Origin: a virus
Lineage: Duplodnaviria; Heunggongvirae; Uroviricota; Caudoviricetes
Length of the DNA stretch: 39,402 nucleotides
Direction: 5' to 3' (one strand)
Virus record (IMG/VR): IMGVR_UViG_2541047754_000004
Shown: piece after piece, positions 1 through 39,402 of the stretch
How positions within the stretch are numbered: the stretch's first letter is position 1
How the letters are laid out: each line of letters opens with the position of its first letter
The notes under the pieces: generated by a model
The model's input: the letters and a program-made list of their open reading frames with translations, nothing else
What the model was told of the DNA's origin: nothing
The model's database searches: none
Position numbers and translations under genes: made by a program

Positions 1-555
1 TCATTTATCTCCCACCGGAAACCTCTTATACAAAGTCGATATGCCAACATCATAGATGATCGCTACCTTCAGGCGAGGAACTCCTGATGCAATTAATCGT
101 CCGGCCTGTGCCCATTGTTCTGGTGTAAGTTTGGGACGTCGTCCACCAATTCGTCCCTGTGCGCGAGCAGCTTCCAGTCCTGCTTTTGTTCGTTCAACAA
201 TCAGTTCACGTTCCATTTCAGCCAGGGCCCCCATCACATGAAAGAAAAAGCGCCCCATTGGGGTACTGGTATCAATTGAATCCGTCAGACTACGAAAGTT
301 GATGCCTCGTTCGCGCAACTCCTCCACCAGCACGACAAGATGCCGCATACTGCGCCCCAGTCGGTCCAGTTTCCAGACCACCAGCGTGTCACCTGCCGAT
401 AATGTCCTGAGCAGCTTTTTCAGTCCTGGTCTGTCGGACTTTGTACCGCTTATCTTGTCTTCAAAAATCAGCTCACATCCTGCACAGTTCAGCGCATTAC
501 GTTGTAGATCGGTATTCTGGTCATTTGTTGATACACGTACATAGCCAATAAGCAT
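1..555 (-). CDS. pin: Serine recombinase, DNA invertase of the Pin/Gin/Hin/Cin family
   Basis: 184 aa; N-terminal MLIGYVRVSTNDQ with catalytic Ser, GDTLVVWKLDRLGRS motif and C-terminal HTH; near-identical in length and sequence to e14 Pin as recalled; ATG at 553-555, stop at 1-3. Confidence 0.92.
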   Translation of the reverse strand: MLIGYVRVSTNDQNTDLQRNALNCAGCELIFEDKISGTKSDRPGLKKLLRTLSAGDTLVVWKLDRLGRSMRHLVVLVEELRERGINFRSLTDSIDTSTPMGRFFFHVMGALAEMERELIVERTKAGLEAARAQGRIGGRRPKLTPEQWAQAGRLIASGVPRLKVAIIYDVGISTLYKRFPVGDK

Positions 556-608
556 GTTAAATCCCCTGGTAAAAGCAGGAATGATGCCATTTGCTCGTTA
601 TTTCTGCA

Positions 609-634
609 TTTTCATAAACGTTGGTTTTGGAGAA
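609..634. repeat. Left inversion crossover site (gix/pix-like, 12-2-12 bp)
   Basis: TTTTCATAAACG-TT-GGTTTTGGAGAA; its reverse complement matches the site at 2355-2380 in 11 of 12 left half-site bases with identical AA core. Confidence 0.6.
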
Positions 635-919
635 GGTGCTCAAGGTATTAGGTTACCTGTCGTCTGGCCATCTGAGGGTGTGTCTCTTGGATTTACCATA
701 AGCAGCACCGTAATAGTGTTATCGAAGTCCCAGGCCTCTACATCATCGGACACTGCCTACTCAGTTAACGCGAATGTTTTTCCTTCGCTAACAACTGATG
801 CACCACGGCGTGCAATCATGCGTATTGTGCATCATGCACGAGCAGCGAACGGGGGGAGCATATGGCAGACCTGTCAGGCAGCAACATCTTTGGCGCATAT
901 AGGGGTGAAGTATTCATAA
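635..919 (+). other. Silent alternative tail-fibre C-terminal cassette, in frame with the constant part after inversion
   Basis: Reading frame continues from crossover site through GFGEGAQGIRLPVVW... to stop at 917-919; junction GEGA matches the junction in the expressed fibre; no own start needed. Confidence 0.45.
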
Positions 920-1209
920 GTACGTGTGCATGGGTAAACCGAATAGGTTGTAACATCAATACAACAGCCAAATATCTCAGGCATTCAGTACACCACTTGA
1001 TCATGGGGTGATAGTGAGAAAGGTGTTACATTCAAACTGCGATATGGAGCATCCAACATGAAAACAAAGGCTAACTCTGAACGGAAAATCTGCATGGATA
1101 TAGACTGGTCACCGTGCCGGAAAGGATGCGTTGGCTTTTTCTTAAGGCAAAAAAGTACGAATACACGGACAGGTTGACAGTATAAATTCCTGCTGTCGTA
1201 ATTCTGTTC

Positions 1210-1530
1210 ATGTGTATAACGCATCTTAAGCAGGGGGAAAAACTTCCGGCAAATGGAACAAAATTTACGTGTAACGGATGGATCTTTGTACGTCAACAGC
1301 GCCCTATGTTGAATGACTTACTCGAAAGTCGCTCAAGGCTTGAAGTGATTTGGATCGGTGCTGGTAACGGCTGCCATCTCACCATTTCACCGTTACAGCA
1401 CGGCGTTAAATCGGATTGTGTGAAACGGGGGAAATACACTTCCGCCCTGCACTTTCCCCCAGAAGACGCTGAAGGAGCACAGTGCTACATCAAGCATGAA
1501 GTAGCAATGGCCTTCTTCAGCGTGTTCTAG
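1210..1530 (+). CDS. Hypothetical small protein, alternative-orientation partner gene inside invertible segment
   Basis: 106 aa ORF; shares a T-x-CNG-x4-RP motif with the 115 aa minus-strand ORF at 1537-1884; would follow the alternative cassette after inversion. Confidence 0.4.
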   Translation: MCITHLKQGEKLPANGTKFTCNGWIFVRQQRPMLNDLLESRSRLEVIWIGAGNGCHLTISPLQHGVKSDCVKRGKYTSALHFPPEDAEGAQCYIKHEVAMAFFSVF

Positions 1531-1536
1531 CTCAAT

Positions 1537-1884
1537 TTACAGGGCGTACGTAACCTTAATCAGGTACACACCACCCGATTTAACGCCTGGCGGTATTGCT
1601 TTAATCCTGTCATGGCAGTCTTTAATGGCACCGCGACAATTGACAGTTGCAGTGACGTCACGTACGCGTGGGTCAACCGATATAGGGCGATGTTCATCTT
1701 TATAGACGCATCCGTTACATATGGTATCTGTCACACTTGCTGAAATGTGTTCGCCAGTGACCAGTTGAGTGGAACACACCAACAGCCTTCCGACGGCAGT
1801 AAAATATACATTAAACCAGTCCGCATATTCAGACTTTATTACCTCAAGCAATAACCAATAAATATCGCTTGGCACTGTGAGCAA
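1537..1884 (-). CDS. Hypothetical small protein downstream of expressed tail-fibre tip (possible fibre partner or chaperone)
   Basis: 115 aa ORF directly downstream of the fibre gene on the same strand; Cys-rich; paralogous motif with ORF 1210-1530. Confidence 0.45.
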   Translation of the reverse strand: MLTVPSDIYWLLLEVIKSEYADWFNVYFTAVGRLLVCSTQLVTGEHISASVTDTICNGCVYKDEHRPISVDPRVRDVTATVNCRGAIKDCHDRIKAIPPGVKSGGVYLIKVTYAL

Positions 1885-2123
1885 TCCATATTCGTCCTAG
1901 ATTTCGATCCTCTGTTCGACTTCGTCATCAAGGTGAAAGCTCCATTTAGAAGTCTTTCTGTTACAAAATTCTGACCATTTCCTCATCATCTGGCCACATA
2001 CTTGATGCCTCAAATTTCTCGTTCTTGGACTGATGTAACAACCCATTCAGTTTAGCCATCCCCGCGCACTTATCGATAACCACCCCCTATTATGGCCACA
2101 TTTATTGCTCCCTGACATCCTAG

Positions 2124-2705
2124 TCATGCTCGCCCCCCTGTTAATGATTTTGTATGATGAAAAACCGGCATAATAGCTGGCCGTGCTTTAGCTAATGCCA
2201 CAGTACCGATCTCTTTCCAGTGCATTGGGATATCATTGGCAGTGATTGTAACCGCCTGGGGGATCATAAAGAGTATTCCAGAGGTGCCATTGAGTAAGGC
2301 ATCTGGCATACGGGCGGTTAGCCTTCCGAACGGAAAGCTAATACAGGTAGCACCTTCTCCCAAACCAAGGTTTTCGAGAGCCGTTTTCACCGTGCCATCC
2401 GATTTGATATCGCCAAACGGATTCTTGCGGCTCAGGTATTCAACAGCAAACCCCGATCCCAGCAATTCAACAAAACCGGGCAGATCACCATTATCAAGCA
2501 CATCCCGTTGCGTTTTATCACTTACAAACTGGGCCAGAGCTGCAGCAATAAAGCTGGCCTGCCGAATAACCTTATTGACTTGCGCACTGGATGCTTTCCC
2601 TGCTGTAAATCCGGATATAAGCGCAGGCAACGCTTCCCATTCCTCCTGCGACATAACATTGGCATTTCGATCAGTTGCAAACGCTTTAAAGTCATTTTTC
2701 GCCAT
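2124..2705 (-). CDS. Tail fibre protein, constant N-terminus plus currently expressed variable C-terminal tip
   Basis: [28 protein letters not shown]-terminus typical of enterobacterial prophage tail fibres; ATGA overlap with upstream gene at 2705; crossover site lies inside the ORF at 2355-2380. Confidence 0.8.
2355..2380. repeat. Right inversion crossover site (gix/pix-like) inside tail-fibre ORF
   Basis: TTCTCCCAAACC-AA-GGTTTTCGAGAG, inverted relative to site at 609-634. Confidence 0.6.
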
Positions 2706-3385
2706 CAGATTAATACTCCCCATGCCCCTACATCAAAACCACTGATGAATTCGTTATCCATATCAAAACCAAAAAATTTAGAGCCTTCCGATGGAGTTTC
2801 CACCGAAGGTGTTTCAATGCCCCCCGCCCATACCCCGGCGGCTTTTACTGTTAGATACCCCTGTTTAATTGCCGCAATTAACTCACGCGATACATCTGAA
2901 ATATCAGTATCAGGAAAGACCCAGACCGATATCGTCATGTCCTGGTTATCGACTATCTGCATTCGCAGCCCGGATCCTGCTGTTGCCGCGTCAAGAATTG
3001 CCGGAAGCGAATCATTCCGTCCGTCCCAGTTATTAATCGCAATCTTCGCTTTAAGAATGACACGATAAGTTTCATCGCTGAGATACATGTATCCTGAATC
3101 AGGATCGTATGGTCCCTGCCATACCCCCTGATCATATCCAAGCCCGTCGGTATCCCAGCTGAAATAGACACCTGAGATAGGCTGGCTGACAACACGGCTA
3201 CGTCCGATCCACAATCCAAGAATGTCAAGTTGCACACCAACCGCAGAGTCAATATCAAATGCAGTAATCAGCCCTCTGGTGGCAGCCGCAACATCAATAA
3301 GTGGCCGGGTCATCAGATCAACATGCGCAAGAAATTTAGGTTTGGTGGCGTGGTAGTTCGTGATTAGTTCGGTGTATTTGCTCAT
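2705..3385 (-). CDS. Tail or baseplate protein (position of P2 gpI)
   Basis: 226 aa; sits between baseplate J-like gene and tail fibre; overlapping stop/start with neighbours. Confidence 0.65.
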
Positions 3386-4581
3386 GACTCCACCGTTATA
3401 ACGATATTTTCCGGGGTACAGGACGTAGATTCGTTGTATCTGATATCAATGTTTGATGACGACAAAGCCCCCGGGGATTTCCCAATCGTCAGTTCCTGAA
3501 TATCGTAATAGCGTGCATTCCCGCCACTCACCACGCCAAGATTCGCCGGTGAGTAAATGCGACTTAAAAGGACCGAATCACCAATCATCAGACTATTGAT
3601 ATAGTCGGAAATAGCCTGCTGGATCTGCTGCCCTATCTGTGAGGTATAACCCGTAAAAACTTTTAATTTAATCCGGGCGTAAACAGGCACATCACTGGAA
3701 CGCGAGAATTTGATTACATGGGGATTGCCGTATTTATCCGGAACCGTAACGGATGTTGTACCGTGAGTGGCTGTCCCCTGGCCTTTATTTCCTCTGATAG
3801 CCTGAGCAATATCCGTCACATCACCGCCATCCACAATTACAGCAACAGAGTGTGGCGGTAACCCGTTACCGTCCTCCGAACCAGTATCGTTTTCATAGAG
3901 TTTGTGGCGGGTTACACCGGTAACATTAGAAACAGCACCATCCAGTGCTTCAAATGGGGTTATTGATGGCAACGCAACACTTTGCGACTGGCGGATACGT
4001 AACTCCGCATCAGTTTCTGCTGGAGTGCCTACAGTAGCTGCAGCAGGATTGGTTACCGAAACCCAGCCACGGGTTGGCGTATTAATTTCAGTGATAGTTC
4101 CAGCCAGCGCCGCCACTGCACCACTGACAGAACATTTTGCGGTCACCATCACTGTACCATCCACGCCGACCACCACTGAAGCAGGCAAACGCCATATCAC
4201 ATTATTACTGTCTTTCACGCTGCCATTAATGATGGTTGTTCCGGCAGTTCCTGTAAGAAGCAAATCAACCGTAGAATTCGTCGCGCCTTTACGTGAAATA
4301 CCATTTATTTTCACGTTACTGGTCAGTGCAGCCCCATAGCCGGTTGCCGGTGAAAAACAGTTGTAGACAGTTATCGCCATATTATTGGCATCATGAATCG
4401 CCAGCGCCATCAGAGCCACCATCTGGCCGTCTTTGCTGTCCGGTTCGAGGTAGGCATCACTGCCATAAATCTGCTGAAAATAGCTAATCAGGGTGCTGAG
4501 TATCGTCTGATAATCAGGCGCACTGATCCCCTCCGCGGTTACCTTTGCAGATAAACCGAGAGAATCAAGGTTCAGAGCCAT
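3382..4581 (-). CDS. Baseplate J-like protein
   Basis: 399 aa; position and size match the baseplate J family in a V-W-J-I-H order. Confidence 0.8.
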   Translation of the reverse strand: MALNLDSLGLSAKVTAEGISAPDYQTILSTLISYFQQIYGSDAYLEPDSKDGQMVALMALAIHDANNMAITVYNCFSPATGYGAALTSNVKINGISRKGATNSTVDLLLTGTAGTTIINGSVKDSNNVIWRLPASVVVGVDGTVMVTAKCSVSGAVAALAGTITEINTPTRGWVSVTNPAAATVGTPAETDAELRIRQSQSVALPSITPFEALDGAVSNVTGVTRHKLYENDTGSEDGNGLPPHSVAVIVDGGDVTDIAQAIRGNKGQGTATHGTTSVTVPDKYGNPHVIKFSRSSDVPVYARIKLKVFTGYTSQIGQQIQQAISDYINSLMIGDSVLLSRIYSPANLGVVSGGNARYYDIQELTIGKSPGALSSSNIDIRYNESTSCTPENIVITVES

Positions 4582-4934
4582 TACGCCTCCGATGTAACAG
4601 TCGTTATTCCATAGAGAGTGTCGATTTCAGCGGAAAACATGACACGTCGGGTCGTGGTATCCACCGTCGTATTGAAAGAGAGGATTGATTTAACGCCCTG
4701 CGTTTCCAGAATGCGTTTTCTGATCGCTAGGTTGTAAGTTTCCGGTTTTTGCCTGCCCAGCACAGACTGGATCCACGGAGTCCCTTCGGTAGTGTCGAGA
4801 AACCATTGCCCATACCACAATTCGAATCGCGTTTTCACAGCCTGCGCCACGGCCTCAGGCGAGTTAATCAGCCAGGTGTCATCACCGCTGCCAAAGGTGT
4901 AATCGCCATCGGCGTCTTCACGTCTGTATCGCAT
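4581..4934 (-). CDS. Baseplate protein (W/gp25-like position)
   Basis: 117 aa; PEAVAQ..R....GEWFLD-like core; translationally coupled to neighbours. Confidence 0.65.
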   Translation of the reverse strand: MRYRREDADGDYTFGSGDDTWLINSPEAVAQAVKTRFELWYGQWFLDTTEGTPWIQSVLGRQKPETYNLAIRKRILETQGVKSILSFNTTVDTTTRRVMFSAEIDTLYGITTVTSEA

Positions 4935-5686
4935 CAGTTTACCCCGTCGGTACTGCTTCCACCGCGCTGAACACCGCCATGAGTGTGCGTATCATCGATT
5001 GGCTTGCCGTTAGCCTTAACGCTCCCCAAGAACTCAACAGCACCAGTGATTTTTGAAGCCACGCCAGAAACAACAGACCCCACCATGCCCCCCATCCAGG
5101 TTAACAGGCCATGAATGGTTACTTTCTCAGAAAAATCAGCCAGAGGGGCGACCACATCAAGCCCCCCGGGAGCGACAATTTTAATTTTCCTGGTATCAGG
5201 ATTAAGCTCAAAATAGGTGCTGCCGTCGTCACTACGCAACTGTGTGGCACTGGTATTAATACCGCTAATCTTCCTTGCCTGCGACTGGGGACCGACAATA
5301 CAAAACGAATCCGATAAATCATGCATTCTGTCATCAACAGGCTCCTGTATCCCGCCGTTCTGCCACCAGAAATCAATACAACGATCGGCAAAAACGACAA
5401 GACACTCATCCCCGGCTTTTATCGGAAAAGTCAACGTACAGCCTCCGCCGCGCGGGAATACCACTGGCACATCCACCAGCAATGGGTAATTTTTGGTAAT
5501 GCGGCTGCCGTCATTATCCTTTTCAACCGAACGGATAGCAGGCTGCACAACCGCCGTCACCGCATCAGGATCGAATGACTGAATAATGCCAGGCAAGGCG
5601 ACACGGATCTGGTTTTTAATGGTTTCCCGCTCGGATTTGAATGTTTCAGCAAGGTCGCCGCTGCGGGTCTGGTCGGATACTGCCAT
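4934..5686 (-). CDS. Baseplate central spike (gpV/gp138-like)
   Basis: 250 aa; Gly-rich C-terminus with THTHGG motif typical of spike tips; position upstream of W-like gene. Confidence 0.75.
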   Translation of the reverse strand: MAVSDQTRSGDLAETFKSERETIKNQIRVALPGIIQSFDPDAVTAVVQPAIRSVEKDNDGSRITKNYPLLVDVPVVFPRGGGCTLTFPIKAGDECLVVFADRCIDFWWQNGGIQEPVDDRMHDLSDSFCIVGPQSQARKISGINTSATQLRSDDGSTYFELNPDTRKIKIVAPGGLDVVAPLADFSEKVTIHGLLTWMGGMVGSVVSGVASKITGAVEFLGSVKANGKPIDDTHTHGGVQRGGSSTDGVN

Positions 5687-5827
5687 TTGATAGGCTCCAA
5701 TAATTTAAAACACTTGCTTTGATATTTTTGTTAAGAGCAACCAAACTATATGTTCGGATAGTGGTTGGTTTTATTAACCGTTTTCCGCTTATCAATCACA
5801 GCAATTAAATCTTTACAAGGATTAGAT

Positions 5828-6049
5828 ATGAGCACTGACTCGCAAACAACCGATATTCAGGTCAAATGCCTGCATTGTGGAGCATGGTTTCCTTCAGCTA
5901 TATGGATTGGGGATCGTGAGTCCCTTCAGTCTGGAGTTTTGTTTGGGAACAAGCAACAATGCCCGAAATGTCATAAAATGACTGATTGTAATAAAGAAAA
6001 TTTCAAAGCTAGATTTAAGGATGGCGGATTTATAGGTACGAAAGTCTAA
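5828..6049 (+). CDS. Hypothetical zinc-ribbon protein (cargo gene)
   Basis: About 73 aa from ATG at 5828 (AGGA upstream); CxxC...CxxC; opposite strand to the tail operon; AT-rich. Confidence 0.5.
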   Translation: MSTDSQTTDIQVKCLHCGAWFPSAIWIGDRESLQSGVLFGNKQQCPKCHKMTDCNKENFKARFKDGGFIGTKV

Positions 6050-6061
6050 ATAACATCCCCC

Positions 6062-6092
6062 AAAAAAGCCTCACGGCGATATGAGGCTTTTT
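6062..6092. terminator. Bidirectional intrinsic terminator
   Basis: A-run, GCCTCA stem, loop, TGAGGC stem, T-run; lies between convergent genes ending at 6049 and 6112. Confidence 0.6.
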
Positions 6093-6111
6093 CAATGAAT
6101 ACTAAAAATGT

Positions 6112-6459
6112 TCAATCAGCAATTTTCTTACAAGGGTAAGATCCAATGATTTTCGGAGCATCCATGCTGTTTTGCAGCAGTTGGACGTTCAGGAAGGCTT
6201 TTCCGTTACGCTTCACAAACTCAAAGCCGTAATTGTTGCCATCGCGGGAAGGCATCAGGCCCATGTCGGTTTTAACGTTGTCCCAGTCATCTTTCTGACC
6301 AAGAAACTTAATTTTCTGAGATGTTACCTGTTCGCCGTTGATTTTCGTCCACCCGTTATCAGATGCATGAAGTCGGTATCCCCCGCATTGCAAATCAGCG
6401 AAAGCCGATGAGCAGGAAAACAGTAACGAAATTGTCAGAACTAACTTCATACGCTTCAT
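6112..6459 (-). CDS. Small secreted protein or lipoprotein (cargo gene)
   Basis: About 115 aa from MKRMKLVLTISLLFSCSSAFA signal peptide (possible lipobox LFSC or AxA cleavage); two Cys in mature part; ATGA overlap with upstream hub gene. Confidence 0.55.
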   Translation of the reverse strand: MKRMKLVLTISLLFSCSSAFADLQCGGYRLHASDNGWTKINGEQVTSQKIKFLGQKDDWDNVKTDMGLMPSRDGNNYGFEFVKRNGKAFLNVQLLQNSMDAPKIIGSYPCKKIAD

Positions 6460-7523
6460 GAATAAATCCTTTGCTGCGCTGAGGACGAAAGTAAATCCGC
6501 CGCGCCACGCGCTTCGCACATCATGTCCATGTACCACGCCTGGCCCCTTGTGTCACCAGTGTACATAATCCCGCGCACAATATAAACGCCATCCGTTGCG
6601 ATGCTGGCAGGCTGCGATGTGGTGCCGCTGAGCGTGATATTTCCGTCCGTGTTCTGGTCGGTGATCTGACCACCAGCCATCGCAATATCGTTGTTCGACA
6701 ACGCGGTACGATAGACGGAAGCCTGATCCAGCTGAATGAGCCCGTTAACCCGGATGTTCGGATTAATAAGCGCGCGGACGTTTACGCCGTTACCGATAGT
6801 CTGCTGCGGCATTCCAATAAGCCCGGTAGCGCTGTTGAGCACAATCGCTTCGTGAACATATTCGTTATTCGCCACCATCTGGCGCTGACCGTCCACGAAT
6901 TGCCATGTTGCGCCACATTGTCCGGCTACGTTATCCATTAGATGCCGCGTCATGCCAAAGAGTACCCGCCCCCGGGGGAATACAGTAGCAGGCATTTCAG
7001 GCGTCAGGCCTTCGGTCGCGCCTTTGGCTTCGAAGTCTTTCATCAGCGCACGGTTCACATCAGCGACCGTGTAACCGGCAGCCAGCGTCTGTGAGGTTAT
7101 ACTGGTAGCAAAAGCCAGATCAGTATCTGCTGCCTGAATCAGGACGTAGGTATCAACCGGACTGTCTTTTCCTGTGACCGAGTAGCGAATTTCACCGCTG
7201 AAAATCAGTCCGTAGTTGCGGCCATCACTCTGGCCCACGTCCGCCGCGTCAACTTCCCGCACTGTCCCGACGTCGCTTGCCGACACCTCCGGCGCGATAC
7301 CGTCGTAACCCGCAATCAGACGCACTTTCGAAAACTCCTGTCCGGTGATTCGGTTCACAGTATCTGCCGAGAGGTTATAAATTTTGATAGTCCCTACCCG
7401 GGATGCACTGCTGATGTTGAACCAGTCGATCGTAAAGGTAACTTTAAAATCACTTAGCTCAATTCCCTGACCGTTCCCGTCCACAAGCTGCAGCTCGAAA
7501 TGTCTCATCCAGTTCTGTGACAT
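6456..7523 (-). CDS. Baseplate hub protein (P2 gpD / late control D-like position)
   Basis: 355 aa; follows tape measure and two small tail genes as in P2-type tails. Confidence 0.7.
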   Translation of the reverse strand: MSQNWMRHFELQLVDGNGQGIELSDFKVTFTIDWFNISSASRVGTIKIYNLSADTVNRITGQEFSKVRLIAGYDGIAPEVSASDVGTVREVDAADVGQSDGRNYGLIFSGEIRYSVTGKDSPVDTYVLIQAADTDLAFATSITSQTLAAGYTVADVNRALMKDFEAKGATEGLTPEMPATVFPRGRVLFGMTRHLMDNVAGQCGATWQFVDGQRQMVANNEYVHEAIVLNSATGLIGMPQQTIGNGVNVRALINPNIRVNGLIQLDQASVYRTALSNNDIAMAGGQITDQNTDGNITLSGTTSQPASIATDGVYIVRGIMYTGDTRGQAWYMDMMCEARGAADLLSSSAQQRIYS

Positions 7524-7525
7524 GC

Positions 7526-7828
7526 TTACTCCGTTGATACCAGTAAATGGCTGCGACCGCCCAGGTCAGTTTTTGTGGGGTAATCCTGTGTGTTGTCATC
7601 ACAGACCACCACCAGCTTAAAACCAAGCCCCATACAGGCGTACTGCGCCAGCAGGTCGGCACCAGTGACGAGAGGAATACCGGAGATTACCGGCTCCCCT
7701 CTGTCGTTCTGCAGGTCCATAATCCAGTACAGATCGCGCCATATGATGCTAATCCGCCAGGTAACACCACCTAAGACGATGCTGAACTGCTGGTTGTCCG
7801 CTGTCAGCGGAATTTCCTGAATTGTCAT
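7526..7828 (-). CDS. Tail protein (gpX-like position)
   Basis: 100 aa ORF tightly packed in tail operon. Confidence 0.55.
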   Translation of the reverse strand: MTIQEIPLTADNQQFSIVLGGVTWRISIIWRDLYWIMDLQNDRGEPVISGIPLVTGADLLAQYACMGLGFKLVVVCDDNTQDYPTKTDLGGRSHLLVSTE

Positions 7829-8415
7829 TAGCCGCCCCCCAGTAATGACGCCACGTTACCCGTGATGCTTTTCAGCAGTGAAGTATCTGGAGGCTTTGTG
7901 GTTTTGTTGCCGCTATTCTGTACCGCCGACGTGCTGGCCCCTTCCTTCATGTTGGTTTTATCCGCGACGGTAATCTGCTGTGTCCGGGAGATAAGGACCT
8001 CCCTCAGGGTGAGGACGGCGGACAGGACGTTTTCGGTTGTCTTGTCCGTCGTCACTTCCAGCGCCCGGATCAACATGTTGCTGTACAGTCGTTTACCGGT
8101 TACCACATCGAAGGGGATACGGCTTTCCTGCAGATCCAGTAGCTCCTGATACGTCTGCTGAGGACTCAGGCCGAGCAGGCTGGTAGCCGTCAGATTACTG
8201 GCAAAATCCAGCAATGCGCCGCCACCGGCGAAACCAACCTCCATCACCACTTCTGACGGTTTTTTATAGGCATGATCAGCGACAGCGGCCCCAACCTCTA
8301 CCGGATGCTCTGTTATTTCAAGCATATCTGTATGCTTCTCTGAAATAACAACACTGGGAACAATCATTCCTATTTTTCTGCTCTGCTGATGAAAAAGTGT
8401 AGAGAGAATATCCAC
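7828..8415 (-). CDS. Tail protein (gpU-like position)
   Basis: 195 aa; start overlaps tape measure stop. Confidence 0.55.
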   Translation of the reverse strand: MDILSTLFHQQSRKIGMIVPSVVISEKHTDMLEITEHPVEVGAAVADHAYKKPSEVVMEVGFAGGGALLDFASNLTATSLLGLSPQQTYQELLDLQESRIPFDVVTGKRLYSNMLIRALEVTTDKTTENVLSAVLTLREVLISRTQQITVADKTNMKEGASTSAVQNSGNKTTKPPDTSLLKSITGNVASLLGGG

Positions 8416-10403
8416 TAACCCACCCTCACCTGATTACTTCGCATGACCTGAGCATTTGCAGACTGTTGCCGACGTGCAACCTCATTACCGACAGCGTGCG
8501 GATCTCCGCCACCGTAAATGTGGTAGGTATTTTGCTGGTTAACCTCTGTCACTTTGCCACTAATTCCCGCCACGGCAGCCTTATTAATCAGCTCTCGAGA
8601 ATAGATATTTCTTCCATTCTCATGCTGGATAATGCTGCTCATCAATGCTGACATGGTTTGCGGATCGCTCATATTCAGGGCAGCCCGGGGATCCACTCCC
8701 AGTCGTTGCGATACAGCCCTGATATACGCAGTTGTGTTGTTATTATCAGACGCAGGTGCCCAGGTAGAGATAATTTTCTCCACACTGTTTATTCCCCGTC
8801 CGGCGTACAGCATTAACTGACGAGCAAGAGCCCGTAATCCATCAAAGGCAGTTTCAAATCTGGCAAATCGCCCGCCCGGGCGTTCAAGAGAAGCCCCTGC
8901 CTGACCAGCAAAATTAAGGTTTCCCGGATTGTTATTCCGTTCTCCTCGTTTCGTAGCCTGTGCATGTTGTTCCGGCTCATCATCACCAAACCAGCCGCGT
9001 ACCGTCCGGCCCACACTGCGGGGATCAAATCCCCAGTGCTCTTTAATCCAGTCGGCAGTACTGTTAGCGCTGTCTGTAACCATCGGCATCGCTGACGGAT
9101 TTTCGCTGCCCTGATTAAGTATCTGTTTGCCGATGCTGACGGCATCAGCCCAGCGGCCATCTTTGATAGCGTTGAGCAGGTCGGCGATCATGTTCAGCAT
9201 TTTGCTGAATTCGCCCATCTGGTCGATGAAGTTGCTGAAATCCCACTTCAGGGACCATGATTTGGGGTCAATATTGAGCAGTTTCGCCAGCGCTTTCACC
9301 AGGTCGTTAACGGTCGTTTTAAGGTCACGAACCATCTTCAGCGCGGCATCAACCTCCGGTTTCCACTTGCCCCAGTCAATCAGGCTGTCGCCGCCTTCCT
9401 TCCAGGTCTGATAGTCCTCCCACAGGAGGGCAATCCCCGCCGCCAGCGCGGTAATGAGGCCAATCGGCGACATCCAGAACGTACTGTTCAGAATGCGCAG
9501 CGCAATCGTCAGTGCGCCAAACAGCGAGATCAACTCCCGCGTTTGCTTATCCAGCGATTGCCACCAGGTGATGAGGCCTGATGTCCCCTCAATCAGTCTG
9601 AAGAACAGCCGCCCGATAATATCCCCGAGCGCCAGAATGCCTTTTATGGCTTTCGTCAGGGTCTGCTCGATACGCGGGAAGTTGTCCAGGATATGGCGGC
9701 GCAGTGTGTCCAGCGAACCCGCAAGCCCACCCGCAAGATTAGAGCCGATTTTGTCACGGGCCATGCCTGCCATCGCGCCAAACTCACGCAGGGAGGTCAT
9801 AAATTTGTTGGAGCTTCTGGCCGCCTCGTCAGCATTGAAGCCGATAGCTTTCGCCATTGCGCTGTACTGCCCGGAGAAGCCACCCACACCGCGACGCATA
9901 GCCAACAGGGTATTTTCGTCAATGCCCAGCATCTGCGCATACTGGTTAGCACGGTAATACGGCATGTCGCTGAGCTTCTGGCCTACCCCTGTAAAAATAG
10001 CGGCCATGTCACGCATGTTACCGCTGGCATCCCGTGTCTGTACCCCCAGACGATTCAGAAATCCCTCCGCCCCGGGATTGTTACGAATAAACCGGGAGAG
10101 GCTTTCCAGAGAAGATCGCGCAGCGTCCACGCTGCCGCCAACCTGCGAAACCGCATAGCCAATAGACTGAATTCCCTGGACTGTCGCGCCGGTGCGCTGT
10201 GACGCCCAGTAAAGATTATCCAGGCCGGAGGCGATCTTAGCCGTGAAGGCCACCACGGACAGCGCAGCTCCTTCAACAGCCAGCCCCATTTTGATGACAT
10301 TTGCAGTTGTACCGGCGAGGACAGAACCGAACTTTTTCGCTCCTGCATCATCCACACTGAAGCCAAGCGAGACGAGGAAATCTTTAATAGTTTCAGCGTT
10401 CAT
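8415..10403 (-). CDS. Tail tape measure protein
   Basis: About 662 aa; alpha-helical, hydrophobic central segments; directly downstream of frameshifted chaperone; start taken at MNAETIK (GGAGAGAGG upstream), ORF track allows 10424. Confidence 0.85.
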   Translation of the reverse strand: MNAETIKDFLVSLGFSVDDAGAKKFGSVLAGTTANVIKMGLAVEGAALSVVAFTAKIASGLDNLYWASQRTGATVQGIQSIGYAVSQVGGSVDAARSSLESLSRFIRNNPGAEGFLNRLGVQTRDASGNMRDMAAIFTGVGQKLSDMPYYRANQYAQMLGIDENTLLAMRRGVGGFSGQYSAMAKAIGFNADEAARSSNKFMTSLREFGAMAGMARDKIGSNLAGGLAGSLDTLRRHILDNFPRIEQTLTKAIKGILALGDIIGRLFFRLIEGTSGLITWWQSLDKQTRELISLFGALTIALRILNSTFWMSPIGLITALAAGIALLWEDYQTWKEGGDSLIDWGKWKPEVDAALKMVRDLKTTVNDLVKALAKLLNIDPKSWSLKWDFSNFIDQMGEFSKMLNMIADLLNAIKDGRWADAVSIGKQILNQGSENPSAMPMVTDSANSTADWIKEHWGFDPRSVGRTVRGWFGDDEPEQHAQATKRGERNNNPGNLNFAGQAGASLERPGGRFARFETAFDGLRALARQLMLYAGRGINSVEKIISTWAPASDNNNTTAYIRAVSQRLGVDPRAALNMSDPQTMSALMSSIIQHENGRNIYSRELINKAAVAGISGKVTEVNQQNTYHIYGGGDPHAVGNEVARRQQSANAQVMRSNQVRVG

Positions 10404-10638
10404 TATCCTCTCTCCATTTCTCAATGCGTCGCTGGTTATCCGCTTTTACCGCCAGATGGTCATTCAAGAGAGCAATGTCATACAAATCGACAGAGCCATC
10501 TTTAAGTGCTGTATAAGGAATTAACCCGGCGTCAACCGGATTGAGAAGGTAGGACAGCCCGTCCGGCAGGCTGTTAAACGTCAGCCCTGTTGCAGGCTCT
10601 GCGTCGTGCTGGTAAGGGGTGTAGGCAAAAAATTTCCC
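10393..10638 (-). other. Programmed -1 frameshift site and extension ORF giving the chaperone fusion (gpGT/E'-like)
   Basis: Minus-strand run GGGAAATTTTTTG contains heptamers G_GGA_AAT, A_AAT_TTT and T_TTT_TTG in the zero frame; the -1 frame then stays open about 80 codons to a TGA overlapping the tape measure start. Confidence 0.65.
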
Positions 10639-11033
10639 AGCGAATCGGCGACCACCCGCGCCACCAGTTGCAGCATGACCAGCAGGTCAATATCATCAAA
10701 CATCAGTTCACCCTGGGTAAATACCGGCACCCATCCGTCCATATGACGCCGCGATACCACCGCAAGACAGGGATGAATAATCGCATCGGTGTCATCTTCG
10801 GTCAGGGAAGACAGTTCCTCAGCGATACGCGGGAGCATGGTTTCAAACACCGGTTTTAACTGTTCGAATTTCACGGTGTCGATTTTGCCGTCAGCAGGCA
10901 AACGGGAGCGAATACTCCCGAAATCTGACATCATTCCTGCCAGCACCGGCAGAAGTTTGCGGGTCACTTTCAGCTGGTCAAAAACGCTGAGTTTTGCCGT
11001 GCGATATTTCACGCCTTTAATTTCGAATTCCAT
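10581..11033 (-). CDS. Tail assembly chaperone (gpG/E-like), zero-frame product
   Basis: 150 aa; between tube and tape measure; slippery run 17 codons before stop. Confidence 0.75.
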   Translation of the reverse strand: MEFEIKGVKYRTAKLSVFDQLKVTRKLLPVLAGMMSDFGSIRSRLPADGKIDTVKFEQLKPVFETMLPRIAEELSSLTEDDTDAIIHPCLAVVSRRHMDGWVPVFTQGELMFDDIDLLVMLQLVARVVADSLGNFLPTPLTSTTQSLQQG

Positions 11034-11036
11034 GTA

Positions 11037-11477
11037 TTAAAACTCCCCGAGAACCTGGTCAATCTTGCCGCAGTCAAACACCCACGGCATCGTATTACCG
11101 GTTTTAGCGTTGGCGTTATCCGGTTGTTTCTGGAACGCAACACTGCGTGCCGTGATGATGTCGCCGCTGACCTTGTTGCGGATCACGATAACGTTATTCC
11201 CCCATGTGGCAGAAGACTGGCTCTGTGCGTTATACGCCAGCGACAATTTTTTATTTGTCGGTGATGTCTTCAGAAGGTTAACGGTAATCGTCCCGCTTTT
11301 ATCTGCATGGAGGCTGTGCATCACTTCGCCATCAGCACCGATGGTCATGGTGTTTTTAGGACCGCCCATCGCAACCACAATCCCCTCCTCAGAACTTGCC
11401 GAACCGTACCCGAGGTCAATCGAACCGGTCGGCCCGGTCAGCGTCGCAGTGACATCCATAAAAGAATAGGTAGACAT
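11037..11477 (-). CDS. Tail tube protein
   Basis: 146 aa; immediately downstream of sheath. Confidence 0.7.
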   Translation of the reverse strand: MSTYSFMDVTATLTGPTGSIDLGYGSASSEEGIVVAMGGPKNTMTIGADGEVMHSLHADKSGTITVNLLKTSPTNKKLSLAYNAQSQSSATWGNNVIVIRNKVSGDIITARSVAFQKQPDNANAKTGNTMPWVFDCGKIDQVLGEF

Positions 11478-11487
11478 TCACTTCCCC

Positions 11488-12633
11488 TTAGCGAACAACG
11501 TTAATCTGTACGTCAGCGTAATGAACCGCGCCTGCAAGTTTTATTGCAGCCTGAATCACCGGAGCCTTACGGGCTTCACGTTCTGATTGTGCCTGTTCAT
11601 CCAGCGGCTGGGCGTATACGTAATAACCTTTGGGCAGCGTGTCACCTGATGACAACTGGCCAAGGTCGCCCCCGTTCCATACGCCCGGAGCAATCAGTCC
11701 ATTCTGAACGGCCTGATCCAGTGATTTTTCAACATTTGATAACAGTCGGGTAATACCGGCTTCAGTCTGGGGAACTTTCGTGGTGCTGGTATAAAGCAGG
11801 TTATAGAGGCTGGTCTGCACATAATTCTGTAACCAGTCCAGACCGTGGCGTTCATCAAAGAAATCGCCGTTAGCCATCACTCCCTGCTGGAGGATAGCCG
11901 TATCATTCTGGTAGTACACGAACACATTGCAGTTTTTTGCATCAAGTGCCGATGCCTGGCTGACTGTCAGTGTTTCATACCCGACACCCGGCTCCTGCTT
12001 AAACTTGAGCGTAATCGCGGTATTACTGCCATTGAAATTAACCGTGAATGCCCGGCCAAATGCAGATAACGCAGCGTATTTATTACCCGATGAATACTGA
12101 ATAAAACTGCGTGAATATCCGGCGGTTTTCAGTTTTGATGCCAAATCATCGCTGGATGCAGTCTGCAGGCATTTCTCATCGCTTGTCGTAATCGCCAGAA
12201 TACGGCTTACAGAAGAGGATTCGATCGCCGCAGCCACTTTCAGCCAGTCTGCATCCGGAATATCTTCATCGTCTGCAATCCCCAGCCCATACCATGAAGT
12301 ATAATCGAGCATGGCATTCACAGCCTGCTCCAGCGTCTCAGGCGTGGCCTGTTCGCTGTCTCCCTTCGTTTTCACCCAACGACCAACAAAAACCTCCTGA
12401 GGTTTCGGTGATTGTGAGAAAAACACCTGCGCAGCCTTATATTCTGGTGATTCCACGCCAAAATCTTTTCCAATATCTTCCGCGGCAGAATAACGGCGAA
12501 TGCGCTCACTTACCGGAATGATTGTGGATGGGCCGAGAATGAGTAATGCACCAAAATTTCGCCCTGATGCTGCACGCGGCGACATGATCACATCAACATT
12601 AACAACGTTTGATACAGGCAAGCCCTGTGCCAT
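11488..12633 (-). CDS. Tail sheath protein
   Basis: 381 aa; size and position typical of contractile-tail sheath. Confidence 0.8.
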
Positions 12634-12636
12634 AGC

Positions 12637-13200
12637 TTAATCTCCGAAAAAGATGACTGGTGCTTCCACCAGCGATTTAATACCGTACTCGCGCACAACC
12701 TTCCGGCGCAGGCGCACCGTCATATCGTAGCGGCGGACCCATTGCTGATTAATAAGTTCAGGGAAGGGAGTCAAACCTGTGTAATCGCCAAGAGACAGCC
12801 CCAGCGCATTCAGTGCTGCGTTGTTCTGCGGTACAGATATACCGTCACGAAACCGGGACGCATACACCATCCCCGCCGGACCATAAAACGAAGCCATACA
12901 CTCAATCGTTTCATGCCGCCAGAGCTGAGAGCCATCATCGGTCTGTCTGGTGAATGCCGGACTGTCATCACCTGACCATCCGATAACCCCAAACGCACAC
13001 CAGTTCGTTTCAGCCGGTAGCAGTGGCGGTTGCTCTTTCTGCCAGCGCGGACGAACCATCCCGGCAGACAGACCGGAAACGTTACGCATCCACTGGCTTA
13101 ACAGCCTGTCGAGCGCTTCGTCATAATCCGGATCGCCACTGGTTGGTATCAGCCATCCGCGCTCTGTGCTGGTGTTATTGCTCAACCGAAATTCCCCCAT
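12637..13200 (-). CDS. Neck or tail-completion protein
   Basis: About 187 aa; position between connector genes and sheath; start uncertain (13200 or 13245). Confidence 0.5.
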   Translation of the reverse strand: MGEFRLSNNTSTERGWLIPTSGDPDYDEALDRLLSQWMRNVSGLSAGMVRPRWQKEQPPLLPAETNWCAFGVIGWSGDDSPAFTRQTDDGSQLWRHETIECMASFYGPAGMVYASRFRDGISVPQNNAALNALGLSLGDYTGLTPFPELINQQWVRRYDMTVRLRRKVVREYGIKSLVEAPVIFFGD

Positions 13201-13564
13201 CAAACGGCAGCAACTCACAATGCGCCTGAACGAATCCGGCACCATACGCTGTATACGGGTCGACGAAAGTCACACGATAATCACGGCCCTGATACGTCAC
13301 GATATCGGCATCACGGCCAGTCTGTCCCTGCGTCAGTCGCTCAGTCGTCACAATCAGAATTGCACCACTGATTACCTGCCCGGCCTGCATACGACGGTTT
13401 TCCAGAGAGCGATCAACAGTTACGACTCCGGCAAACTGCTTTTTAACTTCGCTGTCGCTGCCGATCCCGTCCTCATCCACCGTTTGCACACGGCGTGTTA
13501 CCCACAAATTGAAGTCGCAAAAATCGGGGTCAAAAAGCACATCTGTTACATCAAGAGTCGGCAT
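13175..13564 (-). CDS. Neck or head-tail joining protein
   Basis: 129 aa ORF in head-tail junction block. Confidence 0.5.
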   Translation of the reverse strand: MPTLDVTDVLFDPDFCDFNLWVTRRVQTVDEDGIGSDSEVKKQFAGVVTVDRSLENRRMQAGQVISGAILIVTTERLTQGQTGRDADIVTYQGRDYRVTFVDPYTAYGAGFVQAHCELLPFDGGISVEQ

Positions 13565-14105
13565 TTTTATCCCTCACAACATGGGTAATCGCTCTGCGAT
13601 ATTGCCCGGTGTCAATTAATGGTTTCGCCAGTTCGGTTCCCGGGGATTCGCCAGCAGCACGCCGGGCAAGTTCCAGTGTTGCCCCCTTGCGCCCCCGACG
13701 AGCCCGGGCTTCAACAGTACTGTCAGCAAGCGGCGTAAAGCCGGTAATGGTCATGTAACGCCTGACGCCATTAACGGCCAGCGTTCCGGCACGGTTGAGT
13801 GCGCTTTCTGCTCCCGCAGCATTACCATCAAGTGCAGCCTGCGCCGCGGTTTTGAGCTGCGGCACCGTCAGCTCTTCTGCCGATTTAACGCCGGGGACCA
13901 GGTGAGGTCGTGGCGGGATGTTCTGCTCTGGTGAGCCGTATTCGTTGAGGTAACCGATGCCCGCATTACCAAACGGAACATCATCCCGCCCGCTGTCTTC
14001 CGAAGGGATGCCGACCAGCACATCTTTTTTGGTTAACGACCTGAGCGCATCCAGAATGGCCTTAGCGTTATCCACCCTCGTTGTTACACCGCTTTTGAAA
14101 CTCAT
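13551..14105 (-). CDS. Neck or head-tail joining protein
   Basis: 184 aa ORF; overlapping start/stop with neighbours. Confidence 0.5.
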
Positions 14106-14509
14106 AGCTGGCGACCGCCTGCACCGAACATCGTGATCAACTGATAAAATTCAGCGCCATATCGGGTGTTATTCCAGAAACCTGCATCAGGATTCAGCGT
14201 CGCGCTGGTGTCATAGCTGACGCTTACCTTGTCAACGGACTTTGAGGACTGAACACCATTGGTTGAACCGCCCGGACCACCAGCCAGCATCGCCCGGCTG
14301 TCTGCCGCCCAGAGCGTCATGTAGTGCGCAACGAACAACCCGGCAAAGTACGGAAACAACTTTTTGCCGGTGACGTTTTCGGTCAGCAGTTCATCGGCCA
14401 GATTCAGACGGAACCCGATTTGGGCGTCGGGATATTTTGCCGGGTCAGCAAACTGCGGGAAGTCGCGTCGAAAATCACTTACCGCTGGCAGACTTTGATT
14501 CTTTGACAT
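14102..14509 (-). CDS. Head-tail connector or head completion protein
   Basis: About 135 aa from MSKNQSLP (ATG at 14509); follows capsid block. Confidence 0.5.
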
Positions 14510-14843
14510 CTTTAGCCCCATTACCGCCAGCCCGGGCGGCAGTAATTTGCGCCTGCAGGCTGTCGTTCTGCTCCTGCAGTTTGAGCAATGCATCTTTCAG
14601 ATCGGCAATCAGCTTATCTTTGTCGGCAATCTGCGCTTGCAGGCCGTCGATAATGGGTTGCAGATCATCGGTGTCGCTAATCACGCTTTCGGAAAGCTCA
14701 GAGTGCGCCTGGGTGAACCAGTGCGACGCGACTTCTTCCGGTACGTTATGTCGTCCCCGGCCAAACTCCTGTTTTGACTGATCGCCGAGCGTCAGCGTAA
14801 ACGGGGTGTGAACATGGATGGTAACCAGCTTTTCTTTCGCCAT
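14475..14843 (-). CDS. Coiled-coil head-associated protein, unknown function
   Basis: About 122 aa from [12 protein letters not shown]; the longer ORF-track extension would overlap the capsid gene. Confidence 0.5.
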
Positions 14844-14883
14844 TTCAGTTTCCTTCAGGCCCCTTTCGGGGCCATTCTGGTTA

Positions 14884-15825
14884 TCAGATACCGTCCACAT
14901 AGGACAGAGTTTCTTTATACACTGGCTCAACCGCACCCAGCTTGCCGTAGTAAGTGACGATCTGATACAGACCGCGATACTGCACCGGCACGCTCTGAAG
15001 CGGAACCAGCGGGTAGCGGACGTATTTTTTATCGTTGGTGTACGCAACCATGCGATCCTTTTTCCCCACACCACGGCCTTTCAGCCATTTAACCGCGCGG
15101 ATATTCAGCGGAACACCGTTCTGGTGATAGCTGATGGTGTTGGTCTGAAGATACGTCAACAGGGACTGGTTACCCGCAGATGAAACGATGATGCTGGACA
15201 ACAGAGCAAACTGCTCAGGCGGGATCAGCAAATCACGCGGAACCACAGAGTAACCGGAAGCGGCCCACGCATCAGACAGCACCTGGTTAATGCTTGCGCG
15301 GATTTCGTCCGGTGTTGAGGTTGCCCACGTTTTGGCAGCGTTGTTGACAGGCACGCCGTCCAGGGTAACAAGGCCTTTCAGGTTTAATGCGGAATCGCCA
15401 ACATATACCTGTTCATCGTTATCCATCTGCCATTTCAGTTGCATACCGTCATACTTCTGCGTATCAATCGGGCGGCCGACCTGCTGAGCAGCCTGCAATT
15501 CTATGACCGTCCAGCCAAGTTCCATCCCCCACAGGTTCAGCGGGTTACCGGATTTGCCGGTATCCACGTTCACGCCAGCAATAGCGGTTGAGTCTTTGCC
15601 TACCCAGTTTTTGCCATTCGGATTTGCACCAGTACCCGCAGCGGCGAAGCTGGTATTCGTCCAGCTGGAAATGTCATCTGCGATAGAGACATCTTCACGC
15701 AACTGAATATCGCGGGTCCAGGTGTACCCCACCAGTGGCAGGTTCAGCGTCTGGTCGAGTCGCTCCAGCTCCCCGATGAGAAAGGCACCAGAGCTGTCAA
15801 CGGTTGCCTGATCAAAAGTAATCAT
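14884..15825 (-). CDS. Major capsid protein
   Basis: 313 aa; follows scaffold/protease and a small head protein. Confidence 0.75.
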   Translation of the reverse strand: MITFDQATVDSSGAFLIGELERLDQTLNLPLVGYTWTRDIQLREDVSIADDISSWTNTSFAAAGTGANPNGKNWVGKDSTAIAGVNVDTGKSGNPLNLWGMELGWTVIELQAAQQVGRPIDTQKYDGMQLKWQMDNDEQVYVGDSALNLKGLVTLDGVPVNNAAKTWATSTPDEIRASINQVLSDAWAASGYSVVPRDLLIPPEQFALLSSIIVSSAGNQSLLTYLQTNTISYHQNGVPLNIRAVKWLKGRGVGKKDRMVAYTNDKKYVRYPLVPLQSVPVQYRGLYQIVTYYGKLGAVEPVYKETLSYVDGI

Positions 15826-15836
15826 TCGTCTGTTCC

Positions 15837-16343
15837 TTAAATCTTCCAGGAAATTTCTGCATTGCCGTCAGCATCACCGGCACCTGTGAATTCAGCGTTG
15901 GTCAGCACCACATTTTTGCCACTGACTGACGTGGACATGAATCCACCCAGCGGCACTTTGATGGATTCATCAGTGGAGACGACAACGTATACCGGGTCGC
16001 CTTTTTTGATGGTGCTGGCATCAAAATCAGAACCGAGATTAACAGTCACGTAGCCACGCTTCATGGCGTCGCCCGGGAAGTTCTTGCCTGTTCCCACCTG
16101 GCGAACCATGTCCGGCTGCGACGTGGTCGGATAAGGGCGCACGTAGATCCCCTTCACCTTGTCTGCGGTATCACCATCTGCCAGCGGCACGAAAAAACCG
16201 TCATCATCGTATTTACCAGCCAGGCCATAGGCAGCGAAGGCGTTATCGGATTTAAGGACCACCGGTTCGACGGTTAAGTCCTGCGGGCGAGAGACAGCCC
16301 CGGCAATGCCAACAGGCATCCGGTACAGAAATACATTATTCAT
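15837..16343 (-). CDS. Head decoration or accessory protein
   Basis: 168 aa; position between scaffold/protease and capsid. Confidence 0.5.
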   Translation of the reverse strand: MNNVFLYRMPVGIAGAVSRPQDLTVEPVVLKSDNAFAAYGLAGKYDDDGFFVPLADGDTADKVKGIYVRPYPTTSQPDMVRQVGTGKNFPGDAMKRGYVTVNLGSDFDASTIKKGDPVYVVVSTDESIKVPLGGFMSTSVSGKNVVLTNAEFTGAGDADGNAEISWKI

Positions 16344-16346
16344 TTT

Positions 16347-17567
16347 TTACCCTTTACGGTTTGCCCAGAATTCAGCGTTTTGTTTGTTCAGGGAAGCGAT
16401 ACTGGTCATGCCCATGTTTAGGCGCTGTGCATCGCCGGTGGTGGCGCGGGTGTTTCGCCCTTTGGCAATCTCAGACACGGCATTAAACGCCATGTCGACC
16501 GATTGTTTCGGCAATTTGCGGATATCCGCATCACCGACGATCTGGCGAACCAGCGTTTTATCTGCGGAAGCCAGAACCTCGCGTTTGAACTCGGTCGGTT
16601 TCATCTTACGGCTCAGATCGATACCCGGAACGATAACTTCGGCACGCCAGGCTGAGTCACCAGTAATCGTGGTTTCCTCTTCATCGTCCTCGCCGTCACC
16701 GGTCGGATTATCGTCAGGCTTATTATCGTTATCGCCCGTGGCATTTCCTTCCAGCTTAGCCAGCAGGGCTTTCAGTAATGTTTTGAGGTCATCATCACTG
16801 TCGCCGGTTGGACCTCCACCCATCTCTGGTGCTTTGTCCGGTAGTGGTTGCTGCGGGGACAGGTTGATGTTGAGATTAACGCCCTGCGGCAAATCCCCCT
16901 CATCTCCTGTAACCGATGCGGGAGCCGACTCCACCAGTTCGTTCATGGTGTCGGCATCTCCTGTCTTGATGGCTGCGCGCATGCGGTTCCACCAGTTTTT
17001 CTTTTGATTTGCCATTGTGTCTCTGTCTCCAATTGCACAACGATTTCCGGCTCTGCCTTTGGGGACAAGAGCCACATGGTTTCCGGTAATATCGACCTGC
17101 TCGGCTTTACCTGGCTCGGTCTGCTCGTACTCCGCGTCATAGCCGCACGACACTTCACGCAGGCCATCTTCGATAAGCTGAATGGCGTTTTCGTCTTTGA
17201 CGATAAGGTCAGCCAGCATCAAATCAGACTGCTCACCCGTCCCGCGCCGGACATTCTGGAGGTGCCCGACAGCAAGCTCTTTCCAGTTCTCGGGATTTAC
17301 CAGCCGCACATTCCCGTTTTCATCTTCAGGATGCAGGATCGTGATGCTCATCCCTTCGAATGAGGCAAGCGTGGCCGGATGGAATACCTGCTCAGGAGAA
17401 CGTGTGACGACTATTTCACCGAACTTATCGGGTTTCAGTTTTGGCAGGTCATCAGCACCATAGAGCTGCTTACCTGTTCGTCCTATCGGCACGTCTTTGC
17501 ACAGCAACGAGCCGTCAGCCAGCTGGTAGCGGGTTTCTCCCAGCCGGGTATTGAAAAAATATTTCAT
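16347..17567 (-). CDS. Prohead protease / scaffold fusion protein
   Basis: 406 aa; N-terminal globular domain followed by long acidic low-complexity linker (GDNDNKPDDNPTGDGEDDEEE) and helical C-terminus. Confidence 0.65.
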   Translation of the reverse strand: MKYFFNTRLGETRYQLADGSLLCKDVPIGRTGKQLYGADDLPKLKPDKFGEIVVTRSPEQVFHPATLASFEGMSITILHPEDENGNVRLVNPENWKELAVGHLQNVRRGTGEQSDLMLADLIVKDENAIQLIEDGLREVSCGYDAEYEQTEPGKAEQVDITGNHVALVPKGRAGNRCAIGDRDTMANQKKNWWNRMRAAIKTGDADTMNELVESAPASVTGDEGDLPQGVNLNINLSPQQPLPDKAPEMGGGPTGDSDDDLKTLLKALLAKLEGNATGDNDNKPDDNPTGDGEDDEEETTITGDSAWRAEVIVPGIDLSRKMKPTEFKREVLASADKTLVRQIVGDADIRKLPKQSVDMAFNAVSEIAKGRNTRATTGDAQRLNMGMTSIASLNKQNAEFWANRKG

Positions 17568-17581
17568 GGGTTACCTGCGAT

Positions 17582-18355
17582 TCAGGCGGGATAAGATTGG
17601 GAGGTGGGAAAAACGATTTCTTTATAACAGCGACAATTCGGGAGCTCGCCAGCATGACCTGTCATGCCGTCAAGCGTTGGAGGTTTACCCCATTCGACAA
17701 ATTTACCTTCCATTTCCTGATGAGAATGCCTGACGTCACCATCTTCGGCTGTACGCCAGATATAACCATTCGAACCAATTGACAGCGCACGCGCCTGATC
17801 CAGCGCTCCGGTTGCACGTCCAAGTTCAGTACGGGCAATCAGGTCAGCTCTGGACTTTGCTATATCACCCGATGCGGCTATTTCTTTAGCAAAATGTTCC
17901 GCTATCCCACCGGTAACAACAGCTTCTATCGCCCGATTCTGGATGTCGTACACCCTGTCAGCCGCCTCGAGGGGTAGCGATTTGATGTACTTAACCTGTT
18001 CAGCAACGATGGATTTCATCACCTGCCCTGGAGGGGCACTGTTTACCAGATTGCGTAGCTCACGGCTGATGGTTTTGCTGTGTTTACGCCACTGCTCATC
18101 ATTCTTGCGCACAATGTCGGCGGTAAAGTTTTCCGCGACCTTTGTCGCCCAGGGGGTGATGATTTCACTGTAGCGTTCCAGCGCCTCAATAATTTCCGTG
18201 ATACTGTCATTTGAACCATCGTAGCGACCATTTACGATGTCCCCGACCGCCCGCGCTATCCTGCGTAGACTGGTTCGATACCGGATTTCCGCCTGACGGT
18301 TCCTGCGGTTCGTCATCAGGTTCGCCGATGCCGGGCGGCGCTTCGTCTTCGGCAT
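17582..18355 (-). CDS. MuF-like head morphogenesis protein
   Basis: 257 aa; C-terminal GELPNCRCY motif typical of Mu F domain; start uncertain because of 149-nt overlap with portal. Confidence 0.75.
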   Translation of the reverse strand: MPKTKRRPASANLMTNRRNRQAEIRYRTSLRRIARAVGDIVNGRYDGSNDSITEIIEALERYSEIITPWATKVAENFTADIVRKNDEQWRKHSKTISRELRNLVNSAPPGQVMKSIVAEQVKYIKSLPLEAADRVYDIQNRAIEAVVTGGIAEHFAKEIAASGDIAKSRADLIARTELGRATGALDQARALSIGSNGYIWRTAEDGDVRHSHQEMEGKFVEWGKPPTLDGMTGHAGELPNCRCYKEIVFPTSQSYPA

Positions 18356-19673
18356 TCTCTATGTCCTCGTCGGTAATGGATGCCCCGATGCCGGTTACGT
18401 CAGAATTTTCGCGCAAATCAGTCATAGCGGCTTTCAGTGTCATCAGACCATCACCCAGCGCTGTACTGATTGCGTTGGTGGTATTTAACGCCACCGTTGA
18501 ACGATCGACATCAGACATTTGCCAGAGCGGGTTAAACTCAAACGTGAAATCATCCGGGAGCGGCTTGCCAAGTTCCGAACGATGCATGATGTCCAGTATC
18601 CGCCGCACCGGAAGACGTAAACGCCTCTCCTGCAACGAGCTTACCCGGTCGTAATAGTTGGCAAGGTCTGCATCGCCGGTAGAAAATCCCTTCGGTGACT
18701 GTCCGAACAACCGCACCAGTGGGATACCAACAGCGCCACTAATCTGTTCTGCAAACTGTGAAAGGATGTCATCCAGACCACTGAAGCTGTACTGATGGGT
18801 TTCAAACTTATCCCGCGAGTCCATGAGAGTCATGCCTTCATTGCTCTGGAACTGTCGAATCAGGTCAATATTCTTCAGCAACGCTTCATACGCAGGACCA
18901 CCAAGTGCGATAAGCTCGCGTAGTTTCTCCACACTGTAGGTACGCAAATGCGCTTTGTAGACCAGCTGCGCCGCGCCGACAGTAGCGCTGTCGAACGCGG
19001 TAAGACGATCCCAGATACGCTCTACAACCGACATTCCCCATTCGTTCTCGGTCATCTTCTGCTGAAATGGCAGCGTGACGCCATCAAAGCGAATCAGGCG
19101 ACTGTGATGAATGCGCCAGGCAGGAATTCCCGTTGCTGTGGTCACCACATCGTAAAACTCAGGTTTACCCAGGTCCGGCCCCATATCTTTAATGCGGCGG
19201 GTCAGTACCGGGTCGATCATCCAGCGGTCAAGCGGGAGAATCCCCTTAAACTTGCCCTTACCGATGGTTTCGGGTCGCAGCGGGGTCATTGGTGCCTGCC
19301 CCTCAATCATGATGAAACCCACCGCGCCGCCGTAGAGGCGCGACCATTTCAGCACGTCATTCAGCGCATCCCAGATTTGCAACTCATCCAGTTGTGATTC
19401 GAGAATGCCACGATCTTTTGCATCAATTTCCGAAGTGATGCGAATGCCTTTGCGGGTCATATCATCCGGGATAGCATCGACTGCTTCGCCGATGATCCAG
19501 GATGAACGATAGGACCATTCCACCAGCATGCGGTTACGACTGGTGAAATTAGCCCGGTAGGTGGATGCTGAGTGCTGGTTAGGTGTCTGCATCCCTACGC
19601 GGGCAATAAAATTCTCATAACCATCAGCTGTAGCCTGCGCAGTTCGCCGCAGGGCTTGTTTGTTTCGTGCCAT
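18207..19673 (-). CDS. Portal protein
   Basis: 488 aa; follows terminase large subunit; acidic C-terminus. Confidence 0.8.
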   Translation of the reverse strand: MARNKQALRRTAQATADGYENFIARVGMQTPNQHSASTYRANFTSRNRMLVEWSYRSSWIIGEAVDAIPDDMTRKGIRITSEIDAKDRGILESQLDELQIWDALNDVLKWSRLYGGAVGFIMIEGQAPMTPLRPETIGKGKFKGILPLDRWMIDPVLTRRIKDMGPDLGKPEFYDVVTTATGIPAWRIHHSRLIRFDGVTLPFQQKMTENEWGMSVVERIWDRLTAFDSATVGAAQLVYKAHLRTYSVEKLRELIALGGPAYEALLKNIDLIRQFQSNEGMTLMDSRDKFETHQYSFSGLDDILSQFAEQISGAVGIPLVRLFGQSPKGFSTGDADLANYYDRVSSLQERRLRLPVRRILDIMHRSELGKPLPDDFTFEFNPLWQMSDVDRSTVALNTTNAISTALGDGLMTLKAAMTDLRENSDVTGIGASITDEDIENAEDEAPPGIGEPDDEPQEPSGGNPVSNQSTQDSAGGRGHRKWSLRWFK

Positions 19674-21295
19674 CAGGCCTGTCTCCCTAGCAGCTCCCAG
19701 ATGTTCAGGGCTGAATTCATTGGGGCATAGTTGATCATCACCGAGTCGGCAAGGTTTGGCGATCGGGTTCCATCAGGCTGTTTATCAATAACGATTTTTC
19801 CCACACCATTAATGGAATAGGTCGGCTGCGAAAGCTCGATGATGAGTTTATCTTTGAGTGCCATGCTACTGCTGATTGAGATGATTTCGTCCGGGTTGTA
19901 AGCCATACCTTCAACCACGGCGCGCCAGGTATTCTGAAAAAGTTTACGTAACCGCCACCAGCTCTGGGCTTTGGCGTTAGCGAAGAAGTCCTTGTTCAGA
20001 CGTGCTGCTTGCCCGTTGTCCCCGCGAACAGCTTCATCATCCGGATCAAATACCGCGCCACTACCTCGAAACGGTGTGGCAAGTATTGACGGTCGACGCG
20101 CAGCGTTACGCAGTTCGTTGATAGCGCGTGCATCGCCGCGAACGCCAGCGCCCAGCCCGTCCTCGTCAAAGCGAAACTCTTCGAGGTTGTCCTGTTCGCA
20201 AAAGCCGAAAACCTTCTCGACGGACTGATAAATGTCGCTGCCCACACCGGACCATTCCCGCACATTTTCCAGGAGGAAGCCATGACGGGTGGAAAAGGCA
20301 TTTTTGTCCCTGCCTTCGTCGGCGACATCCATCGCGCCAAGTCGTTTGCCTGTTGGCTGGATACCCAGTTTGATATGCGCATCAACGGCAGCCTGTACCC
20401 ATTCGGATGGAATCAGAACGCCTTCCGCTGATGCGCTGTAGTTCAGATCAAGTTCCTGTGCCACCACCACCGGATTATCGATTTTCTCGCATTCCCTGCG
20501 ATACCACTCTTTATCCTTGCGAGGATCATCCCGCCAGTGGAATGTGAATACCGGTATCTTCCCGCCATGACGCTTCTGAGCGAACGGGTTAGCCATGCCG
20601 TTAACTGAACTCAGGTCGATACGGCAACGCGTCGTTTGTGACAACGCCGCATCAATCAGCAGAGGACGCTGAAGGAATGCAGCCTCATCAACCAGATAAA
20701 GCGTGGTACGGTCACCACGACCAATATTATCGCCAGCCTCGCCTTTGATAACGGCACCAGTTTCAGGAAACTCAACACGCATATATGGCGCGTGCTTCTT
20801 CTCACTCCACGAACCGCGAAACTCTACAGGTAGCGTTTCCACGAACTTGCGTGCCTTCCAGAACAATGCTTTCGGGTCACCAGTGCTGTCGACGTATTCC
20901 TCTTTACGGGAGCCGAAACCGATAACCATTTCTTTGTTGAAGAGACAAAGCGAGCAGGCCAGTCCGATCGCGGTCCAACTGAGCCCCATTTCACGGGATT
21001 TTTCGGTAATACCATTCTCCCGATTGCCCCAGCGTTCCATAATCCAGTGGATCCACTCCTCCTGCTTAGGGAAGAGTAAAAACGGAATGGTCACCGGCAG
21101 GCCATAATCAATATTACGCGGGTCCGTTGTCATGCCCCAGTCGATGATGAACTGAGCCGGATTGGTTCGGTAAAACTGCTTCAATACGGGCAATATTTCA
21201 GGATTCTGGCGAATGCGCTGTAGGCGTTCCATCCGCCATTCAAAAACCATCTGGTAATCAGGATGTTTAAAATCGAAGGGGAATGGTAACGGCAT
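19673..21295 (-). CDS. Terminase large subunit
   Basis: 540 aa; Walker B-like LYLVDEAAF and nuclease-domain acidic residues; downstream of small subunit. Confidence 0.85.
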
Positions 21296-21297
21296 AC

Positions 21298-21870
21298 TTA
21301 GCCCATCATTTTTCTATACGCCTCTGCAGCCTGCTCCGGCGTTAAGTTGGTAATTTCTGTTCTGACGGGTCCTCCATCAGCGCCAGTCACTTCATTTTTG
21401 ACGTTGTCTTTAAACGCCTGAACAGAAACATGACGCCCAAGCAACTCAAGGTTTTTAACCTTATCAGGCCACTTAATCTTTTTAAGGATCCCGACCATTT
21501 CTCTGTCATCTCCTCGCCCCTCAAACATTTCAGCGAGGTTAAATCCACTCAGGTACCGACGCCACGATTCCGGCCACGCAGACAGAGGCTTAATACTTAA
21601 ATCGTCCTCCAGGATGTCAGCCACATCGAGCTTGTCGATCTCAACCAGTCGCATCAGCACATAATTCGCATCAATGCCCAGTTGATCAATACGCTCCTGC
21701 TTTAGCTCGTTAATACGGGCGCGTATCTCAGGTTTACCGTATAGTTCAGCCCCCGTAACATGTGCTCGCCTGGAGACGTAGCCTGCGCGAATAGCTGCTT
21801 GTGTAGCATTCAGATCGACAAGAAACTCGCGACAAAACACCTCGTGTTTTGCTTTCAGCTTCTTAGTCAT
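21298..21870 (-). CDS. Terminase small subunit
   Basis: 190 aa; N-terminal [25 protein letters not shown] motif typical of this family. Confidence 0.8.
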
Positions 21871-21931
21871 TTTATTTTCCAGTTATCAGGTCATTATCGA
21901 AGCCCCTCCTGGAAGAGCTTCTGTAATGCTA

Positions 21932-22456
21932 TTACCGGGACTGTTCTATTTGTCGGACACCAGCCAACTGGTTATTCGCCTTCTCGATGGCCGCCAACAG
22001 TGGGTTAATCCACAGAACAGCCTGGCAATATGTCAACGTTCTGGTGGTAGTGGCACGATCACCGGCTGAGTCAATGTCCCCGGAATCGGCGTGCAATGCG
22101 CTGGCGCGTAAACGGTTCGCGTAGTTGAGCAACCCGACAGCAATATCAACAGGAACAGGGAAATCACAGTTCTTTTCACGGAGCAGAACCTCACGGTATT
22201 TGATGACTGTCTTCTCGTGACCGATGTCGACCAGAGAATTTAATCGGCTTGCGTTTTCTGCTATCTGGTTAAAACGATTGAAGTTTAATGCCTGATTAGC
22301 TATCACTTTCCCTTGATATTCAGCTTCACCTTCCGCTTTATCAGCCCGCAACTTTTCTGCCTGATACTTGCTGTGGTAATGGTTTGCAGACCAGACGAGC
22401 GCCCCAAAGGCAGAGAAGAAAAATGCCGCGATGACAATCTTATAAGTCAGCTTCAT
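21932..22456 (-). CDS. i-spanin (Rz-like)
   Basis: 174 aa; N-terminal TM helix then coiled-coil periplasmic domain; overlaps endolysin stop. Confidence 0.7.
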   Translation of the reverse strand: MKLTYKIVIAAFFFSAFGALVWSANHYHSKYQAEKLRADKAEGEAEYQGKVIANQALNFNRFNQIAENASRLNSLVDIGHEKTVIKYREVLLREKNCDFPVPVDIAVGLLNYANRLRASALHADSGDIDSAGDRATTTRTLTYCQAVLWINPLLAAIEKANNQLAGVRQIEQSR

Positions 22457-22916
22457 TTACCACCCCACCAGCATCTTTAAACCTGGAAATCAGGTCACCG
22501 ATTTTATGTTCATACTGACCGTAACCTGCACCAGGTAACGACGCCCAGATATTGCTGCAACGGTCGATTGCCTGACGAATATCGCCACGGTCAATCATCG
22601 GTAAAGCGCCACGCTCTTTAATCTGCTGCAGCGCCACAGCGTCCTGACTTTCTGGCGAAAAATCTTTCAGGCCAAGCTGCTTACAGTAGGCATCCCACCA
22701 GCGTGAAAGAAGCTGATACCGTCCTGCGGCTGTTGATTTAAGCTTCGGGTTTAGCGTGACAAGTTTGCGAGGGTGATCGGAGTAATCAGTGAACAACTCA
22801 CCTCCGACGATAACGTCATAACCGTGATTACGTGTCGGTTGTCGCCCGTTATCCGTTCCTTCTGACCATGCCACCATATCCAGGAAAGCTTTACGTTGGG
22901 AATTTAGTGTCTGCAT
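22440..22916 (-). CDS. R: Endolysin, lambda R-like lytic transglycosylase
   Basis: 158 aa; QRKAFLDMVAWSEGTDNGRQ...HGYDVIVGGELFTDYSDHPRKLVTLNP nearly colinear with lambda R as recalled. Confidence 0.92.
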   Translation of the reverse strand: MQTLNSQRKAFLDMVAWSEGTDNGRQPTRNHGYDVIVGGELFTDYSDHPRKLVTLNPKLKSTAAGRYQLLSRWWDAYCKQLGLKDFSPESQDAVALQQIKERGALPMIDRGDIRQAIDRCSNIWASLPGAGYGQYEHKIGDLISRFKDAGGVVNEADL

Positions 22917-22919
22917 GAA

Positions 22920-23261
22920 TTACTCCTTAGAGCCACCAAACTTGTTACCGATTACTCGCATTGCAGCCCCACGAATAGCATCCACACCGATCAGCCCAAC
23001 ACCACCACCAATGGCAACAGAAAGCGATTTAGGCCATCCAACATACTCAAGAGCGGATGCAAAGGTCAGCGTCAGAGCACCACAGAGCAAAATCTCAAGC
23101 GTTTTTCGTTTCCAGCCGCCACCACCGCCAAAATAGGCAATGCGCAAGCCAGCCATAACAATTGACATAACCACTGCGCCCAACGGCGTATCTCCACGCC
23201 ACCAACTTTGTAAGAGTTCCAGTAAGTCAGGCCAGGAATGAGGAGCATTGTGCATTTTCAT
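22920..23261 (-). CDS. Holin with Met-Lys-Met dual-start motif
   Basis: About 113 aa from MKMHNAPH; GGAGG 8 nt upstream; hydrophobic segments; immediately upstream of endolysin. Confidence 0.7.
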   Translation of the reverse strand: MKMHNAPHSWPDLLELLQSWWRGDTPLGAVVMSIVMAGLRIAYFGGGGGWKRKTLEILLCGALTLTFASALEYVGWPKSLSVAIGGGVGLIGVDAIRGAAMRVIGNKFGGSKE

Positions 23262-23664
23262 ACTTCCCACCTCCGCCATTACGGGGTGTTGTTGAAAGGC
23301 GGGCCCTGCGTATACGCCCGTAGGATTGGGGTATGAACCGTCCTTCGGTGGGCCCTGAATACAAAAAAAGTTCGCCATAGCGAACCTTGTTAAATTTGTT
23401 AAAAAAGGATGTTATTTAACATAATGTACGTTATAGTAACCACACGATCACCGCTCGCAATAGATTTGCGATGAAAGGCCTATTTAATCAACTTAAGTGG
23501 TCCAGAATGGCGAAATTCGAGTGAATAAAAGGTGCATAAAAAAGGGCAAAAACTGCATAGCGTTTTTTCGCGACGAAAACCCTGTTTTATTAACTTTTAC
23601 TGAGAATAGAGCATTAAAAAAGCCCCAATGATTTGGAGCTCTTCGTTGAGGTCAGAAATTCAAC

Positions 23665-24099
23665 TCATACCAGCGTAGCGCAGTTTTTGCGTAGCGCACT
23701 AATACTTTTTTCATCCCTTTGAATTTCGACCTCAGGATCCATCTGAAGGCTCACACCCAGCATGCAGAGACACCCCTCAATGAATCCCTCAGCTACCTGC
23801 AACTGCTGGCGGATAAATCCTTCAGAACAGCGACGCCGCCGCCCTATCTCACGTTTGCTTAACCCGTAGACGTAGTACAGCATAATGACGTCCAGTTCCT
23901 CAGGCTTACGGACCTGCTGCAGTCGACAGACGCAAGCATCGATAATCAGGCCATCGTCGTCACAGCAACTCAGCCTGCCAGGCGAGCTGCTGACTACCAG
24001 CCCTTTAAATCCCGCCGCTATTGGAGCCCAGCTCACTGTGGTGTTGCTATTGGCAGCCCAGCCACCCCAGCGCTCTAAAACCTGTTGAATATTACGCAT
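23665..24099 (-). CDS. Late-gene antiterminator, Q-like (small QuuD / phage 82 type)
   Basis: 144 aa; MRNIQQVLERWGGWAAN...IAAGFKGL...CCDDD motif matches small Q-family proteins as recalled; sits upstream of lysis cassette. Confidence 0.85.
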   Translation of the reverse strand: MRNIQQVLERWGGWAANSNTTVSWAPIAAGFKGLVVSSSPGRLSCCDDDGLIIDACVCRLQQVRKPEELDVIMLYYVYGLSKREIGRRRRCSEGFIRQQLQVAEGFIEGCLCMLGVSLQMDPEVEIQRDEKSISALRKNCATLV

Positions 24100-24152
24100 A
24101 GCTCTGACCTCTACGTTTTGCTACGAAAAAATTTTCTGAGAACTACGTCTGT

Positions 24153-24172
24153 TTATCCGTGGGTGTGGATAA
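24153..24172. promoter_or_regulatory. DnaA-box pair (one perfect TTATCCACA on minus strand plus an inverted degenerate copy)
   Basis: gTTTATCCgtgggtgtGGATAAcg. Confidence 0.4.
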
Positions 24173-24230
24173 CGCAGTTCCGATTCACATATTGCATGTA
24201 TCAACATGCAAAAAGTTGCTAATGCGGAGT

Positions 24231-24418
24231 GGAACCACCTGCCCCCACCTGGAACCACCTTTTCCTAACCTTTCCCTCAATCGACTTATATATATATATG
24301 GGGTTTCTAGTAGAAAGGCGGTTCCAGTGGTTCCAGTGGTTCCGCCCCGCTTGCCACAAGGTCTGCAAGGTGGAACCACCTTCTCTTTTAGGTGGTTCCG
24401 CGTGGTTCCAGCGGTTCC
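24231..24418. repeat. Iteron-like array of GGAACCACC / GGTGGTTCC / GGTTCCAGT repeats flanking a (TA)n tract; candidate replication origin
   Basis: At least nine GGWWCC-core copies in both orientations within about 190 bp, three tandem 9-bp units at 24319-24347, (TA)5 tract at about 24288-24299. Confidence 0.55.
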
Positions 24419-26574
24419 CAAACCTTGCATTTTTTCCCCCCAATTCGCCTTTGGGCACGCTTATACCCGCAATTTTGCAAAACATTACTAATTCGCATTT
24501 CTTCGCGTTTTCCGATGCGGTCAGGATTTAGCCCAATCGCATCACGCAAAACATCACTTGCGCGTAAAAATTCGCAATTTCGCGGAAGTTCATTAGTCAT
24601 CAGGTCTGGCGTGTCGAGCCATTTCTCTACCGTTTCAAGCCAAGCATCCTTGATGGTGTACTGTTCATGGACACTCGCTGCCAGTTGTTCAGCCTCACGG
24701 AACTGGATACCCCCCAGACGCTGAAACACCTCACGAGCCTCAGCCCAAAGTAAAAGTAGATCTCTTTTTATCGCTTTCACGTCGACTTTCGACACTTCCA
24801 CGGGGAGCCAGCGACGGTTACCAGTCTTGTCCGCAAGGAATTCGTCCTCATTGGTGGTACCAACGAACACCAGGCGACGAGGAAACTGGGTGGCGAACTC
24901 CCGGTATTTCGGGATCCAGTTTTCGTGAGTACGCGTCACAAACGCTTTGATTGACTCCAGCTCTTTGGTATTAAGTCCGCGCAGTTCACCAATCTCTGCC
25001 ACCAGCCGACCACGCATTTTTCGAGCGAGATCATCGTCTTTTTCGGCAAAAGAGATTTCAGTAAAAAACGCAGGATCAGGGCTCAGTGCCTCCACTCCGG
25101 AAGACTTACCGCAGCCCTGCGGACCAACGAGGATCGGCACCATATCCGCTTTGATGCCTGGCTCCAGTACTCGCCCCGCCAACGCGGTCCACATGTACAT
25201 AGACACCGCACGGGTATAAGGCGTGTCGGCTGTACCGAAGTGCGTATGGTAGAAACATTCGATGCGCGGCACGCCATCCCACTCCAGTCCGTTCAGCCAG
25301 GTGATCGCTGAATCGAATGGTTGTTCATCGGCTGCAAGTAACACCACATCGCGAATAAGTTCACGACCAACAGGTTTAAATCCCCGCTTTTCCATCGTGA
25401 TGCGCAGGCGCGCATAATCCGCATCGGTGAATGCCCGCCATTGTCCGGATCCTGCAGGGGCAAACATGATTTCGTCGCGGAACTGGTCAAAGCGAATATC
25501 GATGTCCACAAAATCAGGGCGTACTACTGCTTTGGCTGCGTTGCTGATTGTTGCCTCGATACGCCCCCATTTATCACGCTCGAAAGCAGGCAGCGGTAAA
25601 GGTTCCGCCACTTCGGTGCTGGTCAGATCTTCGAAATCGTCGTTGCGGATCCCGATGGCATTAAGGAAATCTCCGTCATCACGATGCGCACAACTGGCAT
25701 GCAGGCATTTAAAATGCCCCTGCTCAAAGCCCGCGGTTCCCGCAGGAAAATAAACTGTGCTTGTTGGATCGCCCCCGCTACTGTGGCCGTCTTCAAACGG
25801 ACAGCGGATATATCGTTCACCATTTGCGCCATCCAGCAGCGTCCAGCCATTGGCATCAAGATATTCAGCTGTATCATCCGTCGCGCCGGGCGTGAATGCT
25901 GATCGGTCGCGCATCTTCGTGTTGCCCGCTTCGGTGGTTACCGACACAGGGAGTTGTTCAGCCAGGCGCTGCCACAGCGTTTCAAGCTGCTCACCAGTAA
26001 TAGCCGGAGGTTCATCCGGCAAACCGCCGTCCCATTCAATACGCGCGCCGCTGCTGTGCGTACCGCAGGCAACGAACTGCTGCCCGTTCGCCAGCAACTC
26101 GATAATGCCCATATCCCCCGCCAGGCGATGGATACGCTTACGGAAATCACCATCAACGGCCAGCAGATACAGACACTTATTACTGTTTGCTCGCCAGCGT
26201 CGCGGCGGCAACTCACCCAGAAGTTGCACAAGCGTTTTGCGAATATCTGCCTGAATGTCTTCATCTTCGCTATCACAGTCCAGCGCCAGCCAGCCATGGC
26301 CTGTACGCACGCAGATGCCATAATCCGGTTCATTCGACCAGCGGGCAAAATCATGCTCAGTAACAACATGCCCGGTCCATTGAGCAATACCGGTGACCTG
26401 GCGGTCCCGGTTATAGCGACTCGGCGTCTTACCCAACGCTTTCAGTTTACTATCAGGGGATATGGTCGCACTGGGGTTACATACAACTGGGAGAAGATGA
26501 TCAGTTCTCCCCAATACCAGGTCGAAATGAAACCACTCATCAGGCGTAGCTCCCCATGGTTTGCTATCGGACAT
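24388..26574 (-). CDS. Replication protein: primase-like N-terminus fused to VirE/D5-type P-loop NTPase
   Basis: 728 aa; Walker A VGPQGCGKSS, Walker B-like and NRRWLPV motif; Cys/His cluster CPFEDGH...HFKCLHASCAH; acidic DCDSEDED in N-terminal domain. Confidence 0.82.
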   Translation of the reverse strand: MSDSKPWGATPDEWFHFDLVLGRTDHLLPVVCNPSATISPDSKLKALGKTPSRYNRDRQVTGIAQWTGHVVTEHDFARWSNEPDYGICVRTGHGWLALDCDSEDEDIQADIRKTLVQLLGELPPRRWRANSNKCLYLLAVDGDFRKRIHRLAGDMGIIELLANGQQFVACGTHSSGARIEWDGGLPDEPPAITGEQLETLWQRLAEQLPVSVTTEAGNTKMRDRSAFTPGATDDTAEYLDANGWTLLDGANGERYIRCPFEDGHSSGGDPTSTVYFPAGTAGFEQGHFKCLHASCAHRDDGDFLNAIGIRNDDFEDLTSTEVAEPLPLPAFERDKWGRIEATISNAAKAVVRPDFVDIDIRFDQFRDEIMFAPAGSGQWRAFTDADYARLRITMEKRGFKPVGRELIRDVVLLAADEQPFDSAITWLNGLEWDGVPRIECFYHTHFGTADTPYTRAVSMYMWTALAGRVLEPGIKADMVPILVGPQGCGKSSGVEALSPDPAFFTEISFAEKDDDLARKMRGRLVAEIGELRGLNTKELESIKAFVTRTHENWIPKYREFATQFPRRLVFVGTTNEDEFLADKTGNRRWLPVEVSKVDVKAIKRDLLLLWAEAREVFQRLGGIQFREAEQLAASVHEQYTIKDAWLETVEKWLDTPDLMTNELPRNCEFLRASDVLRDAIGLNPDRIGKREEMRISNVLQNCGYKRAQRRIGGKKCKVWEPLEPRGTT

Positions 26575-26577
26575 GGG

Positions 26578-26790
26578 TTAAGCCTTTTTATCGTTTTGTG
26601 AGCCATACAACAGCCAATTAGGGTCGCAATCCAATGCTATAGACATTTCAAGAAGATAACGTGGCCGAGCAATAACACCACTTTCAATTCTGTTTATTGC
26701 CTGCTGGCTCACTCCTGTGAGCTCAGCCAACGTAACTTGCGTCATTTTGAGTTCTTTACGTCGTTCTTTTACTCGGGTCGCTAAGGTCAT
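26578..26790 (-). CDS. Cro-like HTH regulator (XRE family)
   Basis: About 70 aa from ATG at 26790 with GAGGTG upstream (ORF track extends to TTG at 26808); HTH LAELTGVSQQAINRIESG. Confidence 0.75.
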   Translation of the reverse strand: MTLATRVKERRKELKMTQVTLAELTGVSQQAINRIESGVIARPRYLLEMSIALDCDPNWLLYGSQNDKKA

Positions 26791-26829
26791 TGCTTTCACC
26801 TCATACAATTTTAGTGGTATTTAGCAACA

Positions 26830-26864
26830 ACAAACGAGGTTTGTCAAATACAACAAAAATTGTT
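26830..26864. promoter_or_regulatory. Putative operator palindromes in cI/cro divergent region
   Basis: ACAAAC-GAG-GTTTGT (26830-26844) and AACAA-AAA-TTGTT (26852-26864). Confidence 0.45.
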
Positions 26865-26910
26865 TTTAATGTGGGGATACACATTAATACAACCCAGAAG
26901 GACTAATCCC

Positions 26911-27534
26911 ATGTCTCTCGCAGCCCGTTTTAAAGCACGTCGTTTGGAATTAGGAATGACTCAAGTGGAAGTAGCGAATTCTGCAGGGGTTAGCCAACAA
27001 TCCATAGAATCCATCGAAAGTGGACGAACCAGAAAGCCACGCAATCTTCTGGATCTGGCTAAGGCCTTGAAATGTAGCCCAGACTGGCTACTGAACGGTA
27101 AAAATATTATGCCTCTCGCGGAGATAAGTACCAGACGCATACCTATATTAAGTTACGTTCAGGCAGGAGAGCTTACAGAAGCAAGAGACATAACAGATCT
27201 GACAGGGGAATTTGAATATATTTTGGCAGACTCTGACATTCCAGAAACATGCTTCGCATTACGTATCGATGGCGACAGCATGCAACCAGAGTTTAAAGAA
27301 GGAGACATTGTTATCATCGATCCTGATCTATGTCCTGCACCAGGGGAGTTTGTTGTCGCCAAAAACGACGGTCACGAAGCTACATTTAAAAAATACCGTC
27401 CATTAGGAATCGGCATCGACGACTTTGAATTAATCCCCCTAAATCCTGATTACCCTATTTTTCGTAGTGCAGATATGAACTTACAGATCATAGGTGTAAT
27501 GATCGAACACCGTATTTACCGCCGTAAACGTTAG
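26911..27534 (+). CDS. CI-like repressor, N-terminal HTH plus LexA-type S24 autopeptidase domain
   Basis: 207 aa from ATG at 26911 (AGAAGGA upstream); HTH QVEVANSAGVSQQSIESIESG; DGDSMQP catalytic Ser motif and downstream Lys. Confidence 0.88.
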   Translation: MSLAARFKARRLELGMTQVEVANSAGVSQQSIESIESGRTRKPRNLLDLAKALKCSPDWLLNGKNIMPLAEISTRRIPILSYVQAGELTEARDITDLTGEFEYILADSDIPETCFALRIDGDSMQPEFKEGDIVIIDPDLCPAPGEFVVAKNDGHEATFKKYRPLGIGIDDFELIPLNPDYPIFRSADMNLQIIGVMIEHRIYRRKR

Positions 27535-27655
27535 TATTCCCACCGTAAATATCGGGAGGCGTAACAGCCTCCCTTACCCCATTTGTAAAGTCTTACAAAT
27601 TAAATTCACTTAAATATCAATAAAGTAGTATTCACACCCCATAAAATACCACATT

Positions 27656-27685
27656 TGTGGTTTACACAATACAACTCAAATTGTA
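27656..27685. promoter_or_regulatory. Putative second operator cluster (OL-like) upstream of the plus-strand early operon
   Basis: TTGTG-GTTTA-CACAA and TACAA-CTCAAA-TTGTA palindromes sharing the ACAA/TTGT half-site with the cI/cro region. Confidence 0.4.
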
Positions 27686-27856
27686 TCTTTAGCCACAAGT
27701 CGAACGGCGCGACTCTAAACCATGCGTCGGGACCGTGGCGGGACAGGATGTCGGCAATACGGGTCAGTAAGTTCCCTTTGGGGTGCGGCGAAGCACTGTC
27801 TACTGATACAAGTCGAAGCCGCCGAACCACCAAAGTGAACTAAATGAGGAAACGGC

Positions 27857-28051
27857 GTGAAAACGTATAAACCGCTCAAAGGTGAATGCCCTGCTTGCCA
27901 AACACAGCTTCTGACACCAAAGCCAAAACGATACCAAATCAACGAATGTTATGAGCACTGCCCTGGATGTGGTGCTTTCCTGCATACCATTGCAACGCAC
28001 TGGCGTGTCCGCTTCAACCTTGTGGTACCACGTACGCACAATACCAACTGA
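27857..28051 (+). CDS. Small zinc-ribbon protein, first gene of early operon
   Basis: 64 aa; CPACQ...CPGCG. Confidence 0.5.
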   Translation: MKTYKPLKGECPACQTQLLTPKPKRYQINECYEHCPGCGAFLHTIATHWRVRFNLVVPRTHNTN

Positions 28052-28082
28052 ATCATCCATGTAATTGCTGTGTGTAGTCTTT

Positions 28083-28108
28083 GCCCGCCTCACGTGACGG
28101 GCTTTTTT
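28083..28108 (+). terminator. Intrinsic terminator inside early operon
   Basis: GCCCGCCTCACGTGACGGGC hairpin followed by TTTTTT. Confidence 0.55.
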
Positions 28109-28134
28109 ATGTCTGAAAGCGCACTCGCAACAGC

Positions 28135-28317
28135 GTGCTCCCCGATATGAAAAAAGGAATACAACCGATGAAACCTGAACACATCCATCGACTGACGGGG
28201 CGCGATGTTCTCCGTTATCGCAGTAAAAACTTCGATTTGATGACCGGTCTGGCCGTTGCCACTGCGCTCGGTCTGATCATCACTTTCATTCTCCTTGTAG
28301 CGAGGACCACAGTATGA
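28135..28317 (+). CDS. Small C-terminally membrane-anchored protein
   Basis: 49-60 aa depending on start; C-terminal hydrophobic helix LAVATALGLIITFILLVA; ATGA coupling to next gene. Confidence 0.45.
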   Translation: MLPDMKKGIQPMKPEHIHRLTGRDVLRYRSKNFDLMTGLAVATALGLIITFILLVARTTV

Positions 28318-29216
28318 GTTTAGAAACCAGTCTAGAACTTAATAATCAACTTCTGGCACAACATAATGCGCTGCTTGAACGTCTTATCCGCACAATGGCA
28401 TCAGGCATTGTTATGCATCCTGACACGATTTCACGAGTGCAGGAATGTCGGGATACAGCAACTGAAACTGAAAATATGTCAGCGGCAATGACACTGGATG
28501 ATCTGGAGTTCAGCGACGTTATCGCACTGGCTGGTTTCTACCCGGTAGCCACCCCTATCACAGAAGACATGCTGCAACGTGCTGTTGCCTACCGTGATGC
28601 TGAAGGCGATAAACGAGTAGTTCAGATTGATGCTCTCGACAGCGCATTGCAGGGCGTCAAACGAGCCAGGGCGCTGCTTAAACCTGCTCTCCTGGACCTG
28701 TCCCGTAACATCCTTAAGTTCTGGGACGACCTGCCAACCATCGGCGAGCGACGTGCTTTTGCCGAGCAGCTACTTGATGCACCTGCGGATGGGCGTGATG
28801 AAGTTAAGCCGAAAAAGGCCAGTAACAAAGATGGAGAACGCACGGGGCCGTTTTACGTCAAAAATGTATCCGGCACAGCAGCCAGTGAACTCCACACCTT
28901 ACGCAAGTTGAACGAGATGCTTAAAAAAGGCCATATCGAGATCAACCGTGTTGAGTACCTTCAGCTGCAGGAAGAATTTGCACGCAGAGACGCAGCAAAT
29001 TCCAGCCAGAATAATGACGCCAAAGATGACCATACAATTGATTTCGCGGCACTACGCAAACAAGCTGAAGGGTTGATCCTCCAGTTAGCAAAAGGGGGTT
29101 ACCGGGCAGAAGCTATTGCAATTCTGGAAAAACAGGGAGCCAGGAAACTTGGTGAAGTAACGGATGAAAATCTCGCTGAAGTAATCACCCTGGCTGAAAA
29201 AGCACTGGAGGGTTAA
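28314..29216 (+). CDS. Hypothetical early protein
   Basis: 300 aa; no motif recognised; first gene of the coupled replication block. Confidence 0.55.
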
Positions 29217-29218
29217 TC

Positions 29219-30520
29219 ATGCCAGACGTTCACGCACAACTTTCTCCATCATCAGCGCATCGATGGATGCGCTGCCCAGGAAGTCTGGCGCTGGAGGCCA
29301 CACAACCGGATAAAGAAACAACTTTTGCAATCGAGGGCACTGCAGCGCACGCGCTTGCTGAAAAAGTTCTACGAAACAGGCAAAGCCACCCGGAACACTA
29401 CGCCGGATGCAATGTTTCTATGTTTCTCGGCTCATACCCCCTTCGCGAAAATCCTGATGATAAATCGGGCCCACAGGTGGATGATGAAATGGTCGAAGCC
29501 GTCGGCCGGTATGTTGATACGGTCTGGACTCTTGCAAAGAATAATGAACTATTGGTTGAACAACGTGTTGATTTCTCACATATAACGGGTGTGGAAGAAT
29601 CTTTCGGAACTGCCGACGGCATAATCATCGCTGGTAACGAATTACAAATCCACGACCTGAAATATGGCAAAGGCGTCCGCATTGATGCAGAACAAAATGA
29701 GCAACTACAACTGTATGCTCTGGGTGCGCTTGAACAATTCAGCATGCTGTATGACTTTGAAACTGTAAGATTATTTATTCACCAACCAAGGCTCAACCAC
29801 GTTTCAGAATGGTCGTTAACCGTACAGGAACTTCAGTCTTTCGGTGAACGGGCGCTGGAGGCCGCAACCAGTGCGATCCTTGTTCTCAATATTGCTGAAT
29901 GCGAAGGCATTGAGACACTACCGCTGGAAAACTTCATACCTGGAGAAAAACAGTGCCGCTTCTGTAAAGCAAAAGCTATTTGCACTGCCCAGAAAATGCA
30001 GCATTTACAAACAGCGGCCAGCGATTTTGAAGATCTGACAAAGCCTGTCAGCGAAATAATCACCAATGCCAGCGCACGTGTACCTCTGTTAACCATTGAG
30101 CAGCTTGCAGAGATCTATAGCCAGGCCGACTTTATTGAATCCTGGCTAAAGGCAGTACGGGACCGGGTTCACAATGAACTCAATGCCGGACATCCGGTAC
30201 CGGGGTTTAAACTGGTAACAGGAAAACAAGGTAACCGGGCCTGGAGTGACGAAGAGGCAGCTCGCGCACTTCTGAAGGACCAGTTCAGGTACAAAACTGA
30301 AGAAGTATTCGACTTTAAACTTATTAGTCCCACAAAAGCCGAAAAACTTATCAAAAAGGCCAGTCCGCGCCGTTGGTCAAAAGTCGAGGCACTGATAACA
30401 CGAGCTGATGGTAAACCAACCGTCGTTCCCGAGTCAGACCCACGCCCCGCACTCAATATCAACCCTGTAAATGATTTCGACGACGTATCCGACGATACGC
30501 TAACCGCAGACCTCATCTGA
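29219..30520 (+). CDS. Cas4-like PD-(D/E)XK nuclease (DUF2800-type)
   Basis: 433 aa; N-terminal [22 protein letters not shown] nuclease core, C-terminal [10 protein letters not shown] cysteine cluster. Confidence 0.8.
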
Positions 30521-30535
30521 TTTAAGGAAATACCC

Positions 30536-31084
30536 ATGAAACTGAAGCTGAACAATGTTCGTCTGGCCTTCCCGTCTCTGTTTGAAGCTAAAACAGTAAA
30601 CGGCGAAGGCGATCCACGTTTCTCCGCAGTATTTTTAATGTCACCCAAACACCCACAACTGGAAGAAATCCGTAAAGCTATGAAGCAGGTAGCGAAGGAA
30701 AAATGGGGGGAGAAGTGGGAGTCCATTTATAACCAGCTGGAGAAAAAACTCAATCTGTGCCTGCATGATGGTGATGAAAAAGCAGAGTATGAAGGCTTCC
30801 CCGGCAATTTCTTCCTGAATGCTGCTAACAAAGCGCGCCCAGCTGTTCTTGATCGCGATCGTTCGCCACTTATTCAGGCTGATGGACGTCCCTATGCAGG
30901 GTGCTATGTAAACGCCGTTATCGATATCTGGGCACAGGACAATAATTTCGGTAAACGCATTAATGCCTCACTCGGCGGAGTCCAGTTCCTGCGAGACGGC
31001 GATGCATTCGCTGGCGGCGGAGTGGCAAGCGCTGACGATTTCGACGATATCAGCGAAGGCGCAGACGCCGATACGCTCATTTGA
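30536..31084 (+). CDS. DUF2815-type protein (putative ssDNA-binding) of the PolA module
   Basis: 182 aa; acidic C-terminal tail DDFDDISEGADADTLI; conserved position after DUF2800. Confidence 0.72.
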   Translation: MKLKLNNVRLAFPSLFEAKTVNGEGDPRFSAVFLMSPKHPQLEEIRKAMKQVAKEKWGEKWESIYNQLEKKLNLCLHDGDEKAEYEGFPGNFFLNAANKARPAVLDRDRSPLIQADGRPYAGCYVNAVIDIWAQDNNFGKRINASLGGVQFLRDGDAFAGGGVASADDFDDISEGADADTLI

Positions 31085-31099
31085 GTAACAATGCAGCCC

Positions 31100-31600
31100 T
31101 CATTGAATTGGGGGCTGTTTAGATTCCTGTTCCTCTTTCAATGAACGAACTTTGCTATCATATATCCTGAGTGCATATTCGTTAATTTGCCTAGTTAAAT
31201 CGGAATCTAGCTTATAATATTTTTCAGCCCACTCAATTAAATTCTTCCTCATTATTATCTTCGGTTCAATTTTATTAATTCTATTTAAATGCATATCACG
31301 ACCGCGTTCAAAATTAAGATATGCTTGTTCACTAACGCCCTGTCCATCGATTGTGTAGGTAGTACCACTTGCACGGAAAGAGAGATGAGTCTTTTTACCA
31401 GCATATCTTTCATTATGTATAGCTTTATCGGTATTCACTATTCGAAGCCATGTCCAAAACTCATCATTAAGAATGTATTTATCAATTATTTTTAATATTA
31501 AAAAATCTCTACCTATTAGTAATAGAGGCATCAAAAAATAAACCCCAAGAAAACTCAACGCCGCTGTAATAATAGTTGAAAAAGATATTGATAACTCCAT
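31100..31600 (-). CDS. Membrane-anchored hypothetical protein (cargo gene)
   Basis: About 166 aa from ATG at 31600 (GGAG upstream); one N-terminal TM helix; AT-rich; opposite strand to flanking replication genes. Confidence 0.6.
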
Positions 31601-31621
31601 TTTACTCTCCAAAGGTTAGAC

Positions 31622-33685
31622 ATGAACAATATACTATGGGGCGACCTGGAAACCTATTGCGAAATCCCGATTACGAACGGCACCCATGCGTATGCCGAAG
31701 GCGTTGAAGTGATGCTTTTCGCATGGGCTATCAACGACGGGCCAGTAAACGTGTGGGATATCACTGCCGGAGGTGGTATTCCACACGGCTTATACGAAGC
31801 AATCGCAGACCCTGAAACCCTGCTTTATTTCCATAACTCTCACTTCGACCGCACCGTTCTGCGTTATGCAATGCCGCGACTGGCACCGCCAGTCGAACGT
31901 TGGCGCGACACGATGGTGCAGGCGCTGGCGCACGGTCTCCCGGGGGCTCTGGGGGAACTCTGCGAAGTACTAGGCGTCCCGCAAGACAAAGCGAAGGACA
32001 AAGAAGGTAAAGCGCTGATCCAGCTGTTCTGTAAGCCACGCCCGAAAAACAGCAAACTGCGTCGGGCCACCAGTAAAACCCACCCGGAAGAATGGCGGCG
32101 CTTTGTTGCTTACGCCGGACTGGATATCGAGGCAATGCGCGAAGTCTATAAACGTCTGCCGAAGTGGAATTATCAGGGGACAGAACTGGCGCTCTGGCAT
32201 CGTGATCAGCAGATCAATGACCGGGGCGTCTGCATGGACATGCAACTCGCACGCGCTGCGATCGAAGCGGTAGACCAAGAACAAAAGCGCCTGGCAAAGC
32301 GTACACAGGAAATGACTGATGGCGAAGTGCAGGCAGCCACACAACGAGACGCGTTGATTAAGCACATTGTTGAATCCTACGGTGTGGAGCTACCAGACAT
32401 GCAACGCAGTACTCTGGAACGTCGTATTGCCGACCCCGATTTACCATCTGCCGTGAAAGAACTGCTGGCTATCCGCCTGCAAGCCAGTACTACCAGCACC
32501 AGTAAATACAAGGCACTGATGAAAGGCGTAAGCCACGACGGGCGCTTACGCGGTACGCTACAGTTCTGCGGGGCGTCACGTACCGGTCGTTGGGCCGGAC
32601 GGCTATTCCAGCCCCAGAACCTTCCCCGCCCTTCACTAAAACAGGAACAAATAGACGAAGGCATCGAAGCACTGAAAGCCGGATGTGCAGACCTGCTGTT
32701 TGACAATATCATGGAACTAACCAGTTCAGCGTTACGTGGCTGCATTATCGCGCCAACAGGCAAAAAACTGGTGGTAAGTGACTTGTCAAACATTGAAGGC
32801 CGTATGCTGGCATGGCTGGCGGGAGAGGAATGGAAACTGAATGCATTCAGAGAGTACGACGCCGGAACGGGTCCGGACTTATATAAACTGGCGTATGCAA
32901 AAGCTTTCGATATTGCACCAGATGATGTTGATAAACACATGCGTCAGATCGGTAAAGTCATGGAACTCGGTCTGGGTTATGGAGGTGGTGTAGCGGCTTT
33001 CATCACTTTTGCTCTGGTTTACGGTCTCGATCTCGACGAGCTGGCGAACGCCGCACTGCCAAACATTCCCCGCGATGTTATCCGCGAGGCGAAAAGCTGG
33101 TACGACGAATCGGTTAAACGCAAGTCAACCTACGGGCTTTCTGAACGGGTATTTATCGCCTGCGACTCACTTAAACGTCTCTGGCGCAGGGCGCACCCGG
33201 CGACCTGCGATTTCTGGTACGAACTGGAGCGCACCGTCCGCACAGCAATCGCCACACCGCAAAAAACATTGTATTGCGGCTATCTTAAAATCCGACGTGA
33301 TGGCGCGTGGCTGCGCATACAGCTACCATCCGGACGCGCTGTATGCTACCCGTCTCCGGTTATCGAAAAAGGGAATATCACCTACATGGGTGTTAACTCT
33401 TATTCGCGTAAATGGCAACGACTCAAAACCTACGGCGGAAAGCTGGTGGAGAACGTCACCCAGGCAGCCGCCCGCGACGTTCTGGCCGGAAACATGCCGC
33501 TTATCGAAGATGCCGGTTACAGTATTGTGTTGACGGTACACGACGAGGTGATCACCGAAGCACCTGACACAGAAGATTTCAACGATAAAGCGCTTTCCGC
33601 GCTTCTCTCCACTAACCCCGAATGGGCACCCGATATTCCGCTGAATGCTGGCGGCTTTGAGGCGTACCACTACCGTAAGGAGTAA
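31622..33685 (+). CDS. Family-A DNA polymerase with 3'-5' exonuclease domain
   Basis: 687 aa; exo motif WGDLETY, motif [17 protein letters not shown], motif C TVHDEV. Confidence 0.9.
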
Positions 33686-33692
33686 TACAAAG

Positions 33693-34721
33693 TCACTTAA
33701 AATCCCTAGATAACATCTGCGAAGCAGCTGATGCTGTATAAACTCCAGTATGTTTTATTTCTGCAGCTATTTTGTAGCCATCCTCCTTAAACTGCGTAAG
33801 CATTGAGCTTAAGGAACCAAGTTTTTTAGTATTCAACACCATTCTAACGACAGTTCCTTCATGATAATGACCTAACTCTATATGCTTCTTTCCGTGTTCA
33901 TCTAGATATATTGCATGGTCACCGCTACAAATAAGAAAACTACCGCCAAGTTTACATATACGGCTGATCATATAAAGGCCAAATCCCGAATTATGCCAAG
34001 GATTTCTTGTATTGATTCTCGCCCCCTTAAAATTTTTACTAGAAATAGATGGCATTAACGCTAACTGAATGGCTTCAGAATCATTATCAGCTTCTATATA
34101 AGGGTTCTTCGATAGAGATTTTTTCATTCCTATACCATTATCAGAAATTGTTATTTCAACACGGTCATAAGAAGGCCAATACTGTGCACAATATTCAATC
34201 ACCTTTGAATCACTATGTTCCACAACATTACGCATAATTTCCCTAATAGAAAATGTCAAAGCATCAATGAGGTCGCCTTCTTCTTGGCGAGCAAGAATCT
34301 TTGCTAATTTACCAGATCGTTCCTCAACTATCTCTTGCACCTCAGTATATTTATCGTTAGCTTCATCTATAACTGTTTGAACACGAAGAATTGTAAATGG
34401 AACAAAATTATTATTTCCATCTGTACATCCCGGTTCACGGCCATGCTTTAACCCGAAGGCTCGAAAGAATGCCATATTTGCGGCATAATCCTTATTCTCA
34501 TGCCCGCTACAAAAAAGTTTAAAACCATCAATGTTCTTTTTCTGTTTTCGATGGAAGTCTCGAATATGCTTAGCAACATAAACCATTGTAAATGGTTCAA
34601 TCCTTCCCATATGCGAAAAATCGATTGTTATTTGCTGTTGACCTGAATGTTTTTCAATTTCATTGCAAAAATTAAATATCTTTTCAGGATTACATGAAGA
34701 GGGAAATAAGATTCGTGACAT
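33693..34721 (-). CDS. GHKL (histidine-kinase-like) ATPase domain protein with unknown N-terminal domain (cargo gene)
   Basis: 342 aa; ATG at 34721 with AAGGA upstream; motifs RNVVEHS, ITISDNGIGM, NSGFGLYMISR; AT-rich; opposite strand. Confidence 0.7.
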   Translation of the reverse strand: MSRILFPSSCNPEKIFNFCNEIEKHSGQQQITIDFSHMGRIEPFTMVYVAKHIRDFHRKQKKNIDGFKLFCSGHENKDYAANMAFFRAFGLKHGREPGCTDGNNNFVPFTILRVQTVIDEANDKYTEVQEIVEERSGKLAKILARQEEGDLIDALTFSIREIMRNVVEHSDSKVIEYCAQYWPSYDRVEITISDNGIGMKKSLSKNPYIEADNDSEAIQLALMPSISSKNFKGARINTRNPWHNSGFGLYMISRICKLGGSFLICSGDHAIYLDEHGKKHIELGHYHEGTVVRMVLNTKKLGSLSSMLTQFKEDGYKIAAEIKHTGVYTASAASQMLSRDFK

Positions 34722-34781
34722 ATTAATTCCTTATACTTGTTTTATTTGATACTACCCAATAAGTGTTAACAAGGCAAATTT

Positions 34782-35069
34782 ATGTCTTATGAACGTGAGA
34801 GCCTTATCGAAAAGCACCTCGTCGCTGAAGTGAAAAAGGCTGGCGGTGTGGCCTTTAAGTTCGTATCTCCCGGTCGCCGCTCGGTACCGGATCGCATTGT
34901 TCTGCTACCCGGCGGCCGTCTTGTTTTCGTTGAATGCAAAGCACCCGGCAAAGCACCACGCGCCGACCAGTTGCGCGAGCACGAGCGGCTGCGCGAGCTG
35001 GGCTTTACCGTGGTGGTGCTGGATAGCAAAAATCTGGAGGAAATTATTTTAAGCCGCAATAAAAGATAA
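34782..35069 (+). CDS. VRR-NUC domain nuclease
   Basis: 95 aa; PDRIVL...FVECKAP (D...ExK). Confidence 0.8.
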   Translation: MSYERESLIEKHLVAEVKKAGGVAFKFVSPGRRSVPDRIVLLPGGRLVFVECKAPGKAPRADQLREHERLRELGFTVVVLDSKNLEEIILSRNKR

Positions 35070-35081
35070 AAGACTTATGCT

Positions 35082-35879
35082 TTAATCCGTATTTTTAACA
35101 CGTGTTTCGAAACACTCTTTTAATTTAGCTATTTCCTTTTTAGAGGACATGACTGTGAATTTCATCCCTTTTAAATCATTAACAAATTCAAATTTTGCGC
35201 TATTGGACTCACAATCACCAACAACAAAACCACTACCAAATGAATTGAGCAACACTTTAGTATTACTACCATCTACCATATAATATTCGTTATTTTTAAA
35301 TGCAGTAACCTTCCCGAAGGTATAGCTCAATATCAATAATGTCATCACCCCTAAAGGAAAAGCTGATTTTAGGATTTTTAAATCGATATAATAAAATACG
35401 TCTTTATACTCTGCAAGCCTCCCAAATTTTCTAATGCTATCCATATGATGTTCGTGTCTCTTACTATGGATTGACGCGGACACCGCATTGTGGTAATTCA
35501 ACAAAAGCAGAGCAAATAATAAAATATCTCCAACACTCATCACAGAGGTTTCGGAGAAATAACCAAAAGGCCAATGGAATCCTATTATGTAAAAATTAGG
35601 TATTAGCATAACCACTATAAATATAATAAATGGAACATAATATTTCCCTTTCAAATCAAACATCAATGTCGCGTATAAGGCACCGAGAAATAAAAAACTA
35701 AAAAACAAAAGCCATACAGCCGAATACAATAGCGTATTTAAATCTATTTTAATAAAAAGGGCTGGATAGCCATAATACGATGCAACACCTTTCTGAAAAG
35801 AATATGCCATCGCATAAGCTAACGCTGAAAAAACAGTTAATAAAGAAACTTGTTTTGTAAGTATTTTTGCCAGGGGCAT
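35082..35879 (-). CDS. Polytopic membrane protein with soluble C-terminal domain (cargo gene)
   Basis: 265 aa; ATG at 35879 with GGAGG upstream; several hydrophobic helices in first about 150 aa; AT-rich; opposite strand. Confidence 0.65.
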   Translation of the reverse strand: MPLAKILTKQVSLLTVFSALAYAMAYSFQKGVASYYGYPALFIKIDLNTLLYSAVWLLFFSFLFLGALYATLMFDLKGKYYVPFIIFIVVMLIPNFYIIGFHWPFGYFSETSVMSVGDILLFALLLLNYHNAVSASIHSKRHEHHMDSIRKFGRLAEYKDVFYYIDLKILKSAFPLGVMTLLILSYTFGKVTAFKNNEYYMVDGSNTKVLLNSFGSGFVVGDCESNSAKFEFVNDLKGMKFTVMSSKKEIAKLKECFETRVKNTD

Positions 35880-35941
35880 ACCCGCCTCCGTTAGTTATAT
35901 ATAGAGAGAGAATTGACACATATTCTACCATAGGTATATTA

Positions 35942-37336
35942 ATGAATAACATATTCCACCCCCGACTTTATCAAAACCTCATAATCAATCACCAAACCGA
36001 CATTCTGCGCGGCAACATCTGGGCAGGGATGGGGATGGGTAAAACCGTAGCGACACTCACCACGCTGGAAGATCTTTTCATGGCTGGAGCAGAAACACAC
36101 CCCGCGCTGGTCCTCGCGCCGCTACGCGTTGCAGCAAGCACCTGGCCTGATGAAGCTGTTAAATGGGGGCATCTGCGTAATATTGAGGTACAGCCGATCA
36201 TCGGTAACGCCAAAGCGCGCTCTACGGCGCTGGCGAACAGCAACGCGAGCGTGTTCACCATCAACTACGATAACCTTGTCTGGCTGGTTGAAGAATTGGG
36301 AGAACGATGGCCGTTCGGAACTGTCATTCCAGATGAAAGCACCCGGCTAAAATCCTTCCGGCTGCGAGGTGGTGGTAAGCGCGCGGCGGCGCTGGGCAAA
36401 GTGGCGCATAAGTATGTCCGGCGCTGGATAAATCTCACCGGTACGCCAGCACCGAACGGCCTGGTAGATTTGTGGGGACAATCGTGGTTTGTGGACCAAG
36501 GGCAACGTCTCGGGCGCACTTACGGCGCGTTTACCTCACGCTGGTTCAACTCGATACAGTTTCCGGGACAGAGCTGGACTAAACTGGAACCTTTTGCTCA
36601 CTCACAGGGTGAAATACAGCGAGCATTAGCCGATGTGACCCTCTCGCTGGATGCGGCCGACTGGTTCGATATCAAAGACCCCATCCATAACGTAATCCGC
36701 GTGGATATGCCCCCGAAGGCCCGTCAGCAGTATCGTGAAATGGAAAAGGAAATGTTCCTCGAGCTGAATAGCGAAGGCATCGAAGCACCGAACGCCGCGG
36801 CAAAGACACTGAAGTGTCTTCAAATCGCTAGTGGCGCAGTATACACAGACGACACCGGAAGTTGGTCAGAACTGCATGACACCAAACTACAGGCGCTGGA
36901 CAGCATACTGACCGAAGCAGCTGGCGCACCTGTGCTGGTTGCTTATCACTGGAAACACGATCTTGAACGCTTGCTTAAAGCATTCCCTCGCGGTCGTCAC
37001 CTCGACCAGGATCCACAGACACTGCGCGACTGGAATTCCGGAAAGATTCCTGTTCTCTTTGCACACCCAGCCAGCGCGGGCCACGGCCTGAACATGCAGG
37101 ACGGCGGAAATATACTGGTATTTTTCTCACACTGGTGGGACCTGGAGCAATATCAGCAAATTATTGAACGTATCGGCCCCACCAGGCAGATACAGGCCGG
37201 ACACAATCGTCCGGTATTTATTCACCACATTATTGCTGCCGACACTATGGACGAAATGGTGATGGAGCGGCGCAACTCAAAACGAACAGTGCAGGACATC
37301 CTGCTCGATGCCATGAAAAAGAGAGGTATAGCATGA
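35942..37336 (+). CDS. SNF2/DEAD-like superfamily-2 helicase
   Basis: About 464 aa from ATG at 35942; GMGMGKT (motif I), VIPDES (II), LTGTP (III), AGHGLN (VI); start uncertain (ORF track gives TTG at 35867). Confidence 0.82.
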   Translation: MNNIFHPRLYQNLIINHQTDILRGNIWAGMGMGKTVATLTTLEDLFMAGAETHPALVLAPLRVAASTWPDEAVKWGHLRNIEVQPIIGNAKARSTALANSNASVFTINYDNLVWLVEELGERWPFGTVIPDESTRLKSFRLRGGGKRAAALGKVAHKYVRRWINLTGTPAPNGLVDLWGQSWFVDQGQRLGRTYGAFTSRWFNSIQFPGQSWTKLEPFAHSQGEIQRALADVTLSLDAADWFDIKDPIHNVIRVDMPPKARQQYREMEKEMFLELNSEGIEAPNAAAKTLKCLQIASGAVYTDDTGSWSELHDTKLQALDSILTEAAGAPVLVAYHWKHDLERLLKAFPRGRHLDQDPQTLRDWNSGKIPVLFAHPASAGHGLNMQDGGNILVFFSHWWDLEQYQQIIERIGPTRQIQAGHNRPVFIHHIIAADTMDEMVMERRNSKRTVQDILLDAMKKRGIA

Positions 37337-37533
37337 GCGAGAAACCCGACGATTTACTCACCCCGGATGAAGTATGCCAAAAGTTAGGTATTACACAGAA
37401 AACGCTATGTGAGTGGAATATTAAGCATCGTCATCGGGCTATCCTGGCACCAATTCGTTTCAGTGCAAAAGTAGTTCGTTATGAGCGCCGAAATGTCGAC
37501 GCTTTTATTCAAAAATGTCGCAGCCAGTATTAA
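37333..37533 (+). CDS. AlpA/Xis-like small DNA-binding protein (putative excisionase)
   Basis: 66 aa; LTPDEVCQKLGITQKTLCEW HTH; ATGA coupled to helicase; adjacent to integrase. Confidence 0.7.
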   Translation: MSEKPDDLLTPDEVCQKLGITQKTLCEWNIKHRHRAILAPIRFSAKVVRYERRNVDAFIQKCRSQY

Positions 37534-38933
37534 CCTCGCCGCCGTAGCAATGCCACCTGCGCAAGTATGCTCCGCTCGTGAGCCTCGAAAGCTTCGCGCT
37601 TTAACGCAATCTCTTCCTGCAAAATCTCATCAGAAAAGTCGTAATGTTCTGCCATCGGGTCATCTGACTTGCTGGAGTGGTGAAGGCAAAGGAGGCTGAT
37701 TTCCCTTCGGTCTGATCGGGAATAGCCTCTTTCCTTCATCAAGGCAATAACATTGCTCTTAAGGAATTTACGGCACATCGTATTAAATGCACCGTCTTTC
37801 CCTTTAACAGTCCCATCATGTTTTATTCCTTTTACAGCCCCATCCGGGCTGTATGTTTTCACTAGCTTATCCAGTGATCGTTTTGAAAATGGCTGCATTG
37901 GATCACGCGGCTGCAAAAATACATAATCCCTGTTGCACTCAGGAACTGAATCACGCCAGGCTTTCTGCTCGTCGATAATCCGCCGGATCTCAGGCGTTAT
38001 CGGCAGGCGGAAAGCCTTTTGTGTTTTCATAGCCCCTCGCATGCCGATAACCCCTTCCGGATAAACAATTTCACCAGCCTCCTCGTGAACGTAGTCCCAG
38101 CGCAGGTTATGGACATTAATCGGACGAACACCAGTGATGATCATGAAGCGAACAGCATTCTTCTGGTGTACAGAGGTGCAGGCAGCAACATTGAGCCAGA
38201 GTCGGGCGATTGATTCAATATCGGTAAAAAGCCGTGTGGGGGTAGGTTTCTGTACGCGGGAGGAAACATAATCATCTGGCAGACTGGCGGCAACATTGCG
38301 GCCGTTGCAAAGAGTAGGTGCGCAGAACTTCCAGAACCGACGGAGCTCGGCAAACAACTCCAGGGCGTTATTGTTCGAGCGAGTGGCGATCCACTCGTCC
38401 AGCACTTCCACCAGCCGACTGTATGTTACGTCGCTGAACACCTCGCGCTCGCCGAACGTTGATTTAATCCGGTCGATACGCACCCCGTAGGTTGTGAAAC
38501 TGTCCGGGCTCAGCTTCTGACGGGCTACTTTGGCTTTGAGGTCATCCCGGTACATTTCCAGCGCTGCATGTACGGACTCTGCCCGCAGTCCACCGTCAGC
38601 CATACCTAGTGCTTTTTCGCGCGCCAGCTGGATAGCGAGCTCCGGCCACTCGCCGAGCTTTTTACCTTTGAGGCCCATCTTTTTTGGAAACTCGGCGTAA
38701 AATGTAACCTTACCGGCTTTGCTGAAATCGATACGGAGATAGTTCTCTTTTTCGTATTTGGAACGGCGAGCCACGCCGGAAGCAGCGAGGATGATTTTGG
38801 CGGCAGCAACACAGATTTTCATGTGTGCGCTGGTATAGGGGGGTTTACAGGCATCCCATTTTTCAGAAGCGGCTAAAACATCGTCATTATTGGGGCTATC
38901 CGGATTATGTGTTACAGTGCGCGGCATTCTCAA
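37530..38933 (-). CDS. Tyrosine integrase (phage integrase family)
   Basis: 467 aa; AAGGA upstream of ATG at 38933; C-terminal catalytic region with R...H..R...Y-type spacing; last phage gene before chromosomal yfhL. Confidence 0.85.
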   Translation of the reverse strand: MRMPRTVTHNPDSPNNDDVLAASEKWDACKPPYTSAHMKICVAAAKIILAASGVARRSKYEKENYLRIDFSKAGKVTFYAEFPKKMGLKGKKLGEWPELAIQLAREKALGMADGGLRAESVHAALEMYRDDLKAKVARQKLSPDSFTTYGVRIDRIKSTFGEREVFSDVTYSRLVEVLDEWIATRSNNNALELFAELRRFWKFCAPTLCNGRNVAASLPDDYVSSRVQKPTPTRLFTDIESIARLWLNVAACTSVHQKNAVRFMIITGVRPINVHNLRWDYVHEEAGEIVYPEGVIGMRGAMKTQKAFRLPITPEIRRIIDEQKAWRDSVPECNRDYVFLQPRDPMQPFSKRSLDKLVKTYSPDGAVKGIKHDGTVKGKDGAFNTMCRKFLKSNVIALMKERGYSRSDRREISLLCLHHSSKSDDPMAEHYDFSDEILQEEIALKREAFEAHERSILAQVALLRRRG

Positions 38934-39132
38934 TCCTTATCTGCGTAGGCGCAGAAAACAAGCTCACACATACAAGTCTTTTCTACGGGACAAAATGCAA
39001 TGTGTTGCGGTTTTGTGTTGCTGGACTGAGTTTATCAAGGTTAAATACACTGGATCAACATACAGTAAGTTAATGACAGTCAAGCATACAAACTCGATAC
39101 AACTTACTGATTTTAAAATGATTTAACGGTAA

Positions 39133-39402
<270 letters not shown>

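Follow-up and report, generated by a model that had tools for sequence, protein, structure and literature searches.

We analysed a 39,402-nucleotide stretch of DNA from a Caudoviricetes virus (IMG/VR record IMGVR_UViG_2541047754_000004; the window), one end of which carries a DNA invertase and a tail-fibre gene. With very high confidence, we conclude that this end holds an ordinary e14/Pin tail-fibre switch of an E. coli prophage and that the deposited interior of its invertible segment is an in-register random merge of both orientations. An earlier note, made from the letters alone, had proposed a compact, atypical host-range cassette here. This was not borne out, the interior being a 50:50 per-base mosaic of the two orientations of an ordinary cassette. 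The same note's Pin-type invertase and its crossover sites, placed for an in-frame swap of the fibre tip, were supported.

A Pin-type invertase and paired crossover sites

The pin gene (1..555, minus strand) encodes a 184-amino-acid serine DNA invertase of the Gin/Hin/Cin/Pin family. Its product carries the features that define such enzymes: an N-terminal resolvase domain (Pfam Resolvase, 1.3e-51), a catalytic serine near positions 9–10 (Ser9, which the sequence places within the MLIGYVRVS / YVRVS motif) and a C-terminal helix-turn-helix (HTH_7, 7.6e-11). It matches the PHROG DNA invertase family (6e-96), and solved Gin structures ranked first in a PDB search (3UJ3 and 4M6F, 1e-92 to 1e-94 over residues 1-181; 4.5e-94 for 3UJ3). 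Together with identity at 178 of 184 residues (97%) to PinE of the K-12 e14 element, these matches confirm the Pin-type assignment made in the earlier note. In the Gin, Cin and Pin systems, the Fis-dependent recombinational enhancer acts in cis and lies in the 5′ part of the invertase gene. Judging from the 97% protein identity to e14 pinE, the pin gene here likely contains a Fis enhancer too.

Two 26-bp crossover sites bracket the segment. The pin-adjoining site (609..634) reads TTTTCATAAACG TT GGTTTTGGAGAA, with its core dinucleotide at 621-622; the fibre-gene site (2355..2380) reads, as its reverse complement, CTCTCGAAAACC TT GGTTTGGGAGAA, with its core at 2367-2368. The plus strand thus carries TT at the first core and AA at the second, so that both sites share the central dinucleotide expected of an inverted Din-family pair. 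Compared directly, 609-634 and the reverse complement of 2355-2380 agree at 20 of 26 positions, and on the inner side of the sites the match runs on for 6 more bp (GGTGCT). A default inverted-repeat search missed the pair, the longest exact seed being too short; no further site of like quality occurs elsewhere in the 39.4-kb window. The claim of inverted 26-bp sites with identical cores is therefore sound. In K-12 e14, the pin-proximal site matches 609-634 at 25/26 positions and the stfP-internal site matches 2355-2380 at 26/26; the gix and hix sites share 17-21 of 26. The two sites stand 1746 bp apart, a distance equal in two E. coli reference loci.

Within the minus-strand fibre ORF (2124-2723), the right-hand site codes for the ...ENLGLGEGA junction. 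On the plus strand, the frame that crosses the left-hand site gives NVGFGEGA, which is in frame with NLGLGEGA, so that both site frames read ...G(L/F)GEGA and an inversion would join the constant N-terminus in frame to an alternative C-terminus, as had been claimed. A site within the fibre gene and in-frame exchange of its C-terminus are among the marks of an invertible fibre host-range cassette.

Outside the segment the sequence is genuine. The constant N-terminal part of the fibre (2369..2705, minus strand; MAKNDF...ENLGLGEGA, about 124 amino acids; alternative upstream ATG at 2723) accounts for the matches of the ORF to PHROG tail fibre families (8e-66 and 2e-49), which cover residues 1-130 only. 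From 2400 onward, DNA identity to E. coli loci is 99-100%. Upstream of the fibre gene stand genuine baseplate genes (2705..4581, minus strand), assigned by Pfam as a DUF2612 wedge protein (2705-3385) and Baseplate_J (3382-4581). They share 99% amino-acid identity with a reference locus (L002), with 1/1/19 mismatches at the three codon positions; across the flanking genes the counts (1/1/19 and 4/1/31) fall mostly on the third position. These flanks recur at 95-100% identity in thousands of E. coli genomes.

A mosaic of two orientations between the sites

The invertible segment (623..2366) is different in kind. When 640-2349 was aligned in register with its own reverse complement, 60.7% of positions were identical. 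The axis of this self-complementarity, 1494.5, is the exact midpoint between the sites, and other axes reached at most 30% (median 25%). Simulated coin-flip mosaics of a sequence and its inverse gave a self reverse-complement identity of 0.610 +/- 0.014.

We compared the interior (S) with a natural parent cassette (P) of the same 1746-bp site spacing, locus L001 of NZ_CP148570. S equals P at 62% of positions and the reverse complement of P at 60%, and it equals one or the other at 99.0-99.2%; the same 'either' score was 0.44 in shifted registers and 0.72 for a copy of the parent with 38% random substitutions. At informative positions (628-2361) the choice of orientation looks random: 684 bases are forward and 655 reverse (ratio 0.51), a runs test gives z=-0.78, no base is preferred and mirrored positions are independent. 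Hypermutation of a DGR-like or deaminase-like kind was considered and rejected, the choice of substitution showing no base preference. The mosaic limits, 628 and 2361, are no more than 7 bp away from the crossover dinucleotides, which indicates that the superimposed sequences are exactly the two products of Pin recombination.

Of 1772 positions, only 18 differ from L001 in both orientations. Strain differences are their simplest explanation, because the true parent is absent from the collections searched: among complete E. coli genomes, no better parent scored above 99.0%. No complete E. coli genome carries the interior itself at >65% identity, and exact 45-mers of the scrambled interior had no match in IMG/VR, GTDB representative genomes or JGI metagenomes.

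How would such a merge arise? The sequenced culture of E. coli HVH 112, the strain from which the record derives, most likely held both orientations. To the assembler these would have formed a 'bubble' of two equally long paths, which it would have collapsed to ambiguities at single bases and then settled arbitrarily. ALLPATHS/Arachne may treat bubbles of equal length in this way, picking at random among the bases of each IUPAC code once the bubble is flattened. A consensus from long reads or a pileup normally yields runs or indels rather than a perfect in-register coin-flip, and we accordingly offer the exact software step as a hypothesis. Molecules of the inverted orientation probably existed in the culture, because the mosaic is most simply a superposition of the two; indirectly, the artefact suggests that the switch was flipping there.

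The two orientations might instead have come from two prophage regions, or two pin-fibre junctions, fixed in opposite orientations in one genome and collapsed by the assembler. Many E. coli carry the cassette and the pin-fibre flanks at several places, up to 6-7 per genome, and the ratio of 0.51 carries no information on the proportions of reads if the ambiguities were settled by chance. Such a collapse requires two copies whose flanks are identical on both sides, however, and it has to be set against an intact invertase gene and the roughly 50% within-culture switching that is normal for such segments (PMC4134206). We consider it improbable.

Far less credible still is natural decay, in which pseudogenised tips and tfa genes drifted to ~60% identity. 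It would be in keeping with the ungapped identity of about 60-64% between the interior and normal cassettes, with the 20 stops (4+3+12+1) in the homologous frames and with mismatches spread over codon positions without bias (60/62/81, 83/79/76 and 57/54/60). Yet drift does not yield 61% in-register self reverse-complementarity, nor bases of which 99% are those of P or RC(P), when a randomly substituted copy reaches 0.72. Despite ~40% substitutions over 1.7 kb, indels are nearly zero (two single-base, compensating gaps against L002), and the boundary is sharp at the crossover cores, beside flanks of 99-100% identity. The chance that decay produced this sequence is negligible.

Tips and chaperones of the deconvolved cassette

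Projecting the parent onto the segment gives the positions of four coding regions. On the plus strand, a silent, Collar-like alternative tip (635..1078; 140 amino acids after GEGA in the parent, 4 stops in the scrambled sequence) is followed by a Caudo_TAP tail-fibre assembly gene (1075..1671; 197-198 amino acids in the parent, 3 stops here). On the minus strand lie a second Caudo_TAP assembly gene (1643..2071; 142 amino acids in the parent, 12 stops here) and a gp53-like C-terminal tip (2073..2354; 86 amino acids after GEGA in the parent, within a 210-amino-acid fibre), likewise scrambled; a spurious stop ends the fibre ORF early, at 2124. The L001 cassette encodes both Caudo_TAP chaperones (3.7e-27 and 6.6e-33) and the Gp53-like_C tip. 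In the deposited window Pfam detects no Caudo_TAP, and the homologous frames hold the 3 and 12 stops given above. When the parent cassette is inserted at the locus, intact fibres of 216 and 270 amino acids result, or 210 and 264 counted from MAKNDF, in line with natural fibre relatives of 210 or 264-289 amino acids. As reconstructed from the parent, then, the locus is predicted to be a standard cassette with fibres of 210 or 264 amino acids, each tip paired with its own Caudo_TAP chaperone.

Pin would recombine the two inverted 26-bp sites, one of them within the tail-fibre gene, and would thereby join the constant fibre N-terminus either to the gp53-like tip, with its 142-amino-acid Tfa, or to the Collar-like tip, with its 197-amino-acid Tfa. 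The short tips, small Cys-containing ORFs and shared motif that had suggested something unusual are all products of scrambling and of the mirror symmetry that it creates. The ORFs listed in the earlier note are present mechanically, but they are set in scrambled sequence and are not real genes. The proposed tip at 635-919 is the first part of the Collar-like tip position, the small ORF at 1210-1530 falls within the position of the longer Caudo_TAP gene, and that at 1537-1884 overlaps the position of the shorter one. The tip lengths of 75 and 95 amino acids are fixed by stops found only in the scrambled sequence, the parental values being 86 and 140, and the partners said to be unlike Tfa stand where the parent has two Caudo_TAP chaperones of the classical kind (142 and 197 amino acids). 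Two copies of a shared motif do exist, though the pattern is (T)CNG-x7-RP rather than T-x-CNG-x4-RP. The copies are mirrored about the segment centre (CNG at 1270-1278 and 1711-1719, RP at 1300-1305 and 1684-1689), and this exact mirroring of coordinates makes the shared CNG...RP a by-product of the symmetry.

A genuine compact cassette that swaps tips of 75-95 amino acids with novel, small Cys-containing, non-Tfa partners has next to no chance of being right: its ORFs can be read, both small ones carry CNG...RP and neither they nor the tips find anything meaningful in Pfam or PHROG, but a coin-flip mix of classical cassette orientations explains 99% of the sequence, the two motifs mirror each other exactly in position, stops fill the homologous Tfa frames and, among about 15 billion proteins, no other clusters with the product.

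The public record and its spurious proteins

The window comes from the NCBI E. coli HVH 112 draft assembly GCA_000457575.1 (scaffold KE699821.1), to which it is identical over the 5705 bases compared. A synthetic or benchmark-made sequence was rejected as an origin, since the same DNA and protein stand in NCBI. The garbled fibre of 193 amino acids is deposited as EQQ87507.1/WP_021529131.1 and forms a one-member cluster; the 199-amino-acid ORF from the upstream ATG has no database entry, only the 193-amino-acid version being recorded. At least two spurious proteins have come from the scrambled stretch, this fibre and a 74-amino-acid product. KE699821.1 thus carries 1.7 kb that match no molecule and that mimic, for a reader with only the sequence, a novel compact host-range module. 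An in-register self reverse-complement identity of ~0.6 between short inverted repeats serves as a test to tell such artefacts from real novelty.

Relation to known switches and wider meaning

The closest known system is Pin with the invertible P segment of the defective K-12 prophage e14 (pinE, stfP, tfaP, tfaE, stfE). Beyond the near-identical invertase (178/184) and sites (26/26 and 25/26), it places a crossover site at the same junction of a ~210-amino-acid fibre and keeps the same order of constant part, tip with tfa, inverted tfa with tip, and pin. It differs in site spacing (1827 bp in e14, 1746 bp here), in its fibre N-terminus and tip/tfa cassette alleles, and in its backbone (DUF2313 YmfQ in e14, the DUF2612 wedge here); the interior is scrambled only in the record studied here. 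Gin of the Mu G segment, Cin of the P1 C segment, Hin of Salmonella and Min of p15B are likewise small serine recombinases with a C-terminal helix-turn-helix that act on 26-bp inverted crossover sites with a 2-bp core. Gin, Cin and Min also exchange alternative tail-fibre C-termini with cognate chaperones. All four systems differ in fibre family and segment size, and Hin controls flagellin instead.

There is precedent for switching segments that disturb assemblies. In E. coli EC958, prophage fibre segments with 26-bp sites stand at ~50% in each orientation in culture, and they gave clusters of assembly discrepancies and spurious contigs (PMC4134206). With PacBio data the alternatives came out as contigs of their own and with 454 data as scattered substitutions and indels, whereas the HVH 112 record holds one base-by-base, in-register chimera. 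In the literature searched, we found the separate-contig case of EC958 and no description of the merged form.

The biology of this locus is the textbook e14/Pin tail-fibre switch, already known, and its atypical features are not real. More speculatively, in-register coin-flip mosaics might be a systematic by-product of one pipeline whenever cultures hold both orientations, a generalization that we regard as possible but doubtful. If it were true, a search of thousands of older public drafts for quasi-palindromic segments enclosed by short inverted repeats could yield a hidden record of actively switching invertible loci and, at the same time, junk singleton proteins of which databases could be purged.

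A Pin-type switch with an anomalous interior

The serine recombinase Pin (184 aa; 1–555, minus strand) matches Pfam Resolvase (1.3e-51) and HTH_7 (7.6e-11) as well as the PHROG 'DNA invertase' family (6e-96). Its closest solved structure is Gin invertase 3UJ3 (4.5e-94), and it shares 178 of 184 residues with PinE of the Escherichia coli K-12 prophage e14. By direct comparison, the crossover site at 609–634 agrees with the reverse complement of 2355–2380 at 20 of 26 positions, with the same central dinucleotide; agreement extends six bases further on the inner side, and no third site of comparable quality was found in the 39.4-kb window. A default repeat finder did not report this pair. The e14 crossover sites are identical to those of the window at 26/26 and 25/26 positions. 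The right site lies inside the minus-strand fibre ORF. Tail-fibre N-terminal families (PHROG, 8e-66) cover the first ~130 residues of this ORF, and DUF2612 and Baseplate_J genes precede it; ...G(L/F)GEGA is encoded in frame at both sites. An earlier note had proposed a Pin-type invertase, inverted 26-bp sites with identical cores and an in-frame swap of fibre tips. With the invertase, the sites and the in-frame position within the fibre ORF confirmed, this switch architecture at 1–2723 stands. Window position 1 is exactly the stop codon of pin, and the next gene call past pin on the scaffold is a 215-aa ORF without a Pfam match.

Thousands of E. coli genomes carry pin, the fibre's constant part and the baseplate genes at 95–100% identity. 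For the 1.7 kb between the sites, no match in complete E. coli genomes exceeded ~65% identity, and exact 45-mer searches did not find this sequence in IMG/VR, GTDB representative genomes or JGI metagenomes. Its weak matches are ordinary 'tail fibre tip + tail fibre assembly' cassettes, equal in length in query and subject. Alignment to one such E. coli locus (NZ_AP045177) was almost gapless at 55–70% identity over 640–2350, outside which identity rose abruptly to 90–100%. Within the homologous frames of the interior, mismatches were level across codon positions (60/62/81, 83/79/76 and 57/54/60) and stop codons numbered 4, 3, 12 and 1; genuine neighbour genes showed the usual third-position excess (1/1/19 and 4/1/31). 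Substitution of ~40% with essentially no indels is unlike natural decay.

Otherwise the window consists of a prophage common in E. coli, with 97–98% identity to many genomes over ~24 kb. A divergent pair within 26578–27534 encodes a 76-aa Cro-like HTH_3 protein (minus strand) and a 224-aa CI/LexA-like HTH_3 + Peptidase_S24 repressor (plus strand). The short gap separating the two genes forms a local palindrome (axis 26850.5; 130-bp arms, 54% self-complementary), probably a sign of immunity operators; a repeat tool detected no discrete inverted repeat in this gap. Adjoining this region is a 728-aa VapE-like/DUF5906 protein of primase-helicase type (24388–26574, minus strand).

The interior merges both orientations of an ordinary cassette

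Compared in register with its own reverse complement, 640–2349 is 60.7% identical, about an axis (1494.5) that is the exact midpoint of the two crossover sites; other axes gave ~25% (maximum 30%). The site-to-site spacing of 1746 bp is identical in the cassettes of two E. coli loci. We compared this part of the window in register with one of these, P (NZ_CP148570), and its reverse complement, RC(P). Position by position, it agreed with P in 62% of cases and with RC(P) in 60%; at 99.0% of positions (99.2% within the interior) it agreed with at least one of them. As controls, shifted registers reached either-match fractions of 0.44 (maximum 0.48), and a copy of P carrying 38% random substitutions reached 0.72 (maximum 0.75). 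Across the 1,339 informative positions, P was followed at 684 and RC(P) at 655, with no base preference; the run count showed no departure from independence (z=-0.78), and choices at mirrored positions were uncorrelated. A simulated coin-flip mosaic had a self reverse-complement identity of 0.610 ± 0.014, against the observed 0.607. The interior is thus a column-wise merge of two equal-length alternatives. Its limits, 628 and 2361, lie at most 7 bp from the crossover dinucleotides, so the superimposed sequences are exactly the two products of Pin recombination. We know of no biological process that interleaves two unrelated sequences base by base.

At 628 and 2361, the inner half-sites show a T/G difference, swapped relative to NZ_AP045177. 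Exchange of inner half-sites on inversion would be consistent with this swap, and two coin-flip choices within the mosaic would explain it just as well.

These results recast what the earlier note had read as a compact, atypical host-range cassette, which is an assembly artefact: a mosaic of both orientations of an ordinary cassette. The stop codons that cut the short tips off at 75 and 95 aa were made by the scramble, the real tips being 86 and 140 aa, and the two small Cys-containing ORFs proposed as partners lie within scrambled tfa genes. These two ORFs run in mirrored frames, and the residues of their shared motif are exact coordinate mirrors of each other (CNG at 1270–1278 and 1711–1719; RP at 1300–1305 and 1684–1689). 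Read in mirrored register, the two ORFs agree at 39 of 107 residues, a likeness expected of a sequence 61% self-complementary about its centre.

The deconvolved locus is a relative of the e14 P segment

We deconvolved the locus by inserting the parent cassette between the window's own crossover sites. In one orientation the fibre has 216 aa (210 aa from MAKNDF, the start of the constant part) and ends in a Gp53-like_C tip; the gene behind it encodes a Caudo_TAP chaperone of 142 aa. In the other, the fibre has 270 aa (264 aa counted from MAKNDF) and ends in a Collar-like tip, and the Caudo_TAP chaperone encoded behind it has 197–198 aa. In the protein collection, natural fibre relatives measure 210 aa or 264–289 aa. 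Judged from sequence, the locus is closely related to the invertible P segment of e14: the e14 fibre StfP and the window fibre have a 28-residue junction in common, but the window carries another tip/chaperone allele pair. Its biology is already known; such segments are of a long-known kind, for which a study of E. coli EC958 cites Sandmeier 1994 as review (PMC4134206).

The tip/tfa cassette at 1397–3168 of NZ_CP148570.1 has the same 1746-bp spacing and shares 99% identity with the deconvolved parent. Its surroundings are those of another prophage, P2-like (tail protein I, tail sheath), where the recombinase gene is a different one and the fibre constant part is annotated as a broken pseudogene. 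This setting suggests that unrelated prophages exchange invertible cassettes as whole units.

The scramble resides in the deposited record

In the EC958 study, fibre segments of E. coli prophages that carry 26-bp sites could be ~50% in each orientation in culture, and such mixed segments could disturb assemblies (PMC4134206). In an assembly graph, a culture holding both orientations would appear as a bubble whose two branches are equally long; reduced to per-base ambiguities, each settled at random, these branches would yield the observed pattern. The ALLPATHS/Arachne code base, used in Broad Institute drafts of that period, may have been capable of such random per-base resolution. Two fixed copies in opposite orientation, collapsed by assembly, are a minor alternative to this probable mixed-culture origin.

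The 193-aa product of the shortened 'fibre' ORF is encoded on scaffold KE699821.1 of NCBI assembly GCA_000457575.1. Over the 5,705 bases compared, this scaffold and the window do not differ at any position; the scramble therefore resides in the deposited record. This product (2124–2705, minus strand; EQQ87507.1/WP_021529131.1, 'hypothetical protein G773_02566 [Escherichia coli HVH 112 (4-5987253)]') forms a one-member cluster among ~15 billion proteins. Together with a 74-aa public gene call (1306–1530, plus strand, converted from scaffold coordinates), it is junk from scrambled DNA that has now spread into NCBI nr and RefSeq. The case is useful as a caution and offers a simple diagnostic.

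Follow-up and report, generated by a model that had tools for sequence, protein, structure and literature searches.

Gene content and control region

The window, i.e., the whole stretch of 39,402 nucleotides analysed, carries lambda-like control, virion and DNA-polymerase genes, all of which are real and of known types. The gene classes named in a preliminary description of this DNA (CI/Cro switch, small Q antiterminator, S/R/Rz lysis genes with a lambda R-type endolysin, MuF-type head, contractile tail, PolA block, separate primase/helicase and tyrosine integrase) were all found at about the claimed positions, whereas its P2 tail order, its two replication gene sets and its boundaries did not hold. 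Outside positions ~640-2380, all genes of the window are intact. The regulatory and lysis features are:

21932..23378, minus strand: lambda-type lysis cassette Rz, R, S (family matches)
23388-23367, minus strand: terminator-like hairpin between Q and the holin gene (hairpin search)
23665-24099, minus strand: Q antiterminator (Pfam Phage_antitermQ PF06530, E=8.7e-51)
26578..27534, divergent: immunity switch Cro/CI (Pfam)
26578-26808, minus strand: Cro-like HTH protein (Pfam)
26860-27534, plus strand: CI, HTH plus Peptidase_S24 (Pfam), likely start near 26911

The CI translation, read by eye, contains a QAGE cleavage-like motif and a GDSM serine, and an operator-like palindrome lies at 26850. 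A cleavable CI and a Cro-like protein would face each other over a short stretch of operator DNA, and Q, followed by the terminator, would gate a late operon opening with the lambda-type S, R and Rz genes. The DNA of the lysis cassette is 89% identical to the S/R/Rz genes of SfV, and it encodes a lambda-family S holin with an MKM dual start, an R transglycosylase/endolysin (22440-22916) matching lambda lysozyme 1AM7 (E=2.7e-94), and an Rz-like spanin (family match).

A probable replication cassette split by the immunity region

Replication genes lie on both sides of the switch:

24231..24409: candidate replication origin, an AT-rich CCCCATATATATATATAA element surrounded by seven GGAACCAC iterons, some in each orientation
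24388..26574, minus strand: PrimPol (AEP primase) fused to a VapE-like SF3 helicase (Pfam VapE-like_dom E=2.3e-60; Prim-Pol E=3.6e-10)
27661..28317, plus strand: early-operon leader of leftward type (putative function)
27857-28051, plus strand: Zn-ribbon ORF in the leader
~28084-28110, plus strand: hairpin with T run in the leader
28135-28317, plus strand: small membrane ORF in the leader
28314..31084, plus strand: block of conserved 300-aa protein, DUF2800 and SSB (Pfam; PHROG 6784)
29219-30520, plus strand: DUF2800 PD-(D/E)XK nuclease (Pfam E=1.9e-110)
30536-31084, plus strand: gp2.5-like SSB, DUF2815, now Enc34_ssDNA-bd (Pfam E=2e-44)
31100..31612, minus strand: cargo slot 1, 170-aa membrane protein (no hits in family searches; hypervariable slot)
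31622..33685, plus strand: family A DNA polymerase, full length, 687 aa (Pfam DNA_pol_A)
33693..34721, minus strand: cargo slot 2, 342-aa STAS-like plus SpoIIAB-like GHKL ATPase (Pfam HATPase_c; model and fold search)
34782..35069, plus strand: small PD-(D/E)XK / VRR-NUC-like nuclease (PHROG 93, E=6.6e-31; PGAP PDDEXK family nuclease)
35082..35879, minus strand: cargo slot 3, 265-aa multi-pass membrane protein (no hits in family searches; hypervariable slot)
35939..37336, plus strand: SNF2-family helicase (Pfam SNF2-rel_dom)

Pfam supports the DUF2800, DUF2815, DNA_pol_A and SNF2 members of the PolA block, and the genes in 28314..31084 are conserved in all related loci. The polymerase, which has homologues in 1731 phage records, scores 52.4 bits against the DNA_pol_A cut-off of 34.3 bits, and its NCBIfam exonuclease/polymerase matches fall below their cut-offs. 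The VRR-NUC assignment is weak, with a Pfam VRR_NUC match under threshold (E=0.027), but the protein does match a PHROG endonuclease family. A promoter-like site in the leader overlaps a second ACAAC-N5-ATTGT palindrome (27671), and these two matching palindromes together with the promoter-like site suggest that the PolA operon may be under CI control. Despite the hairpin with a T run upstream of the operon, a search for an N-like antiterminator identified none. The three cargo slots of the operon are defence hotspots; the slot 3 stretch has low GC (0.37), and the slot 2 protein has 552 homologues, of which the 120 listed are 63-99% identical and all uncharacterised.

On the Cro side, seven of the eight GGAACCAC sites in the window fall within the candidate origin (chance expectation, 0.98), at the 3' end of the primase-helicase gene, and relatives carry lineage-specific iterons at the same spot that vary together with the primase-helicase C-terminus. 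No iteron cluster was found on scanning 27500-37600. The arrangement of iterons and AT-rich core matches the SaPI Rep/ori layout (PMC9371898). The likeness to SaPI Rep/PriRep5 (PMC9371898; PDB 7PDS) includes a homologous SF3 helicase domain (SaPI1 Rep1 7PDS, E=8e-34), a primase fused to the helicase, as in PriRep5, and iterons flanking the core directly after the gene, in opposite orientations on either side. However, the iterons of the candidate origin are 8-mers instead of penta- or hexamers, the primase is a PrimPol, and the element that carries them is a phage encoding a polymerase.

The two halves appear to complement each other within one replication cassette that the immunity region divides. 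The PrimPol-SF3 protein (VapE/SaPI Rep-like) of the Cro side, beside its own iteron origin, would open the origin and serve as both helicase and primase. DNA synthesis and the processing of recombination intermediates would fall to the CI side, with its DUF2800 exonuclease, T7 gp2.5-like SSB, family A polymerase, small junction nuclease and SNF2 translocase. The PolA block of the window lacks a replicative helicase, an initiator and an origin, and the primase-helicase side lacks a polymerase; a primase or hexameric helicase was never present in the PolA block of the window or of related loci. Linkage of the halves was assessed in 64 IMG/VR loci whose PolA is at least 88% identical and has 7.4 kb or more of sequence upstream. 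A full-length homologue of the window primase-helicase was found in 54, always on the divergent strand and 4.4-7.5 kb upstream, and partial matches in seven others bring the linked loci to 61 of 64. The scanned slots of L039 (no match) and L055 (partial match) hold other primase/helicase types of ~700-750 aa, AAA_25 and DUF5906, and the corresponding slot of phage vB_EcoM-611R5 holds PrimPol plus DUF5906. Yersinia phage YeP4 and the virulent Guernseyvirinae phage Otaku show this divergent arrangement as well. Published descriptions of Enc34 (PMC5686142) and AchV4 (PMC7996906) give primase, polymerase, VRR-NUC and helicase as one module, and a duf2800-gp2.5-polA module has been described (PMC8093625).

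Two other divisions of labour were weighed. The PolA block might be auxiliary, since a primase-helicase with its origin can in principle use host Pol III, as SaPIs do; bulk synthesis would then fall to the host enzyme, and the DUF2800, SSB, PolA, nuclease and SNF2 genes would mainly form a recombination/repair kit replacing lambda Red and nin. The block does fill the position of exo/RecT/gam in phage SEN34, DUF2815 proteins are grouped with annealing proteins of the gp2.5 type and have a PD-(D/E)XK nuclease as partner (PMC8093625), and SaPI Rep-type initiators need no polymerase of their own (PMC9371898). Nevertheless, this reading seems unlikely given that the polymerase is full length and that, in virulent Guernseyvirinae and Enc34-type phages, no other module bears a polymerase and the block carries the annotation of replication module.

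A much less probable reading is that of the preliminary description, which saw two distinct replication gene sets, taken as independent and redundant systems, either able to replicate the genome. The halves are indeed separate divergent operons on either side of the immunity region, and SEN34 has O/P alone in the primase-helicase position with no phage polymerase, indicating that this slot can suffice with host enzymes. Against redundancy stand the complementary gene contents, including the lack of an iteron cluster in the PolA block, the linkage in 61 of 64 loci despite swapped immunity alleles, the layout shared with YeP4 and a Guernseyvirinae phage, and the published treatment of both parts as one module.

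Head and tail form one virion module

The virion genes, all leftward except for one cargo ORF, are:

14884..21870, minus strand: head/packaging, major capsid, cement, DUF2213, MuF, portal, TerL, TerS (Pfam; PHROG 2 for TerL)
12637..14845, minus strand: neck/connector, neck terminator, head-tail adaptor, Neck1/tail completion, DUF4054, small STY1053-like (Pfam; PHROGs 939, 222; PGAP)
11488-12633, minus strand: tail sheath (Pfam DUF3383, E=1.1e-100)
11037-11477, minus strand: tail tube (Pfam KPP10_Orf10, E=8.8e-61)
10581-11033, with -1 extension to ~10388, minus strand: tail assembly chaperone (Pfam Phage_TAC_15)
8415..10424, minus strand: tape measure (Pfam PhageMin_Tail, weak), likely start ATG at 10403
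7828-8415, minus strand: Dit_like hub protein (Pfam)
7526-7828, minus strand: Pam3_gp18 plug (Pfam)
6456-7523, minus strand: E217_gp41-like hub (Pfam)
6112-6537, minus strand: cargo ORF, signal-peptide protein (no hits in family searches)
5765-6049, plus strand: cargo ORF, Zn-ribbon-like (no hits in family searches)
4934-5686, minus strand: spike, gp138-type N domain plus GpV apex motif
4581-4934, minus strand: gp25/W-like sheath initiator
3382-4581, minus strand: Baseplate_J
2705-3385, minus strand: DUF2612 baseplate wedge
2124..2723, minus strand: tail fibre gene (PHROG tail fibre families, residues 1-130)

The wedge-spike set (2705-5686) was assigned by Pfam, PHROG 120 and PGAP (in related locus L004). 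The MuF-type head is borne out by TerS, TerL, a portal of the Phage_portal_3 family, MuF, DUF2213, cement and major capsid, and the contractile tail by sheath, tube, chaperone, tape measure, three hub proteins, spike, gp25/W-like protein, Baseplate_J, DUF2612 and fibre. The sheath protein matches the solved sheaths 7KH1 and Pam3 8HDR, and a tape-measure homologue is labelled lytic transglycosylase by PGAP. The chaperone frameshift is real: a slippery heptamer G GGA AAT lies in phase at ~10638, the -1 frame is open for ~85 codons, and the extension corresponds to the DUF6889 ORF of L004. The cargo stretch 5765..6537 is replaced in 611R5, SEN34 and the prophage of E. coli JNEC-KY175.

The tail had been described as following P2 order. 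In P2 (NC_001895), however, V W J I H G precede FI FII E T U D, a separate operon, with fun(Z) between them, and a phmmer comparison of the window structural proteins with P2 proteins gave zero matches; the likeness extends to generic contractile-tail parts and the frameshifted chaperone only. The reading of a P2 tail attached to an independent MuF head was rejected: the two form a single coherent module of the DUF3383-sheath class (E217/Pam3/XM1/Aaphi23, with SEN34 also a relative) in Mu order. Mu (NC_000929) shares the order from sheath to fibre, followed by Tfa genes in both orientations and an invertase. By phmmer, the invertase matches Gin (2.8e-98) and one window protein matches gp47 (1.3e-6); beyond these, no window protein matched Mu. 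The module runs from terminase, portal, MuF, scaffold, cement and capsid through neck, sheath, tube, frameshifted chaperone, tape measure, hub, spike and wedge to the fibre, ending in a segment presumably flipped by the Gin/Pin-type invertase.

Integration site, identity and relatives

The right end of the window carries the integration functions:

37333-37533, plus strand: small HTH excisionase-like protein (Pfam HTH_17; TIGR01764 weakly)
37530..38933, minus strand: tyrosine integrase (Pfam Phage_integrase; PGAP name)
39172..39189: attR core, 18 bp, AATTGTGATATGTGTGAA, within the yfhL 5' end, the true right end of the element

In three related prophages, the left junction has the same 18-mer adjoining yfhH (in L004, with 17 of the 18 bases). 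The boundaries had been placed at 1-38933, but the left edge lies inside the prophage, at the invertase gene, and the element runs past 38933, because attR sits inside yfhL. The window is very probably most of a ~42-kb temperate, contractile-tailed Escherichia prophage in the 5' end of yfhL, with four known modules that would comprise lambda-style control and lysis, a DUF3383-sheath virion, one split replication cassette, and Xis plus Int.

The closest deposited phages are vB_EcoM-611R5 (ON470588), -606R2 (ON470579), -683R1 (ON470593) and -689R2 (ON470582), near-identical induced phages among them, 611R5 included. These four and the yfhL prophage of JNEC-KY175 (NZ_AP045171) share the overall architecture of the window. 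Bases 1-20000 are covered to 82% by 611R5, 606R2 and 683R1 (79% by 689R2) at ~97% identity, and 52% of the remaining bases by 611R5, 606R2 and 689R2, but not 683R1, at 98%. The JNEC-KY175 prophage, at the same insertion site, aligns over 2472-39402 at 96-99% bar four short gaps. In contrast, 611R5 has another immunity region, Q and primase-helicase type; the genes in the three cargo slots differ among these relatives, 611R5 carrying a TIR-like PDC-S35 gene. The terminase-to-primase junction is present in 92 complete E. coli genomes. The preliminary description would fall if this architecture were a common, well-described lineage, and this is largely the case: the architecture is common and deposited, yet scantly covered in the literature.

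Mosaicism as such is upheld by two phages that each share one half. SEN34 (Brunovirus SEN34, NC_028699), which electron microscopy showed to be a myovirus (PMC5261728), likewise pairs lambda-style regulation and lysis with a contractile tail and shares the terminase-to-wedge virion module (~81% DNA identity), but its early half is unrelated, with lambda O/P, exo/RecT/gam and NinB/NinG where the window has the primase-helicase and PolA block, a longer Q, another integrase and no invertase. It does not belong to the same genus by the usual whole-genome criterion, because the shared DNA is well under half of the genome. Conversely, YeP4 shares the early cassette and differs in its virion genes. 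Otaku/Guernseyvirinae, Enc34/Chi-like phages and YeP4 all carry DUF2800, gp2.5-like SSB, PolA, small nuclease and SNF2 in one operon, adjoined by a divergent large primase-helicase and small HTH regulator. In the window and YeP4, unlike Guernseyvirinae and Enc34-type phages, the two HTH proteins form a true CI/Cro switch, and the cassette is followed by an integrase; the Guernseyvirinae polymerase is only ~42% identical, and the primase-helicase family varies.

The invertible fibre segment

The left end of the window contains:

1..555, minus strand: serine DNA invertase, Gin/Pin type (Pfam Resolvase E=1.3e-51 plus HTH_7; phmmer Mu Gin as above)
616..2373: invertible tail-fibre/Tfa segment, a mix of both orientations with no intact ORFs as given

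The invertase shares 97% identity with the pinE product of L005, an intact relative. The segment aligns to L005 without gaps at ~59% identity (Ts:Tv = 0.5). Within 680-2320, the forward L005 orientation agrees with 59% of bases and the inverted one with 57%, and 95% match either one, versus 68-71% in mis-registered controls; the choice of orientation switches at 49% of informative steps along the segment. Bases ~640-2380 are a base-by-base blend of both orientations, an assembly artefact, and for this reason hold no readable genes. A decaying, defective prophage, with the stretch between invertase and fibre gene as pseudogene debris, is hardly credible: intact ORFs are absent there and all frames of the fibre C-terminus and Tfa homologues contain stops, but this gap-free, randomly alternating pattern arises when a consensus is called from mixed reads, every other gene is intact, and sister phages (97-98% identity) have been deposited as complete genomes under vB_EcoM names. 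The fibre and Tfa genes are unreadable in the window, the fibre being reliable only in its N-terminal part outside the segment. By tblastn, the fibre is 69% identical to that of L005, and the vB_EcoM phages and yfhL prophages have a fibre end that differs from that of the window.

A common prophage lineage built of known modules

The Escherichia phages vB_EcoM-611R5, vB_EcoM-606R2 and vB_EcoM-683R1 each cover 82% of bases 1-20000 of the window at ~97% identity, and vB_EcoM-689R2 covers 79%; 611R5, 606R2 and 689R2, but not 683R1, further cover 52% of the rest at 98%. The JNEC-KY175 prophage, inserted at yfhL in E. coli, aligns across 2472-39402 with 96-99% identity. Among 5426 complete E. coli genomes, the window's polA was found in 159 and the sheath-tube gene pair in 330 (the two counts were made separately), and 92 genomes carried 80% or more of the contiguous stretch running from TerL through the lysis genes, Q and the origin to the primase-helicase gene, one of them with 100% coverage at 99.3% identity. 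The preliminary description had presented the element as a mosaic genome, and had named a database match to a common, known lineage as what would speak against it. Such a lineage was found, as shown by the 92 genomes and the near-identical vB_EcoM phages: the architecture is common and near-identical genomes have been deposited. No paper on the vB_EcoM-611R5 group or these E. coli phages was found in the literature searched. The element is thus a member of an ordinary, already deposited prophage lineage built of known modules. Its modularity and the gene classes assigned to it are real, but neither the P2-type tail nor the duplication of the replication system withstood closer comparison. As a finding on modular evolution, the mosaic is an ordinary case of little import; the results that follow amount instead to a correction of the annotation of a widespread Escherichia prophage lineage, whose virion module is of the DUF3383 class and arranged in Mu order.

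The virion module belongs to the DUF3383 class

The structural genes comprise the following groups:

Head and packaging: TerS, TerL, portal (Phage_portal_3), MuF, DUF2213, a cement protein (E217 gp24/Pam3 gp6 family) and a DUF2184-type capsid protein
Neck: DUF4054, Neck1/tail completion protein, adaptor and neck terminator
Tail: DUF3383 sheath, KPP10_Orf10 tube, chaperone and tape measure
Baseplate: Dit_like, Pam3_gp18 plug, E217_gp41 hub, spike with a GpV apex motif, gp25/W-like, Baseplate_J, DUF2612 and fibre

These genes had been read as a P2-like tail in P2 order, a reading that had to be abandoned. In the P2 record the genes are split over separate operons, with V W J I H G first, fun(Z) next and FI FII E E' T U D last, whereas those of the window run from the sheath to the tape measure and on through hub, spike, wedge and fibre. 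This is exactly the order of the Mu record (sheath, tube, chaperone, tape measure, two hub proteins and V-, W-, J- and I-like proteins), and the match continues through fibre, Tfa, inverted Tfa' and fibre', and then gin. When 24 structural proteins of the window were compared with 23 P2 proteins by phmmer (E up to 10), there were no matches. Direct homology of the tail to either P2 or Mu was rejected, since the same 24 proteins compared with 46 P2 and Mu proteins matched only Gin (2.8e-98) and Mu gp47 (1.3e-6). The sheath falls in Pfam DUF3383, not in the P2 sheath family, and matches the solved sheaths 7KH1 and Pam3 8HDR; tblastn searches with it retrieved Klebsiella and Acinetobacter temperate phages, Aaphi23, Rosemount-like and Felix-O1-like phages and Pbunaviruses, and no P2-like phage. 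Taken together, the family assignments, the phmmer and tblastn results and the gene order argue for one head-tail module of the DUF3383-sheath class, so that, judged from sequence, the virion genes belong with those of E217, Pam3, XM1, Aaphi23 and SEN34. A tail of this class works like any contractile tail, and its parts are functional counterparts of those of P2 and Mu.

The frameshifted tail chaperone reported upstream of the tape measure gene is real: a G GGA AAT heptamer lies in phase, and the -1 frame beyond it is open over ~85 codons, as far as the start of the tape measure gene. A -1 frameshifted chaperone is, however, general to long-tailed phages and no sign of P2 membership.

The Salmonella phage SEN34 (Brunovirus), which shares this virion module at ~81% nucleotide identity and has a lambda-like early region, was identified as a myovirus by electron microscopy (PMC5261728), so that a lambdoid phage with a contractile tail had already been described. 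The alignment with SEN34 is confined to 2472-21336, at 71-84% identity, and no part of the early half aligns. Under the ICTV genus criterion, which asks for ~70% or more nucleotide identity across the full genome length, the window would be placed outside the genus Brunovirus.

Between the hub and spike genes, 5765-6537 contains a small Zn-ribbon-like ORF and a second small ORF for a protein with a signal peptide; other small genes occupy this position in SEN34, 611R5 and JNEC-KY175.

Replication genes form one divergent cassette

The replication genes lie on both sides of the cI-cro pair. On the Cro side is a primase-helicase gene, and on the CI side an operon containing polA:

24388-26574 (-), PrimPol-VapE primase-helicase, Cro side
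CI-side operon: conserved 300-aa protein, DUF2800 PD-(D/E)XK nuclease, DUF2815/Enc34-type SSB, family A polymerase, small nuclease, SNF2 helicase and Xis-like HTH protein

The primase-helicase has 728 aa, with a VapE-like SF3 helicase domain (E=2.3e-60) and a PrimPol domain whose match (E=3.6e-10) passes the Pfam threshold, and its residues 393-657 are homologous to SaPI1 Rep1 (7PDS; E=8e-34). The small nuclease matches Pfam VRR_NUC below threshold (E=0.027) and the PHROG 93 endonuclease with E=6.6e-31, and PGAP calls it a PDDEXK family nuclease.

The preliminary description had counted these genes as two distinct replication sets, a view contradicted both by the content of the PolA operon and by the linkage of the two halves. 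No primase, hexameric helicase or repeat cluster was found in the PolA operon, and a second origin within this block was rejected, as no repeat family there has more than two copies. Linkage was assessed in 80 IMG/VR loci, fetched out of 177 with a polymerase 88% or more identical to that of the window; 64 of them extend far enough upstream. A full-length homologue of the primase-helicase was present in 54 of these 64 loci, always divergent and 4.4-7.5 kb away, and partial matches in 7 further loci bring the total to 61 of 64, while the intervening CI and Cro alleles span 24% to 100% identity across loci. Two exceptions were scanned: one locus without a match (L039) encodes an AAA_25 protein and one with a partial match (L055) a DUF5906 protein, both being primase/helicase types of 700-750 aa. 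In 611R5, the same slot holds a protein with PrimPol plus DUF5906. The full and partial matches and the scanned exceptions together indicate that the slot is always occupied, at times by a non-orthologous protein. Its coordinates in the window and three fetched loci are as follows:

Window, 24388-26574
L001, 11829-14090
L039, 1888-4032
L055, 3012-5246

Across the Cro-Q slots, the protein was always of 700-750 aa and belonged to the PrimPol-VapE, PrimPol-DUF5906, DUF5906-alone or AAA_25 family, next to a PolA block 88-99% identical.

The arrangement recurs outside the lineage. Yersinia phage YeP4 has the same divergent layout and shares the gene order of the window, with unrelated virion genes, and the same layout and operon gene order are found in the Guernseyvirinae phage Otaku and in a Serratia prophage. 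In the Enc34/Guernseyvirinae cassette, DUF2800, DUF2815 SSB, family A polymerase and SNF2 genes stand together in one operon, as in the window. Primase, polymerase, VRR-NUC and helicase genes have been described as a single module in Enc34 (PMC5686142) and AchV4 (PMC7996906), and a duf2800-gp2.5-polA module has been described as common (PMC8093625). Homologues of the polymerase occurred in 1731 phage records.

A reading of PolA plus SSB as a primase of the SCCmec type was set aside. The polymerases described for that system are N-terminally truncated (PMC10061031), whereas the PolA of the window is 687 aa long and begins with an exonuclease-like region (weak NCBIfam matches), and a dedicated PrimPol protein is present. 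The primase-helicase and the PolA operon are therefore best read as one set, a single split replication cassette, in which the primase-helicase would act as origin-specific initiator and the PolA operon would supply synthesis and recombination functions.

A candidate origin beside the primase-helicase gene

Seven of the eight GGAACCAC sites in the window fall within 24231-24409, where 0.98 would be expected by chance. The cluster, located ahead of Q and overlapping the primase-helicase gene at its 3' end, has its iterons in both orientations around the AT-rich element CCCCATATATATATATAA. All relatives checked that encode a VapE-type protein have 5-10 copies of an 8-mer at this position beside an AT-rich stretch, which in most of them is the same CCCCATATATATATATAA element. 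The 8-mers are lineage-specific (GGAACCAC, CTGTACCA, GTAACCAC, TGGTAACA, AGACAACC, GTCCCAAC, CTAGACCA and ACTCAACC), and the last 6-9 residues of the primase-helicase vary along with them between lineages. This covariation suggests cognate pairs of initiator and origin.

The origin of SaPI Rep proteins lies right downstream of the gene, with iterons in opposite orientations on either side of an AT-rich region (PMC9371898), a layout matched in the window, where iterons flank an AT-rich core and the primase-helicase gene ends beside them. Sequence-specific binding and melting of the origin through a C-terminal winged helix, as in SaPI Rep, would fit the covariation of the iterons with the terminal 6-9 residues, the single observation in its favour. 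A candidate origin recognisable from sequence beside the primase-helicase gene is a further correction to the annotation of the lineage, and the lineage-specific initiator-iteron pairs could be used for probing origin specificity.

Lambda-type regulation and lysis

The lambdoid character ascribed to regulation and lysis was borne out by family matches for CI/Cro, Q and S/R/Rz. The repressor combines HTH_3 and Peptidase_S24 domains (Pfam), and its translation contains a QAGE cleavage-like motif and a GDSM serine; the Cro-like HTH_3 gene is divergent, the two genes starting 50-100 bp apart on opposite strands. The Q antiterminator belongs to PF06530 (E=8.7e-51), and between Q and the holin gene a hairpin with a T run lies on the gene strand at 23388-23367, with the lysis genes downstream. 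These encode a holin of the lambda S family (Phage_holin_3_1) with an MKM dual start, an R transglycosylase endolysin matching lambda lysozyme 1AM7 (E=2.7e-94) and an Rz spanin (PHROG 214); an embedded Rz1 was not found by a simple ATG-start ORF scan. None of the ORFs of the window was recognised as an N-like antiterminator, and O and P genes are absent, their position being occupied by the PrimPol-VapE protein.

The palindrome ACAAC-N5-ATTGT occurs only twice in the window, in the cro-cI gap (26850-26863) and, overlapping a promoter-like site, ahead of the PolA operon (27671-27684). The two copies might be CI operators, a hint that the cro-side and PolA operons could both be under CI control.

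Also ahead of the PolA operon, 27857-28110 comprises a Zn-ribbon ORF of 64 codons and, beyond it, a hairpin that is GC-rich and has a T run.

Ends of the element and host flank

The features at the two ends of the window are the following:

1-555, serine invertase gene, inside which the window starts
37530-38933, tyrosine integrase gene
39142-39402, yfhL, at the right end of the window
39172-39189, 18-bp sequence AATTGTGATATGTGTGAA, inside the 5' end of yfhL

The interval yfhH-yfhL is the site of related prophages in complete E. coli genomes, and AATTGTGATATGTGTGAA also adjoins yfhH at the left junction in three relatives, which identifies the copy at 39172-39189 as the att core. The element had been delimited as 1-38933; with the att core inside yfhL, its right end is instead at ~39189, and its left end lies beyond base 1, outside the window. 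Owing to this position of the core, the phage contributes the opening ~10-16 codons of yfhL in a lysogen. The host flank (39190-39402, 213 bp) is 96% identical to the allele of most E. coli and 100% identical to that of two IMG isolate genomes; the host may belong to a divergent lineage of Escherichia. Searches of the window for tRNA genes and Rfam families gave none.

A probable assembly artefact at the invertible fibre segment

No intact ORFs were found at 616-2373, and the garbled sequence spans ~640-2380. Aligned with the invertible fibre/Tfa segment of another prophage, this stretch is gap-free, with ~59% identity and a Ts:Tv of 0.5. Of its bases, 59% match the forward orientation of the segment, 57% the inverted and 95% one or the other, compared with 68-71% in mis-registered controls; the choice of orientation alternates at random, changing at 49% of informative steps, with 623 bases taken from the forward and 591 from the inverted orientation. 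An origin by natural hypermutation or by pseudogene decay was rejected because of the lack of gaps, the Ts:Tv and the 95% match to either orientation of the intact relative. The stretch thus looks like an assembly or polishing artefact, a consensus called on a roughly equal mix of both orientations, in which the fibre C-terminus and Tfa genes have become unreadable.

The serine invertase gene adjoins a segment with two opposed sets of fibre C-terminus and Tfa genes, the arrangement of a Gin/Pin/Hin-type switch. The sequenced population appears to have held both orientations at about equal frequency, and the base-by-base mix implies an invertase active in the sequenced culture. This comparison also yields a procedure by which consensus artefacts can be recognised at invertible segments.

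Cargo genes within the PolA operon

Three genes stand on the opposite strand within the PolA operon:

31100-31612, opposite strand, cargo gene
33693-34721 (-), opposite strand, cargo gene for a 342-aa protein
35082-35879, opposite strand, cargo gene

In the 80 loci, these slots are hypervariable: the gaps between SSB and PolA, PolA and nuclease, and nuclease and SNF2 genes range from near 0 to 2.6 kb and hold ~100 ORF clusters. In sister prophages, with core genes at least 88% identical, the same three slots contain BstA (E=1.4e-115), PDC-S35 with a TIR domain (1.6e-109), PDC-S25 with a SIR2-like domain (3.7e-157) and PDC-S42. Known defence families were rejected for the cargo of the window itself, for which PADLOC gave no convincing family and only a weak partial DrmA match for the 342-aa protein; the 170-aa and 265-aa cargo proteins had no match in Pfam, PHROGs or NCBIfam. 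The replication operon thus contains three defence hotspots with uncharacterised cargo. It is conceivable, at rather less than even odds in our judgement, that the three genes occupying them in the window are themselves anti-phage genes of undescribed kinds.

The strongest candidate, with a plausible though putative defence role, is the 342-aa protein, which joins a STAS-like N-terminus to a SpoIIAB-like GHKL ATPase. In its AlphaFold model (mean pLDDT 76), the C-terminal part resembles SpoIIAB, and there is a weak resemblance of the N-terminal part to RsbS, a STAS protein. The family has 552 uncharacterised homologues, and the 120 listed, at 63-99% identity, come from many Gammaproteobacteria. 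According to the contexts of three fetched loci (L091, L093 and L094), the homologue occurs alone in the corresponding prophage slot in Serratia, stands beside Abi_2, DndB and a ParE/RHH toxin-antitoxin pair in a Pseudomonas island, and lies among apparently integron-style cassettes in Vibrio.

Follow-up and report, generated by a model that had tools for sequence, protein, structure and literature searches.

The stretch of DNA analysed here (the window) is 39,402 nucleotides long (IMGVR_UViG_2541047754_000004) and is a SEN34-like (Brunovirus-like) lambdoid myovirus prophage of E. coli, a temperate phage. Its late genes constitute a single long Q-antiterminated operon on the minus strand, and the tail module includes genes for a Dit-like protein, a Pam3_gp18 plug, an E217_gp41-like hub, a Gp138_N spike, and baseplate J. 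The Q, holin, and endolysin genes of the prophage lie upstream of the tail module on the same strand, and a syntenic prophage (L095) has the gene order Q, holin, endolysin, terminase, head, tail. The tail-fibre genes of the window phage are adjoined by a Pin invertase. Among 5,426 complete E. coli genomes, 117 contain 80% or more of a 25-kb segment of this prophage, and SEN34-like prophages are also present in Salmonella, Klebsiella, Serratia, and Yersinia.

A sequence-only reading had drawn attention to the baseplate operon of this phage, proposing that its hub and spike genes are separated by an AT-rich insert of two convergent genes, one coding for a CxxC...CxxC protein and the other for a protein with a signal peptide. 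Both open reading frames are present (Table 1) and the neighbours are as proposed, with the hub recognised by phrog_196 and PF22759 and the spike by its Gp138_N and Apex domains. The hub gene anchors the accessory region on its upstream side, and the spike gene, which lies beyond the variable slot in all loci that reach that far, is the downstream anchor of the hotspot described below. The region is indeed AT-rich (0.31–0.448 G+C), with a G+C content of 0.448 in the secreted-protein gene, 0.405 in the zinc-ribbon gene (GC3 0.365), and 0.31 and 0.37 in the two intergenic stretches, against 0.54 in the hub gene and 0.515 in the spike gene. Positions 5765 and 6537, between which the insert had been placed, are only the limits of the longest open reading frames, and the real starts are at 5828 and 6459.

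Table 1. Features of the hub–spike junction and its surroundings, with positions counted from the first nucleotide of the window.
Feature	Position	Strand	Remarks
Membrane-puncturing spike gene	4934..5686	-	PF18352 (Gp138_N) E 6e-44 and Apex motif PF18946
AT-rich (31% G+C) intergenic region	5687..5827	.	Between the divergent spike and zinc-ribbon starts
Zinc-ribbon gene	5828..6049	+	ATG 5828 to TAA 6049; 73 aa; putative C4; hotspot cargo oriented against the late operon
Bidirectional intrinsic-terminator hairpin (predicted)	6062..6092	.	A6-GCCTCA-(8 nt loop)-TGAGGC-T5, between convergent genes
Secreted-protein gene	6112..6459	-	ATG 6459 to TAA 6112; 115 aa; phrog_3443
Signal-peptide coding part	6397..6459	-	aa 1–21, MKRMKLVLTISLLFSCSSAFA; predicted signal peptidase I cut after AFA
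ATGA overlap	6456..6459	-	Hub TGA stop and secreted-protein start; plus-strand TCAT; translational coupling
Baseplate hub gene	6456..7523	-	phrog_196 'baseplate hub' E 1.2e-88; PF22759 E217_GP41 E 4e-5
Antiterminator Q	23665..24099	-	Head of late operon; PF06530 Phage_antitermQ E 8.7e-51

The N-terminus of the minus-strand product reads MKRMKLVLTISLLFSCSSAFA followed by DLQCGG, and its leader divides into a basic n-region (MKRMK), a hydrophobic h-region (LVLTISLLF), and a segment SCSSAFA that ends in a small-x-small site before the aspartate. By a rule-based test, 142 of the 151 members of phrog_3443 have K/R, then a hydrophobic stretch, then a small-x-small signal peptidase I site, and the window protein matches this family from end to end (E 8.7e-56, residues 1–115 corresponding to profile positions 1–115). 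Sec-type export with processing by signal peptidase I is predicted. The sequence-only reading had left a choice between a secreted protein and a lipoprotein; the first part stands and the second does not, in that a strict lipobox ([LVI][ASTVI][GAS]C) is present in only two of the 151 members and a relaxed one in 11, with the LFSC at the leader of the window protein being a relaxed match only. One exception to the missing lipobox is a Serratia variant at the same position, a lipoprotein (LSGC) fused to the barrel, the 190-residue N-terminal domain of which occurs in such fusions only and has no Pfam or NCBIfam match.

An AlphaFold2 model of the secreted protein has eight strands and a mean pLDDT of 91.5, and the mature 94-residue part is predicted to be a periplasmic eight-stranded beta-barrel whose first and last strands each bear a cysteine. 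These are the two cysteines that had been noted in the mature part; C25 and C110 are invariant, the mature part contains exactly two cysteines in 139 of the 151 phrog_3443 members, and a disulfide would probably connect the two strands. The C-terminal half of the protein is strongly conserved. The homology search that the sequence-only reading had called for recovers 384 clusters of homologues, and the family is small, as 1.84 billion proteins yield only 63 clusters of it at 50% identity; a homologue with 64% identity carries the PGAP name 'STY1065/STY2022 family phage-derived protein'. The sole match in PHROGs is phrog_3443, a family with no assigned function, and there is no significant match in Pfam, NCBIfam (release 20.0), or PADLOC. 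PADLOC-DB 2.0 at an E value of 0.1 and sequence searches of the PDB yield nothing for either the secreted or the zinc-ribbon protein. An exhaustive HMMER search for remote homologues returns the family of the secreted protein alone; two candidates, P0171 and P0185, are probably spurious, being long proteins of the repeat or fibronectin type. The top BFVD match (E 0.17, not significant) is to a 'lipoprotein' of a Serratia phage, and we found no literature on STY1065 or STY2022 and none that is relevant on the corresponding region of SEN34.

The secreted-protein gene is closely tied to the hub gene. The proposed ATGA coupling is confirmed by the TCAT at plus-strand positions 6456–6459, and there is an AAGGA motif 7 nt upstream of the start. 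The gene adjoins the hub in all 80 IMG/VR viral contigs recovered with the secreted protein, a set that was chosen for carrying the gene and so gives no measure of the frequency of its absence; wherever a contig extends far enough, the hub is immediately upstream, and the distance to the spike on the downstream side varies. The same arrangement of hub, secreted-protein gene, and spike is seen in nine loci of a branch with 39% identity and in named phages. Because the gene is fixed beside the hub and often translationally coupled to it, the secreted protein is expected to be made at least with the tail-tip proteins.

More distant baseplate modules have a simpler layout. In Pam3 (the record of which annotates both hub and spike), PSTCR3, and Ab105-1phi the spike directly follows the hub and there is no secreted-protein gene, which agrees with the suggestion that the DNA between hub and spike is accessory. 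The gene is absent also from EKP1 and from the isolated phage yong1, the hub of which is 77% identical, and it thus lacks the universal presence among related baseplate modules that a structural component would show, the pattern that the sequence-only reading had set against its own proposal. The pairwise divergence of the secreted protein correlates at 0.28–0.52 with that of the tape-measure protein (TMP), Dit, plug, hub, or spike; the corresponding values among the structural genes themselves are 0.64–0.92, with hub and spike correlating at 0.79 across the secreted-protein gene that lies between them. Co-variation with the hub, the spike, and the C-terminus of the tape-measure protein (0.28–0.30) is not elevated, although the sequences are short and this is a weak test. 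Homologues are also found in non-prophage chromosomal locations in Erwiniaceae, one of them between yciY and yciI-tonB, and one chromosomal homologue is present in 166 Mixta calida contigs. Since it is absent from relatives and diverges independently of hub and spike, the gene is by these comparisons an old accessory gene and not a part of the virion. It entered the hub–spike junction long ago in an enterobacterial lineage and is now fixed beside the hub.

The zinc-ribbon gene behaves differently, and the two genes do not make up the single two-gene insert that had been supposed, as the secreted-protein gene is present in 80 of 80 loci, including those with empty slots, whereas the zinc-ribbon gene is present in only six (of about 88). 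It is found beside two different secreted-protein alleles (100% and 68% identical) and also in unrelated high-G+C contigs that have no secreted-protein gene. Its product contains two CxxC pairs (C14-x2-C17 and C45-x2-C48), and an AAGGA Shine-Dalgarno sequence lies at 5817–5821. A homology search with it recovers only three clusters among 5.8 billion proteins; the four cysteines, together with C54, are invariant in four homologues. Homologues with 67% identity sit in contigs of 60–64% G+C, and these high-G+C elements are Pseudomonas-like judging by neighbours such as CsrA and DUF1654. The AlphaFold2 model is all-beta and zinc-ribbon-like (pLDDT 76.8), which suggests a C4 zinc ribbon and a putative metal binder. 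Searches of Pfam, NCBIfam, PHROGs, and PADLOC give no significant match, those in Pfam being sub-threshold (E about 0.03) and to no named zinc-ribbon family.

PGAP calls no CDS at this position in either of two RefSeq genomes (L004 and L005), and together with the want of a Pfam family above threshold this could be taken to mean that there is no gene here, but rather an AT-rich spacer with a chance reading frame, or a small RNA and its terminator. Matches to Rfam small RNAs over the terminator (BTnc231, E 0.034; STnc230, E 0.33) would fit the latter, but both are far below their gathering scores. Moreover, the four cysteines and long motifs are invariant at 67% identity in homologues from contigs of 60–64% G+C, the reading frame has a well-spaced Shine-Dalgarno sequence and its own terminator, a zinc-ribbon-like beta fold is modelled, and the comparison with the copy in L077 shows 28 synonymous against eight non-synonymous codon differences. 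We consider the absence of a gene extremely improbable, and the codon comparison indicates that the reading frame is a real gene under purifying selection. The protein would be a cytoplasmic, independently expressed accessory factor, acting in defence, counter-defence, or regulation.

The bidirectional terminator that had been placed between the convergent genes holds up well, with folding energies of -13.8 kcal/mol on the plus strand (z -3.8) and -21.4 kcal/mol on the minus strand (z -3.7), and none of 200 shuffled sequences folding as well. L004, L005, L009–L011, and L077 all retain the hairpin together with the zinc-ribbon cassette, and we predict it to be a rho-independent terminator on both strands. 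A simple consensus terminator scanner does not report it, and an Rfam search of the region gives sub-threshold matches on the terminator only. It would end the cargo transcript before this could extend antisense across the tail genes, and would bar transcription that is not modified by Q from the spike gene. Late transcription modified by Q would read through it, as the antiterminator stands at the head of the operon. The promoter of the zinc-ribbon gene presumably lies in the AT-rich region between it and the spike gene, where a consensus scan finds no sigma-70 site and a comparison with L077 identifies conserved blocks and no clear hexamers. For the secreted-protein gene a consensus scan finds no promoter and a relaxed scan finds one 8-of-12 site at -127, but this is inside the conserved hub motif YIVRGIMYTGD and coding constraint on the hub can explain its conservation.

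Comparison of the loci shows that the stretch between the secreted-protein gene and the spike gene has the properties of a recombination hotspot at which cargo cassettes are exchanged. More than 20 alternative and mutually exclusive cassettes occupy it between conserved flanks, with cargo on either strand. The length of the slot as computed is 4–2068 nt, and it is about 60 nt in two verified empty loci (L036, 60 nt; L076, 61 nt), in which the secreted-protein gene and a terminator are still present. Filled slots have a G+C content of 0.36–0.45, and in 57 of 69 unique slots the spike-side border is marked by a conserved terminator some 40 nt ahead of the spike. Of the cassettes, more than half are without annotation, the two-gene STY2021–STY2020 pair among them. 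As for the others, the representative of a cassette that recurs in 10 loci matches PD-Lambda-1 (E 1e-84), a weak PycTM-like match occurs elsewhere, and YafO and SocA/Panacea modules represent cargo of the toxin-antitoxin type; the expectation that such a site would attract exclusion or defence genes is thus supported by what relatives carry there. Other secreted or membrane proteins recur in the junction. STY2020 and STY2021 are S. Typhi-specific PCR markers (PMC5126401), and their primers map into the slot of L079, where the cassette is the two-gene STY2021–STY2020 pair. The zinc-ribbon gene is one rare cargo of this slot. We are confident that the hub–spike junction is a two-layer accessory island, in which the secreted-protein gene is fixed and the cargo is swappable. 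Literature searches found no description of a hotspot at this junction.

Several known systems resemble parts of this arrangement. A moron, a term that reportedly goes back to Hendrix and co-workers in about 2000, is an extra gene of deviating composition that related genomes lack at the same site and that is expressed from the prophage with a promoter and terminator of its own. The lambdoid examples (lambda lom and bor, HK97 gp15) often have envelope products, and HK97 gp15 blocks DNA entry. The zinc-ribbon gene is moron-like in being extra and deviating in composition (0.405 against 0.52–0.54 in its flanks), and so is the secreted-protein gene, which more distant modules do not carry and which has a G+C content of 0.448. 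As with the lambdoid morons, these are accessory genes of deviating composition between essential late genes of a Q-antiterminated operon, with an intrinsic terminator as boundary, and are present in some relatives and absent from others. They differ in that neither has a recognisable promoter, and in that the secreted-protein gene is fixed across the lineage and coupled to the hub and is not an autonomous unit. The cargo slot recalls the antiviral hotspots of P2-like prophages and P4-like satellites (Rousset et al. 2022; PMC9122126), with which it shares conserved flanking phage genes, a short site, mutually exclusive AT-rich cassettes, and cassettes that include validated defence systems, here PD-Lambda-1. 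However, it is situated in a SEN34-like lambdoid myovirus, at the hub–spike junction inside the baseplate operon, it accepts cargo on either strand, and it has the conserved terminator on its spike side.

The products also have partial counterparts. P2 Ogr and Mu Com are small cytoplasmic phage zinc-finger regulators of about 60–75 residues with a CxxC...CxxC arrangement, and the cargo protein is similar in size, predicted location, and CxxC pairs, although it has no Pfam match above threshold to Ogr_Delta or a zinc-ribbon family and is encoded in a variable slot outside the regulatory module. T4 Spackle (Sp) is a small periplasmic superinfection-exclusion protein with a cleavable signal peptide that acts on the incoming tail tip, and our working model for the secreted protein likewise envisages periplasmic action on a tail tip. 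There is no relationship of sequence or fold between the two, and Spackle is a helical early gene product whereas the secreted protein is predicted to be all-beta and is coupled to a late gene. T5 Llp and the Cor proteins of phi80 and N15 are lipoproteins that mask FhuA and are encoded beside tail genes, protecting the infected cell or lysogen as well as the progeny. The secreted protein is also a predicted envelope protein encoded beside tail genes, but 149 of 151 phrog_3443 members are without a strict lipobox, and apparent Pin-driven switching of tail fibres argues against a single receptor as target.

For the secreted protein, blocking of phage entry, that is superinfection exclusion, is our best guess, and a tentative one. 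The exported barrel would act in the periplasm of the lysogen or the infected cell in an immunity-like manner, and its likely target would be the penetrating tail tip of related contractile phages rather than a particular surface receptor. The tail tip is preferred because Pin beside the tail-fibre genes implies, by analogy with Mu Gin, that receptors alternate. A role in the envelope is suggested by the barrel model, the Serratia lipoprotein fusion, and the recurrence of secreted or membrane proteins in the junction. Classical exclusion needs the gene to be expressed in the lysogen, and the coupling to a late gene and the lack of a good promoter make such expression questionable. Taken as one statement, the two-layer architecture together with an entry-blocking function is moderately favoured.

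Other roles for the secreted protein have to be weighed against this. A component of the baseplate or of its assembly, the hydrophobic N-terminus of which has been misread as a signal, would account for the position beside the hub in every carrying locus, the translational coupling in the window, and the conservation of the C-terminal half. Yet the signal peptide is canonical with conserved small-x-small sites, the mature part has exactly two cysteines in 139 of 151 members, the gene is missing from Pam3, PSTCR3, Ab105-1phi, and yong1 despite the similarity of the yong1 hub, it diverges independently of every structural neighbour, and there are chromosomal homologues outside prophages, so that we give a structural role very little credence. 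Lambda Bor and Lom are examples of lysogen host-fitness or conversion factors, and a small envelope protein encoded in a late operon, with a terminator after it even where no cargo is present, has the classical moron layout; the secreted protein could thus confer serum resistance, adhesion, or protection from envelope stress, with no anti-phage action. The homologues in non-prophage Erwiniaceae chromosomes suggest a cell-autonomous periplasmic role, and the family may have a housekeeping function in the periplasm. We nonetheless think a host-fitness factor unlikely, as the family is nearly confined to one position in one tail module, the protein is soluble and not surface-exposed, with a strict lipobox in only 2 of 151 members, and the scans found no promoter that would serve in the lysogen.

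A narrower form of the exclusion proposal is an inhibitor of peptidoglycan hydrolases comparable to MliC or PliC (PF09864) or to PhiA, which would neutralise either the phage's own lysin or the muralytic domain of an incoming tape-measure protein. In its favour, the secreted protein is predicted to be a periplasmic eight-stranded barrel of roughly 95 residues with two conserved cysteines, and the tape-measure proteins of close relatives are named lytic transglycosylases by PGAP, while more distant ones carry PF01464 (SLT). Other comparisons speak against it: there is no Pfam match to MliC or to another family at an E value of 0.1, the inhibitors are outscored by haemoglobin linker chains, avidins, and further generic barrels, and the inhibitory loop motifs are not evident on inspection of the alignment. 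The secreted protein also does not co-vary with the C-terminus of the tape-measure protein, the tape-measure protein of the window itself gives no SLT match in Pfam at an E value of 0.001, and yong1, EKP1, and Ab105-1phi have SLT or lysozyme-like tape-measure proteins and yet no secreted-protein gene. Inhibition of this kind seems to us quite improbable, and we retain entry blocking at the tail tip as the working model. A bolder form of it, which we offer as speculation and think unlikely to be right as a whole, is that the STY1065/STY2022 barrel is the founder of an undescribed periplasmic anti-entry class that binds the penetrating tip of related contractile phages, with copies domesticated by Erwiniaceae, and that the zinc-ribbon cargo is a new single-gene defence or counter-defence factor. 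The bound tip would then be the spike or the end of the tape-measure protein, the place of the gene between hub and spike would parallel that of type VI immunity genes beside vgrG-effector genes, and the zinc-ribbon factor would be common to enterobacterial prophages and the Pseudomonas-like high-G+C elements.

The organisation of this junction adds a further phage lineage to what is known of morons and hotspots and does not overturn current ideas. The conserved small zinc-ribbon gene missed by RefSeq exposes a gap in annotation, and a hotspot within the baseplate operon of common E. coli prophages is a practical place to seek novel genes for defence and exclusion. Compact and modelled with confidence, the exported barrel has a very stereotyped genomic address, and its family lends itself well to studies of the ways in which temperate contractile phages manipulate the periplasm.

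The minus strand of the window encodes a complete contractile-tail module (Table), and all of the features that the sequence-only reading had listed between the hub and spike genes are there: the two ORFs, the CxxC pairs, the ATGA overlap, the hairpin, and the low G+C content. Against a G+C content of 0.52–0.54 for the hub and spike genes, the secreted-protein gene has 0.448, the zinc-ribbon gene 0.405, and the spacers 0.31–0.37; the zinc-ribbon ORF is preceded, at a distance of 6 nt, by an AAGGA Shine-Dalgarno motif. The hairpin between the two ORFs is not picked up by a simple consensus terminator scan; its folding is significant on both strands (z about -3.8, with 0 of 200 shuffles equaling it), and as a bidirectional terminator it would have an insulating role. 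Sub-threshold Rfam matches over it, to STnc230 (E 0.33; 26 bits, where the gathering score is 50) and BTnc231 (E 0.034), located at 6055–6142 (minus strand) and 5994–6093 (plus strand), most likely reflect the terminator alone.

Coordinates, strands and supporting matches of the features discussed
Feature	Position	Strand	Match or remark
Pin/Gin-type serine invertase	1–555		Resolvase, E 1e-51; HTH_7
Baseplate J	3382–4581	-	
Sheath initiator	4581–4934	-	
Gp138_N/Apex spike	4934–5686	-	
Zinc-ribbon ORF, 73 aa	5828–6049	+	CxxC at residues 14–17 and 45–48
Hairpin between the two ORFs	6062–6092		A-run on one side, T-run on the other
Secreted-protein ORF, 115 aa	6112–6459	-	ATG overlaps hub TGA as ATGA
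Hub	6456–7523	-	phrog_196, E 1e-88; PF22759
Pam3_gp18-type plug	7526–7828	-	
Dit-like tube initiator	7828–8415	-	PF21821
Tape-measure protein	8415–10424	-	
Holin	22920–23378		
Q antiterminator	23665–24099		Phage_antitermQ, E 9e-51

The region shares 94% identity with Escherichia phages vB_EcoM-689R2, 606R2, and 611R5 and 82% with Salmonella phage SEN34 (genus Brunovirus), which has a lambdoid genome and myovirus morphology (PMC5261728). Of 5426 complete E. coli genomes, 117 contain the first 25 kb of the window over at least 80% of its length. The prophage copy in E. coli 873.10 is degraded (L005 4767–5303): what is left of its hub is the last ~66 codons, fused to a truncated bet gene; it still keeps the secreted-protein, zinc-ribbon, and downstream baseplate genes, 99.7% identical to the window. 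A syntenic PGAP-annotated prophage (L095) has, on one strand and in this order, a Q antiterminator, a lambda-type holin, a GH24 endolysin, and the terminase, head, and tail genes. RNA polymerase modified by lambdoid Q proteins transcribes through intrinsic terminators, and because it would read through the hairpin, the spike, wedge, and fibre genes beyond could still be expressed late. In the window, the invertase adjoins short ORFs on both strands (1–2723) that are annotated in L095 as tail fibre and fibre-assembly genes, which suggests an invertible host-range segment.

The secreted protein matches phrog_3443, of unknown function, end to end (E 9e-56), and its 384 homologue clusters at 90% identity are all from Enterobacterales, unnamed or labelled "secreted protein"; a homologue of 64% identity bears the PGAP name "STY1065/STY2022 family phage-derived protein". 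The family is small, since an exhaustive HMMER search over 1.84 billion representatives yields only 63 clusters at 50% identity. We mapped the hub, secreted protein, and spike in each of 80 IMG/VR loci recovered with the family profile, which were chosen for carrying the gene and say nothing about how frequently it is absent. At every locus that reaches that far the gene starts 0–30 nt from the end of the hub, with the spike 3' of it at a variable distance. This order recurs in nine loci of a more divergent branch, whose identity to the window protein is only 39%, although loci L103 and L104 of that branch have one extra gene between hub and secreted-protein gene. The position is also shared by the named phages SEN34, YP3, Mulock, and ST11-VIM1phi8.3; the SEN34 RefSeq record cuts gp20 short at 77 aa, and the full ORF (L002 3390–3731) starts with TTG, encodes 113 aa, and includes a signal peptide. 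Where the slot between the secreted-protein and spike genes is empty (60 nt in L036, 61 nt in L076), the secreted-protein gene is kept and is followed by a terminator and then the spike. The proposal of a two-gene insert within the baseplate operon stands in that both genes are accessory, but the secreted-protein gene is not a fresh insert: it is a fixed accessory gene beside the hub.

We rejected a role of the secreted protein as a virion component. The spike directly follows the hub in Pam3, whose record annotates the tube initiator, hub, spike, and wedge, as well as in Providencia phage PSTCR3 and Acinetobacter phage Ab105-1phi, and Hafnia phage yong1 (hub 77% identical) and EKP1 (hub 48%) lack the gene and have other cargo at that position. 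Among 61 non-redundant loci, pairwise divergences of the tape-measure C-terminus, Dit, plug, hub, and spike correlate with one another at 0.64–0.92 (Spearman), including 0.79 for hub and spike across the secreted-protein gene, whereas divergence of the secreted protein correlates with that of any of these genes at only 0.28–0.52. A recombination breakpoint also lies inside the gene, as strain NRZ96606 and the window have in common the zinc-ribbon cassette and the final ~30 codons and then diverge. A structural role is accordingly very improbable, its fixed place between two baseplate genes notwithstanding.

The slot behaves as a hotspot. Its computed length is 4–2068 nt, although an alignment artefact may account for the 4-nt slot (L045), verified empty slots having 60–61 nt; filled slots have a G+C content of 0.36–0.45, and ORF clustering gives more than 20 distinct cassettes. 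Ten loci (L046–L048, L061, L071, L075, L080, L082, L084, and L086) carry 409–411-aa proteins that combine a T5orf172/MUG113 domain with a coiled coil and, at the N-terminus, a transmembrane segment; their 411-aa cluster representative matches the validated defence system PD-Lambda-1 (PADLOC, E 1e-84). Other cargo includes a YafO-toxin pair (5 loci), a SocA/Panacea pair (1 locus), a secreted tRNA_anti-like OB protein (7 loci), DUF4282 and DUF2335 membrane proteins (3 and 1 loci), a weakly PycTM-like membrane protein (1 locus), and, at several loci, unannotated signal-peptide proteins. An unannotated two-gene cassette, cluster C0 with C1 or C2, occupies 22 loci; the C0/C1 pair is the commonest two-gene cargo and has no match in Pfam or PADLOC. 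STY2020 and STY2021 are S. Typhi-specific PCR markers with published primers giving 429-bp and 732-bp amplicons (PMC5126401). All four primers map into the slot of locus L079 (3937–5096) with 0–2 mismatches and reproduce both amplicons, so that STY2021 and STY2020 are clusters C1 and C0, the cassette beside the STY2022 homologue. In the more distant Burkholderia phage Magia the hub and spike genes flank an unrelated 123-aa signal-peptide ORF of opposite orientation (L092 3457–3828), so that more distant lineages, too, place envelope-directed cargo at the junction.

In 57 of 69 unique slots (surveyed in L012–L088) the spike start is preceded, 38–45 nt away, by a terminator-like hairpin, AAACCCGCC-ACCC-GGCGGGTTT with a T-run after it. 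It occurs independently of cargo and also in empty loci (e.g. L076, ~40 nt before the start), and completes an architecture of hub, exported barrel, cargo slot, terminator, and spike. Such a terminator would be useful only against transcription without Q modification, which suggests that the secreted-protein gene, the cargo, or both are also transcribed in the lysogen; a search for promoters of such lysogenic expression gave no convincing candidate. This spike-proximal terminator is missing from the zinc-ribbon loci, in the window from 5687–5827, and the zinc-ribbon cassette instead has the GCCTCA hairpin (6062–6092 in the window) beside the secreted-protein gene.

Six of the examined loci have the zinc-ribbon gene; in each of them it runs counter to the tail genes and is separated from the secreted-protein gene by the GCCTCA hairpin. 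PGAP/RefSeq places no CDS there in either complete genome carrying it (4139–4357 in both L004 and L005), and the protein forms only three clusters among 5.8 billion proteins. It is nonetheless a real gene, by the pattern of its conservation. The protein is 100% identical in L004, L005, and L009–L011 and 89% identical in L077, where it lies beside a different allele of the secreted-protein gene and where the copy differs from that of the window at 28 synonymous and 8 non-synonymous codons. The other two clusters, 67% identical, come from metagenomic contigs of 60–64% G+C (L007 317–532; L008 86–301), in which the gene forms a low-G+C island (0.42–0.52) near CsrA, DUF1654, and LuxR-type genes and is again convergent with its neighbour. 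C14, C17, C45, C48, and C54 and the motifs SAIWIGDR and KENFKARF-DGG are invariant in the homologues, and that the ORF is not a gene is highly improbable.

The sequence-only reading had left the second product as either a secreted protein or a lipoprotein. Its N-terminus is a standard Sec leader (MKRMK-LVLTISLLF-SCSSAFA, ahead of D), and among 151 full-length family members 142 pair a basic N-terminus with a hydrophobic core, 142 carry a small-x-small site immediately ahead of the mature part, and only two have a strict lipobox. The family is therefore predicted to be soluble and periplasmic, the lipoprotein alternative falls away, and the LFSC of the window allele reads as incidental and not as a lipobox. 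The mature part has exactly two cysteines in 139 of the 151, and C25 and C110 are invariant even across members 25–40% identical. An AlphaFold2 model from a 50-sequence alignment (mean pLDDT 91.5, pTM 0.82) has eight strands. The cysteines lie on strands one and eight, which makes it plausible that a disulfide closes the barrel; the two cysteines noted earlier are borne out. Searches of Pfam, NCBIfam, PADLOC, and PDB sequence profiles gave no match. Serratia prophages have after their hub a 292-aa lipoprotein variant (L107 6001–6879) with an LSGC lipobox and an unknown 190-aa domain ahead of the barrel that exists only in such fusions, and in another Serratia tail module a distant 109-aa member lies between the plug and presumed hub genes rather than after the hub (L110 4001–4330). 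Erwiniaceae have chromosomal, non-prophage members (L112 4001–4327; L114 5001–5339), one between yciY and yciI-tonB, another in Erwinia psidii adjoining tsx, yoaK, and a LysR-type regulator, and one found in 166 Mixta calida contigs, which suggests either domestication or a cellular origin of the family.

As a guess that we hold only tentatively, the exported barrel may be a periplasmic factor that blocks entry of related contractile phages. It is an exported phage protein without a virion role, its gene is tied to tail parts that enter the periplasm, one lineage (Serratia) tethers it as a lipoprotein, and the hub-spike junction repeatedly gathers envelope proteins and defence genes. By the Lol rule, Thr at +2 would direct the Serratia variant to the outer membrane. 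Because the Pin invertase beside the fibre genes implies alternative receptors, the conserved penetration step would be a more sensible target than any one receptor. Against entry blocking we count the failure to find a promoter for lysogenic expression, the lack of co-variation of the barrel with the tape-measure protein or spike, the cellular homologues in Erwiniaceae, and the absence of any functional homology. The barrel might instead serve the host as a Bor/Lom-type fitness factor, which we consider unlikely, or inhibit a peptidoglycan hydrolase, which is decidedly unlikely. We rejected its membership in MliC/PliC, Llp/Cor, or Spackle, as the defining features fail when tested or differ from those of these proteins, and these are functional analogies only.

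The literature that we searched holds no description of a hotspot at the hub-spike junction. The region works like a lambdoid moron site and the P2/P4 antiviral hotspots (PMC9122126), although here in a different phage lineage and position. Conceptually this is no surprise, but the exported barrel represents a compact, uncharacterised family of predicted periplasmic proteins, and the hub-spike region is a place to mine for accessory genes.

Follow-up and report, generated by a model that had tools for sequence, protein, structure and literature searches.

A probable iteron-type replication origin at the 3' end of a Prim-Pol/helicase gene in an E. coli prophage family

The rep gene and the repeats at its 3' end

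The window, meaning the whole 39,402-nucleotide stretch of DNA that was analysed, belongs to a prophage family that was present in 104 of 5426 complete E. coli genomes, among them those of O103, O55 and ETEC strains, and its structural and lysis genes were 97.5% identical to those of the isolated phage vB_EcoM-606R2. A SaPI/PICI satellite was considered and rejected, as the window has genes for terminase, portal, tail, baseplate and lysis. Between cro and Q there was a single gene, the VapE/Prim-Pol gene rep, and the features around its 3' end were as follows.

24388-26574, minus strand: rep, encoding a 728-residue putative initiator, primase-polymerase and SF3 helicase, with its stop codon at 24388-24390
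24412-24561, minus strand: predicted C-terminal winged helix of Rep, residues 672-721, from model topology (DSSP)
24391-24418, minus strand: outer iterons 1-3 (GGAACCGCT, GGAACCACG and GGAACCACC), in the orientation of rep and overlapping its last nine codons
24372-24380, plus strand: outer iteron 4 (GGAACCACC), inverted, forming with iteron 3 a 10-bp inverted pair that flanks the stop codon
24317-24343, minus strand: inner left array of three tandem iterons with a 9-nt period, directed at the TA tract
24260-24316, unstranded: central block with (TA)6T at 24287-24299, a candidate DNA unwinding element
24231-24259, plus strand: inner right array of three iterons with a 10-nt period, in opposite orientation and directed back at the TA tract
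24192-24211, unstranded: palindrome TTGCATGT-ATCA-ACATGCAA (TTGCA-N10-TGCAA), beyond the right iterons and within the exchangeable cassette described below
23665-24099, minus strand: Q antiterminator gene (Pfam PF06530, E 8.7e-51), the next gene downstream of the putative origin

Rep comprised a Prim-Pol domain (residues 53-185), a VapE-type SF3 ATPase (427-639) and a predicted winged helix (approximately 672-721), was assigned to PHROG 256/1156 and matched the Pfam families PF05272 (E 2.3e-60) and PF09250 (Prim-Pol, E 4e-10). The N-terminal domain corresponded to Prim-Pol PF09250 and no Toprim match was found in Rep. Residues 393-657 matched PDB 7PDS_A, the SaPI1 Rep, in a phmmer search (E 8e-34), and the AF2 model (pLDDT 93.9) had 7PDS as its best Foldseek match (TMq 0.77, E 5e-22), the best six matches being 7PDS chains (TMq 0.72-0.77) and SaPI5 PriRep (7OLA) also being matched. 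Rep, with approximately 25% identity to SaPI1 Rep1, is a sequence and structural homologue of SaPI1 Rep. The C-terminal domain was predicted by DSSP of the models as helix, helix and beta-hairpin (pLDDT 86-90), and the best Foldseek matches of the isolated domain were winged-helix proteins, none of them significant (E at least 0.06). Its assignment as a winged helix is a prediction from this topology and these non-significant matches.

An earlier note on this DNA had described at least nine GGAACC/GGTTCC cores in both orientations, and nine exact cores were indeed located, three on the plus strand (24231, 24251 and 24372) and six on the minus strand (24320, 24329, 24338, 24394, 24404 and 24413), along with a tenth, degenerate copy (GCCCCCACC, 24241-24249) in the middle of the inner right array. 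The 39.4-kb window has 21 copies of GGAACC, nine of which were packed into 188 bp (24231-24418). The 8-mer GGAACCRC occurred 12 times in the window against an expected 2.35 +/- 1.59, a count reached in none of 100 shuffles, and nine of the 12 copies were inside the iteron region; the clustering is real and far beyond chance. There was no second iteron cluster in the window, the GGAACCRC copies outside 24231-24418 being three singletons at 15239, 16983 and 25733.

The ten 9-mers (GGAACCRCN) were arranged as three direct and one inverted copy at the end of rep, followed by three in tandem, the TA block and three in the opposite orientation. The inner iterons at 24317-24343 on the minus strand and 24231-24259 on the plus strand, three in each array, converge on (TA)6T. 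Three tandem 9-mers had been reported and were present at 24317-24343 with a 9-nt period, an array that was found in nearly all relatives, while the reported TA tract did lie between the repeat clusters but was (TA)6T at 24287-24299 and not (TA)5. The rightmost repeats overlapped the last rep codons as described, with 24391-24418 encoding ...WEPLEPRGTT ahead of the stop codon. It had also been suggested that the C-terminus of Rep is encoded by its own predicted binding sites; the overlap is true, but this tail is variable, of lower confidence and missing in relatives whose stop codon comes before the iterons, as would befit a variable passenger peptide. The meaningful overlap between gene and iterons is the adjacent wing strand and not the tail.

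The central region had a GC content of 0.35 (24260-24319), and the central block was conserved in an alignment across Enterobacterales relatives regardless of the iteron word, with a TA tract found in most relatives. The (TA)6T block is likely a DNA unwinding element. The TTGCA-N10-TGCAA pattern was not enriched in the window, and a TTGCA...TGCAA-related element was found after the origin at 11 loci of relatives (3.6 expected). A CI/Cro operator was rejected for this palindrome, the repeats between cI and cro being of the ACAA...TTGT type. A pac site or attachment site was likewise rejected, as the whole element tracks the 3' end of rep and not the terminase or integrase genes.

The convergent arrays had a strong potential to form a DNA hairpin or cruciform (dG -28.3 kcal/mol, z -5.07, DNA fold). 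At the rep stop codon is a hairpin made up of the outer iteron pair, and in many relatives a T run follows it; no U tract followed the hairpins in the window.

Recurrence of the layout and the Q leader

Genes homologous to rep were followed by this layout in 20 bacterial genomes and in Yersinia phage YeP4, APSE-1 and phages of Caulobacter and Acidovorax, the iteron word differing by lineage (for example AGACAACCT, GTAACAACC, GTAGCCACC, TAGACCACC, GTACCAACC and GTCACCACT). Trabulsiella had the same iterons as the window and a Rep 90% identical, and the Rep homologues of Rauchvirus (BPP-1-like) Caulobacter phages were 46% identical. In a survey of 80 IMG/VR viral loci for an exact 8-mer repeated at least four times between -60 and +400 of the rep stop codon, 52 loci were positive, 49 of them with both orientations, compared to one of 80 in an equal-size coding control. 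The layout was undetected in 28 of the 80, distant viral loci for which the exact 8-mer criterion is crude. An 'origin' was placed in the APSE genomics paper by a skew tool only, and nothing was found in a literature search on VapE combined with iterons. ORFs annotated within the origin region, APSE-1 'P4' among them, are probably spurious.

The element followed rep whichever gene was next, with Q in the window, structural genes in Caulobacter phages and a small helix-turn-helix ORF in Trabulsiella, Yersinia and Pectobacterium. This position, irrespective of the neighbouring gene, argues against the repeats being mainly regulatory Rep sites that serve autoregulation, handcuffing copy control or a roadblock from rep to Q, with the true start of replication elsewhere. 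Also at odds with such a role are the convergent arrays around a TA tract, a geometry specific to the SaPI origins that have been defined by experiment, and the single iteron cluster of the window. In its favour, a scan of 23500-27600 identified no sigma-70-like promoter on the gene strand between rep and Q, where the origin is located, so that Q is probably transcribed through the origin and transcription towards Q would have to cross Rep-bound DNA, and the outer pair is a stop-codon hairpin with a T run after it in many relatives. Only one terminator-like site was found in the origin in the same scan, on the antisense strand, and counts equalled those in shuffled sequences. A mainly regulatory role for the repeats is quite unlikely, and a regulatory side-effect is compatible with origin function and not an alternative to it. 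The suggestion in the earlier note that Rep binding could influence Q and late-gene activation is speculative.

Two further features were located in the Q leader.

24164-24172, minus strand: single perfect DnaA-box 9-mer (TTATCCACA), outside the origin cassette
24139-24181, minus strand: predicted Q-leader transcript hairpin, with the DnaA-box 9-mer in its 5' arm and loop (RNA fold z -3.35)

DnaA boxes help to open or regulate oriC and several iteron plasmids, and host DnaA binding at 24164-24172 and at a degenerate inverted copy could help open or regulate the present origin. The earlier note had proposed both boxes, one of which was perfect and the only such 9-mer in the window (0.21 expected, at least one in 18 of 100 shuffles). 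The second (TTATCCGTG, 24154-24162) had three mismatches to the 9-mer, failed the relaxed TTWTNCACA consensus and is hence no DnaA box; the pair makes up an inverted repeat of 6 bp, TTATCC-N8-GGATAA. The perfect box is approximately 60 bp from the nearest iteron and was kept in most E. coli copies, which favours a DnaA contribution, but it is located beyond the right iterons at a distance of approximately 115 bp from the TA tract, and the 245-bp cassette with which iteron specificity moves does not include it. It had decayed to TTATTCACG or TTATCCACG in three of seven distinct E. coli leader variants, and TTWTNCACA was absent from the 420 nt that follow rep in Trabulsiella and 20 other relatives, except for a distant match in L011. 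Within E. coli genomes the DnaA-box block was found only in the same 104 prophages.

P4 alpha, a self-loading SF3 initiator, is not known to need a host initiator. SaPI Rep, also a self-loading SF3 initiator, needs none (PMC9371898). A DnaA-assisted origin is considered unlikely. The proposal of DnaA as an origin component was not supported, given a box that is outside the cassette, absent in other genera and degenerate in three of seven E. coli variants, and the box is probably not part of the origin. The Q-leader hairpin was kept in an RNAalifold analysis of the seven variants, with 13 one-sided, mostly wobble-preserving changes and four breaks, a pattern weakly suggestive of a conserved RNA hairpin.

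Cassette exchange and covariation of wing and iterons

Comparison of the E. coli prophages delimited two additional features.

24187-24431, unstranded: exchangeable origin cassette of 245 bp, including the last 14 rep codons, all iterons, the TA block and the TTGCA-N10-TGCAA palindrome
24418-24432, minus strand: codons of the variable residues K715-W719 (KCKVW) in the second wing strand (K714-P721), which covary with the iteron word

E. coli BH100N (L029) had 111 differences from the window within 24050-24600, which were located between approximately 24187 and 24431 with only five outside, and three differences in the remaining 2135 bp of rep. Its Rep was the same as that of the window through residue 714 (...RRIGGK), after which KCKVW in the predicted wing strand was replaced by MTRIF, and all repeats were changed from GGAACCACC to GTACCAAC together with this replacement. 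A second cassette-swapped prophage, Z1322 (L032), had 96-100% identity to the window on both flanks; its rep is frameshifted, so not every recombinant is demonstrably functional. Across the E. coli prophages approximately ten iteron copies switched in concert (GGAACCAC, GTACCAAC and GTTACCAC) and the TA block was unchanged. A concerted change of an inverted repeat would also keep an RNA or DNA hairpin.

Loci sharing an iteron had the wing motif in common, even with the N-terminal third only 15-18% identical, as for L022 with the window and L015 with L007, L008 and L029. That the wing strand covaries with the iteron word favours a recognition of the repeats by Rep, and the last wing beta strand (K715-W719) is a candidate for the element that largely sets iteron specificity. 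The natural swap narrows the specificity determinant to a few residues in the last 14 rep codons, with the five wing residues as candidates. Since the wing strand is encoded directly beside the iterons, recombination moves determinant and target together in a single cassette of 245 bp.

Inverted repeats of this kind could instead act as RNA or DNA structure, either a rep-Q terminator or attenuator or a primase-recognition stem-loop like that proposed for pRN1, and not as protein-specific iterons. The hairpin potential (z -5.07) is strong, the concerted changes preserve the complementarity of the arms, and a stem-loop 3' of the rep gene, which there too encodes a Prim-Pol/SF3/winged-helix protein, is required in pRN1. 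A hairpin, however, requires neither tandem direct copies at 9-10 nt nor an identical word in every arm, and it would not account for an iteron word that covaries with five protein residues; the window also had no U tract after its hairpins and no Rfam family matched in a scan of the whole window. A purely structural role is thus very unlikely.

With the repeats read as iterons, the five wing residues and the adjacent iterons might form a minimal portable specificity cassette of approximately 245 bp, shuffled among otherwise identical prophages as a replicon 'identity tag' and carrying a readable residue-to-base code, a proposal that we put forward tentatively and as rather less than an even chance. 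For example, K at wing position 4 may go mostly with ...CCACC and R with ...CAACC in the sequences compared. If the identity tag is true, co-resident or superinfecting relatives or satellites would avoid or exploit each other's initiators, and if the code is true, orthogonal origins could be designed.

Proposed origin function and comparison with known replicons

The region 24187-24431 is, with high probability on these sequence grounds, the origin of vegetative replication in a temperate, myovirus-type E. coli prophage. The origin call of the earlier note is strongly supported by the homology of Rep to an experimentally characterised initiator-helicase, the conserved architecture and the concerted switching of iterons and wing. 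The sequence anatomy, homology, conservation and co-switching were observed directly; with SaPI Rep and P4 alpha as models, we infer binding, melting, self-loading and DnaA independence. The initiator would be the product of the gene ending in the origin, a single polypeptide that combines an archaeo-eukaryotic Prim-Pol with a hexameric helicase of the SF3 (VapE) type and, at its C-terminus, a winged helix that would bind the 9-bp iterons GGAACCRCN. The two facing inner arrays across the (TA)6T block would place two Rep hexamers, one per side, after which the TA tract would melt and the helicase self-load. First primers would be made by the Prim-Pol and extended by the phage family A polymerase and SSB (30536-33685) or by host polymerases. 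The outer four iterons at the rep stop codon would probably be extra binding sites and, in many relatives, also a hairpin ending rep.

A replication origin would thereby be placed for this E. coli prophage family and by extension for APSE (aphid symbionts), Yersinia YeP4-6 and many uncultured viruses, prophages and viruses with these homologues sharing the SaPI origin layout. The cassette swap is a possible route to orthogonal replicons. The mechanism class is already established and no concept is overturned.

The SaPI origin lies immediately downstream of rep; its 6-12 iterons surround an AT-rich centre, with two or more per side and the two sides in opposite directions, and the C-terminal winged helix of SaPI Rep binds the iterons while its helicase self-loads (PMC9371898). 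As in SaPI1 (Rep1) and SaPI5 (PriRep5), the window has a homologous SF3 initiator-helicase with a C-terminal winged-helix-like domain (predicted here) and an origin immediately 3' of rep in which iterons, ten in this case, oppose each other across an AT-rich tract. Primase and helicase are fused, as they are in SaPI5. In contrast to the SaPI satellites, the replicon is a complete temperate E. coli phage with its own polymerase and SSB, its iterons are 9-mers and not penta- or hexanucleotides, three of them overlap the end of rep, and the origin additionally has an outer group of 3+1 iterons and a central block that is conserved but holds no iterons.

In P4 alpha a primase and an SF3 helicase are joined to a C-terminal winged helix, which binds short repeats lying in both orientations, and P4 replication is independent of host initiators (summarised also in PMC4234260). 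The window Rep likewise has primase, SF3 helicase and a C-terminal winged helix (predicted here) in one polypeptide, but its primase is a Prim-Pol whereas that of P4 is Toprim/DnaG-like, and P4 needs a second cis site, crr, whereas the window is without a second iteron cluster.

The domain order of Prim-Pol, SF3 helicase and winged helix is shared with pRN1 ORF904 and Bordetella phage BIP-1/BPP-1, as is a cis element, essential or proposed to be so, that directly follows the gene and folds as a long stem-loop. For BIP-1 a 'large stem-loop' 3' of rep was proposed as the origin and iterons were explicitly not found (PMC4234260). Unlike in BIP-1/BPP-1, the 'stem-loop' of the window resolves into convergent 9-mer arrays whose word tracks the protein wing, and the 'stem-loop origin' 3' of BPP-1-type rep genes thus appears as an iteron array.

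In lambda, the origin lies in or abutting the initiator gene O, with iterons and an AT-rich region, in the early operon between cro and Q. The window differs in having no O or P homologue and in 9-bp iterons at the 3' end of the gene, compared to iterons of approximately 19 bp (18-19 bp) within O, and its initiator would itself be helicase and primase, hence with no need for DnaB recruitment. Similar to the lambdoid phages, the putative origin is in a rightward early operon from cro to Q, and specificity determinant and target would be inherited together.

Iteron array at the 3' end of rep

The GGAACC repeats that the earlier note had placed at the end of the primase/helicase gene were confirmed, as nine of the 21 such hexamers in the whole window fell within 24231-24418. 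The 8-mer GGAACCRC occurred 12 times, more often than in any of 100 shuffles (expectation 2.35 ± 1.59), and nine of the 12 copies were located in the probable origin region. The 9-mer iterons (GGAACCRCN) and associated elements were arranged as follows.

Elements of the probable origin region
24418-24391, minus strand: three direct 9-mers in the gene direction, over the last rep codons
24390-24388, minus strand: rep stop codon
24372-24380: one inverted 9-mer copy (iteron 4)
24343-24317, minus strand: three tandem direct 9-mers in the gene direction, 9-nt period
Between the inner arrays: 57-bp low-GC block containing (TA)6T at 24287-24299
24259-24231: three copies in the opposite orientation, 10-nt period, the middle one degenerate

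The convergent arrays had a strong predicted hairpin (z -5.07). Iteron 4 was part of a 16-bp near-palindrome, AAGGTGGAACCACCTT (24367-24382), which puts the CCACC half-word on both strands, and two winged helices might sit back to back there. In many relatives (L002, L004, L005, L013, L015 and L029) the outer inverted iteron pair at the rep stop was followed by a T run, resembling a terminator in the gene sense; no T run followed this pair in the window.

Past the right-hand iterons, and still within the exchangeable cassette described below (24187-24431), was a palindrome with perfect 8-bp arms, TTGCATGT-ATCA-ACATGCAA (24192-24211). Elements of the form TTGCA...TGCAA, or T-rich sequence with TTGCA, were found at the equivalent place in relatives; TTGCA was present at 11 of the 57 loci, where 3.6 would be expected. 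The palindrome bore no resemblance to cI/cro operators and might serve an accessory factor or as a start site for primase.

Genes around the region were carried on the minus strand, with the CI-like repressor gene on the plus strand, and the other prophage arm (28314-37336) had its own replication and recombination gene set.

Genes of the probable origin neighbourhood and the other arm
26860-27534, plus strand: CI-like repressor
26578-26808, minus strand: Cro-like HTH protein
24388-26574, minus strand: rep, 728-aa protein with VapE-type domain
288 bp: gap from rep to the Q antiterminator gene
23665-24099, minus strand: Q antiterminator
29219-30520, other arm: DUF2800 / PD-(D/E)XK nuclease
30536-31084, other arm: Enc34-type ssDNA-binding protein (SSB)
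31622-33685, other arm: family A DNA polymerase
35867-37336, other arm: SNF2-related protein
37530-38933: integrase

Rep and its iterons across relatives

The N-terminal part of Rep matched Prim-Pol PF09250 (residues 53-185) and the middle was a VapE-type SF3 ATPase (PF05272, E 2.3e-60). A PDB sequence search returned a single match, chain A of 7PDS (E 8e-34), the cryo-EM structure of Rep from the Staphylococcus aureus pathogenicity island SaPI1 with DNA (PMC9371898). The AlphaFold2 model of residues 420-728 was confident (pLDDT 93.9) and matched best the six chains of 7PDS (highest TMq 0.77, E 5e-22), followed by the viral SF3 primase-helicases NrS-1, ASFV PrimPol, poxvirus D5/E5 and SaPI5 PriRep. 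In this model the final 50 ordered residues formed two helices and a beta hairpin, a winged-helix topology; modelled alone, the C-terminal domain gave winged-helix proteins as best matches, none of them significant (E >= 0.06). The tail past the wing hairpin (EPLEPRGTT) was variable, had a lower pLDDT of 78, was missing from relatives in which rep ends before the iterons begin, and arises because the reading frame runs on into the repeats.

The order cI, cro, rep, gap and (Q) was also present in Yersinia phage YeP4 and APSE-1, where the same TA-centred arrangement with the other words AGACAACCT and GTAACAACC was located downstream of rep. The comparison was extended to 22 genome loci and three further phages. 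A set of 80 IMG/VR loci contained homologues with identities as low as about 30%. In 52 of these loci one exact 8-mer was present at least four times between -60 and +400 of the stop codon, in 49 of them in both orientations, whereas a coding control of equal size gave one of 80. The element was located 3' of rep regardless of the identity of the next gene. In APSE-1 (NC_000935) the hypothetical ORF 'P4' (3445-3666) overlies, within the origin-like region, the (TA)n tract and the iterons to its right, and is probably not a real gene.

The residues after the conserved G-K of the wing tracked the iteron word, and the wing motif was common to proteins whose N-terminal thirds were merely 15-18% identical.

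Iteron words, wing residues after the conserved G, and carriers
GGAACCACC; KKCKVW; window, Trabulsiella, Photorhabdus caribbeanensis
GTAACCACC; KVCKVW; Xenorhabdus yunnanensis (L014)
GTTACCACC; KLMKVW
GTAGCCACC; KMTKAW; Pluralibacter (L005)
TAGACCACC; KQIRVW; Pectobacterium (L006)
GTAACAACC; KVCRVW / KSQRVY
GTACCAACC; K(V/M)(T/V)RIF; Xenorhabdus, Photorhabdus (L007, L008, L015)
AGACAACCT; KQQRIF
GTCACCACT; carrier Burkholderiales (L012)
GTAGGAACA; carrier Acidovorax phage ACF1

In E. coli prophages with a common Q region all repeat copies switched jointly with the TA block unchanged (alignment A2), from GGAACCAC in the window to GTACCAAC in BH100N, E62 and Z1322 and GTTACCAC in Sx181. The sharpest case was BH100N, whose Rep was identical to that of the window through ...RRIGGK (residue 714) before KCKVW was replaced by MTRIF. 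Over 24050-24600 the two differed at 111 positions, from approximately 24187 to 24431 with five outside that span, relative to three differences in the other 2135 bp of rep. Z1322 was 96-100% identical to the window on both sides of 24187-24431. Judged from sequence, the BH100N and window pair is a natural specificity swap, in which the determinant would lie within the last 14 codons of rep and, together with the iterons, appears to move as a single 245-bp cassette. The five changed wing residues are the candidate, because the tail, which also changed, is dispensable in relatives.

The Z1322 locus (E. coli Z1322HEC0009, 2878-5069), with its GTACCAAC cassette in a background otherwise 96-100% identical, has a rep annotated as frameshifted and may be a decaying copy. 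The isolated Escherichia phage vB_EcoM-606R2 (locus 4001-6600) was 97.5% identical to the window over structural genes, but its rep had only the N-terminal half in common (about 53% identity). The C-terminal half was different, and two TATATATA tracts were surrounded by iterons particular to this phage, CCGTCACCT. Here the exchanged module is larger than the 245-bp cassette.

DnaA box and Q leader

The DnaA boxes reported alongside the repeats held up in part. One perfect 9-mer (24164-24172) was the sole one in the window (0.21 expected), and the supposed inverted copy had three mismatches. A DnaA role in the origin was not borne out, as the box was located outside the cassette, in the 87-bp Q leader (24100-24186) common to prophages with differing cassettes and differing Q alleles. 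In Trabulsiella, despite the same iterons, the 420 nt that follow rep had no TTWTNCACA, nor did those of the other genera save one distant match in L011. The box was changed to TTATTCACG or TTATCCACG in three of seven distinct E. coli leader variants, two of which had also lost the inverted arm. The nuclease, SSB, polymerase and SNF2-like genes of the other arm make the replication module largely self-contained, and a DnaA requirement is therefore expected still less. The function of the box is probably not linked to origin firing.

A weakly supported alternative is that the 9-mer belongs to the 5' arm and loop of an RNA hairpin formed by the Q leader transcript (24139-24181). The hairpin folded better than shuffles (z -3.35), and most substitutions left the sense strand paired by way of G-U wobbles (13 one-sided versus four breaks), although the stem had no double compensatory change among the seven variants. 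This predicted hairpin was of 15 bp, and three ACGTAG repeats (24103-24148) surrounded the Q ribosome-binding site. The leader formed a conserved block (92-100% identical) with variable sequence on each side, namely the origin cassettes and the Q alleles. A promoter search of the gene strand from rep to Q gave no sigma-70-like site, so transcripts probably cross the origin to reach Q.

Proposed mechanism and comparison with known origins

In the most probable scheme the winged helix of Rep would bind the iterons, the two convergent inner arrays would place two hexamers either side of the TA tract, the tract would melt, the SF3 helicase would load itself and the Prim-Pol domain would prime synthesis, presumably in both directions.

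The SaPI origin is located directly downstream of rep and has six to twelve short iterons, at least two per side in opposite directions, and an AT-rich stretch close to its middle; the C-terminal domain of Rep binds this origin through its winged helix, and Rep self-loads as helicase, probably with one hexamer per side (PMC9371898). The 'large stem-loop' 3' of the BIP-1 rep gene, put forward as an origin (PMC4234260), is probably explained by the hairpin potential of convergent arrays. A literature search found no paper that assigns such an origin to the VapE-type rep of either E. coli prophages or APSE. Additions here are the repeat architecture across the family and a natural cassette swap pinpointing the candidate specificity strand. 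To a specialist the result is expected more than surprising. This kind of origin is already established in SaPIs and, more loosely, in P4 and pRN1, and the anatomy of the window agrees with every sequence-level point of the SaPI origin.

Follow-up and report, generated by a model that had tools for sequence, protein, structure and literature searches.

The window analysed in this study is a 39,402-bp stretch of DNA from a virus of the Caudoviricetes (IMG/VR record IMGVR_UViG_2541047754_000004). At bp 31100-31600 its minus strand carries an ORF of 166 aa, read from an ATG, whose product is predicted to consist of a transmembrane (TM) helix and a helical domain with a small three-stranded sheet (based on the ORF list, homologues, dN/dS and an AlphaFold model). 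This gene, which we refer to as the cargo gene, is flanked by two plus-strand genes: on the left the gene for an Enc34-type ssDNA-binding protein (SSB, DUF2815) at 30536-31084 (Pfam PF10991, E 2e-44), and on the right the gene for a family A DNA polymerase (polA) at 31622-33685 (Pfam PF00476, E 5e-14, and RefSeq annotation of homologues). A four-way DNA alignment showed that the exchangeable cassette is the whole intergenic block between DUF2815 and polA, 31085-31621 (537 bp).

The ORF list also offers a TTG at 31612 as an alternative start, which would give a protein of 170 aa (31100-31612). All homologues begin at MEL(S/T)IS..., after the ATG at 31600, and a Shine-Dalgarno sequence, GGAGAG (31605-31610, read from the minus-strand letters), lies 4-6 nt 5' of this ATG; the 166-aa reading is therefore the right one, and not that of 170 aa. 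The G + C content of the cargo gene (0.33; GC3 0.26) is lower than that of the SSB gene (0.50) and of polA (0.54), with a GC3 of 0.49-0.56 in the flanks. Only 21 bp separate the ATG of the cargo gene (31600) from that of polA (31622). An antisense, AT-rich ORF of about 166 aa, starting some 20 bp from the polymerase start, had been noted in a preliminary description of this DNA, and both points were confirmed.

The same module contains two more AT-rich antisense genes. One of them (33693-34721, minus strand) lies directly after polA and encodes a product of 342 aa with a GHKL/HATPase_c match (Pfam, E 1e-7), a match to phrog_3364 (E 2.5e-33) and a weak partial match to DrmA. The matching slot of IMG/VR locus L018 contains a 91%-identical copy; at this position E. 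coli A16 has genes for an ANR regulator, DUF7446, VRR-NUC and a Dcm methyltransferase instead. The other gene (35082-35879, minus strand, 265 aa, G + C content approximately 0.33) is located between the VRR-NUC and SNF2 helicase genes. Its product has no family match in Pfam, PADLOC or PHROGs, and a 22%-identical relative is present in the matching slot of locus L016. Both genes vary independently of the gene at 31100-31600, which agrees with the earlier proposal that the latter is an independently acquired cargo, the third in this module.

Transcription of the locus

Divergent and overlapping promoters had been proposed for the cargo gene and polA, and this was not borne out. A promoter scan revealed no sigma-70-like site around 31600 on either strand; inside the ORF it gave two minus-strand matches, in counts no higher than in shuffled sequence. 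Since the two ribosome-binding sites fill the 21-bp spacer, a promoter of the cargo gene could only be situated within the coding part of polA. Neither this part nor the plus strand upstream of polA contained a consensus promoter. The polA gene is on the same strand as the DUF2800 and DUF2815 genes, with short gaps in between, and transcription of polA by read-through from this upstream operon seems at least as likely as transcription from a promoter of its own. Read-through of polA would silence the antisense cargo gene in lytic growth.

The convergent junction with DUF2815 contains a 10-bp GC-rich hairpin (31093-31118) that overlaps the stop codon of the cargo gene (31100-31102). Folded as RNA, it has an energy of -18.2 kcal/mol (z -3.6) on the plus strand and of -12.0 kcal/mol (z -2.1) on the minus strand. 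The plus-strand form resembles a terminator whose U tract is weak; the hairpin is kept in A16, where the U tract is better. A strict terminator scan did not call this hairpin, which may function as a partial bidirectional terminator. An Rfam scan of the whole window gave no match.

The cargo gene and its family

A word-indexed search of 5.8 billion proteins recovered 11 clusters of homologues with 37-99% identity, originating from E. coli, Citrobacter, Salmonella, Klebsiella aerogenes and Serratia. Using a profile built from these 11 close clusters, a HMMER scan of 1.84 billion cluster representatives (at 50% clustering) detected 86 proteins at E<=1e-3, 47 of which were found at E<=1e-10. Nearly all of them are 150-180 aa long and align end to end, with an identity that goes down to approximately 25%.

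Synonymous and nonsynonymous divergence was determined with the Nei-Gojobori method. Between the window and A16, dN/dS was 0.22, and dS was 0.33 in the cargo gene versus 0.08 in the flanks. Between the window and IMG/VR locus L014, dN/dS was 0.17; here dS was alike in the cargo gene and the flanks, and dN was 0.17 versus approximately 0.04 in the flanks. These ratios show that the cargo gene is under purifying selection, and it evolves several-fold faster than the replication genes. The difference in dS in the comparison with A16 means that the A16 and window alleles differ in history from their flanks, and this indicates an exchange of alleles.

The absence of a database family and of a promoter-scan match around the start would also be expected of a chance ORF in an AT-rich spacer, or of a decaying remnant that is not a functional gene. 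However, full-length homologues down to approximately 25% identity are present across many genera, dN/dS is 0.17-0.22, a Shine-Dalgarno sequence is present, and an alignment of 12 sequences only was enough for a structure model with a pLDDT of 90.5. A chance ORF or remnant is thereby ruled out by the conservation, and the sequence at 31100-31600 is a genuine coding gene. Conservation as a coding sequence in close relatives was one of the points on which the preliminary description had staked its reading, and it was found.

The cargo protein had no match in Pfam, NCBIfam or PHROGs (38,880 phage protein families), exclusion families included, and no family in PADLOC-DB v2.0.0 (library of 2023) matched it at E<=0.01. 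A search of PDB sequences with the 52-sequence profile of the family gave a best E of 0.28, which is meaningless, and structure comparison against the PDB and BFVD yielded nothing beyond generic helical bundles, among either solved or predicted viral structures. Deva (brcWGS21) was tried as a homologue and rejected: the family HMM scored <=0 bits on the six-frame translation of this cassette (sequence taken from a machine-read PDF). The literature search found no paper that mentions WP_042969540, the RefSeq entry of the A16 homologue, or phage vB_EcoM-689R2, and papers on DUF2815 and prophages contained nothing on the SSB-PolA junction. Judged by these comparisons, the cargo gene founds a previously undescribed family.

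The DUF2815-polA junction is a cargo slot

In a megablast of bp 30400-32400 against 5426 complete E. coli genomes, 159 genomes had the junction, in each case on the chromosome. Only one of these, that of A16, matched the middle of the query as well; the family is rare in E. coli (1/5426 genomes). A comparison of this junction across relatives had been suggested beforehand; it revealed a slot in which 158 of the 159 related E. coli prophages have unrelated cargo in place of the block 31085-31621. Nor is the cargo gene present in the deposited phages vB_EcoM-689R2, -611R5 and -606R2, all three of which are relatives, and a search of 50,697 deposited phage genomes revealed no member of the family.

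For a census of the slot, 36 full junctions were sampled at even intervals from the megablast ranking. The most common occupant was an antisense gene of 209 aa (15/36), followed by the combinations of Nmad5 with an antisense 229-aa gene (7/36) and of Nmad5 with an antisense 89-aa gene (7/36), and by an antisense 199-aa gene (4/36). A BRO-N gene, an AntA/AntB gene and the cargo gene of the window were each present at a single junction (1/36). The slot thus contains at least 7 types of cargo, at least 6 of which are unrelated to the window gene. The other antisense occupants are mostly small membrane proteins. Slot cargos of 209, 199, 229, 89 and 208 aa were considered as remote relatives of the cargo protein and rejected by BLASTP, the family HMM and hhalign. 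Nmad5 excepted, the alternative cargos gave no match in Pfam or PADLOC.

The four-way DNA alignment showed that homology stops in the last codons of DUF2815 and resumes at the ATG of polA. The codons at the breakpoints vary among the cargo variants, with DUF2815 ending in ...ADADTLI or ...ADAEALI and polA starting with MNN or MSN. These differences mark recombination breakpoints just inside the flanking genes (30536-31084 and 31622-31630). No flanking repeats or signatures of a site-specific cassette were found around the window gene, which would agree with homologous recombination in the conserved flanking genes as the means of exchange.

Several of the other occupants have features of their own. 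The commonest in E. coli are the 209-aa and 199-aa proteins (L003, 1738-2367, and L004, 1712-2311), and a 208-aa protein of Serratia (L010, 7342-7968) has the same architecture: a TM helix at the N-terminus, followed by a charged central part and, at the C-terminus, by two TM helices that end near an F/I-P motif. The similarity between any two of the three is not significant and they have no family match; they may form a second uncharacterised family. The Serratia loci L010-L013 carry a tandem antisense pair (7342-8492), consisting of a member of the cargo family and the 208-aa three-TM protein, and thus the slot can accumulate cargo. On the sense strand the slot is often occupied by Nmad5 (nucleotide-modification-associated domain 5, Pfam E 4e-55; L002, 1737-2378; L005, 1722-2374), in some cases with a frameshift, and a small antisense gene accompanies it every time.

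Homologues of the cargo gene were placed in phage-borne loci (IMG/VR loci L014-L018, Logan contig L009 and Serratia loci L010-L013), and in all of them the gene is antisense between the SSB and PolA genes. The homologues of L014-L018, L009 and L010 are 34-72% identical to that of the window. PolA and SSB are 88-94% identical in L014-L018, and 61-77% in L009 and L010. In L015, L016 and L018, a cargo protein with only 34-38% identity is found in a backbone with 88-94% protein identity. Such hyper-divergent alleles in one slot of a conserved backbone are a pattern known from genes engaged in conflict.

The family outside phages

Hosts of the family span the Gamma- and Betaproteobacteria. Members were found on 15 plasmids, mainly Klebsiella IncF plasmids (L030, L031 and others), near IS elements, a type I R subunit, RelE and CcdAB. 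On the chromosome of Stutzerimonas kunmingensis (L033) the gene (7983-8474) is one in an array of small ORFs on the same strand, between which lie attC-like repeats of 79-85 nt (GCCTAAC...GTTAGGC), and these repeats identify the family member there as an integron cassette. This was the case in L033 alone, and the window gene is without flanking repeats. A member in Vibrio splendidus (L036) adjoins F-type tra genes, at the edge of an ICE or a plasmid, and the member on a Logan contig (L026) lies between IS fragments.

Other members have defence genes as neighbours. In an AT-rich island (L034) the gene is located directly upstream of Gabija GajA/GajB (E 1e-167 and 2e-169) and a C5 methyltransferase gene. 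The remaining contexts include DUF3800, HEPN_AbiU2, an Old nuclease (E 2e-209) and a methyltransferase (L024); an integrase island with PDC-S06 (E 6e-226), AbiTii and a type I RM system (L020); a Vibrio locus with a resolvase, HigBA and an MmeI-type RM enzyme (L019); a methyltransferase and SLFN_AlbA_2 (L028); and a PLD (DrmC-like) neighbour (L035). Gabija, Old, AbiU2, PDC-S06, RM or SLFN genes occur within 8 kb in approximately 6-7 of the 13 or so non-phage contexts, by raw count. Four contexts (L026, L030, L032 and L036) contain mobile-element genes only and no defence genes.

The family gene is lower in G + C content than its surroundings at 19 of 21 loci. It has no conserved partner gene, and the neighbours in the islands are unrelated from one context to another. 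The family is a stand-alone mobile gene found among prophages, plasmids, integron cassettes and defence islands. The defence-gene neighbourhood is suggestive of an anti-phage role, by guilt by association.

Some of these contexts contain further features. The family member of L035 (Marinicellulosiphila) is bracketed by direct repeats of 113 nt (82% identical; 7847-7959 and 8740-8852), which could represent a cassette boundary or a duplicated regulatory region. Directly upstream of two distant family members, in L020 (7390-7902, 170 aa) and in L028 (331-852, 173 aa), are genes whose products both contain an R-x4-H motif (RNNLFH and RNKFSH), reminiscent of HEPN domains. The two products have no significant similarity to each other or to Pfam and PADLOC models.

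Features of the cargo protein

The only strongly hydrophobic segment is N-terminal, with a Kyte-Doolittle maximum (19-residue window) of 2.23 at residues 11-29, and the TM helix comprises approximately residues 6-30. An AlphaFold2 model, made from a 12-sequence alignment (mean pLDDT 90.5, pTM 0.73), contains helices at residues 7-43, 46-66, 91-128 and 135-161 and three short strands within residues 71-89. The single N-terminal TM helix of the preliminary description was found both as the hydrophobicity peak and as the first helix of the model. Its soluble domain rich in Tyr, Lys and Glu held in part: residues 46-166 are charged (E, K and I 9.1% each, R 8.3%), and Tyr is only somewhat raised, at 5.8%, which is not striking.

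The 52-sequence alignment of the family contains only four invariant or nearly invariant positions. Inside the TM helix these are Y21, conserved at 90% or more, and the invariant P25; at the end of the helix they are R31, also invariant, and D32, again at 90% or more. Mean column entropy was 1.8-1.9 bits for residues 1-45 versus 2.7-2.9 bits for the remainder, so the TM and juxtamembrane region is better conserved than the soluble part. In all 52 members the number of K + R is higher after the TM helix than before it (on average 2.6 in the 15 residues past the helix versus 0.02 in the N-terminal tail of approximately 5 residues). By the positive-inside rule, the predicted topology is N-out/C-in with a cytoplasmic soluble domain, and the protein is predicted to be located in the inner membrane.

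Possible function

The preliminary description put forward no function for the ORF. Our preferred reading, held tentatively, is that the cargo gene is a moron in an SSB-polA recombination hotspot of a temperate enterobacterial myovirus and encodes a mobile inner-membrane protein, most likely an anti-phage protein of the Abi type. The anti-phage activity, the mechanism and the topology are what we infer from the sequences. The cargo protein would act at the inner membrane and make the lysogen resistant to other phages. The conserved TM helix (Y21, P25, R31-D32) would be the effector or assembly module, and the fast-evolving cytoplasmic helical domain would determine specificity by sensing a phage component; activation would perturb the membrane and so abort infection. 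The combination of a conserved TM helix, a variable cytoplasmic domain, single-gene mobility and defence neighbours fits such an inner-membrane sensor-effector. Points that speak against this reading are the lack of any match to a known defence, phage or protein family and of an informative fold match, the contexts with mobile-element genes only, the negative promoter scan, and the rarity of the family in E. coli together with its absence from the deposited phage genomes. Approximately one third of the phage-resistance integron cassettes in one study have TM helices (bioRxiv 10.1101/2024.07.02.601719), and both integron cassettes and prophage hotspots have been described as sources of defence genes, which in many cases encode TM helices (bioRxiv 10.1101/2024.07.02.601719; PMC9122126).

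Among the possible mechanisms we rank membrane perturbation of the Abi type first and a block of injection (SieA, Sie2009 or SNIPE-location type) second; a single TM helix is a minimal effector, and the two are inseparable by sequence. Superinfection exclusion of the SieA, Sie2009 or HK97 gp15 type, in which the cell is not killed, would account for a small, single, prophage-borne gene with a predicted inner-membrane anchor and for divergent alleles at one locus, as described for SieA (PMC10883804). Membrane defence at the stage of injection also has precedents in SNIPE (PMC13190303) and Deva (bioRxiv 10.1101/2024.07.02.601719). However, the spread of the family over plasmids, integrons and islands of Gamma- and Betaproteobacteria is wider than one would expect if the protein were adapted to the ejection machinery of one phage group, most of the protein has a predicted cytoplasmic location, and the protein has no PHROG match and is not homologous to Deva, so that we regard exclusion as unlikely. 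The most probable of the alternatives, a real possibility although we do not favour it, is an accessory membrane protein that is mobile and serves envelope physiology, stress tolerance or maintenance of the element, rather than defence, in hotspots that tolerate insertions. This would agree with the contexts that contain generic mobile-element genes only, with the lack of a recognisable catalytic or defence domain, and with the other slot occupants, which are likewise uncharacterised small membrane proteins. It is at odds with the repeated adjacency to Gabija, Old, AbiU2, PDC-S06 and RM genes and with the extreme divergence of alleles in near-identical backbones, which suggests an arms race.

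The position between the SSB and DNA polymerase genes, together with the predicted N-terminal TM helix and cytoplasmic helical domain, could also be that of a membrane anchor or organiser of phage DNA replication, similar to phi29 p16.7. The gene is antisense to the module and foreign in composition, however; of 159 E. coli relatives with these same replication genes, 158 lack it, and the family occurs in plasmids, integron cassettes and islands without these replication genes. This distribution effectively excludes such a role, which we consider very improbable. A holin or other lysis protein was rejected, the gene being flanked by the SSB and DNA polymerase genes and not located in a lysis cassette beside an endolysin gene.

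The anti-phage reading can be extended to a new minimal, single-gene anti-phage system, in which a self-assembling TM effector (Y21, P25, R31-D32) would be combined with a hypervariable cytoplasmic four-helix domain that makes direct contact with phage proteins and recognises them. The SSB-PolA slot and the two antisense slots downstream of polA would then be an unrecognised defence hotspot, placed in antisense within the replication operon of a prophage, and its genes would be silenced automatically by lytic transcription when the prophage itself is induced. This extended version is speculative and we think it unlikely.

If a role in defence is true, the family would be a very small (166 aa) single-gene defence family without a known domain, and SSB-PolA would be a new cargo hotspot in a widespread group of enterobacterial prophages (159/5426 complete E. 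coli genomes). The commonest occupants of the slot, uncharacterised small membrane proteins, could then be mined for more systems, and the antisense placement in an early replication operon would suggest a simple way to shut off cargo at induction. If not, the gene would be an ordinary moron.

Comparison with known systems

The phi29 protein p16.7 is a membrane-anchored replication organiser with an N-terminal TM helix and a cytoplasmic domain. The cargo protein shares the N-terminal TM helix, the helical domain, predicted as cytoplasmic, and a gene position near replication genes, whereas the cargo gene is dispensable, variable, antisense and found elsewhere without phage replication genes. 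Lactococcal proteins of the Sie2009 type are prophage-encoded, approximately 160-170 aa long, have an N-terminal membrane anchor and block DNA injection; they are encoded in the integrase-repressor region. The size, the N-terminal anchor and the occurrence as a single accessory gene of a prophage are shared. The host phylum and the locus (SSB-PolA for the cargo gene) differ, homology is not detectable, and the bulk of the two proteins is probably at opposite sides of the membrane, that of the cargo protein being predicted as cytoplasmic.

SieA of P22 is a small inner-membrane protein, as the cargo protein is predicted to be, and is likewise encoded by a single prophage gene with very divergent types at one locus (PMC10883804). 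Unlike SieA, to which no homology was detected (PHROG, Pfam), the cargo gene occupies a slot in the replication module and its family is also present outside phages. The BRiCs, which include Deva (brcWGS21), are small stand-alone TM genes without known domains on mobile cassettes (bioRxiv 10.1101/2024.07.02.601719), as the cargo gene can be, but the cargo family is not homologous to Deva, the only BRiC compared by sequence. The defence hotspots of P2 and P4 prophages have in common with the present slot the conserved flanks, the alternative foreign cargos and the exchange without site-specific repeats (PMC9122126). They belong to another phage family, whereas the SSB-PolA slot lies inside an early replication operon with its cargo in antisense, and the SSB-PolA occupants seen match no known defence system. 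A moron in a prophage hotspot, encoding a possible membrane defence or exclusion protein, is thus of a known kind; the family and the SSB-PolA slot are new.

Follow-up and report, generated by a model that had tools for sequence, protein, structure and literature searches.

The replication operon of a temperate, myovirus-like Escherichia coli prophage, integrated beside the host gene yfhL, is interrupted at three consecutive junctions by single antisense genes (g1, g2 and g3), each lying in a site whose content varies among related phages. The analysis covered a stretch of 39,402 nucleotides, referred to here as the window. Taken jointly, the evidence makes it probable that these are moron genes held in swap slots, expressed from the prophage and each independently benefiting the lysogen, most likely against other phages.

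Core replication genes and integration site

The conserved part of the module and the adjoining prophage end comprise the following features:

29219–30520, plus strand: DUF2800 / PD-(D/E)XK nuclease, core (Pfam DUF2800 1.9e-110, PDDEXK_1 2.9e-10)
30536–31084, plus strand: DUF2815 / Enc34-type ssDNA-binding protein (SSB), core, left flank of slot 1 (Pfam Enc34_ssDNA-bd 2e-44)
31622–33685, plus strand: family A DNA polymerase (PolA), core (Pfam DNA_pol_A 5.4e-14)
34782–35069, plus strand: VRR-NUC nuclease, core, between slots 2 and 3 (phrog_93 endonuclease 6.6e-31; RefSeq name VRR-NUC; no Pfam match)
35942–37336, plus strand: SNF2-family helicase, core, right flank of slot 3 (Pfam SNF2-rel_dom 1.7e-11; RefSeq gene of 1395 nt)
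37333–37533, plus strand: HTH_17 excisionase-like gene preceding the integrase (HTH_17 1.3e-5)
37530–38933, minus strand: tyrosine integrase, prophage end (Phage_integrase 3.9e-7)
39142 onwards: host yfhL, adjoining the prophage end

The PolA gene occurs in 159 of 5426 complete E. coli genomes at 95–99% identity, and the DUF2800 gene is kept in 87 of 97 related loci. In RefSeq relatives, yfhL, shoB and acpS flank the integrase end.

Variable slots between conserved genes

Three intervals separate the core genes from DUF2815 to SNF2:

31085–31621, no strand: slot 1, DUF2815–PolA junction, variable among relatives
33686–34781, no strand: slot 2, PolA–VRR-NUC junction, variable among relatives
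35070–35941, no strand: slot 3, VRR-NUC–SNF2 junction, variable among relatives

The preliminary description had proposed that these junctions are cargo hotspots, and alignment of 86 relatives bears this out, with slots that are empty, near-empty or filled by unrelated families. The 86 modules resolve into 72 distinct architectures, each slot being either empty or able to hold up to 2.5 kb. Slot 1 ranges from 73 to 2556 bp (about 75–80 bp when empty) and accommodates 15 ORF families; within it, coverage by relatives falls from 85 loci to 2. Slot 2 spans 215–1822 bp, the lower value being a near-empty state, and typically contains small genes on the plus strand (ANR-like, DUF4406, DUF7446), alone or together with a TIR gene; antisense cargo is present there in only 5 of the 86 loci, and g2 occupies the slot in place of the small genes rather than in addition to them. 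Slot 3 extends from 156 bp, its empty length, to 2427 bp, and has received 26 ORF families, including BstA, PDC-S42, Dcm, DUF6338 and TIR-like proteins.

Homology breaks exactly at core start and stop codons. DNA similarity to relatives stops at 31082 in 54 loci at the left edge of slot 1, resumes at 34782 in 66 loci and stops at 35040 in 43 on either side of VRR-NUC, and resumes at 35943–35969 at the right edge of slot 3. No flanking repeats were found at the slot boundaries.

The suggestion that such hotspots carry anti-phage cargo is strengthened by the alternative alleles, since known or candidate anti-phage genes sit in the same slots of relatives. These include BstA (PADLOC 1.4e-115), PDC-S35/TIR, a CAP12-type TIR protein (7e-109), PDC-S25/SIR2, a SIR2 protein (3.8e-158), and PDC-S42 (6e-40), the PDC families being candidate defence families and not validated systems; a TIR-like protein and a Dcm methylase occur as well. 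Several other alleles are non-defence genes (Rha, Bro-N, Arc, SprT-like, ANR, Nmad5 and methyltransferases), which makes the slots accessory sites of a general kind.

The three antisense genes

Each slot of the window contains one gene on the minus strand:

31100–31600, minus strand: g1, 166-aa membrane-anchored protein with an N-terminal hydrophobic hairpin (RBS GGAGAG, GC 0.327)
33693–34721, minus strand: g2, 342-aa STAS + GHKL (SpoIIAB/RsbW-like) kinase/ATPase, remote VapK/CapK homolog (RBS AAGGA, GC 0.361)
35082–35879, minus strand: g3, 265-aa polytopic membrane protein with about five TM helices and a small C-terminal beta domain (RBS GGAGG, GC 0.327)

The interruption of the gene order by three opposite-strand genes, each with its own Shine-Dalgarno sequence, thus stands as first described. 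Their AT-richness was also confirmed by computation: G+C differs from that of the flanking genes, and the three values are the lowest among the 51 window ORFs (mean 0.492, sd 0.054; z −2.4 to −3.0), with GC3 of 0.26–0.31. They are not syntenic core genes, being present in 10 (g1), 5 (g2) and 17 (g3) of the 86 modules and in 1/159, 8/159 and 17/159 E. coli prophages, respectively. All three evolve under purifying selection (dN/dS 0.04–0.29, at dS up to ~1), and their reading frames are intact, with an RBS, across many genomes. A scan of the three genes for promoters and terminators gave results not above chance; the cargo genes end 7–15 bp from the convergent core stop codons, and there is therefore no room for terminators. 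None matched a validated PADLOC defence family, g2 giving only a weak local DrmA match of 29 bits.

The placement of an ATPase between two membrane proteins is also upheld, with one or two hydrophobic segments in g1, about five in g3, and none in g2, which matches HATPase_c (1.3e-7). For g1, the ORF list extends to a TTG at 31612, and the ATG at 31600 agrees with 166-aa relatives; the TM-like segments cover residues 10–28 and 21–39. No match to g1 was found in Pfam, NCBIfam, PHROG or PADLOC, and no recognisable promoter in a relaxed scan. Its ten homologs are all from Enterobacterales and always lie in slot 1 (dN/dS 0.17–0.22). The topology of g3 is predicted from a low-confidence AF2 model together with hydropathy. 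As with g1, no model in the scanned libraries matched g3 itself, and its homologs carry the Pfam family PF27470 'TfpB' (precomputed on the homologs). Slot 3 is the constant location of this gene, whose alleles reach as low as 26% identity (dN/dS 0.25–0.29); one homolog is antisense cargo in a lambdoid prophage also, and another is kept in a decayed remnant. Upstream of g3 lies a repeat:

35896–35911, minus strand: polymorphic (TC)n(TA)n tract, TA run of 7, 9, 13 or 17 nt

The TA run varies among otherwise near-identical alleles.

g2, a relative of VapK and CapK

The label of ATPase given earlier to g2 is correct as to the domain; more exactly, the protein joins a STAS domain to an anti-sigma-type GHKL kinase related to VapK of VapKSC and CapK of CapK–CapS (PMC13373217). 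The fold, STAS plus SpoIIAB-like, is confidently predicted, and the ATP-binding boxes are invariant. Homology with VapK is colinear across both domains (hhalign 93.9%), whereas similarity to CapK is confined to the ATP-binding boxes. Like these kinases, g2 retains the catalytic Asn and the G-boxes, and it occurs in association with immune genes and mobile elements. It differs from them in having no adjacent STAS substrate gene (CapS or VapS), PIN toxin or HTH domain, an invariant Arg (R40) in place of the ssDNA-stacking aromatic residue, and an extra invariant C-terminal tail; the cognate substrate and the aromatic residue both define CapK/VapK function. Sequence identity to the SpoIIAB–SpoIIAA and RsbW–RsbV partner-switching modules is only 10–21%; g2 fuses both folds in one polypeptide, and neither a sigma factor nor a separate antagonist lies nearby. 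As an orphan, g2 is related to an immune kinase that senses DNA damage.

A promoter-like element precedes the gene:

34749–34777, minus strand: g2 promoter-like element, −35 TTGCCT (34772–34777), 17-nt spacer, −10 TAGTAT (34749–34754), from a relaxed scan

This block persists in alleles as divergent as dS ~1 and in g2 copies outside phage, and TUM14664 has an IS1 end directly at its −35 edge. In complete E. coli genomes, g2 was found eight times in phage and three times outside. Homologs outside phages are widespread, either in defence islands, where the neighbours are Zorya-like, Gabija-like, RM, Dpt, Mrr, TIR and HEPN genes, or alone in chromosomes, as in Morganella between trkH and ychF.

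Exchange of cassettes by recombination

The preliminary description spoke of three separate insertions. The slots are indeed variable, but what fills them did not simply arrive by recent insertion: these are long-standing polymorphic cassettes that recombination in the neighbouring core genes exchanges. In strain A4, g2 is 100% identical although dS is 0.09 for PolA and 0.31 for VRR-NUC. VRR-NUC shows dS 0.31–0.57 where PolA has 0.08. Against L064 and L075, g2 shows dS ~1.0 and dN 0.045, equal to PolA; it has co-diverged with the polymerase to dS ~1 in one lineage. In A16, g1 differs by dS 0.33 and dN 0.07, compared with 0.08 and 0.005 in the flanks. Neither transposition nor site-specific insertion takes part in this exchange.

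The rightward operon (DUF2800 nuclease, SSB, PolA, VRR-NUC, SNF2) has three recombination-delimited slots at consecutive junctions, and in the proposed model whole cassettes (promoter, RBS and ORF) are swapped among related phages via homologous recombination in conserved flanks. In the window, every slot has a single moron-type gene, oriented against the lytic operon.

Possible functions of the cargo

We infer a defence function for the three genes, which would be expressed from the repressed prophage to the advantage of the lysogen, each acting on its own and most likely through a block on other phages. As a serine/threonine kinase of the VapK/CapK lineage, g2 probably senses an infection or DNA-damage cue and probably phosphorylates a target encoded elsewhere, not adjacent. 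The hypervariable inner-membrane proteins g1 and g3 would probably be superinfection-exclusion or abortive-infection factors; their sequence turnover is far faster than that of the phage core, which fits such a role.

A different, rather unlikely reading is that the cargo serves the phage life cycle, with g2, for instance, as a CapK-like DNA-damage sensor that adjusts induction or replication, and with g1 and g3 affecting lysis timing, lysogenic conversion or envelope modification. It would agree with CapK, which DNA damage activates, being a regulator rather than an effector (Chambers et al. 2026, PMC13373217), with the location of g2 inside a replication module and its co-divergence with PolA, and with the many slot alleles that are regulators (ANR, Rha, Arc, Bro-N). 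Against it, the phage family can do without any of the three genes, which most of the 159 E. coli prophages and the induced phages lack, g2 homologs are widespread outside phages, and antisense orientation with foreign composition is typical of lysogen-expressed morons.

Whether the three genes act together had been left open. Co-occurrence analysis argues against an obligate unit, because every pair is found apart: g2 occurs without g1 in MINF_2E and A4, and without g3 in L064, where BstA is present, and L075; g3 occurs without g2 in IAI1 and nine other genomes, and g1 without g2 in A16 and six loci. The window and a contig that is probably its source are the only sequences with all three. 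It is accordingly improbable that they form one system in which g2 senses a signal and acts via g1 and/or g3 in trans from neighbouring slots. Such a system would account for the presence of a g1- or g3-family protein in all five g2 carriers of the phage family, compared with 20 of 81 non-carriers (Fisher p = 0.0015; stratified p = 0.028 and 0.084), a co-occurrence that rests on about five independent events and is phylogenetically confounded. It would also suit Serratia, where g2 (75% identity) accompanies a g3-like protein (hmmsearch 1e-33), and A4, where the identical g2 accompanies a g3-family allele of 32% identity. However, g2 homologs outside phage stand alone (Morganella) or beside unrelated genes, and core genes on the other strand separate the three. 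The tie of g2 to the membrane-protein families may be a looser one.

Counter-defence, in which the cargo would help the phage to beat host immunity during infection, is very unlikely, even though some alleles of the same slots are classic anti-restriction tools (orphan Dcm, other methyltransferases, Nmad5 nucleotide modification) and the slots belong to an early replication-associated operon, a frequent place of anti-defence genes. The three genes read against this operon and would therefore not share its transcript; membrane proteins and a sensor-type kinase are atypical of anti-defence, relatives of g2 reside in bacterial defence islands and chromosomes, and VapKSC, its closest characterised relative, protects the cell (PMC13373217). 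That the ORFs are AT-rich filler or decaying pseudogenes, as their foreign composition and the unmatched g1 and g3 might suggest, is refuted by the selection analysis and has a negligible chance of being right given the intact frames with RBSs, the invariant catalytic motifs and confident fold of g2, and homologs in several genera.

Relation to known systems

The favoured reading, lysogen-benefiting morons in swap slots, can be set beside several known systems. The moron concept, reportedly due to Hendrix and colleagues, describes autonomous, differently composed genes inserted between phage genes. Lambdoid morons resemble the present cargo: they are single extra genes between core genes, bring their own expression signals, deviate in G+C and vary in presence among relatives. 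A terminator of its own is usual in a classical moron, and its orientation often matches that of the neighbours, whereas the genes described here abut convergent core stops and have no terminator.

Superinfection-exclusion proteins such as P22 SieA/SieB and HK97 gp15 are small or polytopic inner-membrane proteins, prophage accessory, fast-diverging and dispensable; g1 and g3 are like them in lifestyle and topology only, with no detectable sequence similarity. The abortive-infection protein BstA (Owen et al., bioRxiv 10.1101/2020.07.13.199331) is a single antisense gene in slot 3 of sister prophages and is therefore an allelic alternative to g3, although it is unrelated in sequence to the three genes and is a soluble DNA-binding rather than a membrane protein.

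The hotspots of P2-like prophages and P4-like satellites (Rousset et al. 2022, PMC9122126) are likewise fixed sites between conserved genes with highly variable, AT-rich cargo. Many of the alleles there encode defence systems, and related elements swap cassettes with one another. The present case differs in phage family, with a DUF2800–SSB–PolA–VRR-NUC–SNF2 module at yfhL, in having three single-gene-sized slots at consecutive junctions of one operon, and in cargo made up mostly of single antisense genes. Prophage accessory-gene hotspots are thus already known as a kind, and the present module adds another case.

Three antisense genes of foreign composition

The replication module of the prophage runs DUF2800, DUF2815/SSB, PolA, VRR-NUC and SNF2 on the plus strand. 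Three genes on the opposite strand lie at consecutive junctions of this order:

31100-31600, minus strand: g1, 166 aa, membrane-anchored protein with a hydrophobic hairpin at the N-terminus
33693-34721, minus strand: g2, 342 aa, soluble protein with a HATPase_c domain
35082-35879, minus strand: g3, 265 aa, membrane protein with about five transmembrane helices

The preliminary description had reported three AT-rich minus-strand ORFs at these positions, each with its own ribosome-binding site and with an ATPase lying between two membrane proteins, and all of these points hold. A Shine-Dalgarno sequence is present for each gene, and the three have the lowest GC values among the 51 ORFs of the window (GC 0.33-0.36, GC3 0.26-0.31, z -2.4 to -3.0). 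Packing is extremely tight: convergent stop codons lie 15, 7 and 12 bp apart and divergent starts 21, 60 and 62 bp apart, leaving no room for terminators. Ratios of non-synonymous to synonymous divergence (dN/dS) are 0.17-0.22 for g1, 0.04-0.05 for g2 and 0.25-0.29 for g3. The genes are real, foreign in composition and under purifying selection. No match to a validated defence family was obtained for any of them, and g1 and g3 match no PADLOC family. The PADLOC match of g2 to DrmA (29 bits) covers a short region of a 1750-position model and was taken as local GHKL-like similarity rather than family membership.

The prophage and its core genes

The window is part of an Escherichia coli prophage with a boundary at the host genes yfhL, shoB and acpS, and its right-end 11 kb is matched in 19 complete E. 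coli genomes (at least 80% of length, 97-99% identity). The remainder encodes baseplate J, a tape-measure-like protein, portal, a CI-like repressor (HTH plus peptidase S24), a Cro-like HTH protein and a VapE-type primase, and the element is closed by an HTH_17 gene and a tyrosine integrase. Pfam supports the DUF2800/PD-(D/E)XK protein, the Enc34-type SSB (DUF2815), the family A polymerase and SNF2, and the 95-aa core gene is a VRR-NUC-type endonuclease according to PHROG and RefSeq naming. The module is common to three induced GenBank phages (vB_EcoM-606R2 and relatives). PolA of this phage family occurs in 159 of 5426 complete E. coli genomes (about 3%), and the family is also found in several other Enterobacterales.

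The small VRR-NUC gene (34782-35069), placed between slots 2 and 3, greatly exceeds the other core genes in divergence within given phage pairs, with a dS of 0.31-0.57 versus 0.08 in PolA. The final 29 nt of VRR-NUC change along with the slot-3 cassette, so that the gene hitch-hikes with the cargo. Within the baseplate/tail block, an antisense ORF of 94 aa (5765-6049, plus strand; GC 0.382, z = -2.0) has only a weak zinc-ribbon match and may be another moron, outside the replication module.

Three variable slots at fixed junctions

The comparison covered 89 related modules from genome and viral-contig collections, together with six annotated E. coli and phage records. Core genes were placed in each module by tblastn, and slot statistics were drawn from the 86 modules having all three junctions.

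Table. Variable slots of the replication module
Slot; junction; size range; smallest form; ORF families
Slot 1; DUF2815 to PolA; 73-2556 bp; about 75-80 bp (empty); 15
Slot 2; PolA to VRR-NUC; 215-1822 bp; 215 bp (one small ANR-like gene); 30
Slot 3; VRR-NUC to SNF2; 156-2427 bp; 156 bp (empty); 26

Alignment to relatives thus reveals variable content at fixed positions between conserved core genes, in agreement with the earlier proposal that the junctions are hotspots for cargo. The 86 modules display 72 distinct three-slot architectures. AT-rich antisense genes occupy slot 1 in 45/86 modules and slot 3 in 55/86, and slot 2 in only 5/86, its normal content being small plus-strand genes; antisense cargo fills all three slots in only four modules, the window among them. 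The idea that the three are syntenic core genes of every related module is contradicted by their rarity: among the 5426 complete E. coli genomes, g1 is found in 1 (89% identity), g2 in 8 (inside the prophage) and g3 in 17, versus 159 for PolA.

Slot boundaries and the exchange of cassettes

Breakpoints were located from DNA homology between the window and 97 loci. At slot 1, homology ends at 31082, beside the DUF2815 stop at 31084, and resumes at 31620-31631, around the PolA ATG at 31622. At slot 2 it ends at 33673-33701 (PolA stop at 33685) and resumes at 34782, the VRR-NUC ATG, in 66 loci. At slot 3 it ends at 35040 and resumes at 35943-35969 (SNF2 ATG at 35942). No direct or inverted repeats were found flanking the slots. 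Insertion by a transposon, an IS element or an integron cassette is rejected, since the slot edges have no repeats and the breakpoints coincide with core start and stop codons. Such a pattern is the signature of cassettes swapped through homologous recombination between conserved flanking genes, and not of transposition.

Synonymous divergence supports both long residence and recent exchange. Compared with two related loci (L064 and L075), g2 has a dS of about 1.0 and a dN of 0.045, equal to PolA in the same pairs. In strain A4, g2 is 100% identical, yet PolA has a dS of 0.09 and VRR-NUC a dS of 0.31. In module A16, g1 is 4x more diverged than its flanks at synonymous sites and about 10x at non-synonymous sites. 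The earlier view of the genes as insertions into the junctions therefore stands as far as the slots are variable and fails for g2 as a simple addition: the usual small slot-2 genes are absent in every g2 carrier, so that g2 is an alternative cassette replacing them. Taken together, the junctions are three recombination-bounded accessory slots.

Other cargo in the slots

Several alternative alleles are known or candidate anti-phage genes. Slot 3 may hold BstA (PADLOC 1.4e-115), PDC-S42 (6e-40) or a weak TIR-like protein; slot 2, a CAP12/Pycsar-type TIR protein, PDC-S35 (7e-109); and slot 1, a SIR2 protein, PDC-S25 (3.8e-158), or a DUF4145 protein. BstA is the only experimentally established defence protein among these alleles, the PDC families being candidates. 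Other alleles are not defence genes and include Dcm and other methyltransferases, Nmad5, Rha, Bro-N, Arc, SprT-like, Band 7 and ANR-like regulators. This mixture indicates that the slots are general accessory sites rich in defence genes, and the earlier suggestion that the cargo may be anti-phage is borne out for some alleles of the same slots and fails for others.

The commonest antisense families of slot 1, F9 and F14 (in loci L002, L020, L091 and others), encode membrane proteins of about 210 aa with GC 0.29-0.35. They are remote homologs of one another (hhalign 97.8%), unrelated to g1, and constitute a second hypervariable membrane-protein lineage in this slot.

Morons are a known kind of accessory gene in prophages, and cargo of this kind at hotspots is the likely explanation of g1, g2 and g3; the remaining doubt concerns mostly function rather than anatomy. 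Hotspots for accessory and defence genes are well known from P2-like prophages and P4-like satellites (PMC9122126). The searchable literature holds no description of the present slots or of orphan kinases of the g2 type, and nothing on these slots turned up in a search of the literature on DUF2800/DUF2815 prophages and on PDC families.

g2, a STAS-GHKL kinase without a neighbouring substrate gene

In the g2 protein, a STAS domain precedes a GHKL kinase domain of the anti-sigma type. Its family has at least 552 homologs, with identities of 63-75% in Serratia, Morganella, Pantoea, Vibrio, Shewanella, Pseudomonas, Aeromonas and others, across Gammaproteobacteria and beyond. Among 43 family members, the invariant residues include E161 and N165 of the N-box, D194-x-G196-x-G198 of the G1 box and G246-x-G248-L of the G2 box.

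Two immune kinases described in 2026 share this architecture. CapK (HTH-STAS-GHKL) and VapK (STAS-GHKL) are activated by ssDNA and phosphorylate a STAS partner, either the repressor CapS or VapS, the antitoxin of the PIN toxin VapC, and VapKSC protects E. coli against phage Bas42 (PMC13373217). With sequences taken from the supplementary files of that study, a profile of the g2 family could be aligned to both domains of VapK (93.9% probability, E 1.5e-7, 227 columns), the kinase domains match by BLASTP at 2e-7, and the catalytic Asn of g2, N165, is aligned with N160 of VapK. The fold, the motifs and the homology to VapK are established. The resemblance to CapK does not go beyond the ATP-binding boxes, with only the N-box and G1 region aligning (49.5% probability).

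Several features set g2 apart. CapK and VapK have an adjacent STAS substrate gene, whereas the neighbours of g2 are PolA and VRR-NUC on the other strand. No STAS-only gene was detected elsewhere in the window by phmmer with CapS or with the g2 STAS domain, and Pfam scans found no STAS domain in neighbours of g2 homologs (10 scanned). The aromatic residue that stacks on ssDNA (W68 in CapK, F54 in VapK) is replaced by R40, at the VapK F54 position, which is invariant in the g2 family. Without a STAS substrate gene and without this aromatic residue, g2 is best filed as a remote orphan relative, outside both described systems. In addition, the g2 family possesses an invariant C-terminal tail that is missing from the VapK alignment (residues 300-342, 33696-33824), Ser/Ala-rich and of low model confidence, with the motif Y328-x-ASAASQMLSRDF (to F341). 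This tail could be a site of autophosphorylation or a pseudo-substrate.

Upstream of g2, a 60-bp segment contains TTGCCT-17 nt-TAGTAT and then AAGGA. Its conservation extends to alleles with a dS of about 1, which makes g2 look like a self-contained single-gene cassette. No promoter-like block was seen within 140 nt of g1, and g3 has upstream only TAGAAT, a -10-like hexamer. Counts from a generic promoter and terminator scan equalled the shuffled expectation and were not used as evidence. On the plus strand, the best sigma-70-like match of the region, TTGACA-16-TATATT (11/12; 35913-35940), a hit of that same scan, stops 1 nt short of the SNF2 ATG (35942) and might allow transcription to restart past antisense g3 or yield a leaderless mRNA.

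Homologs of g2 occur in varied surroundings. In Serratia quinivorans, one occupies slot 2 of a related prophage. Outside the prophage, an 86%-identical copy in E. coli ET490 (L006 8999-10288) remains attached to a piece of a VRR-NUC pseudogene and lies next to DptFGH within a tRNA-Thr island, and in TUM14664 (L007 8999-10801) an IS1 end abuts the -35 of the promoter block. Defence islands of Shewanella, Pseudomonas, Plesiomonas and metagenomic contigs carry g2 homologs next to Zorya-like, Gabija-like, RM, Mrr, CAP12-TIR, HEPN_LA2681, DUF4365, DUF3644 and reverse-transcriptase genes. A 74%-identical homolog in Morganella psychrotolerans (L154 7001-8032) is a lone gene flanked by the housekeeping genes trkH and ychF, in a neighbourhood free of mobile-element and defence genes. 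Across these loci there is no recurrent partner gene. In Shewanella and Pseudomonas, the gene that follows g2 was rejected as a conserved partner or g3 relative, its products being soluble, mutually unrelated and not conserved across loci; HEPN and PD-(D/E)xK motifs seen by eye in these proteins had no Pfam support, with the exception of HEPN_LA2681 in another locus. One metagenomic contig carries two tandem g2 paralogs (L125 139-2263). At two loci that are unrelated (L015 9337-10839; L130 4008-5504), g2 has a gene of the same reverse-transcriptase family as its neighbour, on the downstream side at one locus and on the upstream side at the other.

As such a relative, g2 probably works like a sensor kinase. 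A bolder reading, tentative and on the unlikely side, is that g2 belongs to a class of solo STAS-GHKL kinases, widespread and strongly conserved (dN/dS 0.04), that would be single-gene immune sensors lacking a cognate STAS substrate or toxin. Such a sensor might act through its invariant Ser-rich tail or by phosphorylating a conserved host or phage target, and in this prophage family perhaps in trans with the hypervariable membrane proteins of neighbouring slots.

g1 and g3, hypervariable membrane proteins

Members of the g1 and g3 families keep a constant slot and strand, but their sequences change much more quickly than the phage does: against core-protein identities of 92-99%, g1 alleles share 38-86% and g3 alleles fall to 26-34%. 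Each of the two families is small. The ten g1 homologs all lie in slot 1 of related Enterobacterales prophages. The g3 family comprises 75 representative clusters among 1.84 billion proteins, and every distant relative is named hypothetical. A g3 homolog of 63% identity in Enterobacter hormaechei (L106 7001-7792) lies antisense between dinI and lambda-P/DnaT replication genes of an unrelated lambdoid prophage, which indicates that the g3 family moves between phage types. Additionally, a decayed remnant of the phage type (L108 7001-9845; L109 1434-4278) keeps a g3 homolog, VRR-NUC and another antisense gene beside an SSB cut to 114 aa, and suggests that cargo outlasts the decay of the phage.

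Searches for remote kin were negative. Hhalign gave a probability below 1% both for g1 against other slot-1 membrane proteins and for g3 against DUF6338 and other slot-3 proteins. PF27470 (TfpB), precomputed on homologs of 57-87% identity, did not match g3 in the Pfam copy scanned, and the name was rejected as a functional clue: the corresponding literature concerns an Acinetobacter pilus ATPase, type IVb pili or chemicals and offers no usable link. The structure model of g3, built from a seven-sequence alignment (pLDDT 50.5), was used for topology only. Upstream of g3, a (TC)n(TA)n tract (35896-35911, minus strand) lies between the -10-like TAGAAT and the ribosome-binding site, and its TA run measures 7, 9, 13 or 17 nt among otherwise near-identical alleles. 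This variation could tune or phase-vary g3 expression.

Dispensable, quickly diverging inner-membrane proteins of prophages act mostly in superinfection exclusion or abortive infection. By analogy, g1 and g3 may be factors of one of these two kinds.

Joint action of the three genes

The preliminary description had left undecided whether the three genes act together. Co-occurrence analysis shows that they form no obligate unit, since natural variants separate each pair. In MINF_2E, g2 and g3 accompany a different slot-1 cargo. The g2 of A4 is found together with a g3-family allele that is only 32% identical, and in IAI1 a TIR gene fills slot 2 of a module that has g3. Slots 2 and 3 of A16, a g1 carrier, hold unrelated cargo, and in L064 BstA accompanies a g1-like gene and g2.

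A looser functional coupling of g2 with g1 or g3 is improbable, even though a g1-family or g3-family protein accompanies g2 in 5/5 carriers versus 20/81 non-carriers (86 modules; Fisher p = 0.0015) and likewise in the Serratia prophage with g2. Stratification by lineage gives p = 0.028 and 0.084 for this association; however, the underlying events are few and phylogenetically non-independent, and g2 is solitary elsewhere.

Possible mechanism and significance

As separate morons exchanged through the slots, the antisense genes would be transcribed from the repressed prophage, and the lytic operon would oppose them after induction. In such a scheme, g2 would sense an infection or DNA-damage cue and phosphorylate an unlinked target, while g1 and g3 would act against incoming phages at the inner membrane.

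New anti-phage systems have often been discovered in prophage hotspots. The three slots of this phage family are compact, have precise boundaries and hold dozens of unannotated single-gene cassettes beside known defence genes, so that they amount to a list of candidates ready for use. Both hypervariable families, g1 and g3, may represent new exclusion proteins. As a lead, g2 is the most specific: it would add to the recently described CapK/VapK family an orphan form without an encoded substrate, and it raises the question of what it phosphorylates and senses. Current concepts are not overturned by these results, whose value lies in providing concrete, testable candidates.

Follow-up and report, generated by a model that had tools for sequence, protein, structure and literature searches.

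What can a single gene be doing when it lies antisense in the middle of a phage replication module, reading against the genes on either side of it? This question is raised by the window analyzed here, a 39,402-nucleotide stretch of DNA from a tailed virus (Caudoviricetes; IMG/VR record IMGVR_UViG_2541047754_000004), in which one such gene is flanked by PolA (31622-33685, +) and VRR-NUC (34782-35069, +). Its product, of 342 residues, appears in RefSeq only under the generic name "ATP-binding protein" (WP_021529153). The stop codons of the gene and of PolA are separated by 7 nt, and its start lies 60 nt from that of VRR-NUC. An AAGGA Shine-Dalgarno sequence is found 8 nt 5′ of the ATG, so that the initial annotation was right in describing an antisense reading frame with its own ribosome-binding site between the polymerase and the nuclease. 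The AT-richness that it had noticed was also borne out by calculation, with a G+C content of 0.361 (GC3 0.268) against 0.540 (GC3 0.562) in PolA, 0.538 in VRR-NUC and 0.531 in SNF2. Two further AT-rich antisense reading frames, both with a G+C content of 0.327, occupy positions 31100-31612 and 35082-35879 of the same module. The features of the gene and of its product are collected in Table 1.

Table 1. Features of the antisense gene, its product and its borders, in window coordinates.
Feature	Position	Strand	Remarks
CDS, 342 aa, ATG start	33693..34721	-	ORF list; stand-alone STAS-GHKL kinase-like protein, PHROG 3364 family
STAS-like domain, residues 1-113	34383..34721	-	beta-alpha-beta-alpha-beta core, then conserved "Y..NMAFF.AFGL" helix
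Arg40	34602..34604	-	hhalign register: aligned with VapK F54 / CapK W68, their ssDNA-stacking residue
Helical linker without conserved His, residues 114-149	34275..34382	-	AF2 helices 114-124, 128-144
GHKL (Bergerat) domain, probable SpoIIAB/RsbW class, residues 150-297	33831..34274	-	
N box REIMRNVVEHS (E161, N165, H169)	34212..34244	-	
G1 box DNGIG (D194, G196, G198)	34128..34142	-	
ATP-lid segment LMPSISSKN, with family-invariant P224 and Ser/Thr227	34032..34058	-	
G2 box NSGFG (N244, G246, G248)	33978..33992	-	
Conserved C-terminal tail YTASAASQMLSRDF (S331, S334)	33699..33740	-	candidate cis-substrate or docking motif
Divergent intergenic region, 60 nt	34722..34781	.	RBS and weak sigma-70-like candidate TTGCCT-17-TAGTAT (by eye, 8/12 matches)
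Left cargo junction: PolA stop codon and 7-nt spacer	33683..33692	.	alignment of four prophage variants

The comparison of related E. coli prophages, that is, genomes with the same backbone, demonstrated, as had been proposed, that the gene was gained horizontally as cargo (a "moron") and is not a core replication gene, and that, of the three variable slots in a PolA-type replication operon, it fills one. It was present in the slot in 8 of 162 such prophages, which is the opposite of a gene found in essentially all PolA modules. Elsewhere, the position between PolA and the nuclease was taken by TIR, DUF4406, methyltransferase, YfbU or Ant genes, and it was empty in strain B379, while the neighboring slots of the prophage family carried SIR2 and DUF6338 genes. 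When four of the prophage variants were aligned, they were collinear as far as the PolA stop codon and diverged directly after it. The locus thus combines a variable slot between conserved genes, a sharp junction, a deviant composition and the opposite strand, which are the marks of moron or hotspot cargo. Since it runs antisense to the lytic operon, the gene is probably expressed in the lysogen. A promoter within the 60-nt upstream gap is plausible, although a consensus promoter scan of that region returned no site above threshold.

Concerning the protein itself, an AF2 model (pLDDT 77, pTM 0.79) and fold comparison resolved the N-terminal part of about 140 residues, previously described as unlike anything recognized, into a STAS-like fold over the first 113 or so. 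PDB sequence searches with the whole protein and with an N-domain profile gave no useful match. The Bergerat motifs listed earlier (RNVVEHS, ITISDNGIGM and NSGFGLYMISR) hold up as N, G1 and G2 boxes in the correct order and, together with the Bergerat fold and a Pfam HATPase_c match of 32.5 bits (cut-off 26.4; E 1.3e-7; residues 155-295), place the second domain in the GHKL superfamily. Among 149 cluster representatives, the ATP-binding motifs are found in 148; the N-box residues E161, N165 and H169 are kept in 146, 148 and 148, respectively, and the G1 box in 148, the one left being a gap. Residue 227 is Ser in 137 and Thr in 11, which accounts for all 148 non-gap representatives; the surrounding loop 225-248, the ATP lid, was modeled by AF2 with low confidence. 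The GHKL fold is nearest to that of true anti-sigma factors and Ser-kinases, with a Pfam HATPase_c_2 score under its cut-off, and rather than an "ATPase" the domain is probably a Ser-kinase-like one of the SpoIIAB/RsbW class.

A histidine-kinase identity was considered and rejected on account of this fold and of the lack of a DHp domain or phosphoacceptor His and of a response regulator. In fact, Pfam and NCBIfam searches found no HisKA/DHp domain in the protein, no invariant His occurs within residues 114-149 in homologue alignments A1 or A3, and no response regulator was found in the module of the window or recurring beside homologues; the lack of a phosphoacceptor domain and of a nearby response regulator agrees with what had been noted before. 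The description of the protein as a "lone sensor-less GHKL ATPase" is correct as to "lone" but needs amending as to "sensor-less", given its STAS-like N-domain and the collinearity of the whole protein with VapK and CapK. Profile searches recognized no effector domain in the protein, and no transducer or DNA-gate domain was found in it. The C-terminal tail, predicted by AF2 to be disordered or weakly helical (pLDDT about 35), is invariant in alignment A1, and among non-gap representatives position 334 is Ser or Thr in 117 of 118 and S331 is kept in 103 of 121. A resemblance of its segment SQMLSRDF to clamp-binding or PIP motifs was considered but not retained.

The order of a STAS domain followed by a GHKL kinase is that of VapK, from the vapKSC toxin-antitoxin defence system (Chambers et al., EMBO J 2026, PMC13373217), and it forms the core of CapK, the ssDNA-activated kinase of capKS, which lifts the repression of CBASS, Bub or Thoeris operons (PMC13373217). 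In both kinases, the STAS-GHKL groove is the ssDNA sensor, and the substitutions W68A in CapK and F54A in VapK abolish function (PMC13373217). Both are pure sensors that require CapS, or VapS and VapC, respectively; capS follows 443 of 443 capK genes and vapK is found "reproducibly" in vapKSC (PMC13373217).

In hhalign, the 342-residue protein matched VapK at 97.5% (E 5.5e-12) over 232 columns covering both domains (29-289 versus 41-285). An HMM alignment paired residues 145-288 with 144-284; HMM-to-sequence significance was confined to the GHKL half, and the STAS domains were aligned by profile methods alone. The two proteins lack an HTH and are collinear nearly residue for residue, and they share a "C-x-Q-aromatic-aromatic" hairpin ahead of G1 as well as a Pro three residues past the ssDNA-stacking position. 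Additionally, VapK and the present family both occur close to defence genes. On the other hand, identity to VapK is 19%, for which reason the protein was assigned to a separate family, and the stacking position is Phe (F54) in VapK and Arg40 here. Arg is found in the protein and its close clade, whereas across the 149 representatives this column contains W (35), F (32), H (16), R (13), Y (8) and T (7), being aromatic (W/F/Y/H) in 91 of 134. The alignment with VapK, for which residues 1-286 were compared, stops at the end of the GHKL domain, beyond which the 342-residue protein has an extra C-terminal helix of about 45 residues and the conserved Ser-bearing tail. Moreover, neither a VapS (STAS antitoxin) nor a VapC (PIN toxin) gene adjoins the locus, and the 25 most frequent Pfam families of 131 homologue neighbors included neither a STAS nor a PIN family.

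The likeness to CapK is weaker (8.3 bits by HMM), and the hhalign match (93.7%) covers only residues 133-262. The STAS-GHKL core is shared, helix alpha-3 ("Y..MGFF" versus "NYLNRLGFF") and the N and G1 boxes are aligned, and the catalytic Asn is N165 in the 342-residue protein and N218 in CapK. However, CapK has an N-terminal HTH, whereas the present protein begins at STAS beta-1 without one, and the capS gene and usual immune operon that come after capK are both missing beside the gene; at the sequence level, no CapS-like or second STAS reading frame was found in the window. Taken at the level of profiles, these comparisons identify the STAS-GHKL family as a remote homologue of VapK and CapK.

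Other known systems offer more partial parallels. SpoIIAB and RsbW, with their STAS antagonists SpoIIAA and RsbV, constitute partner-switching modules, yet no sigma factor or phosphatase gene lies near the locus, and an operon with a separate STAS antagonist and target sigma factor was found neither in the window nor at 87 homologue loci. Across representatives, the residue that opens STAS helix alpha-2, canonically the phospho-Ser, varies (G in 73, A in 23, S in 17 and T in 6). In PADLOC-DB v2.0.0, no model was matched over the full length, and the sole partial match joined residues 66-223 to positions 65-207 of the DrmA model PDLC02567 (E 2.9e-8), collinear from the N-terminus. This model, of whose 1750 positions about 8% were matched, describes a variant of the DISARM helicase that is much extended at its N-terminus, the helicase/DUF1998 part being missing from the 342-residue protein. 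Staphylococcus Stk2 and PD-T4-6 are kinase-based single-gene defences of the Hanks type, whose fold is unrelated to GHKL. VcSduA is a GHKL-DUF4263 Shedu protein with a MORC-like GHKL domain and a nuclease effector (PMC12137116). What these three have in common with the present protein is a single-gene format with a GHKL ATPase or a protein kinase as regulatory or active module; their PADLOC models did not match it.

The family to which the protein belongs, matched over its full length by phrog_3364 (E 2.5e-33), comprises 1716 clusters at 50% identity, of which 336 are conserved full-length at E<1e-30, and it was present in 182 of about 100,000 species representatives. There are 552 full-length homologues with 63-75% identity, around 120 positions are invariant across genera, and a dN/dS of about 0.045 demonstrates that the gene is under purifying selection. 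No paper on the PHROG 3364 family was found by accession, PHROG identifier or domain terms, and the integron-defence papers checked make no mention of it.

It was also verified that the gene is autonomous and has no dedicated partner. Systematic neighbor clustering returned no family-wide partner gene, 76 of 89 tight co-directional neighbors of homologues being singletons, and in relatives at least 50% identical with intact flanks, each of the two flanking gaps measures 54 nt or more (at least 62 nt in genome-scan loci) and no neighbor is common to them. A Serratia copy ends 4 nt from a convergent PolA gene, in the same arrangement as in the window. A family member forms a single-gene, VCR-flanked integron cassette in V. 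cholerae, and another is carried on a 6.8-kb Acinetobacter plasmid together with Rep and BrnTA. Three candidate partners were discarded. The 265-aa membrane protein encoded at 35082-35879, which has a 27%-identical homologue in the same slot of a Serratia prophage, is regarded as independent because it co-occurs with TIR in place of the GHKL gene and is missing from non-prophage contexts; the 268-aa gene downstream in Shewanella and the 272-aa gene upstream in Phaeobacter show no relation to one another or to the window reading frame.

Beyond prophages, the company kept by the gene includes defence systems. Individual loci have Zorya and a methylase nearby, or Abi_2, DndB and ParE, or Mrr, CAP12-TIR and HsdR. 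In a semi-quantitative, uncontrolled tally, the 131 neighbors at 46 unbiased loci included DruE, DrmA, DpdF, PsyrT, RT-TIR and PD-T7-1, as well as PDC-S36 (three times), PDC-S66, methyltransferases, TIR and HipA. These contexts, namely the integron cassette, the small plasmid and the Zorya, restriction-modification, Mrr, TIR, Dpt and Abi_2 islands, fit a single-gene conflict or defence factor, and such surroundings in diverse bacteria suggest that the gene is a new stand-alone anti-phage factor. From context, we infer a role in defence, abortive infection or exclusion. The favored explanation, which we consider to be about evenly poised between right and wrong, is that the prophage acquired horizontally a lysogen-expressed sensor kinase, remotely related to VapK and CapK, that acts in phage defence. 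For this protein, we infer kinase activity, an ssDNA trigger and a target, and the sequence of events may be as follows. The trigger would be a sign of infection, most probably ssDNA arising when phages replicate or DNA is damaged, and it would bind in the STAS-GHKL groove and activate the kinase, which would then phosphorylate a target encoded elsewhere than next door. This target could be part of the kinase itself, either the tail (S331/S334) or the lid (S227), or else a conserved protein of host or phage, perhaps one associated with RNA polymerase, and phosphorylation would block or abort infection by competing phages.

A stronger form of this explanation, to be held tentatively and with more doubt than belief, is that a partner-less, single-chain kinase of the CapK/VapK type constitutes a complete one-gene defence, which senses and acts directly to arrest infection. 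The kinase might act on its own Ser tail or lid to switch state or, alternatively, on a strongly conserved component of host or phage, for which the RNA polymerase machinery is one candidate. A target of the latter kind may be hinted at by relatives, since RNAP-binding Tudor-like modules are fused in at least 10 family representatives and SSB-tail-like acidic tips occur in 5 of 149. The protein would then be a self-contained partner-switching module repurposed for immunity and spread via prophage hotspots, integron cassettes and small plasmids.

Unlikely, but the best survivor among the competing explanations, is that the protein is a sensor or regulator kinase with no defence activity of its own, which senses DNA damage or ssDNA as CapK does and then phosphorylates an unlinked STAS or other protein and thereby tunes other defences, a toxin or prophage induction. 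CapK and VapK are themselves pure sensors, and the 342-residue protein has no recognizable effector domain. Additionally, the family occupies the positions of a regulatory module in some lineages, being translationally coupled to defence-type SF2 helicases at the loci of four relatives and lying inside a 5-gene operon in some sub-lineages, to which the likeness to the DrmA N-terminus can be added. However, capK and vapK are linked to their partners, whereas this family has no conserved neighbor, and the prophage encodes no CapS-like or second STAS protein at the sequence level. The single-gene integron cassette and the 6.8-kb plasmid are also hard to square with a kinase that would need one particular partner, encoded elsewhere, in a wide range of genera.

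Distinctly improbable is a protein that serves the phage or the mobile element, either as an anti-sigma-like or RNAP-directed factor that helps to take over transcription or as a counter-defence decoy that sequesters the ssDNA signal or disturbs host signaling of the CapK/VapK type. The nearness of the GHKL domain to true anti-sigma factors, the RNAP-binding Tudor-like domains of some relatives and the occurrence of the gene in prophages, plasmids and a Coprococcus phage would all be consistent with it. Nevertheless, the AT-richness of the gene and its orientation against the lytic operon are those of lysogeny-expressed morons, and the slot is filled by TIR proteins in other prophages and adjoins one with a SIR2 protein, both host-protective types of cargo. 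Furthermore, chromosomal defence islands retain the gene undamaged where the phage sequence around it has degenerated, as in the dptFGH island of E. coli ET490, where it lies next to a decayed VRR-NUC fragment, and sequenced phage genomes seldom carry it (5 of 50,697 records, with no enterobacterial one among the five).

A role in PolA-module replication, core or accessory, for instance as a MutL- or GyrB-like GHKL ATPase acting on DNA, is effectively refuted by slot occupancy, since about 95% of related prophages lack the gene, among them a backbone without any insert, and its opposite strand, foreign composition, lack of a transducer or DNA-gate domain and mostly non-phage relatives also speak against it. 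A functionless, decaying orphan fragment of a two-component histidine kinase, as generic annotations ("sensor histidine kinase", "ATP-binding protein") and weak NCBIfam matches to NarQ, UhpB and DesK-type kinases might suggest, is refuted by the conservation data (the low dN/dS, the invariant positions, the 336 full-length clusters and the intact catalytic motifs), the fold moreover being nearest to Ser-kinases and not to His-kinases.

CapK and VapK established in 2026 that STAS-GHKL kinases make ssDNA an immune signal, always through a STAS substrate of their own and an operon or toxin acting downstream. The present family keeps this sensor-kinase core but lacks a dedicated partner, and it travels as a lone gene on the principal carriers by which defence genes are exchanged. 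No description of the three PolA-type prophage cargo slots, which hold TIR and SIR2 genes and two uncharacterized membrane proteins, was found in the literature searched. If the protein is protective alone, these slots would represent a defence hotspot of this E. coli prophage family, and a compact system of 1 kb would show how one kinase can act as both sensor and effector in bacterial immunity.

It was verified that the antisense 342-aa ORF with its own ribosome-binding site, which the initial annotation placed between the family-A DNA polymerase (PolA) and VRR-NUC genes, is real, and its visible AT-richness was borne out by a G+C content of 0.361 (GC3 0.268) versus 0.540 for PolA (GC3 0.562) and 0.538 for VRR-NUC. 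The Bergerat-fold motifs read from the protein are also present (N box REIMRNVVEHS, G1 box DNGIG and G2 box NSGFG), and Pfam HATPase_c was matched at 32.5 bits against a curated cut-off of 26.4. As claimed, neither a HisKA/DHp domain nor a response regulator was found in the protein or in the neighbouring genes. Modelling with AlphaFold2 from 40 homologs (pLDDT 77, pTM 0.79) divided the protein into the domains listed in the table, the first being a STAS-like fold. The entire window constitutes a prophage end, and the prophage-host junction is marked at 37530-39402 by the integrase and, after it, a 4Fe-4S ferredoxin-like ORF of the host, cut off by the end of the window.

Features of the window and of the 342-aa protein, and relatives bearing additional C-terminal modules
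Feature	Position or members	Strand	Details
STAS-GHKL gene	33693-34721	-	ORF, ATG start, 342 aa
AAGGA ribosome-binding site of STAS-GHKL gene	8 nt upstream	-	from sequence
PolA gene	31622-33685		flanks the STAS-GHKL gene, which is antisense
VRR-NUC gene	34782-35069		flanks the STAS-GHKL gene, which is antisense
Virion genes	1 to ~26.6 kb	-	
Early and replication genes	beyond virion genes	+	
Tyrosine integrase gene	37530-38933	-	467 aa
170-aa antisense ORF	31100-31612	-	G+C 0.327; hydrophobic N-terminus; DUF2815-PolA slot
265-aa antisense ORF	35082-35879	-	G+C 0.327; several hydrophobic segments; VRR-NUC-SNF2 slot
SNF2 helicase	35867-37336	+	mechanical ORF, TTG start; overlaps start of 265-aa antisense ORF
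N-terminal alpha/beta domain	residues 1-113		AlphaFold2 model
Helical linker	residues 114-149		AlphaFold2 model
GHKL domain	residues 150-297		AlphaFold2 model
C-terminal helix and low-confidence tail	beyond residue 297		AlphaFold2 model
Relatives with C-terminal Tudor-like modules, several with acidic tips	P0137, P0142, P0165, P0167, P0168, P0182, P0183, P0212, P0213, P0225, P0253; also P0131, P0218		

A previous study described two immune kinases of related design (Chambers et al., EMBO J 2026, PMC13373217). CapK, an HTH-STAS-GHKL protein, is activated by ~20-nt ssDNA held between STAS and GHKL and phosphorylates the STAS-wHTH repressor CapS, de-repressing CBASS, Bub and Thoeris operons, while the STAS-GHKL protein VapK phosphorylates the STAS antitoxin VapS and frees the PIN toxin VapC; mutation of VapK F54 or CapK W68 abolishes ssDNA activation (PMC13373217). 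The CapK sequence and VapK residues 1-286, taken from the supplementary files of that study, were compared with the STAS-GHKL family. The family HMM was collinear with the GHKL half of VapK (145-288 against 144-284, 22.9 bits) and matched CapK weakly, and hhalign with a diverse 49-sequence alignment covered both VapK domains (columns 29-289 against 41-285; 97.5% probability, E 5.5e-12) and, for CapK, the stretch from the STAS 'Y..MGFF' helix through the G1 box (93.7%). The protein is thus homologous in architecture to ssDNA-activated immune kinases, and its earlier description as sensor-less was wrong. Judged from these alignments, it is a remote relative of VapK and CapK and a member of neither family, since it lacks the HTH of CapK, is only 19% identical to VapK and is accompanied by none of the partner genes that define both systems. 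The VapK alignment, which covered VapK residues 1-286, stops before the C-terminal helix and tail. VcSduA is a GHKL-containing defence of different architecture (PMC12137116).

In the hhalign register, the VapK F54/CapK W68 column is occupied by Arg40. Among 149 cluster representatives this column holds W35, F32, H16, R13, Y8 and T7, and 68% of its non-gap residues are aromatic, which supports a conserved role in ligand contact and is not decisive for the Arg-bearing clade of the 342-aa protein. N165, H169, D194, G196, G198 and P43 are invariant, gapped fragments aside, and the ATP-lid Ser/Thr227 is found in 148/148 representatives; in the tail motif AS.AS.ML..DF, Ser/Thr334 is kept in 117/118 and S331 in 103/121. 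Among the 149, the canonical phospho-site of STAS domains, located where helix alpha-2 begins, lacks conservation, which means that the internal STAS domain does not serve as the substrate; the same holds for CapK and VapK. Between two E. coli alleles dN/dS is ~0.045 (dN 0.042, dS 0.94). The single gene is under strong purifying selection, and the nucleotide-binding motifs of its STAS-GHKL product are intact.

The protein belongs to a large family whose members nearly always have ~340 aa. A database clustered at 90% contains 552 matches, with identities of 63-75% in Serratia, Morganella, Pantoea, Vibrio, Shewanella, Aeromonas, Pseudomonas and others, and at the 50% identity level there are 1716 clusters, including 336 with E<1e-30. 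One 53%-identical homolog (P0121, 699 aa) carries a 360-aa N-terminal extension without a Pfam match. The 342-aa protein has a full-length match in PHROG 3364 (function unknown). Of the PADLOC v2 defence models, only one DrmA model is matched, by a short stretch that is collinear with its N-terminus, and literature searches found no paper on the family. At least 10 relatives bear a C-terminal Tudor-like domain; all 10 tested match the RNAP-binding PcrA/UvrD Tudor family and 7 of them also match CarD/TRCF RID, one score being above cut-off and the others sub-threshold. Additionally, SSB-tail-like acidic tips (DDDLPF, PEDLPF, FDDIPL, DEEIPF and DDTEYPF) end 5 of the 149 representatives. These modules, seen in relatives and not in the 342-aa protein, hint at ssDNA/SSB biology, the SSB interactome and RNA polymerase.

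The view that the gene is acquired cargo was upheld by its distribution. Of 5426 complete E. coli genomes, 162 have the prophage backbone and only 11 the gene, with eight copies at least 99.8% identical in the PolA-nuclease slot and three, 85.8% identical, located elsewhere. Other strains fill this slot with a TIR protein, DUF4406, SAM methyltransferase, YfbU, BRO-N/Ant or DUF7446; strain B379 has nothing there but the backbone gene for an ANR regulator, and TUM1880 carries SIR2, TIR and DUF6338 across the three variable slots. In the alignment, prophage variants are collinear as far as the PolA stop codon and then diverge at once. The small ANR-family regulator lies between PolA and nuclease in most related prophages (L003:4060-4275; L002:6711-6932) and is absent at 33686-34781 of the window and from MINF_2E, indicating that the GHKL cargo either took the place of this backbone gene or displaced it. 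In E. coli ET490 (L100:8999-10288), an 86%-identical allele occupies a tRNA-Thr integrative island next to dptFGH, still flanked by a frameshifted VRR-NUC fragment, with IS remnants and two pairs of unknown genes nearby; evidently, it left a PolA-type prophage and stayed intact as its phage neighbour decayed.

The other two slots of the operon hold AT-rich antisense ORFs of 170 and 265 aa, neither with a family match. In related prophages the DUF2815-PolA slot contains SIR2, Nmad5 plus a hypothetical, or other hypotheticals, and in Serratia a Band_7 protein. The 265-aa gene, which may be an independent membrane-protein moron, is present in E. coli FDAARGOS_1059 alongside TIR in place of the GHKL gene; the VRR-NUC-SNF2 slot holds a 27%-identical homolog in the Serratia prophage and DUF6338 in TUM1880. 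Since the RefSeq homolog of the SNF2 helicase has 464 aa, its start is likely the ATG at 35942 (MNNIFHP...), leaving a ~62-nt divergent gap to the 265-aa ORF, comparable to the 60-nt GHKL/VRR-NUC gap.

A scan of one genome per species detected relatives in 182 of ~100,000 species, and 80 loci were fetched. The gene travels as cargo between prophage hotspots, integron cassettes, plasmids and defence islands. It occupies the same slot in a related Serratia prophage, adjoins Zorya genes and a DNA methylase in Shewanella and is close to Abi_2, DndB and ParE in Pseudomonas; in Plesiomonas it is found together with Mrr, CAP12-TIR and HsdR in an island bounded by integrase, and in A. baumannii its companions on a 6.8-kb plasmid are Rep and BrnTA. 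In V. cholerae (L014:2734-4166), the homolog is the sole gene of a superintegron cassette between VCR repeats, a diverged copy at ~2734-2777 and a 90% copy at 4032-4166 overlapping the stop codon. When the two genes on either side were surveyed with PADLOC and Pfam (131 neighbours, 46 loci), strong PADLOC matches included DruE, DrmA, DpdF (two), PsyrT (two), RT-TIR, PD-T7-1, PDC-S36 (three), PDC-S66 (two), PDC-M22B and type II/III methyltransferases, and Pfam matches included TIR (two), HipA (two) and resolvases (four). This is clearly defence-island company, in a semi-quantitative count made without a matched control.

The description of a lone GHKL protein was likewise supported. ORF calling and clustering of neighbours at the fetched loci found no family-wide partner gene, and 76/89 tightly adjacent co-directional neighbours were singletons. 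Where the flanks are intact, relatives of 50% identity or more have no neighbour in common, and 54 nt or more separate the gene from the next one on either side (at least 62 nt in genome-scan loci); the exceptions in spacing are the Serratia copy, whose end is 4 nt from the convergent PolA gene, and the window copy, 7 nt from PolA. In four Beta-/Alphaproteobacteria (L061, L075, L076, L098; gene ~7186-8954), a 1-4 nt overlap translationally couples the gene to a defence-type SF2 DEAD-box helicase gene (called ORFs 477-910 aa; resembling SngC, BrxH, DpdF and PsyrT), an arrangement reminiscent of the way in which the window protein partly matches the N-terminal end of DrmA model PDLC02567. In roseobacters (L088-L091, ~4.7-11.4 kb), a conserved operon encodes a 389-aa unknown, a 652-aa AAA+ ATPase, the homolog (33% identity), DUF6638 (466 aa) and a 222-aa protein; the DUF6638 gene is common to 4/4, the AAA+ and other flanking genes occur in 3/4 and are missing from L090, and the operon may be a multi-gene system built on the same sensor module. 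At two loci, an upstream 272-aa protein resembles HEPN_RES_NTD1.

Taken as a whole, the analysis makes a defence role plausible, and the following chain is proposed with moderate confidence. In the lysogen, transcription of the gene would run antisense to that of the lytic operon; a signal of infection, with ssDNA the likeliest candidate, would bind the STAS-GHKL groove and switch on the kinase. The kinase would then phosphorylate either conserved Ser residues of its own (S227 in the lid; S331/S334 in the tail) or a conserved protein of host or phage, so that competing phages would be excluded or infection aborted. The main weakness of this mechanism is the absent effector, and the principal alternative is that the protein does no more than sense or regulate, by way of unlinked components. 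A phage-serving role, as anti-sigma or counter-defence, is less likely, since the strand and composition of the gene, its slot-mates and its persistence in chromosomal islands count against it. A replication role and a pseudogene reading are effectively excluded. The STAS-GHKL protein is classed as a putative CapK/VapK-type kinase without a partner, and it may represent, in a tentative reading that is less likely than not, a self-contained one-gene sensor-effector kinase for immunity.
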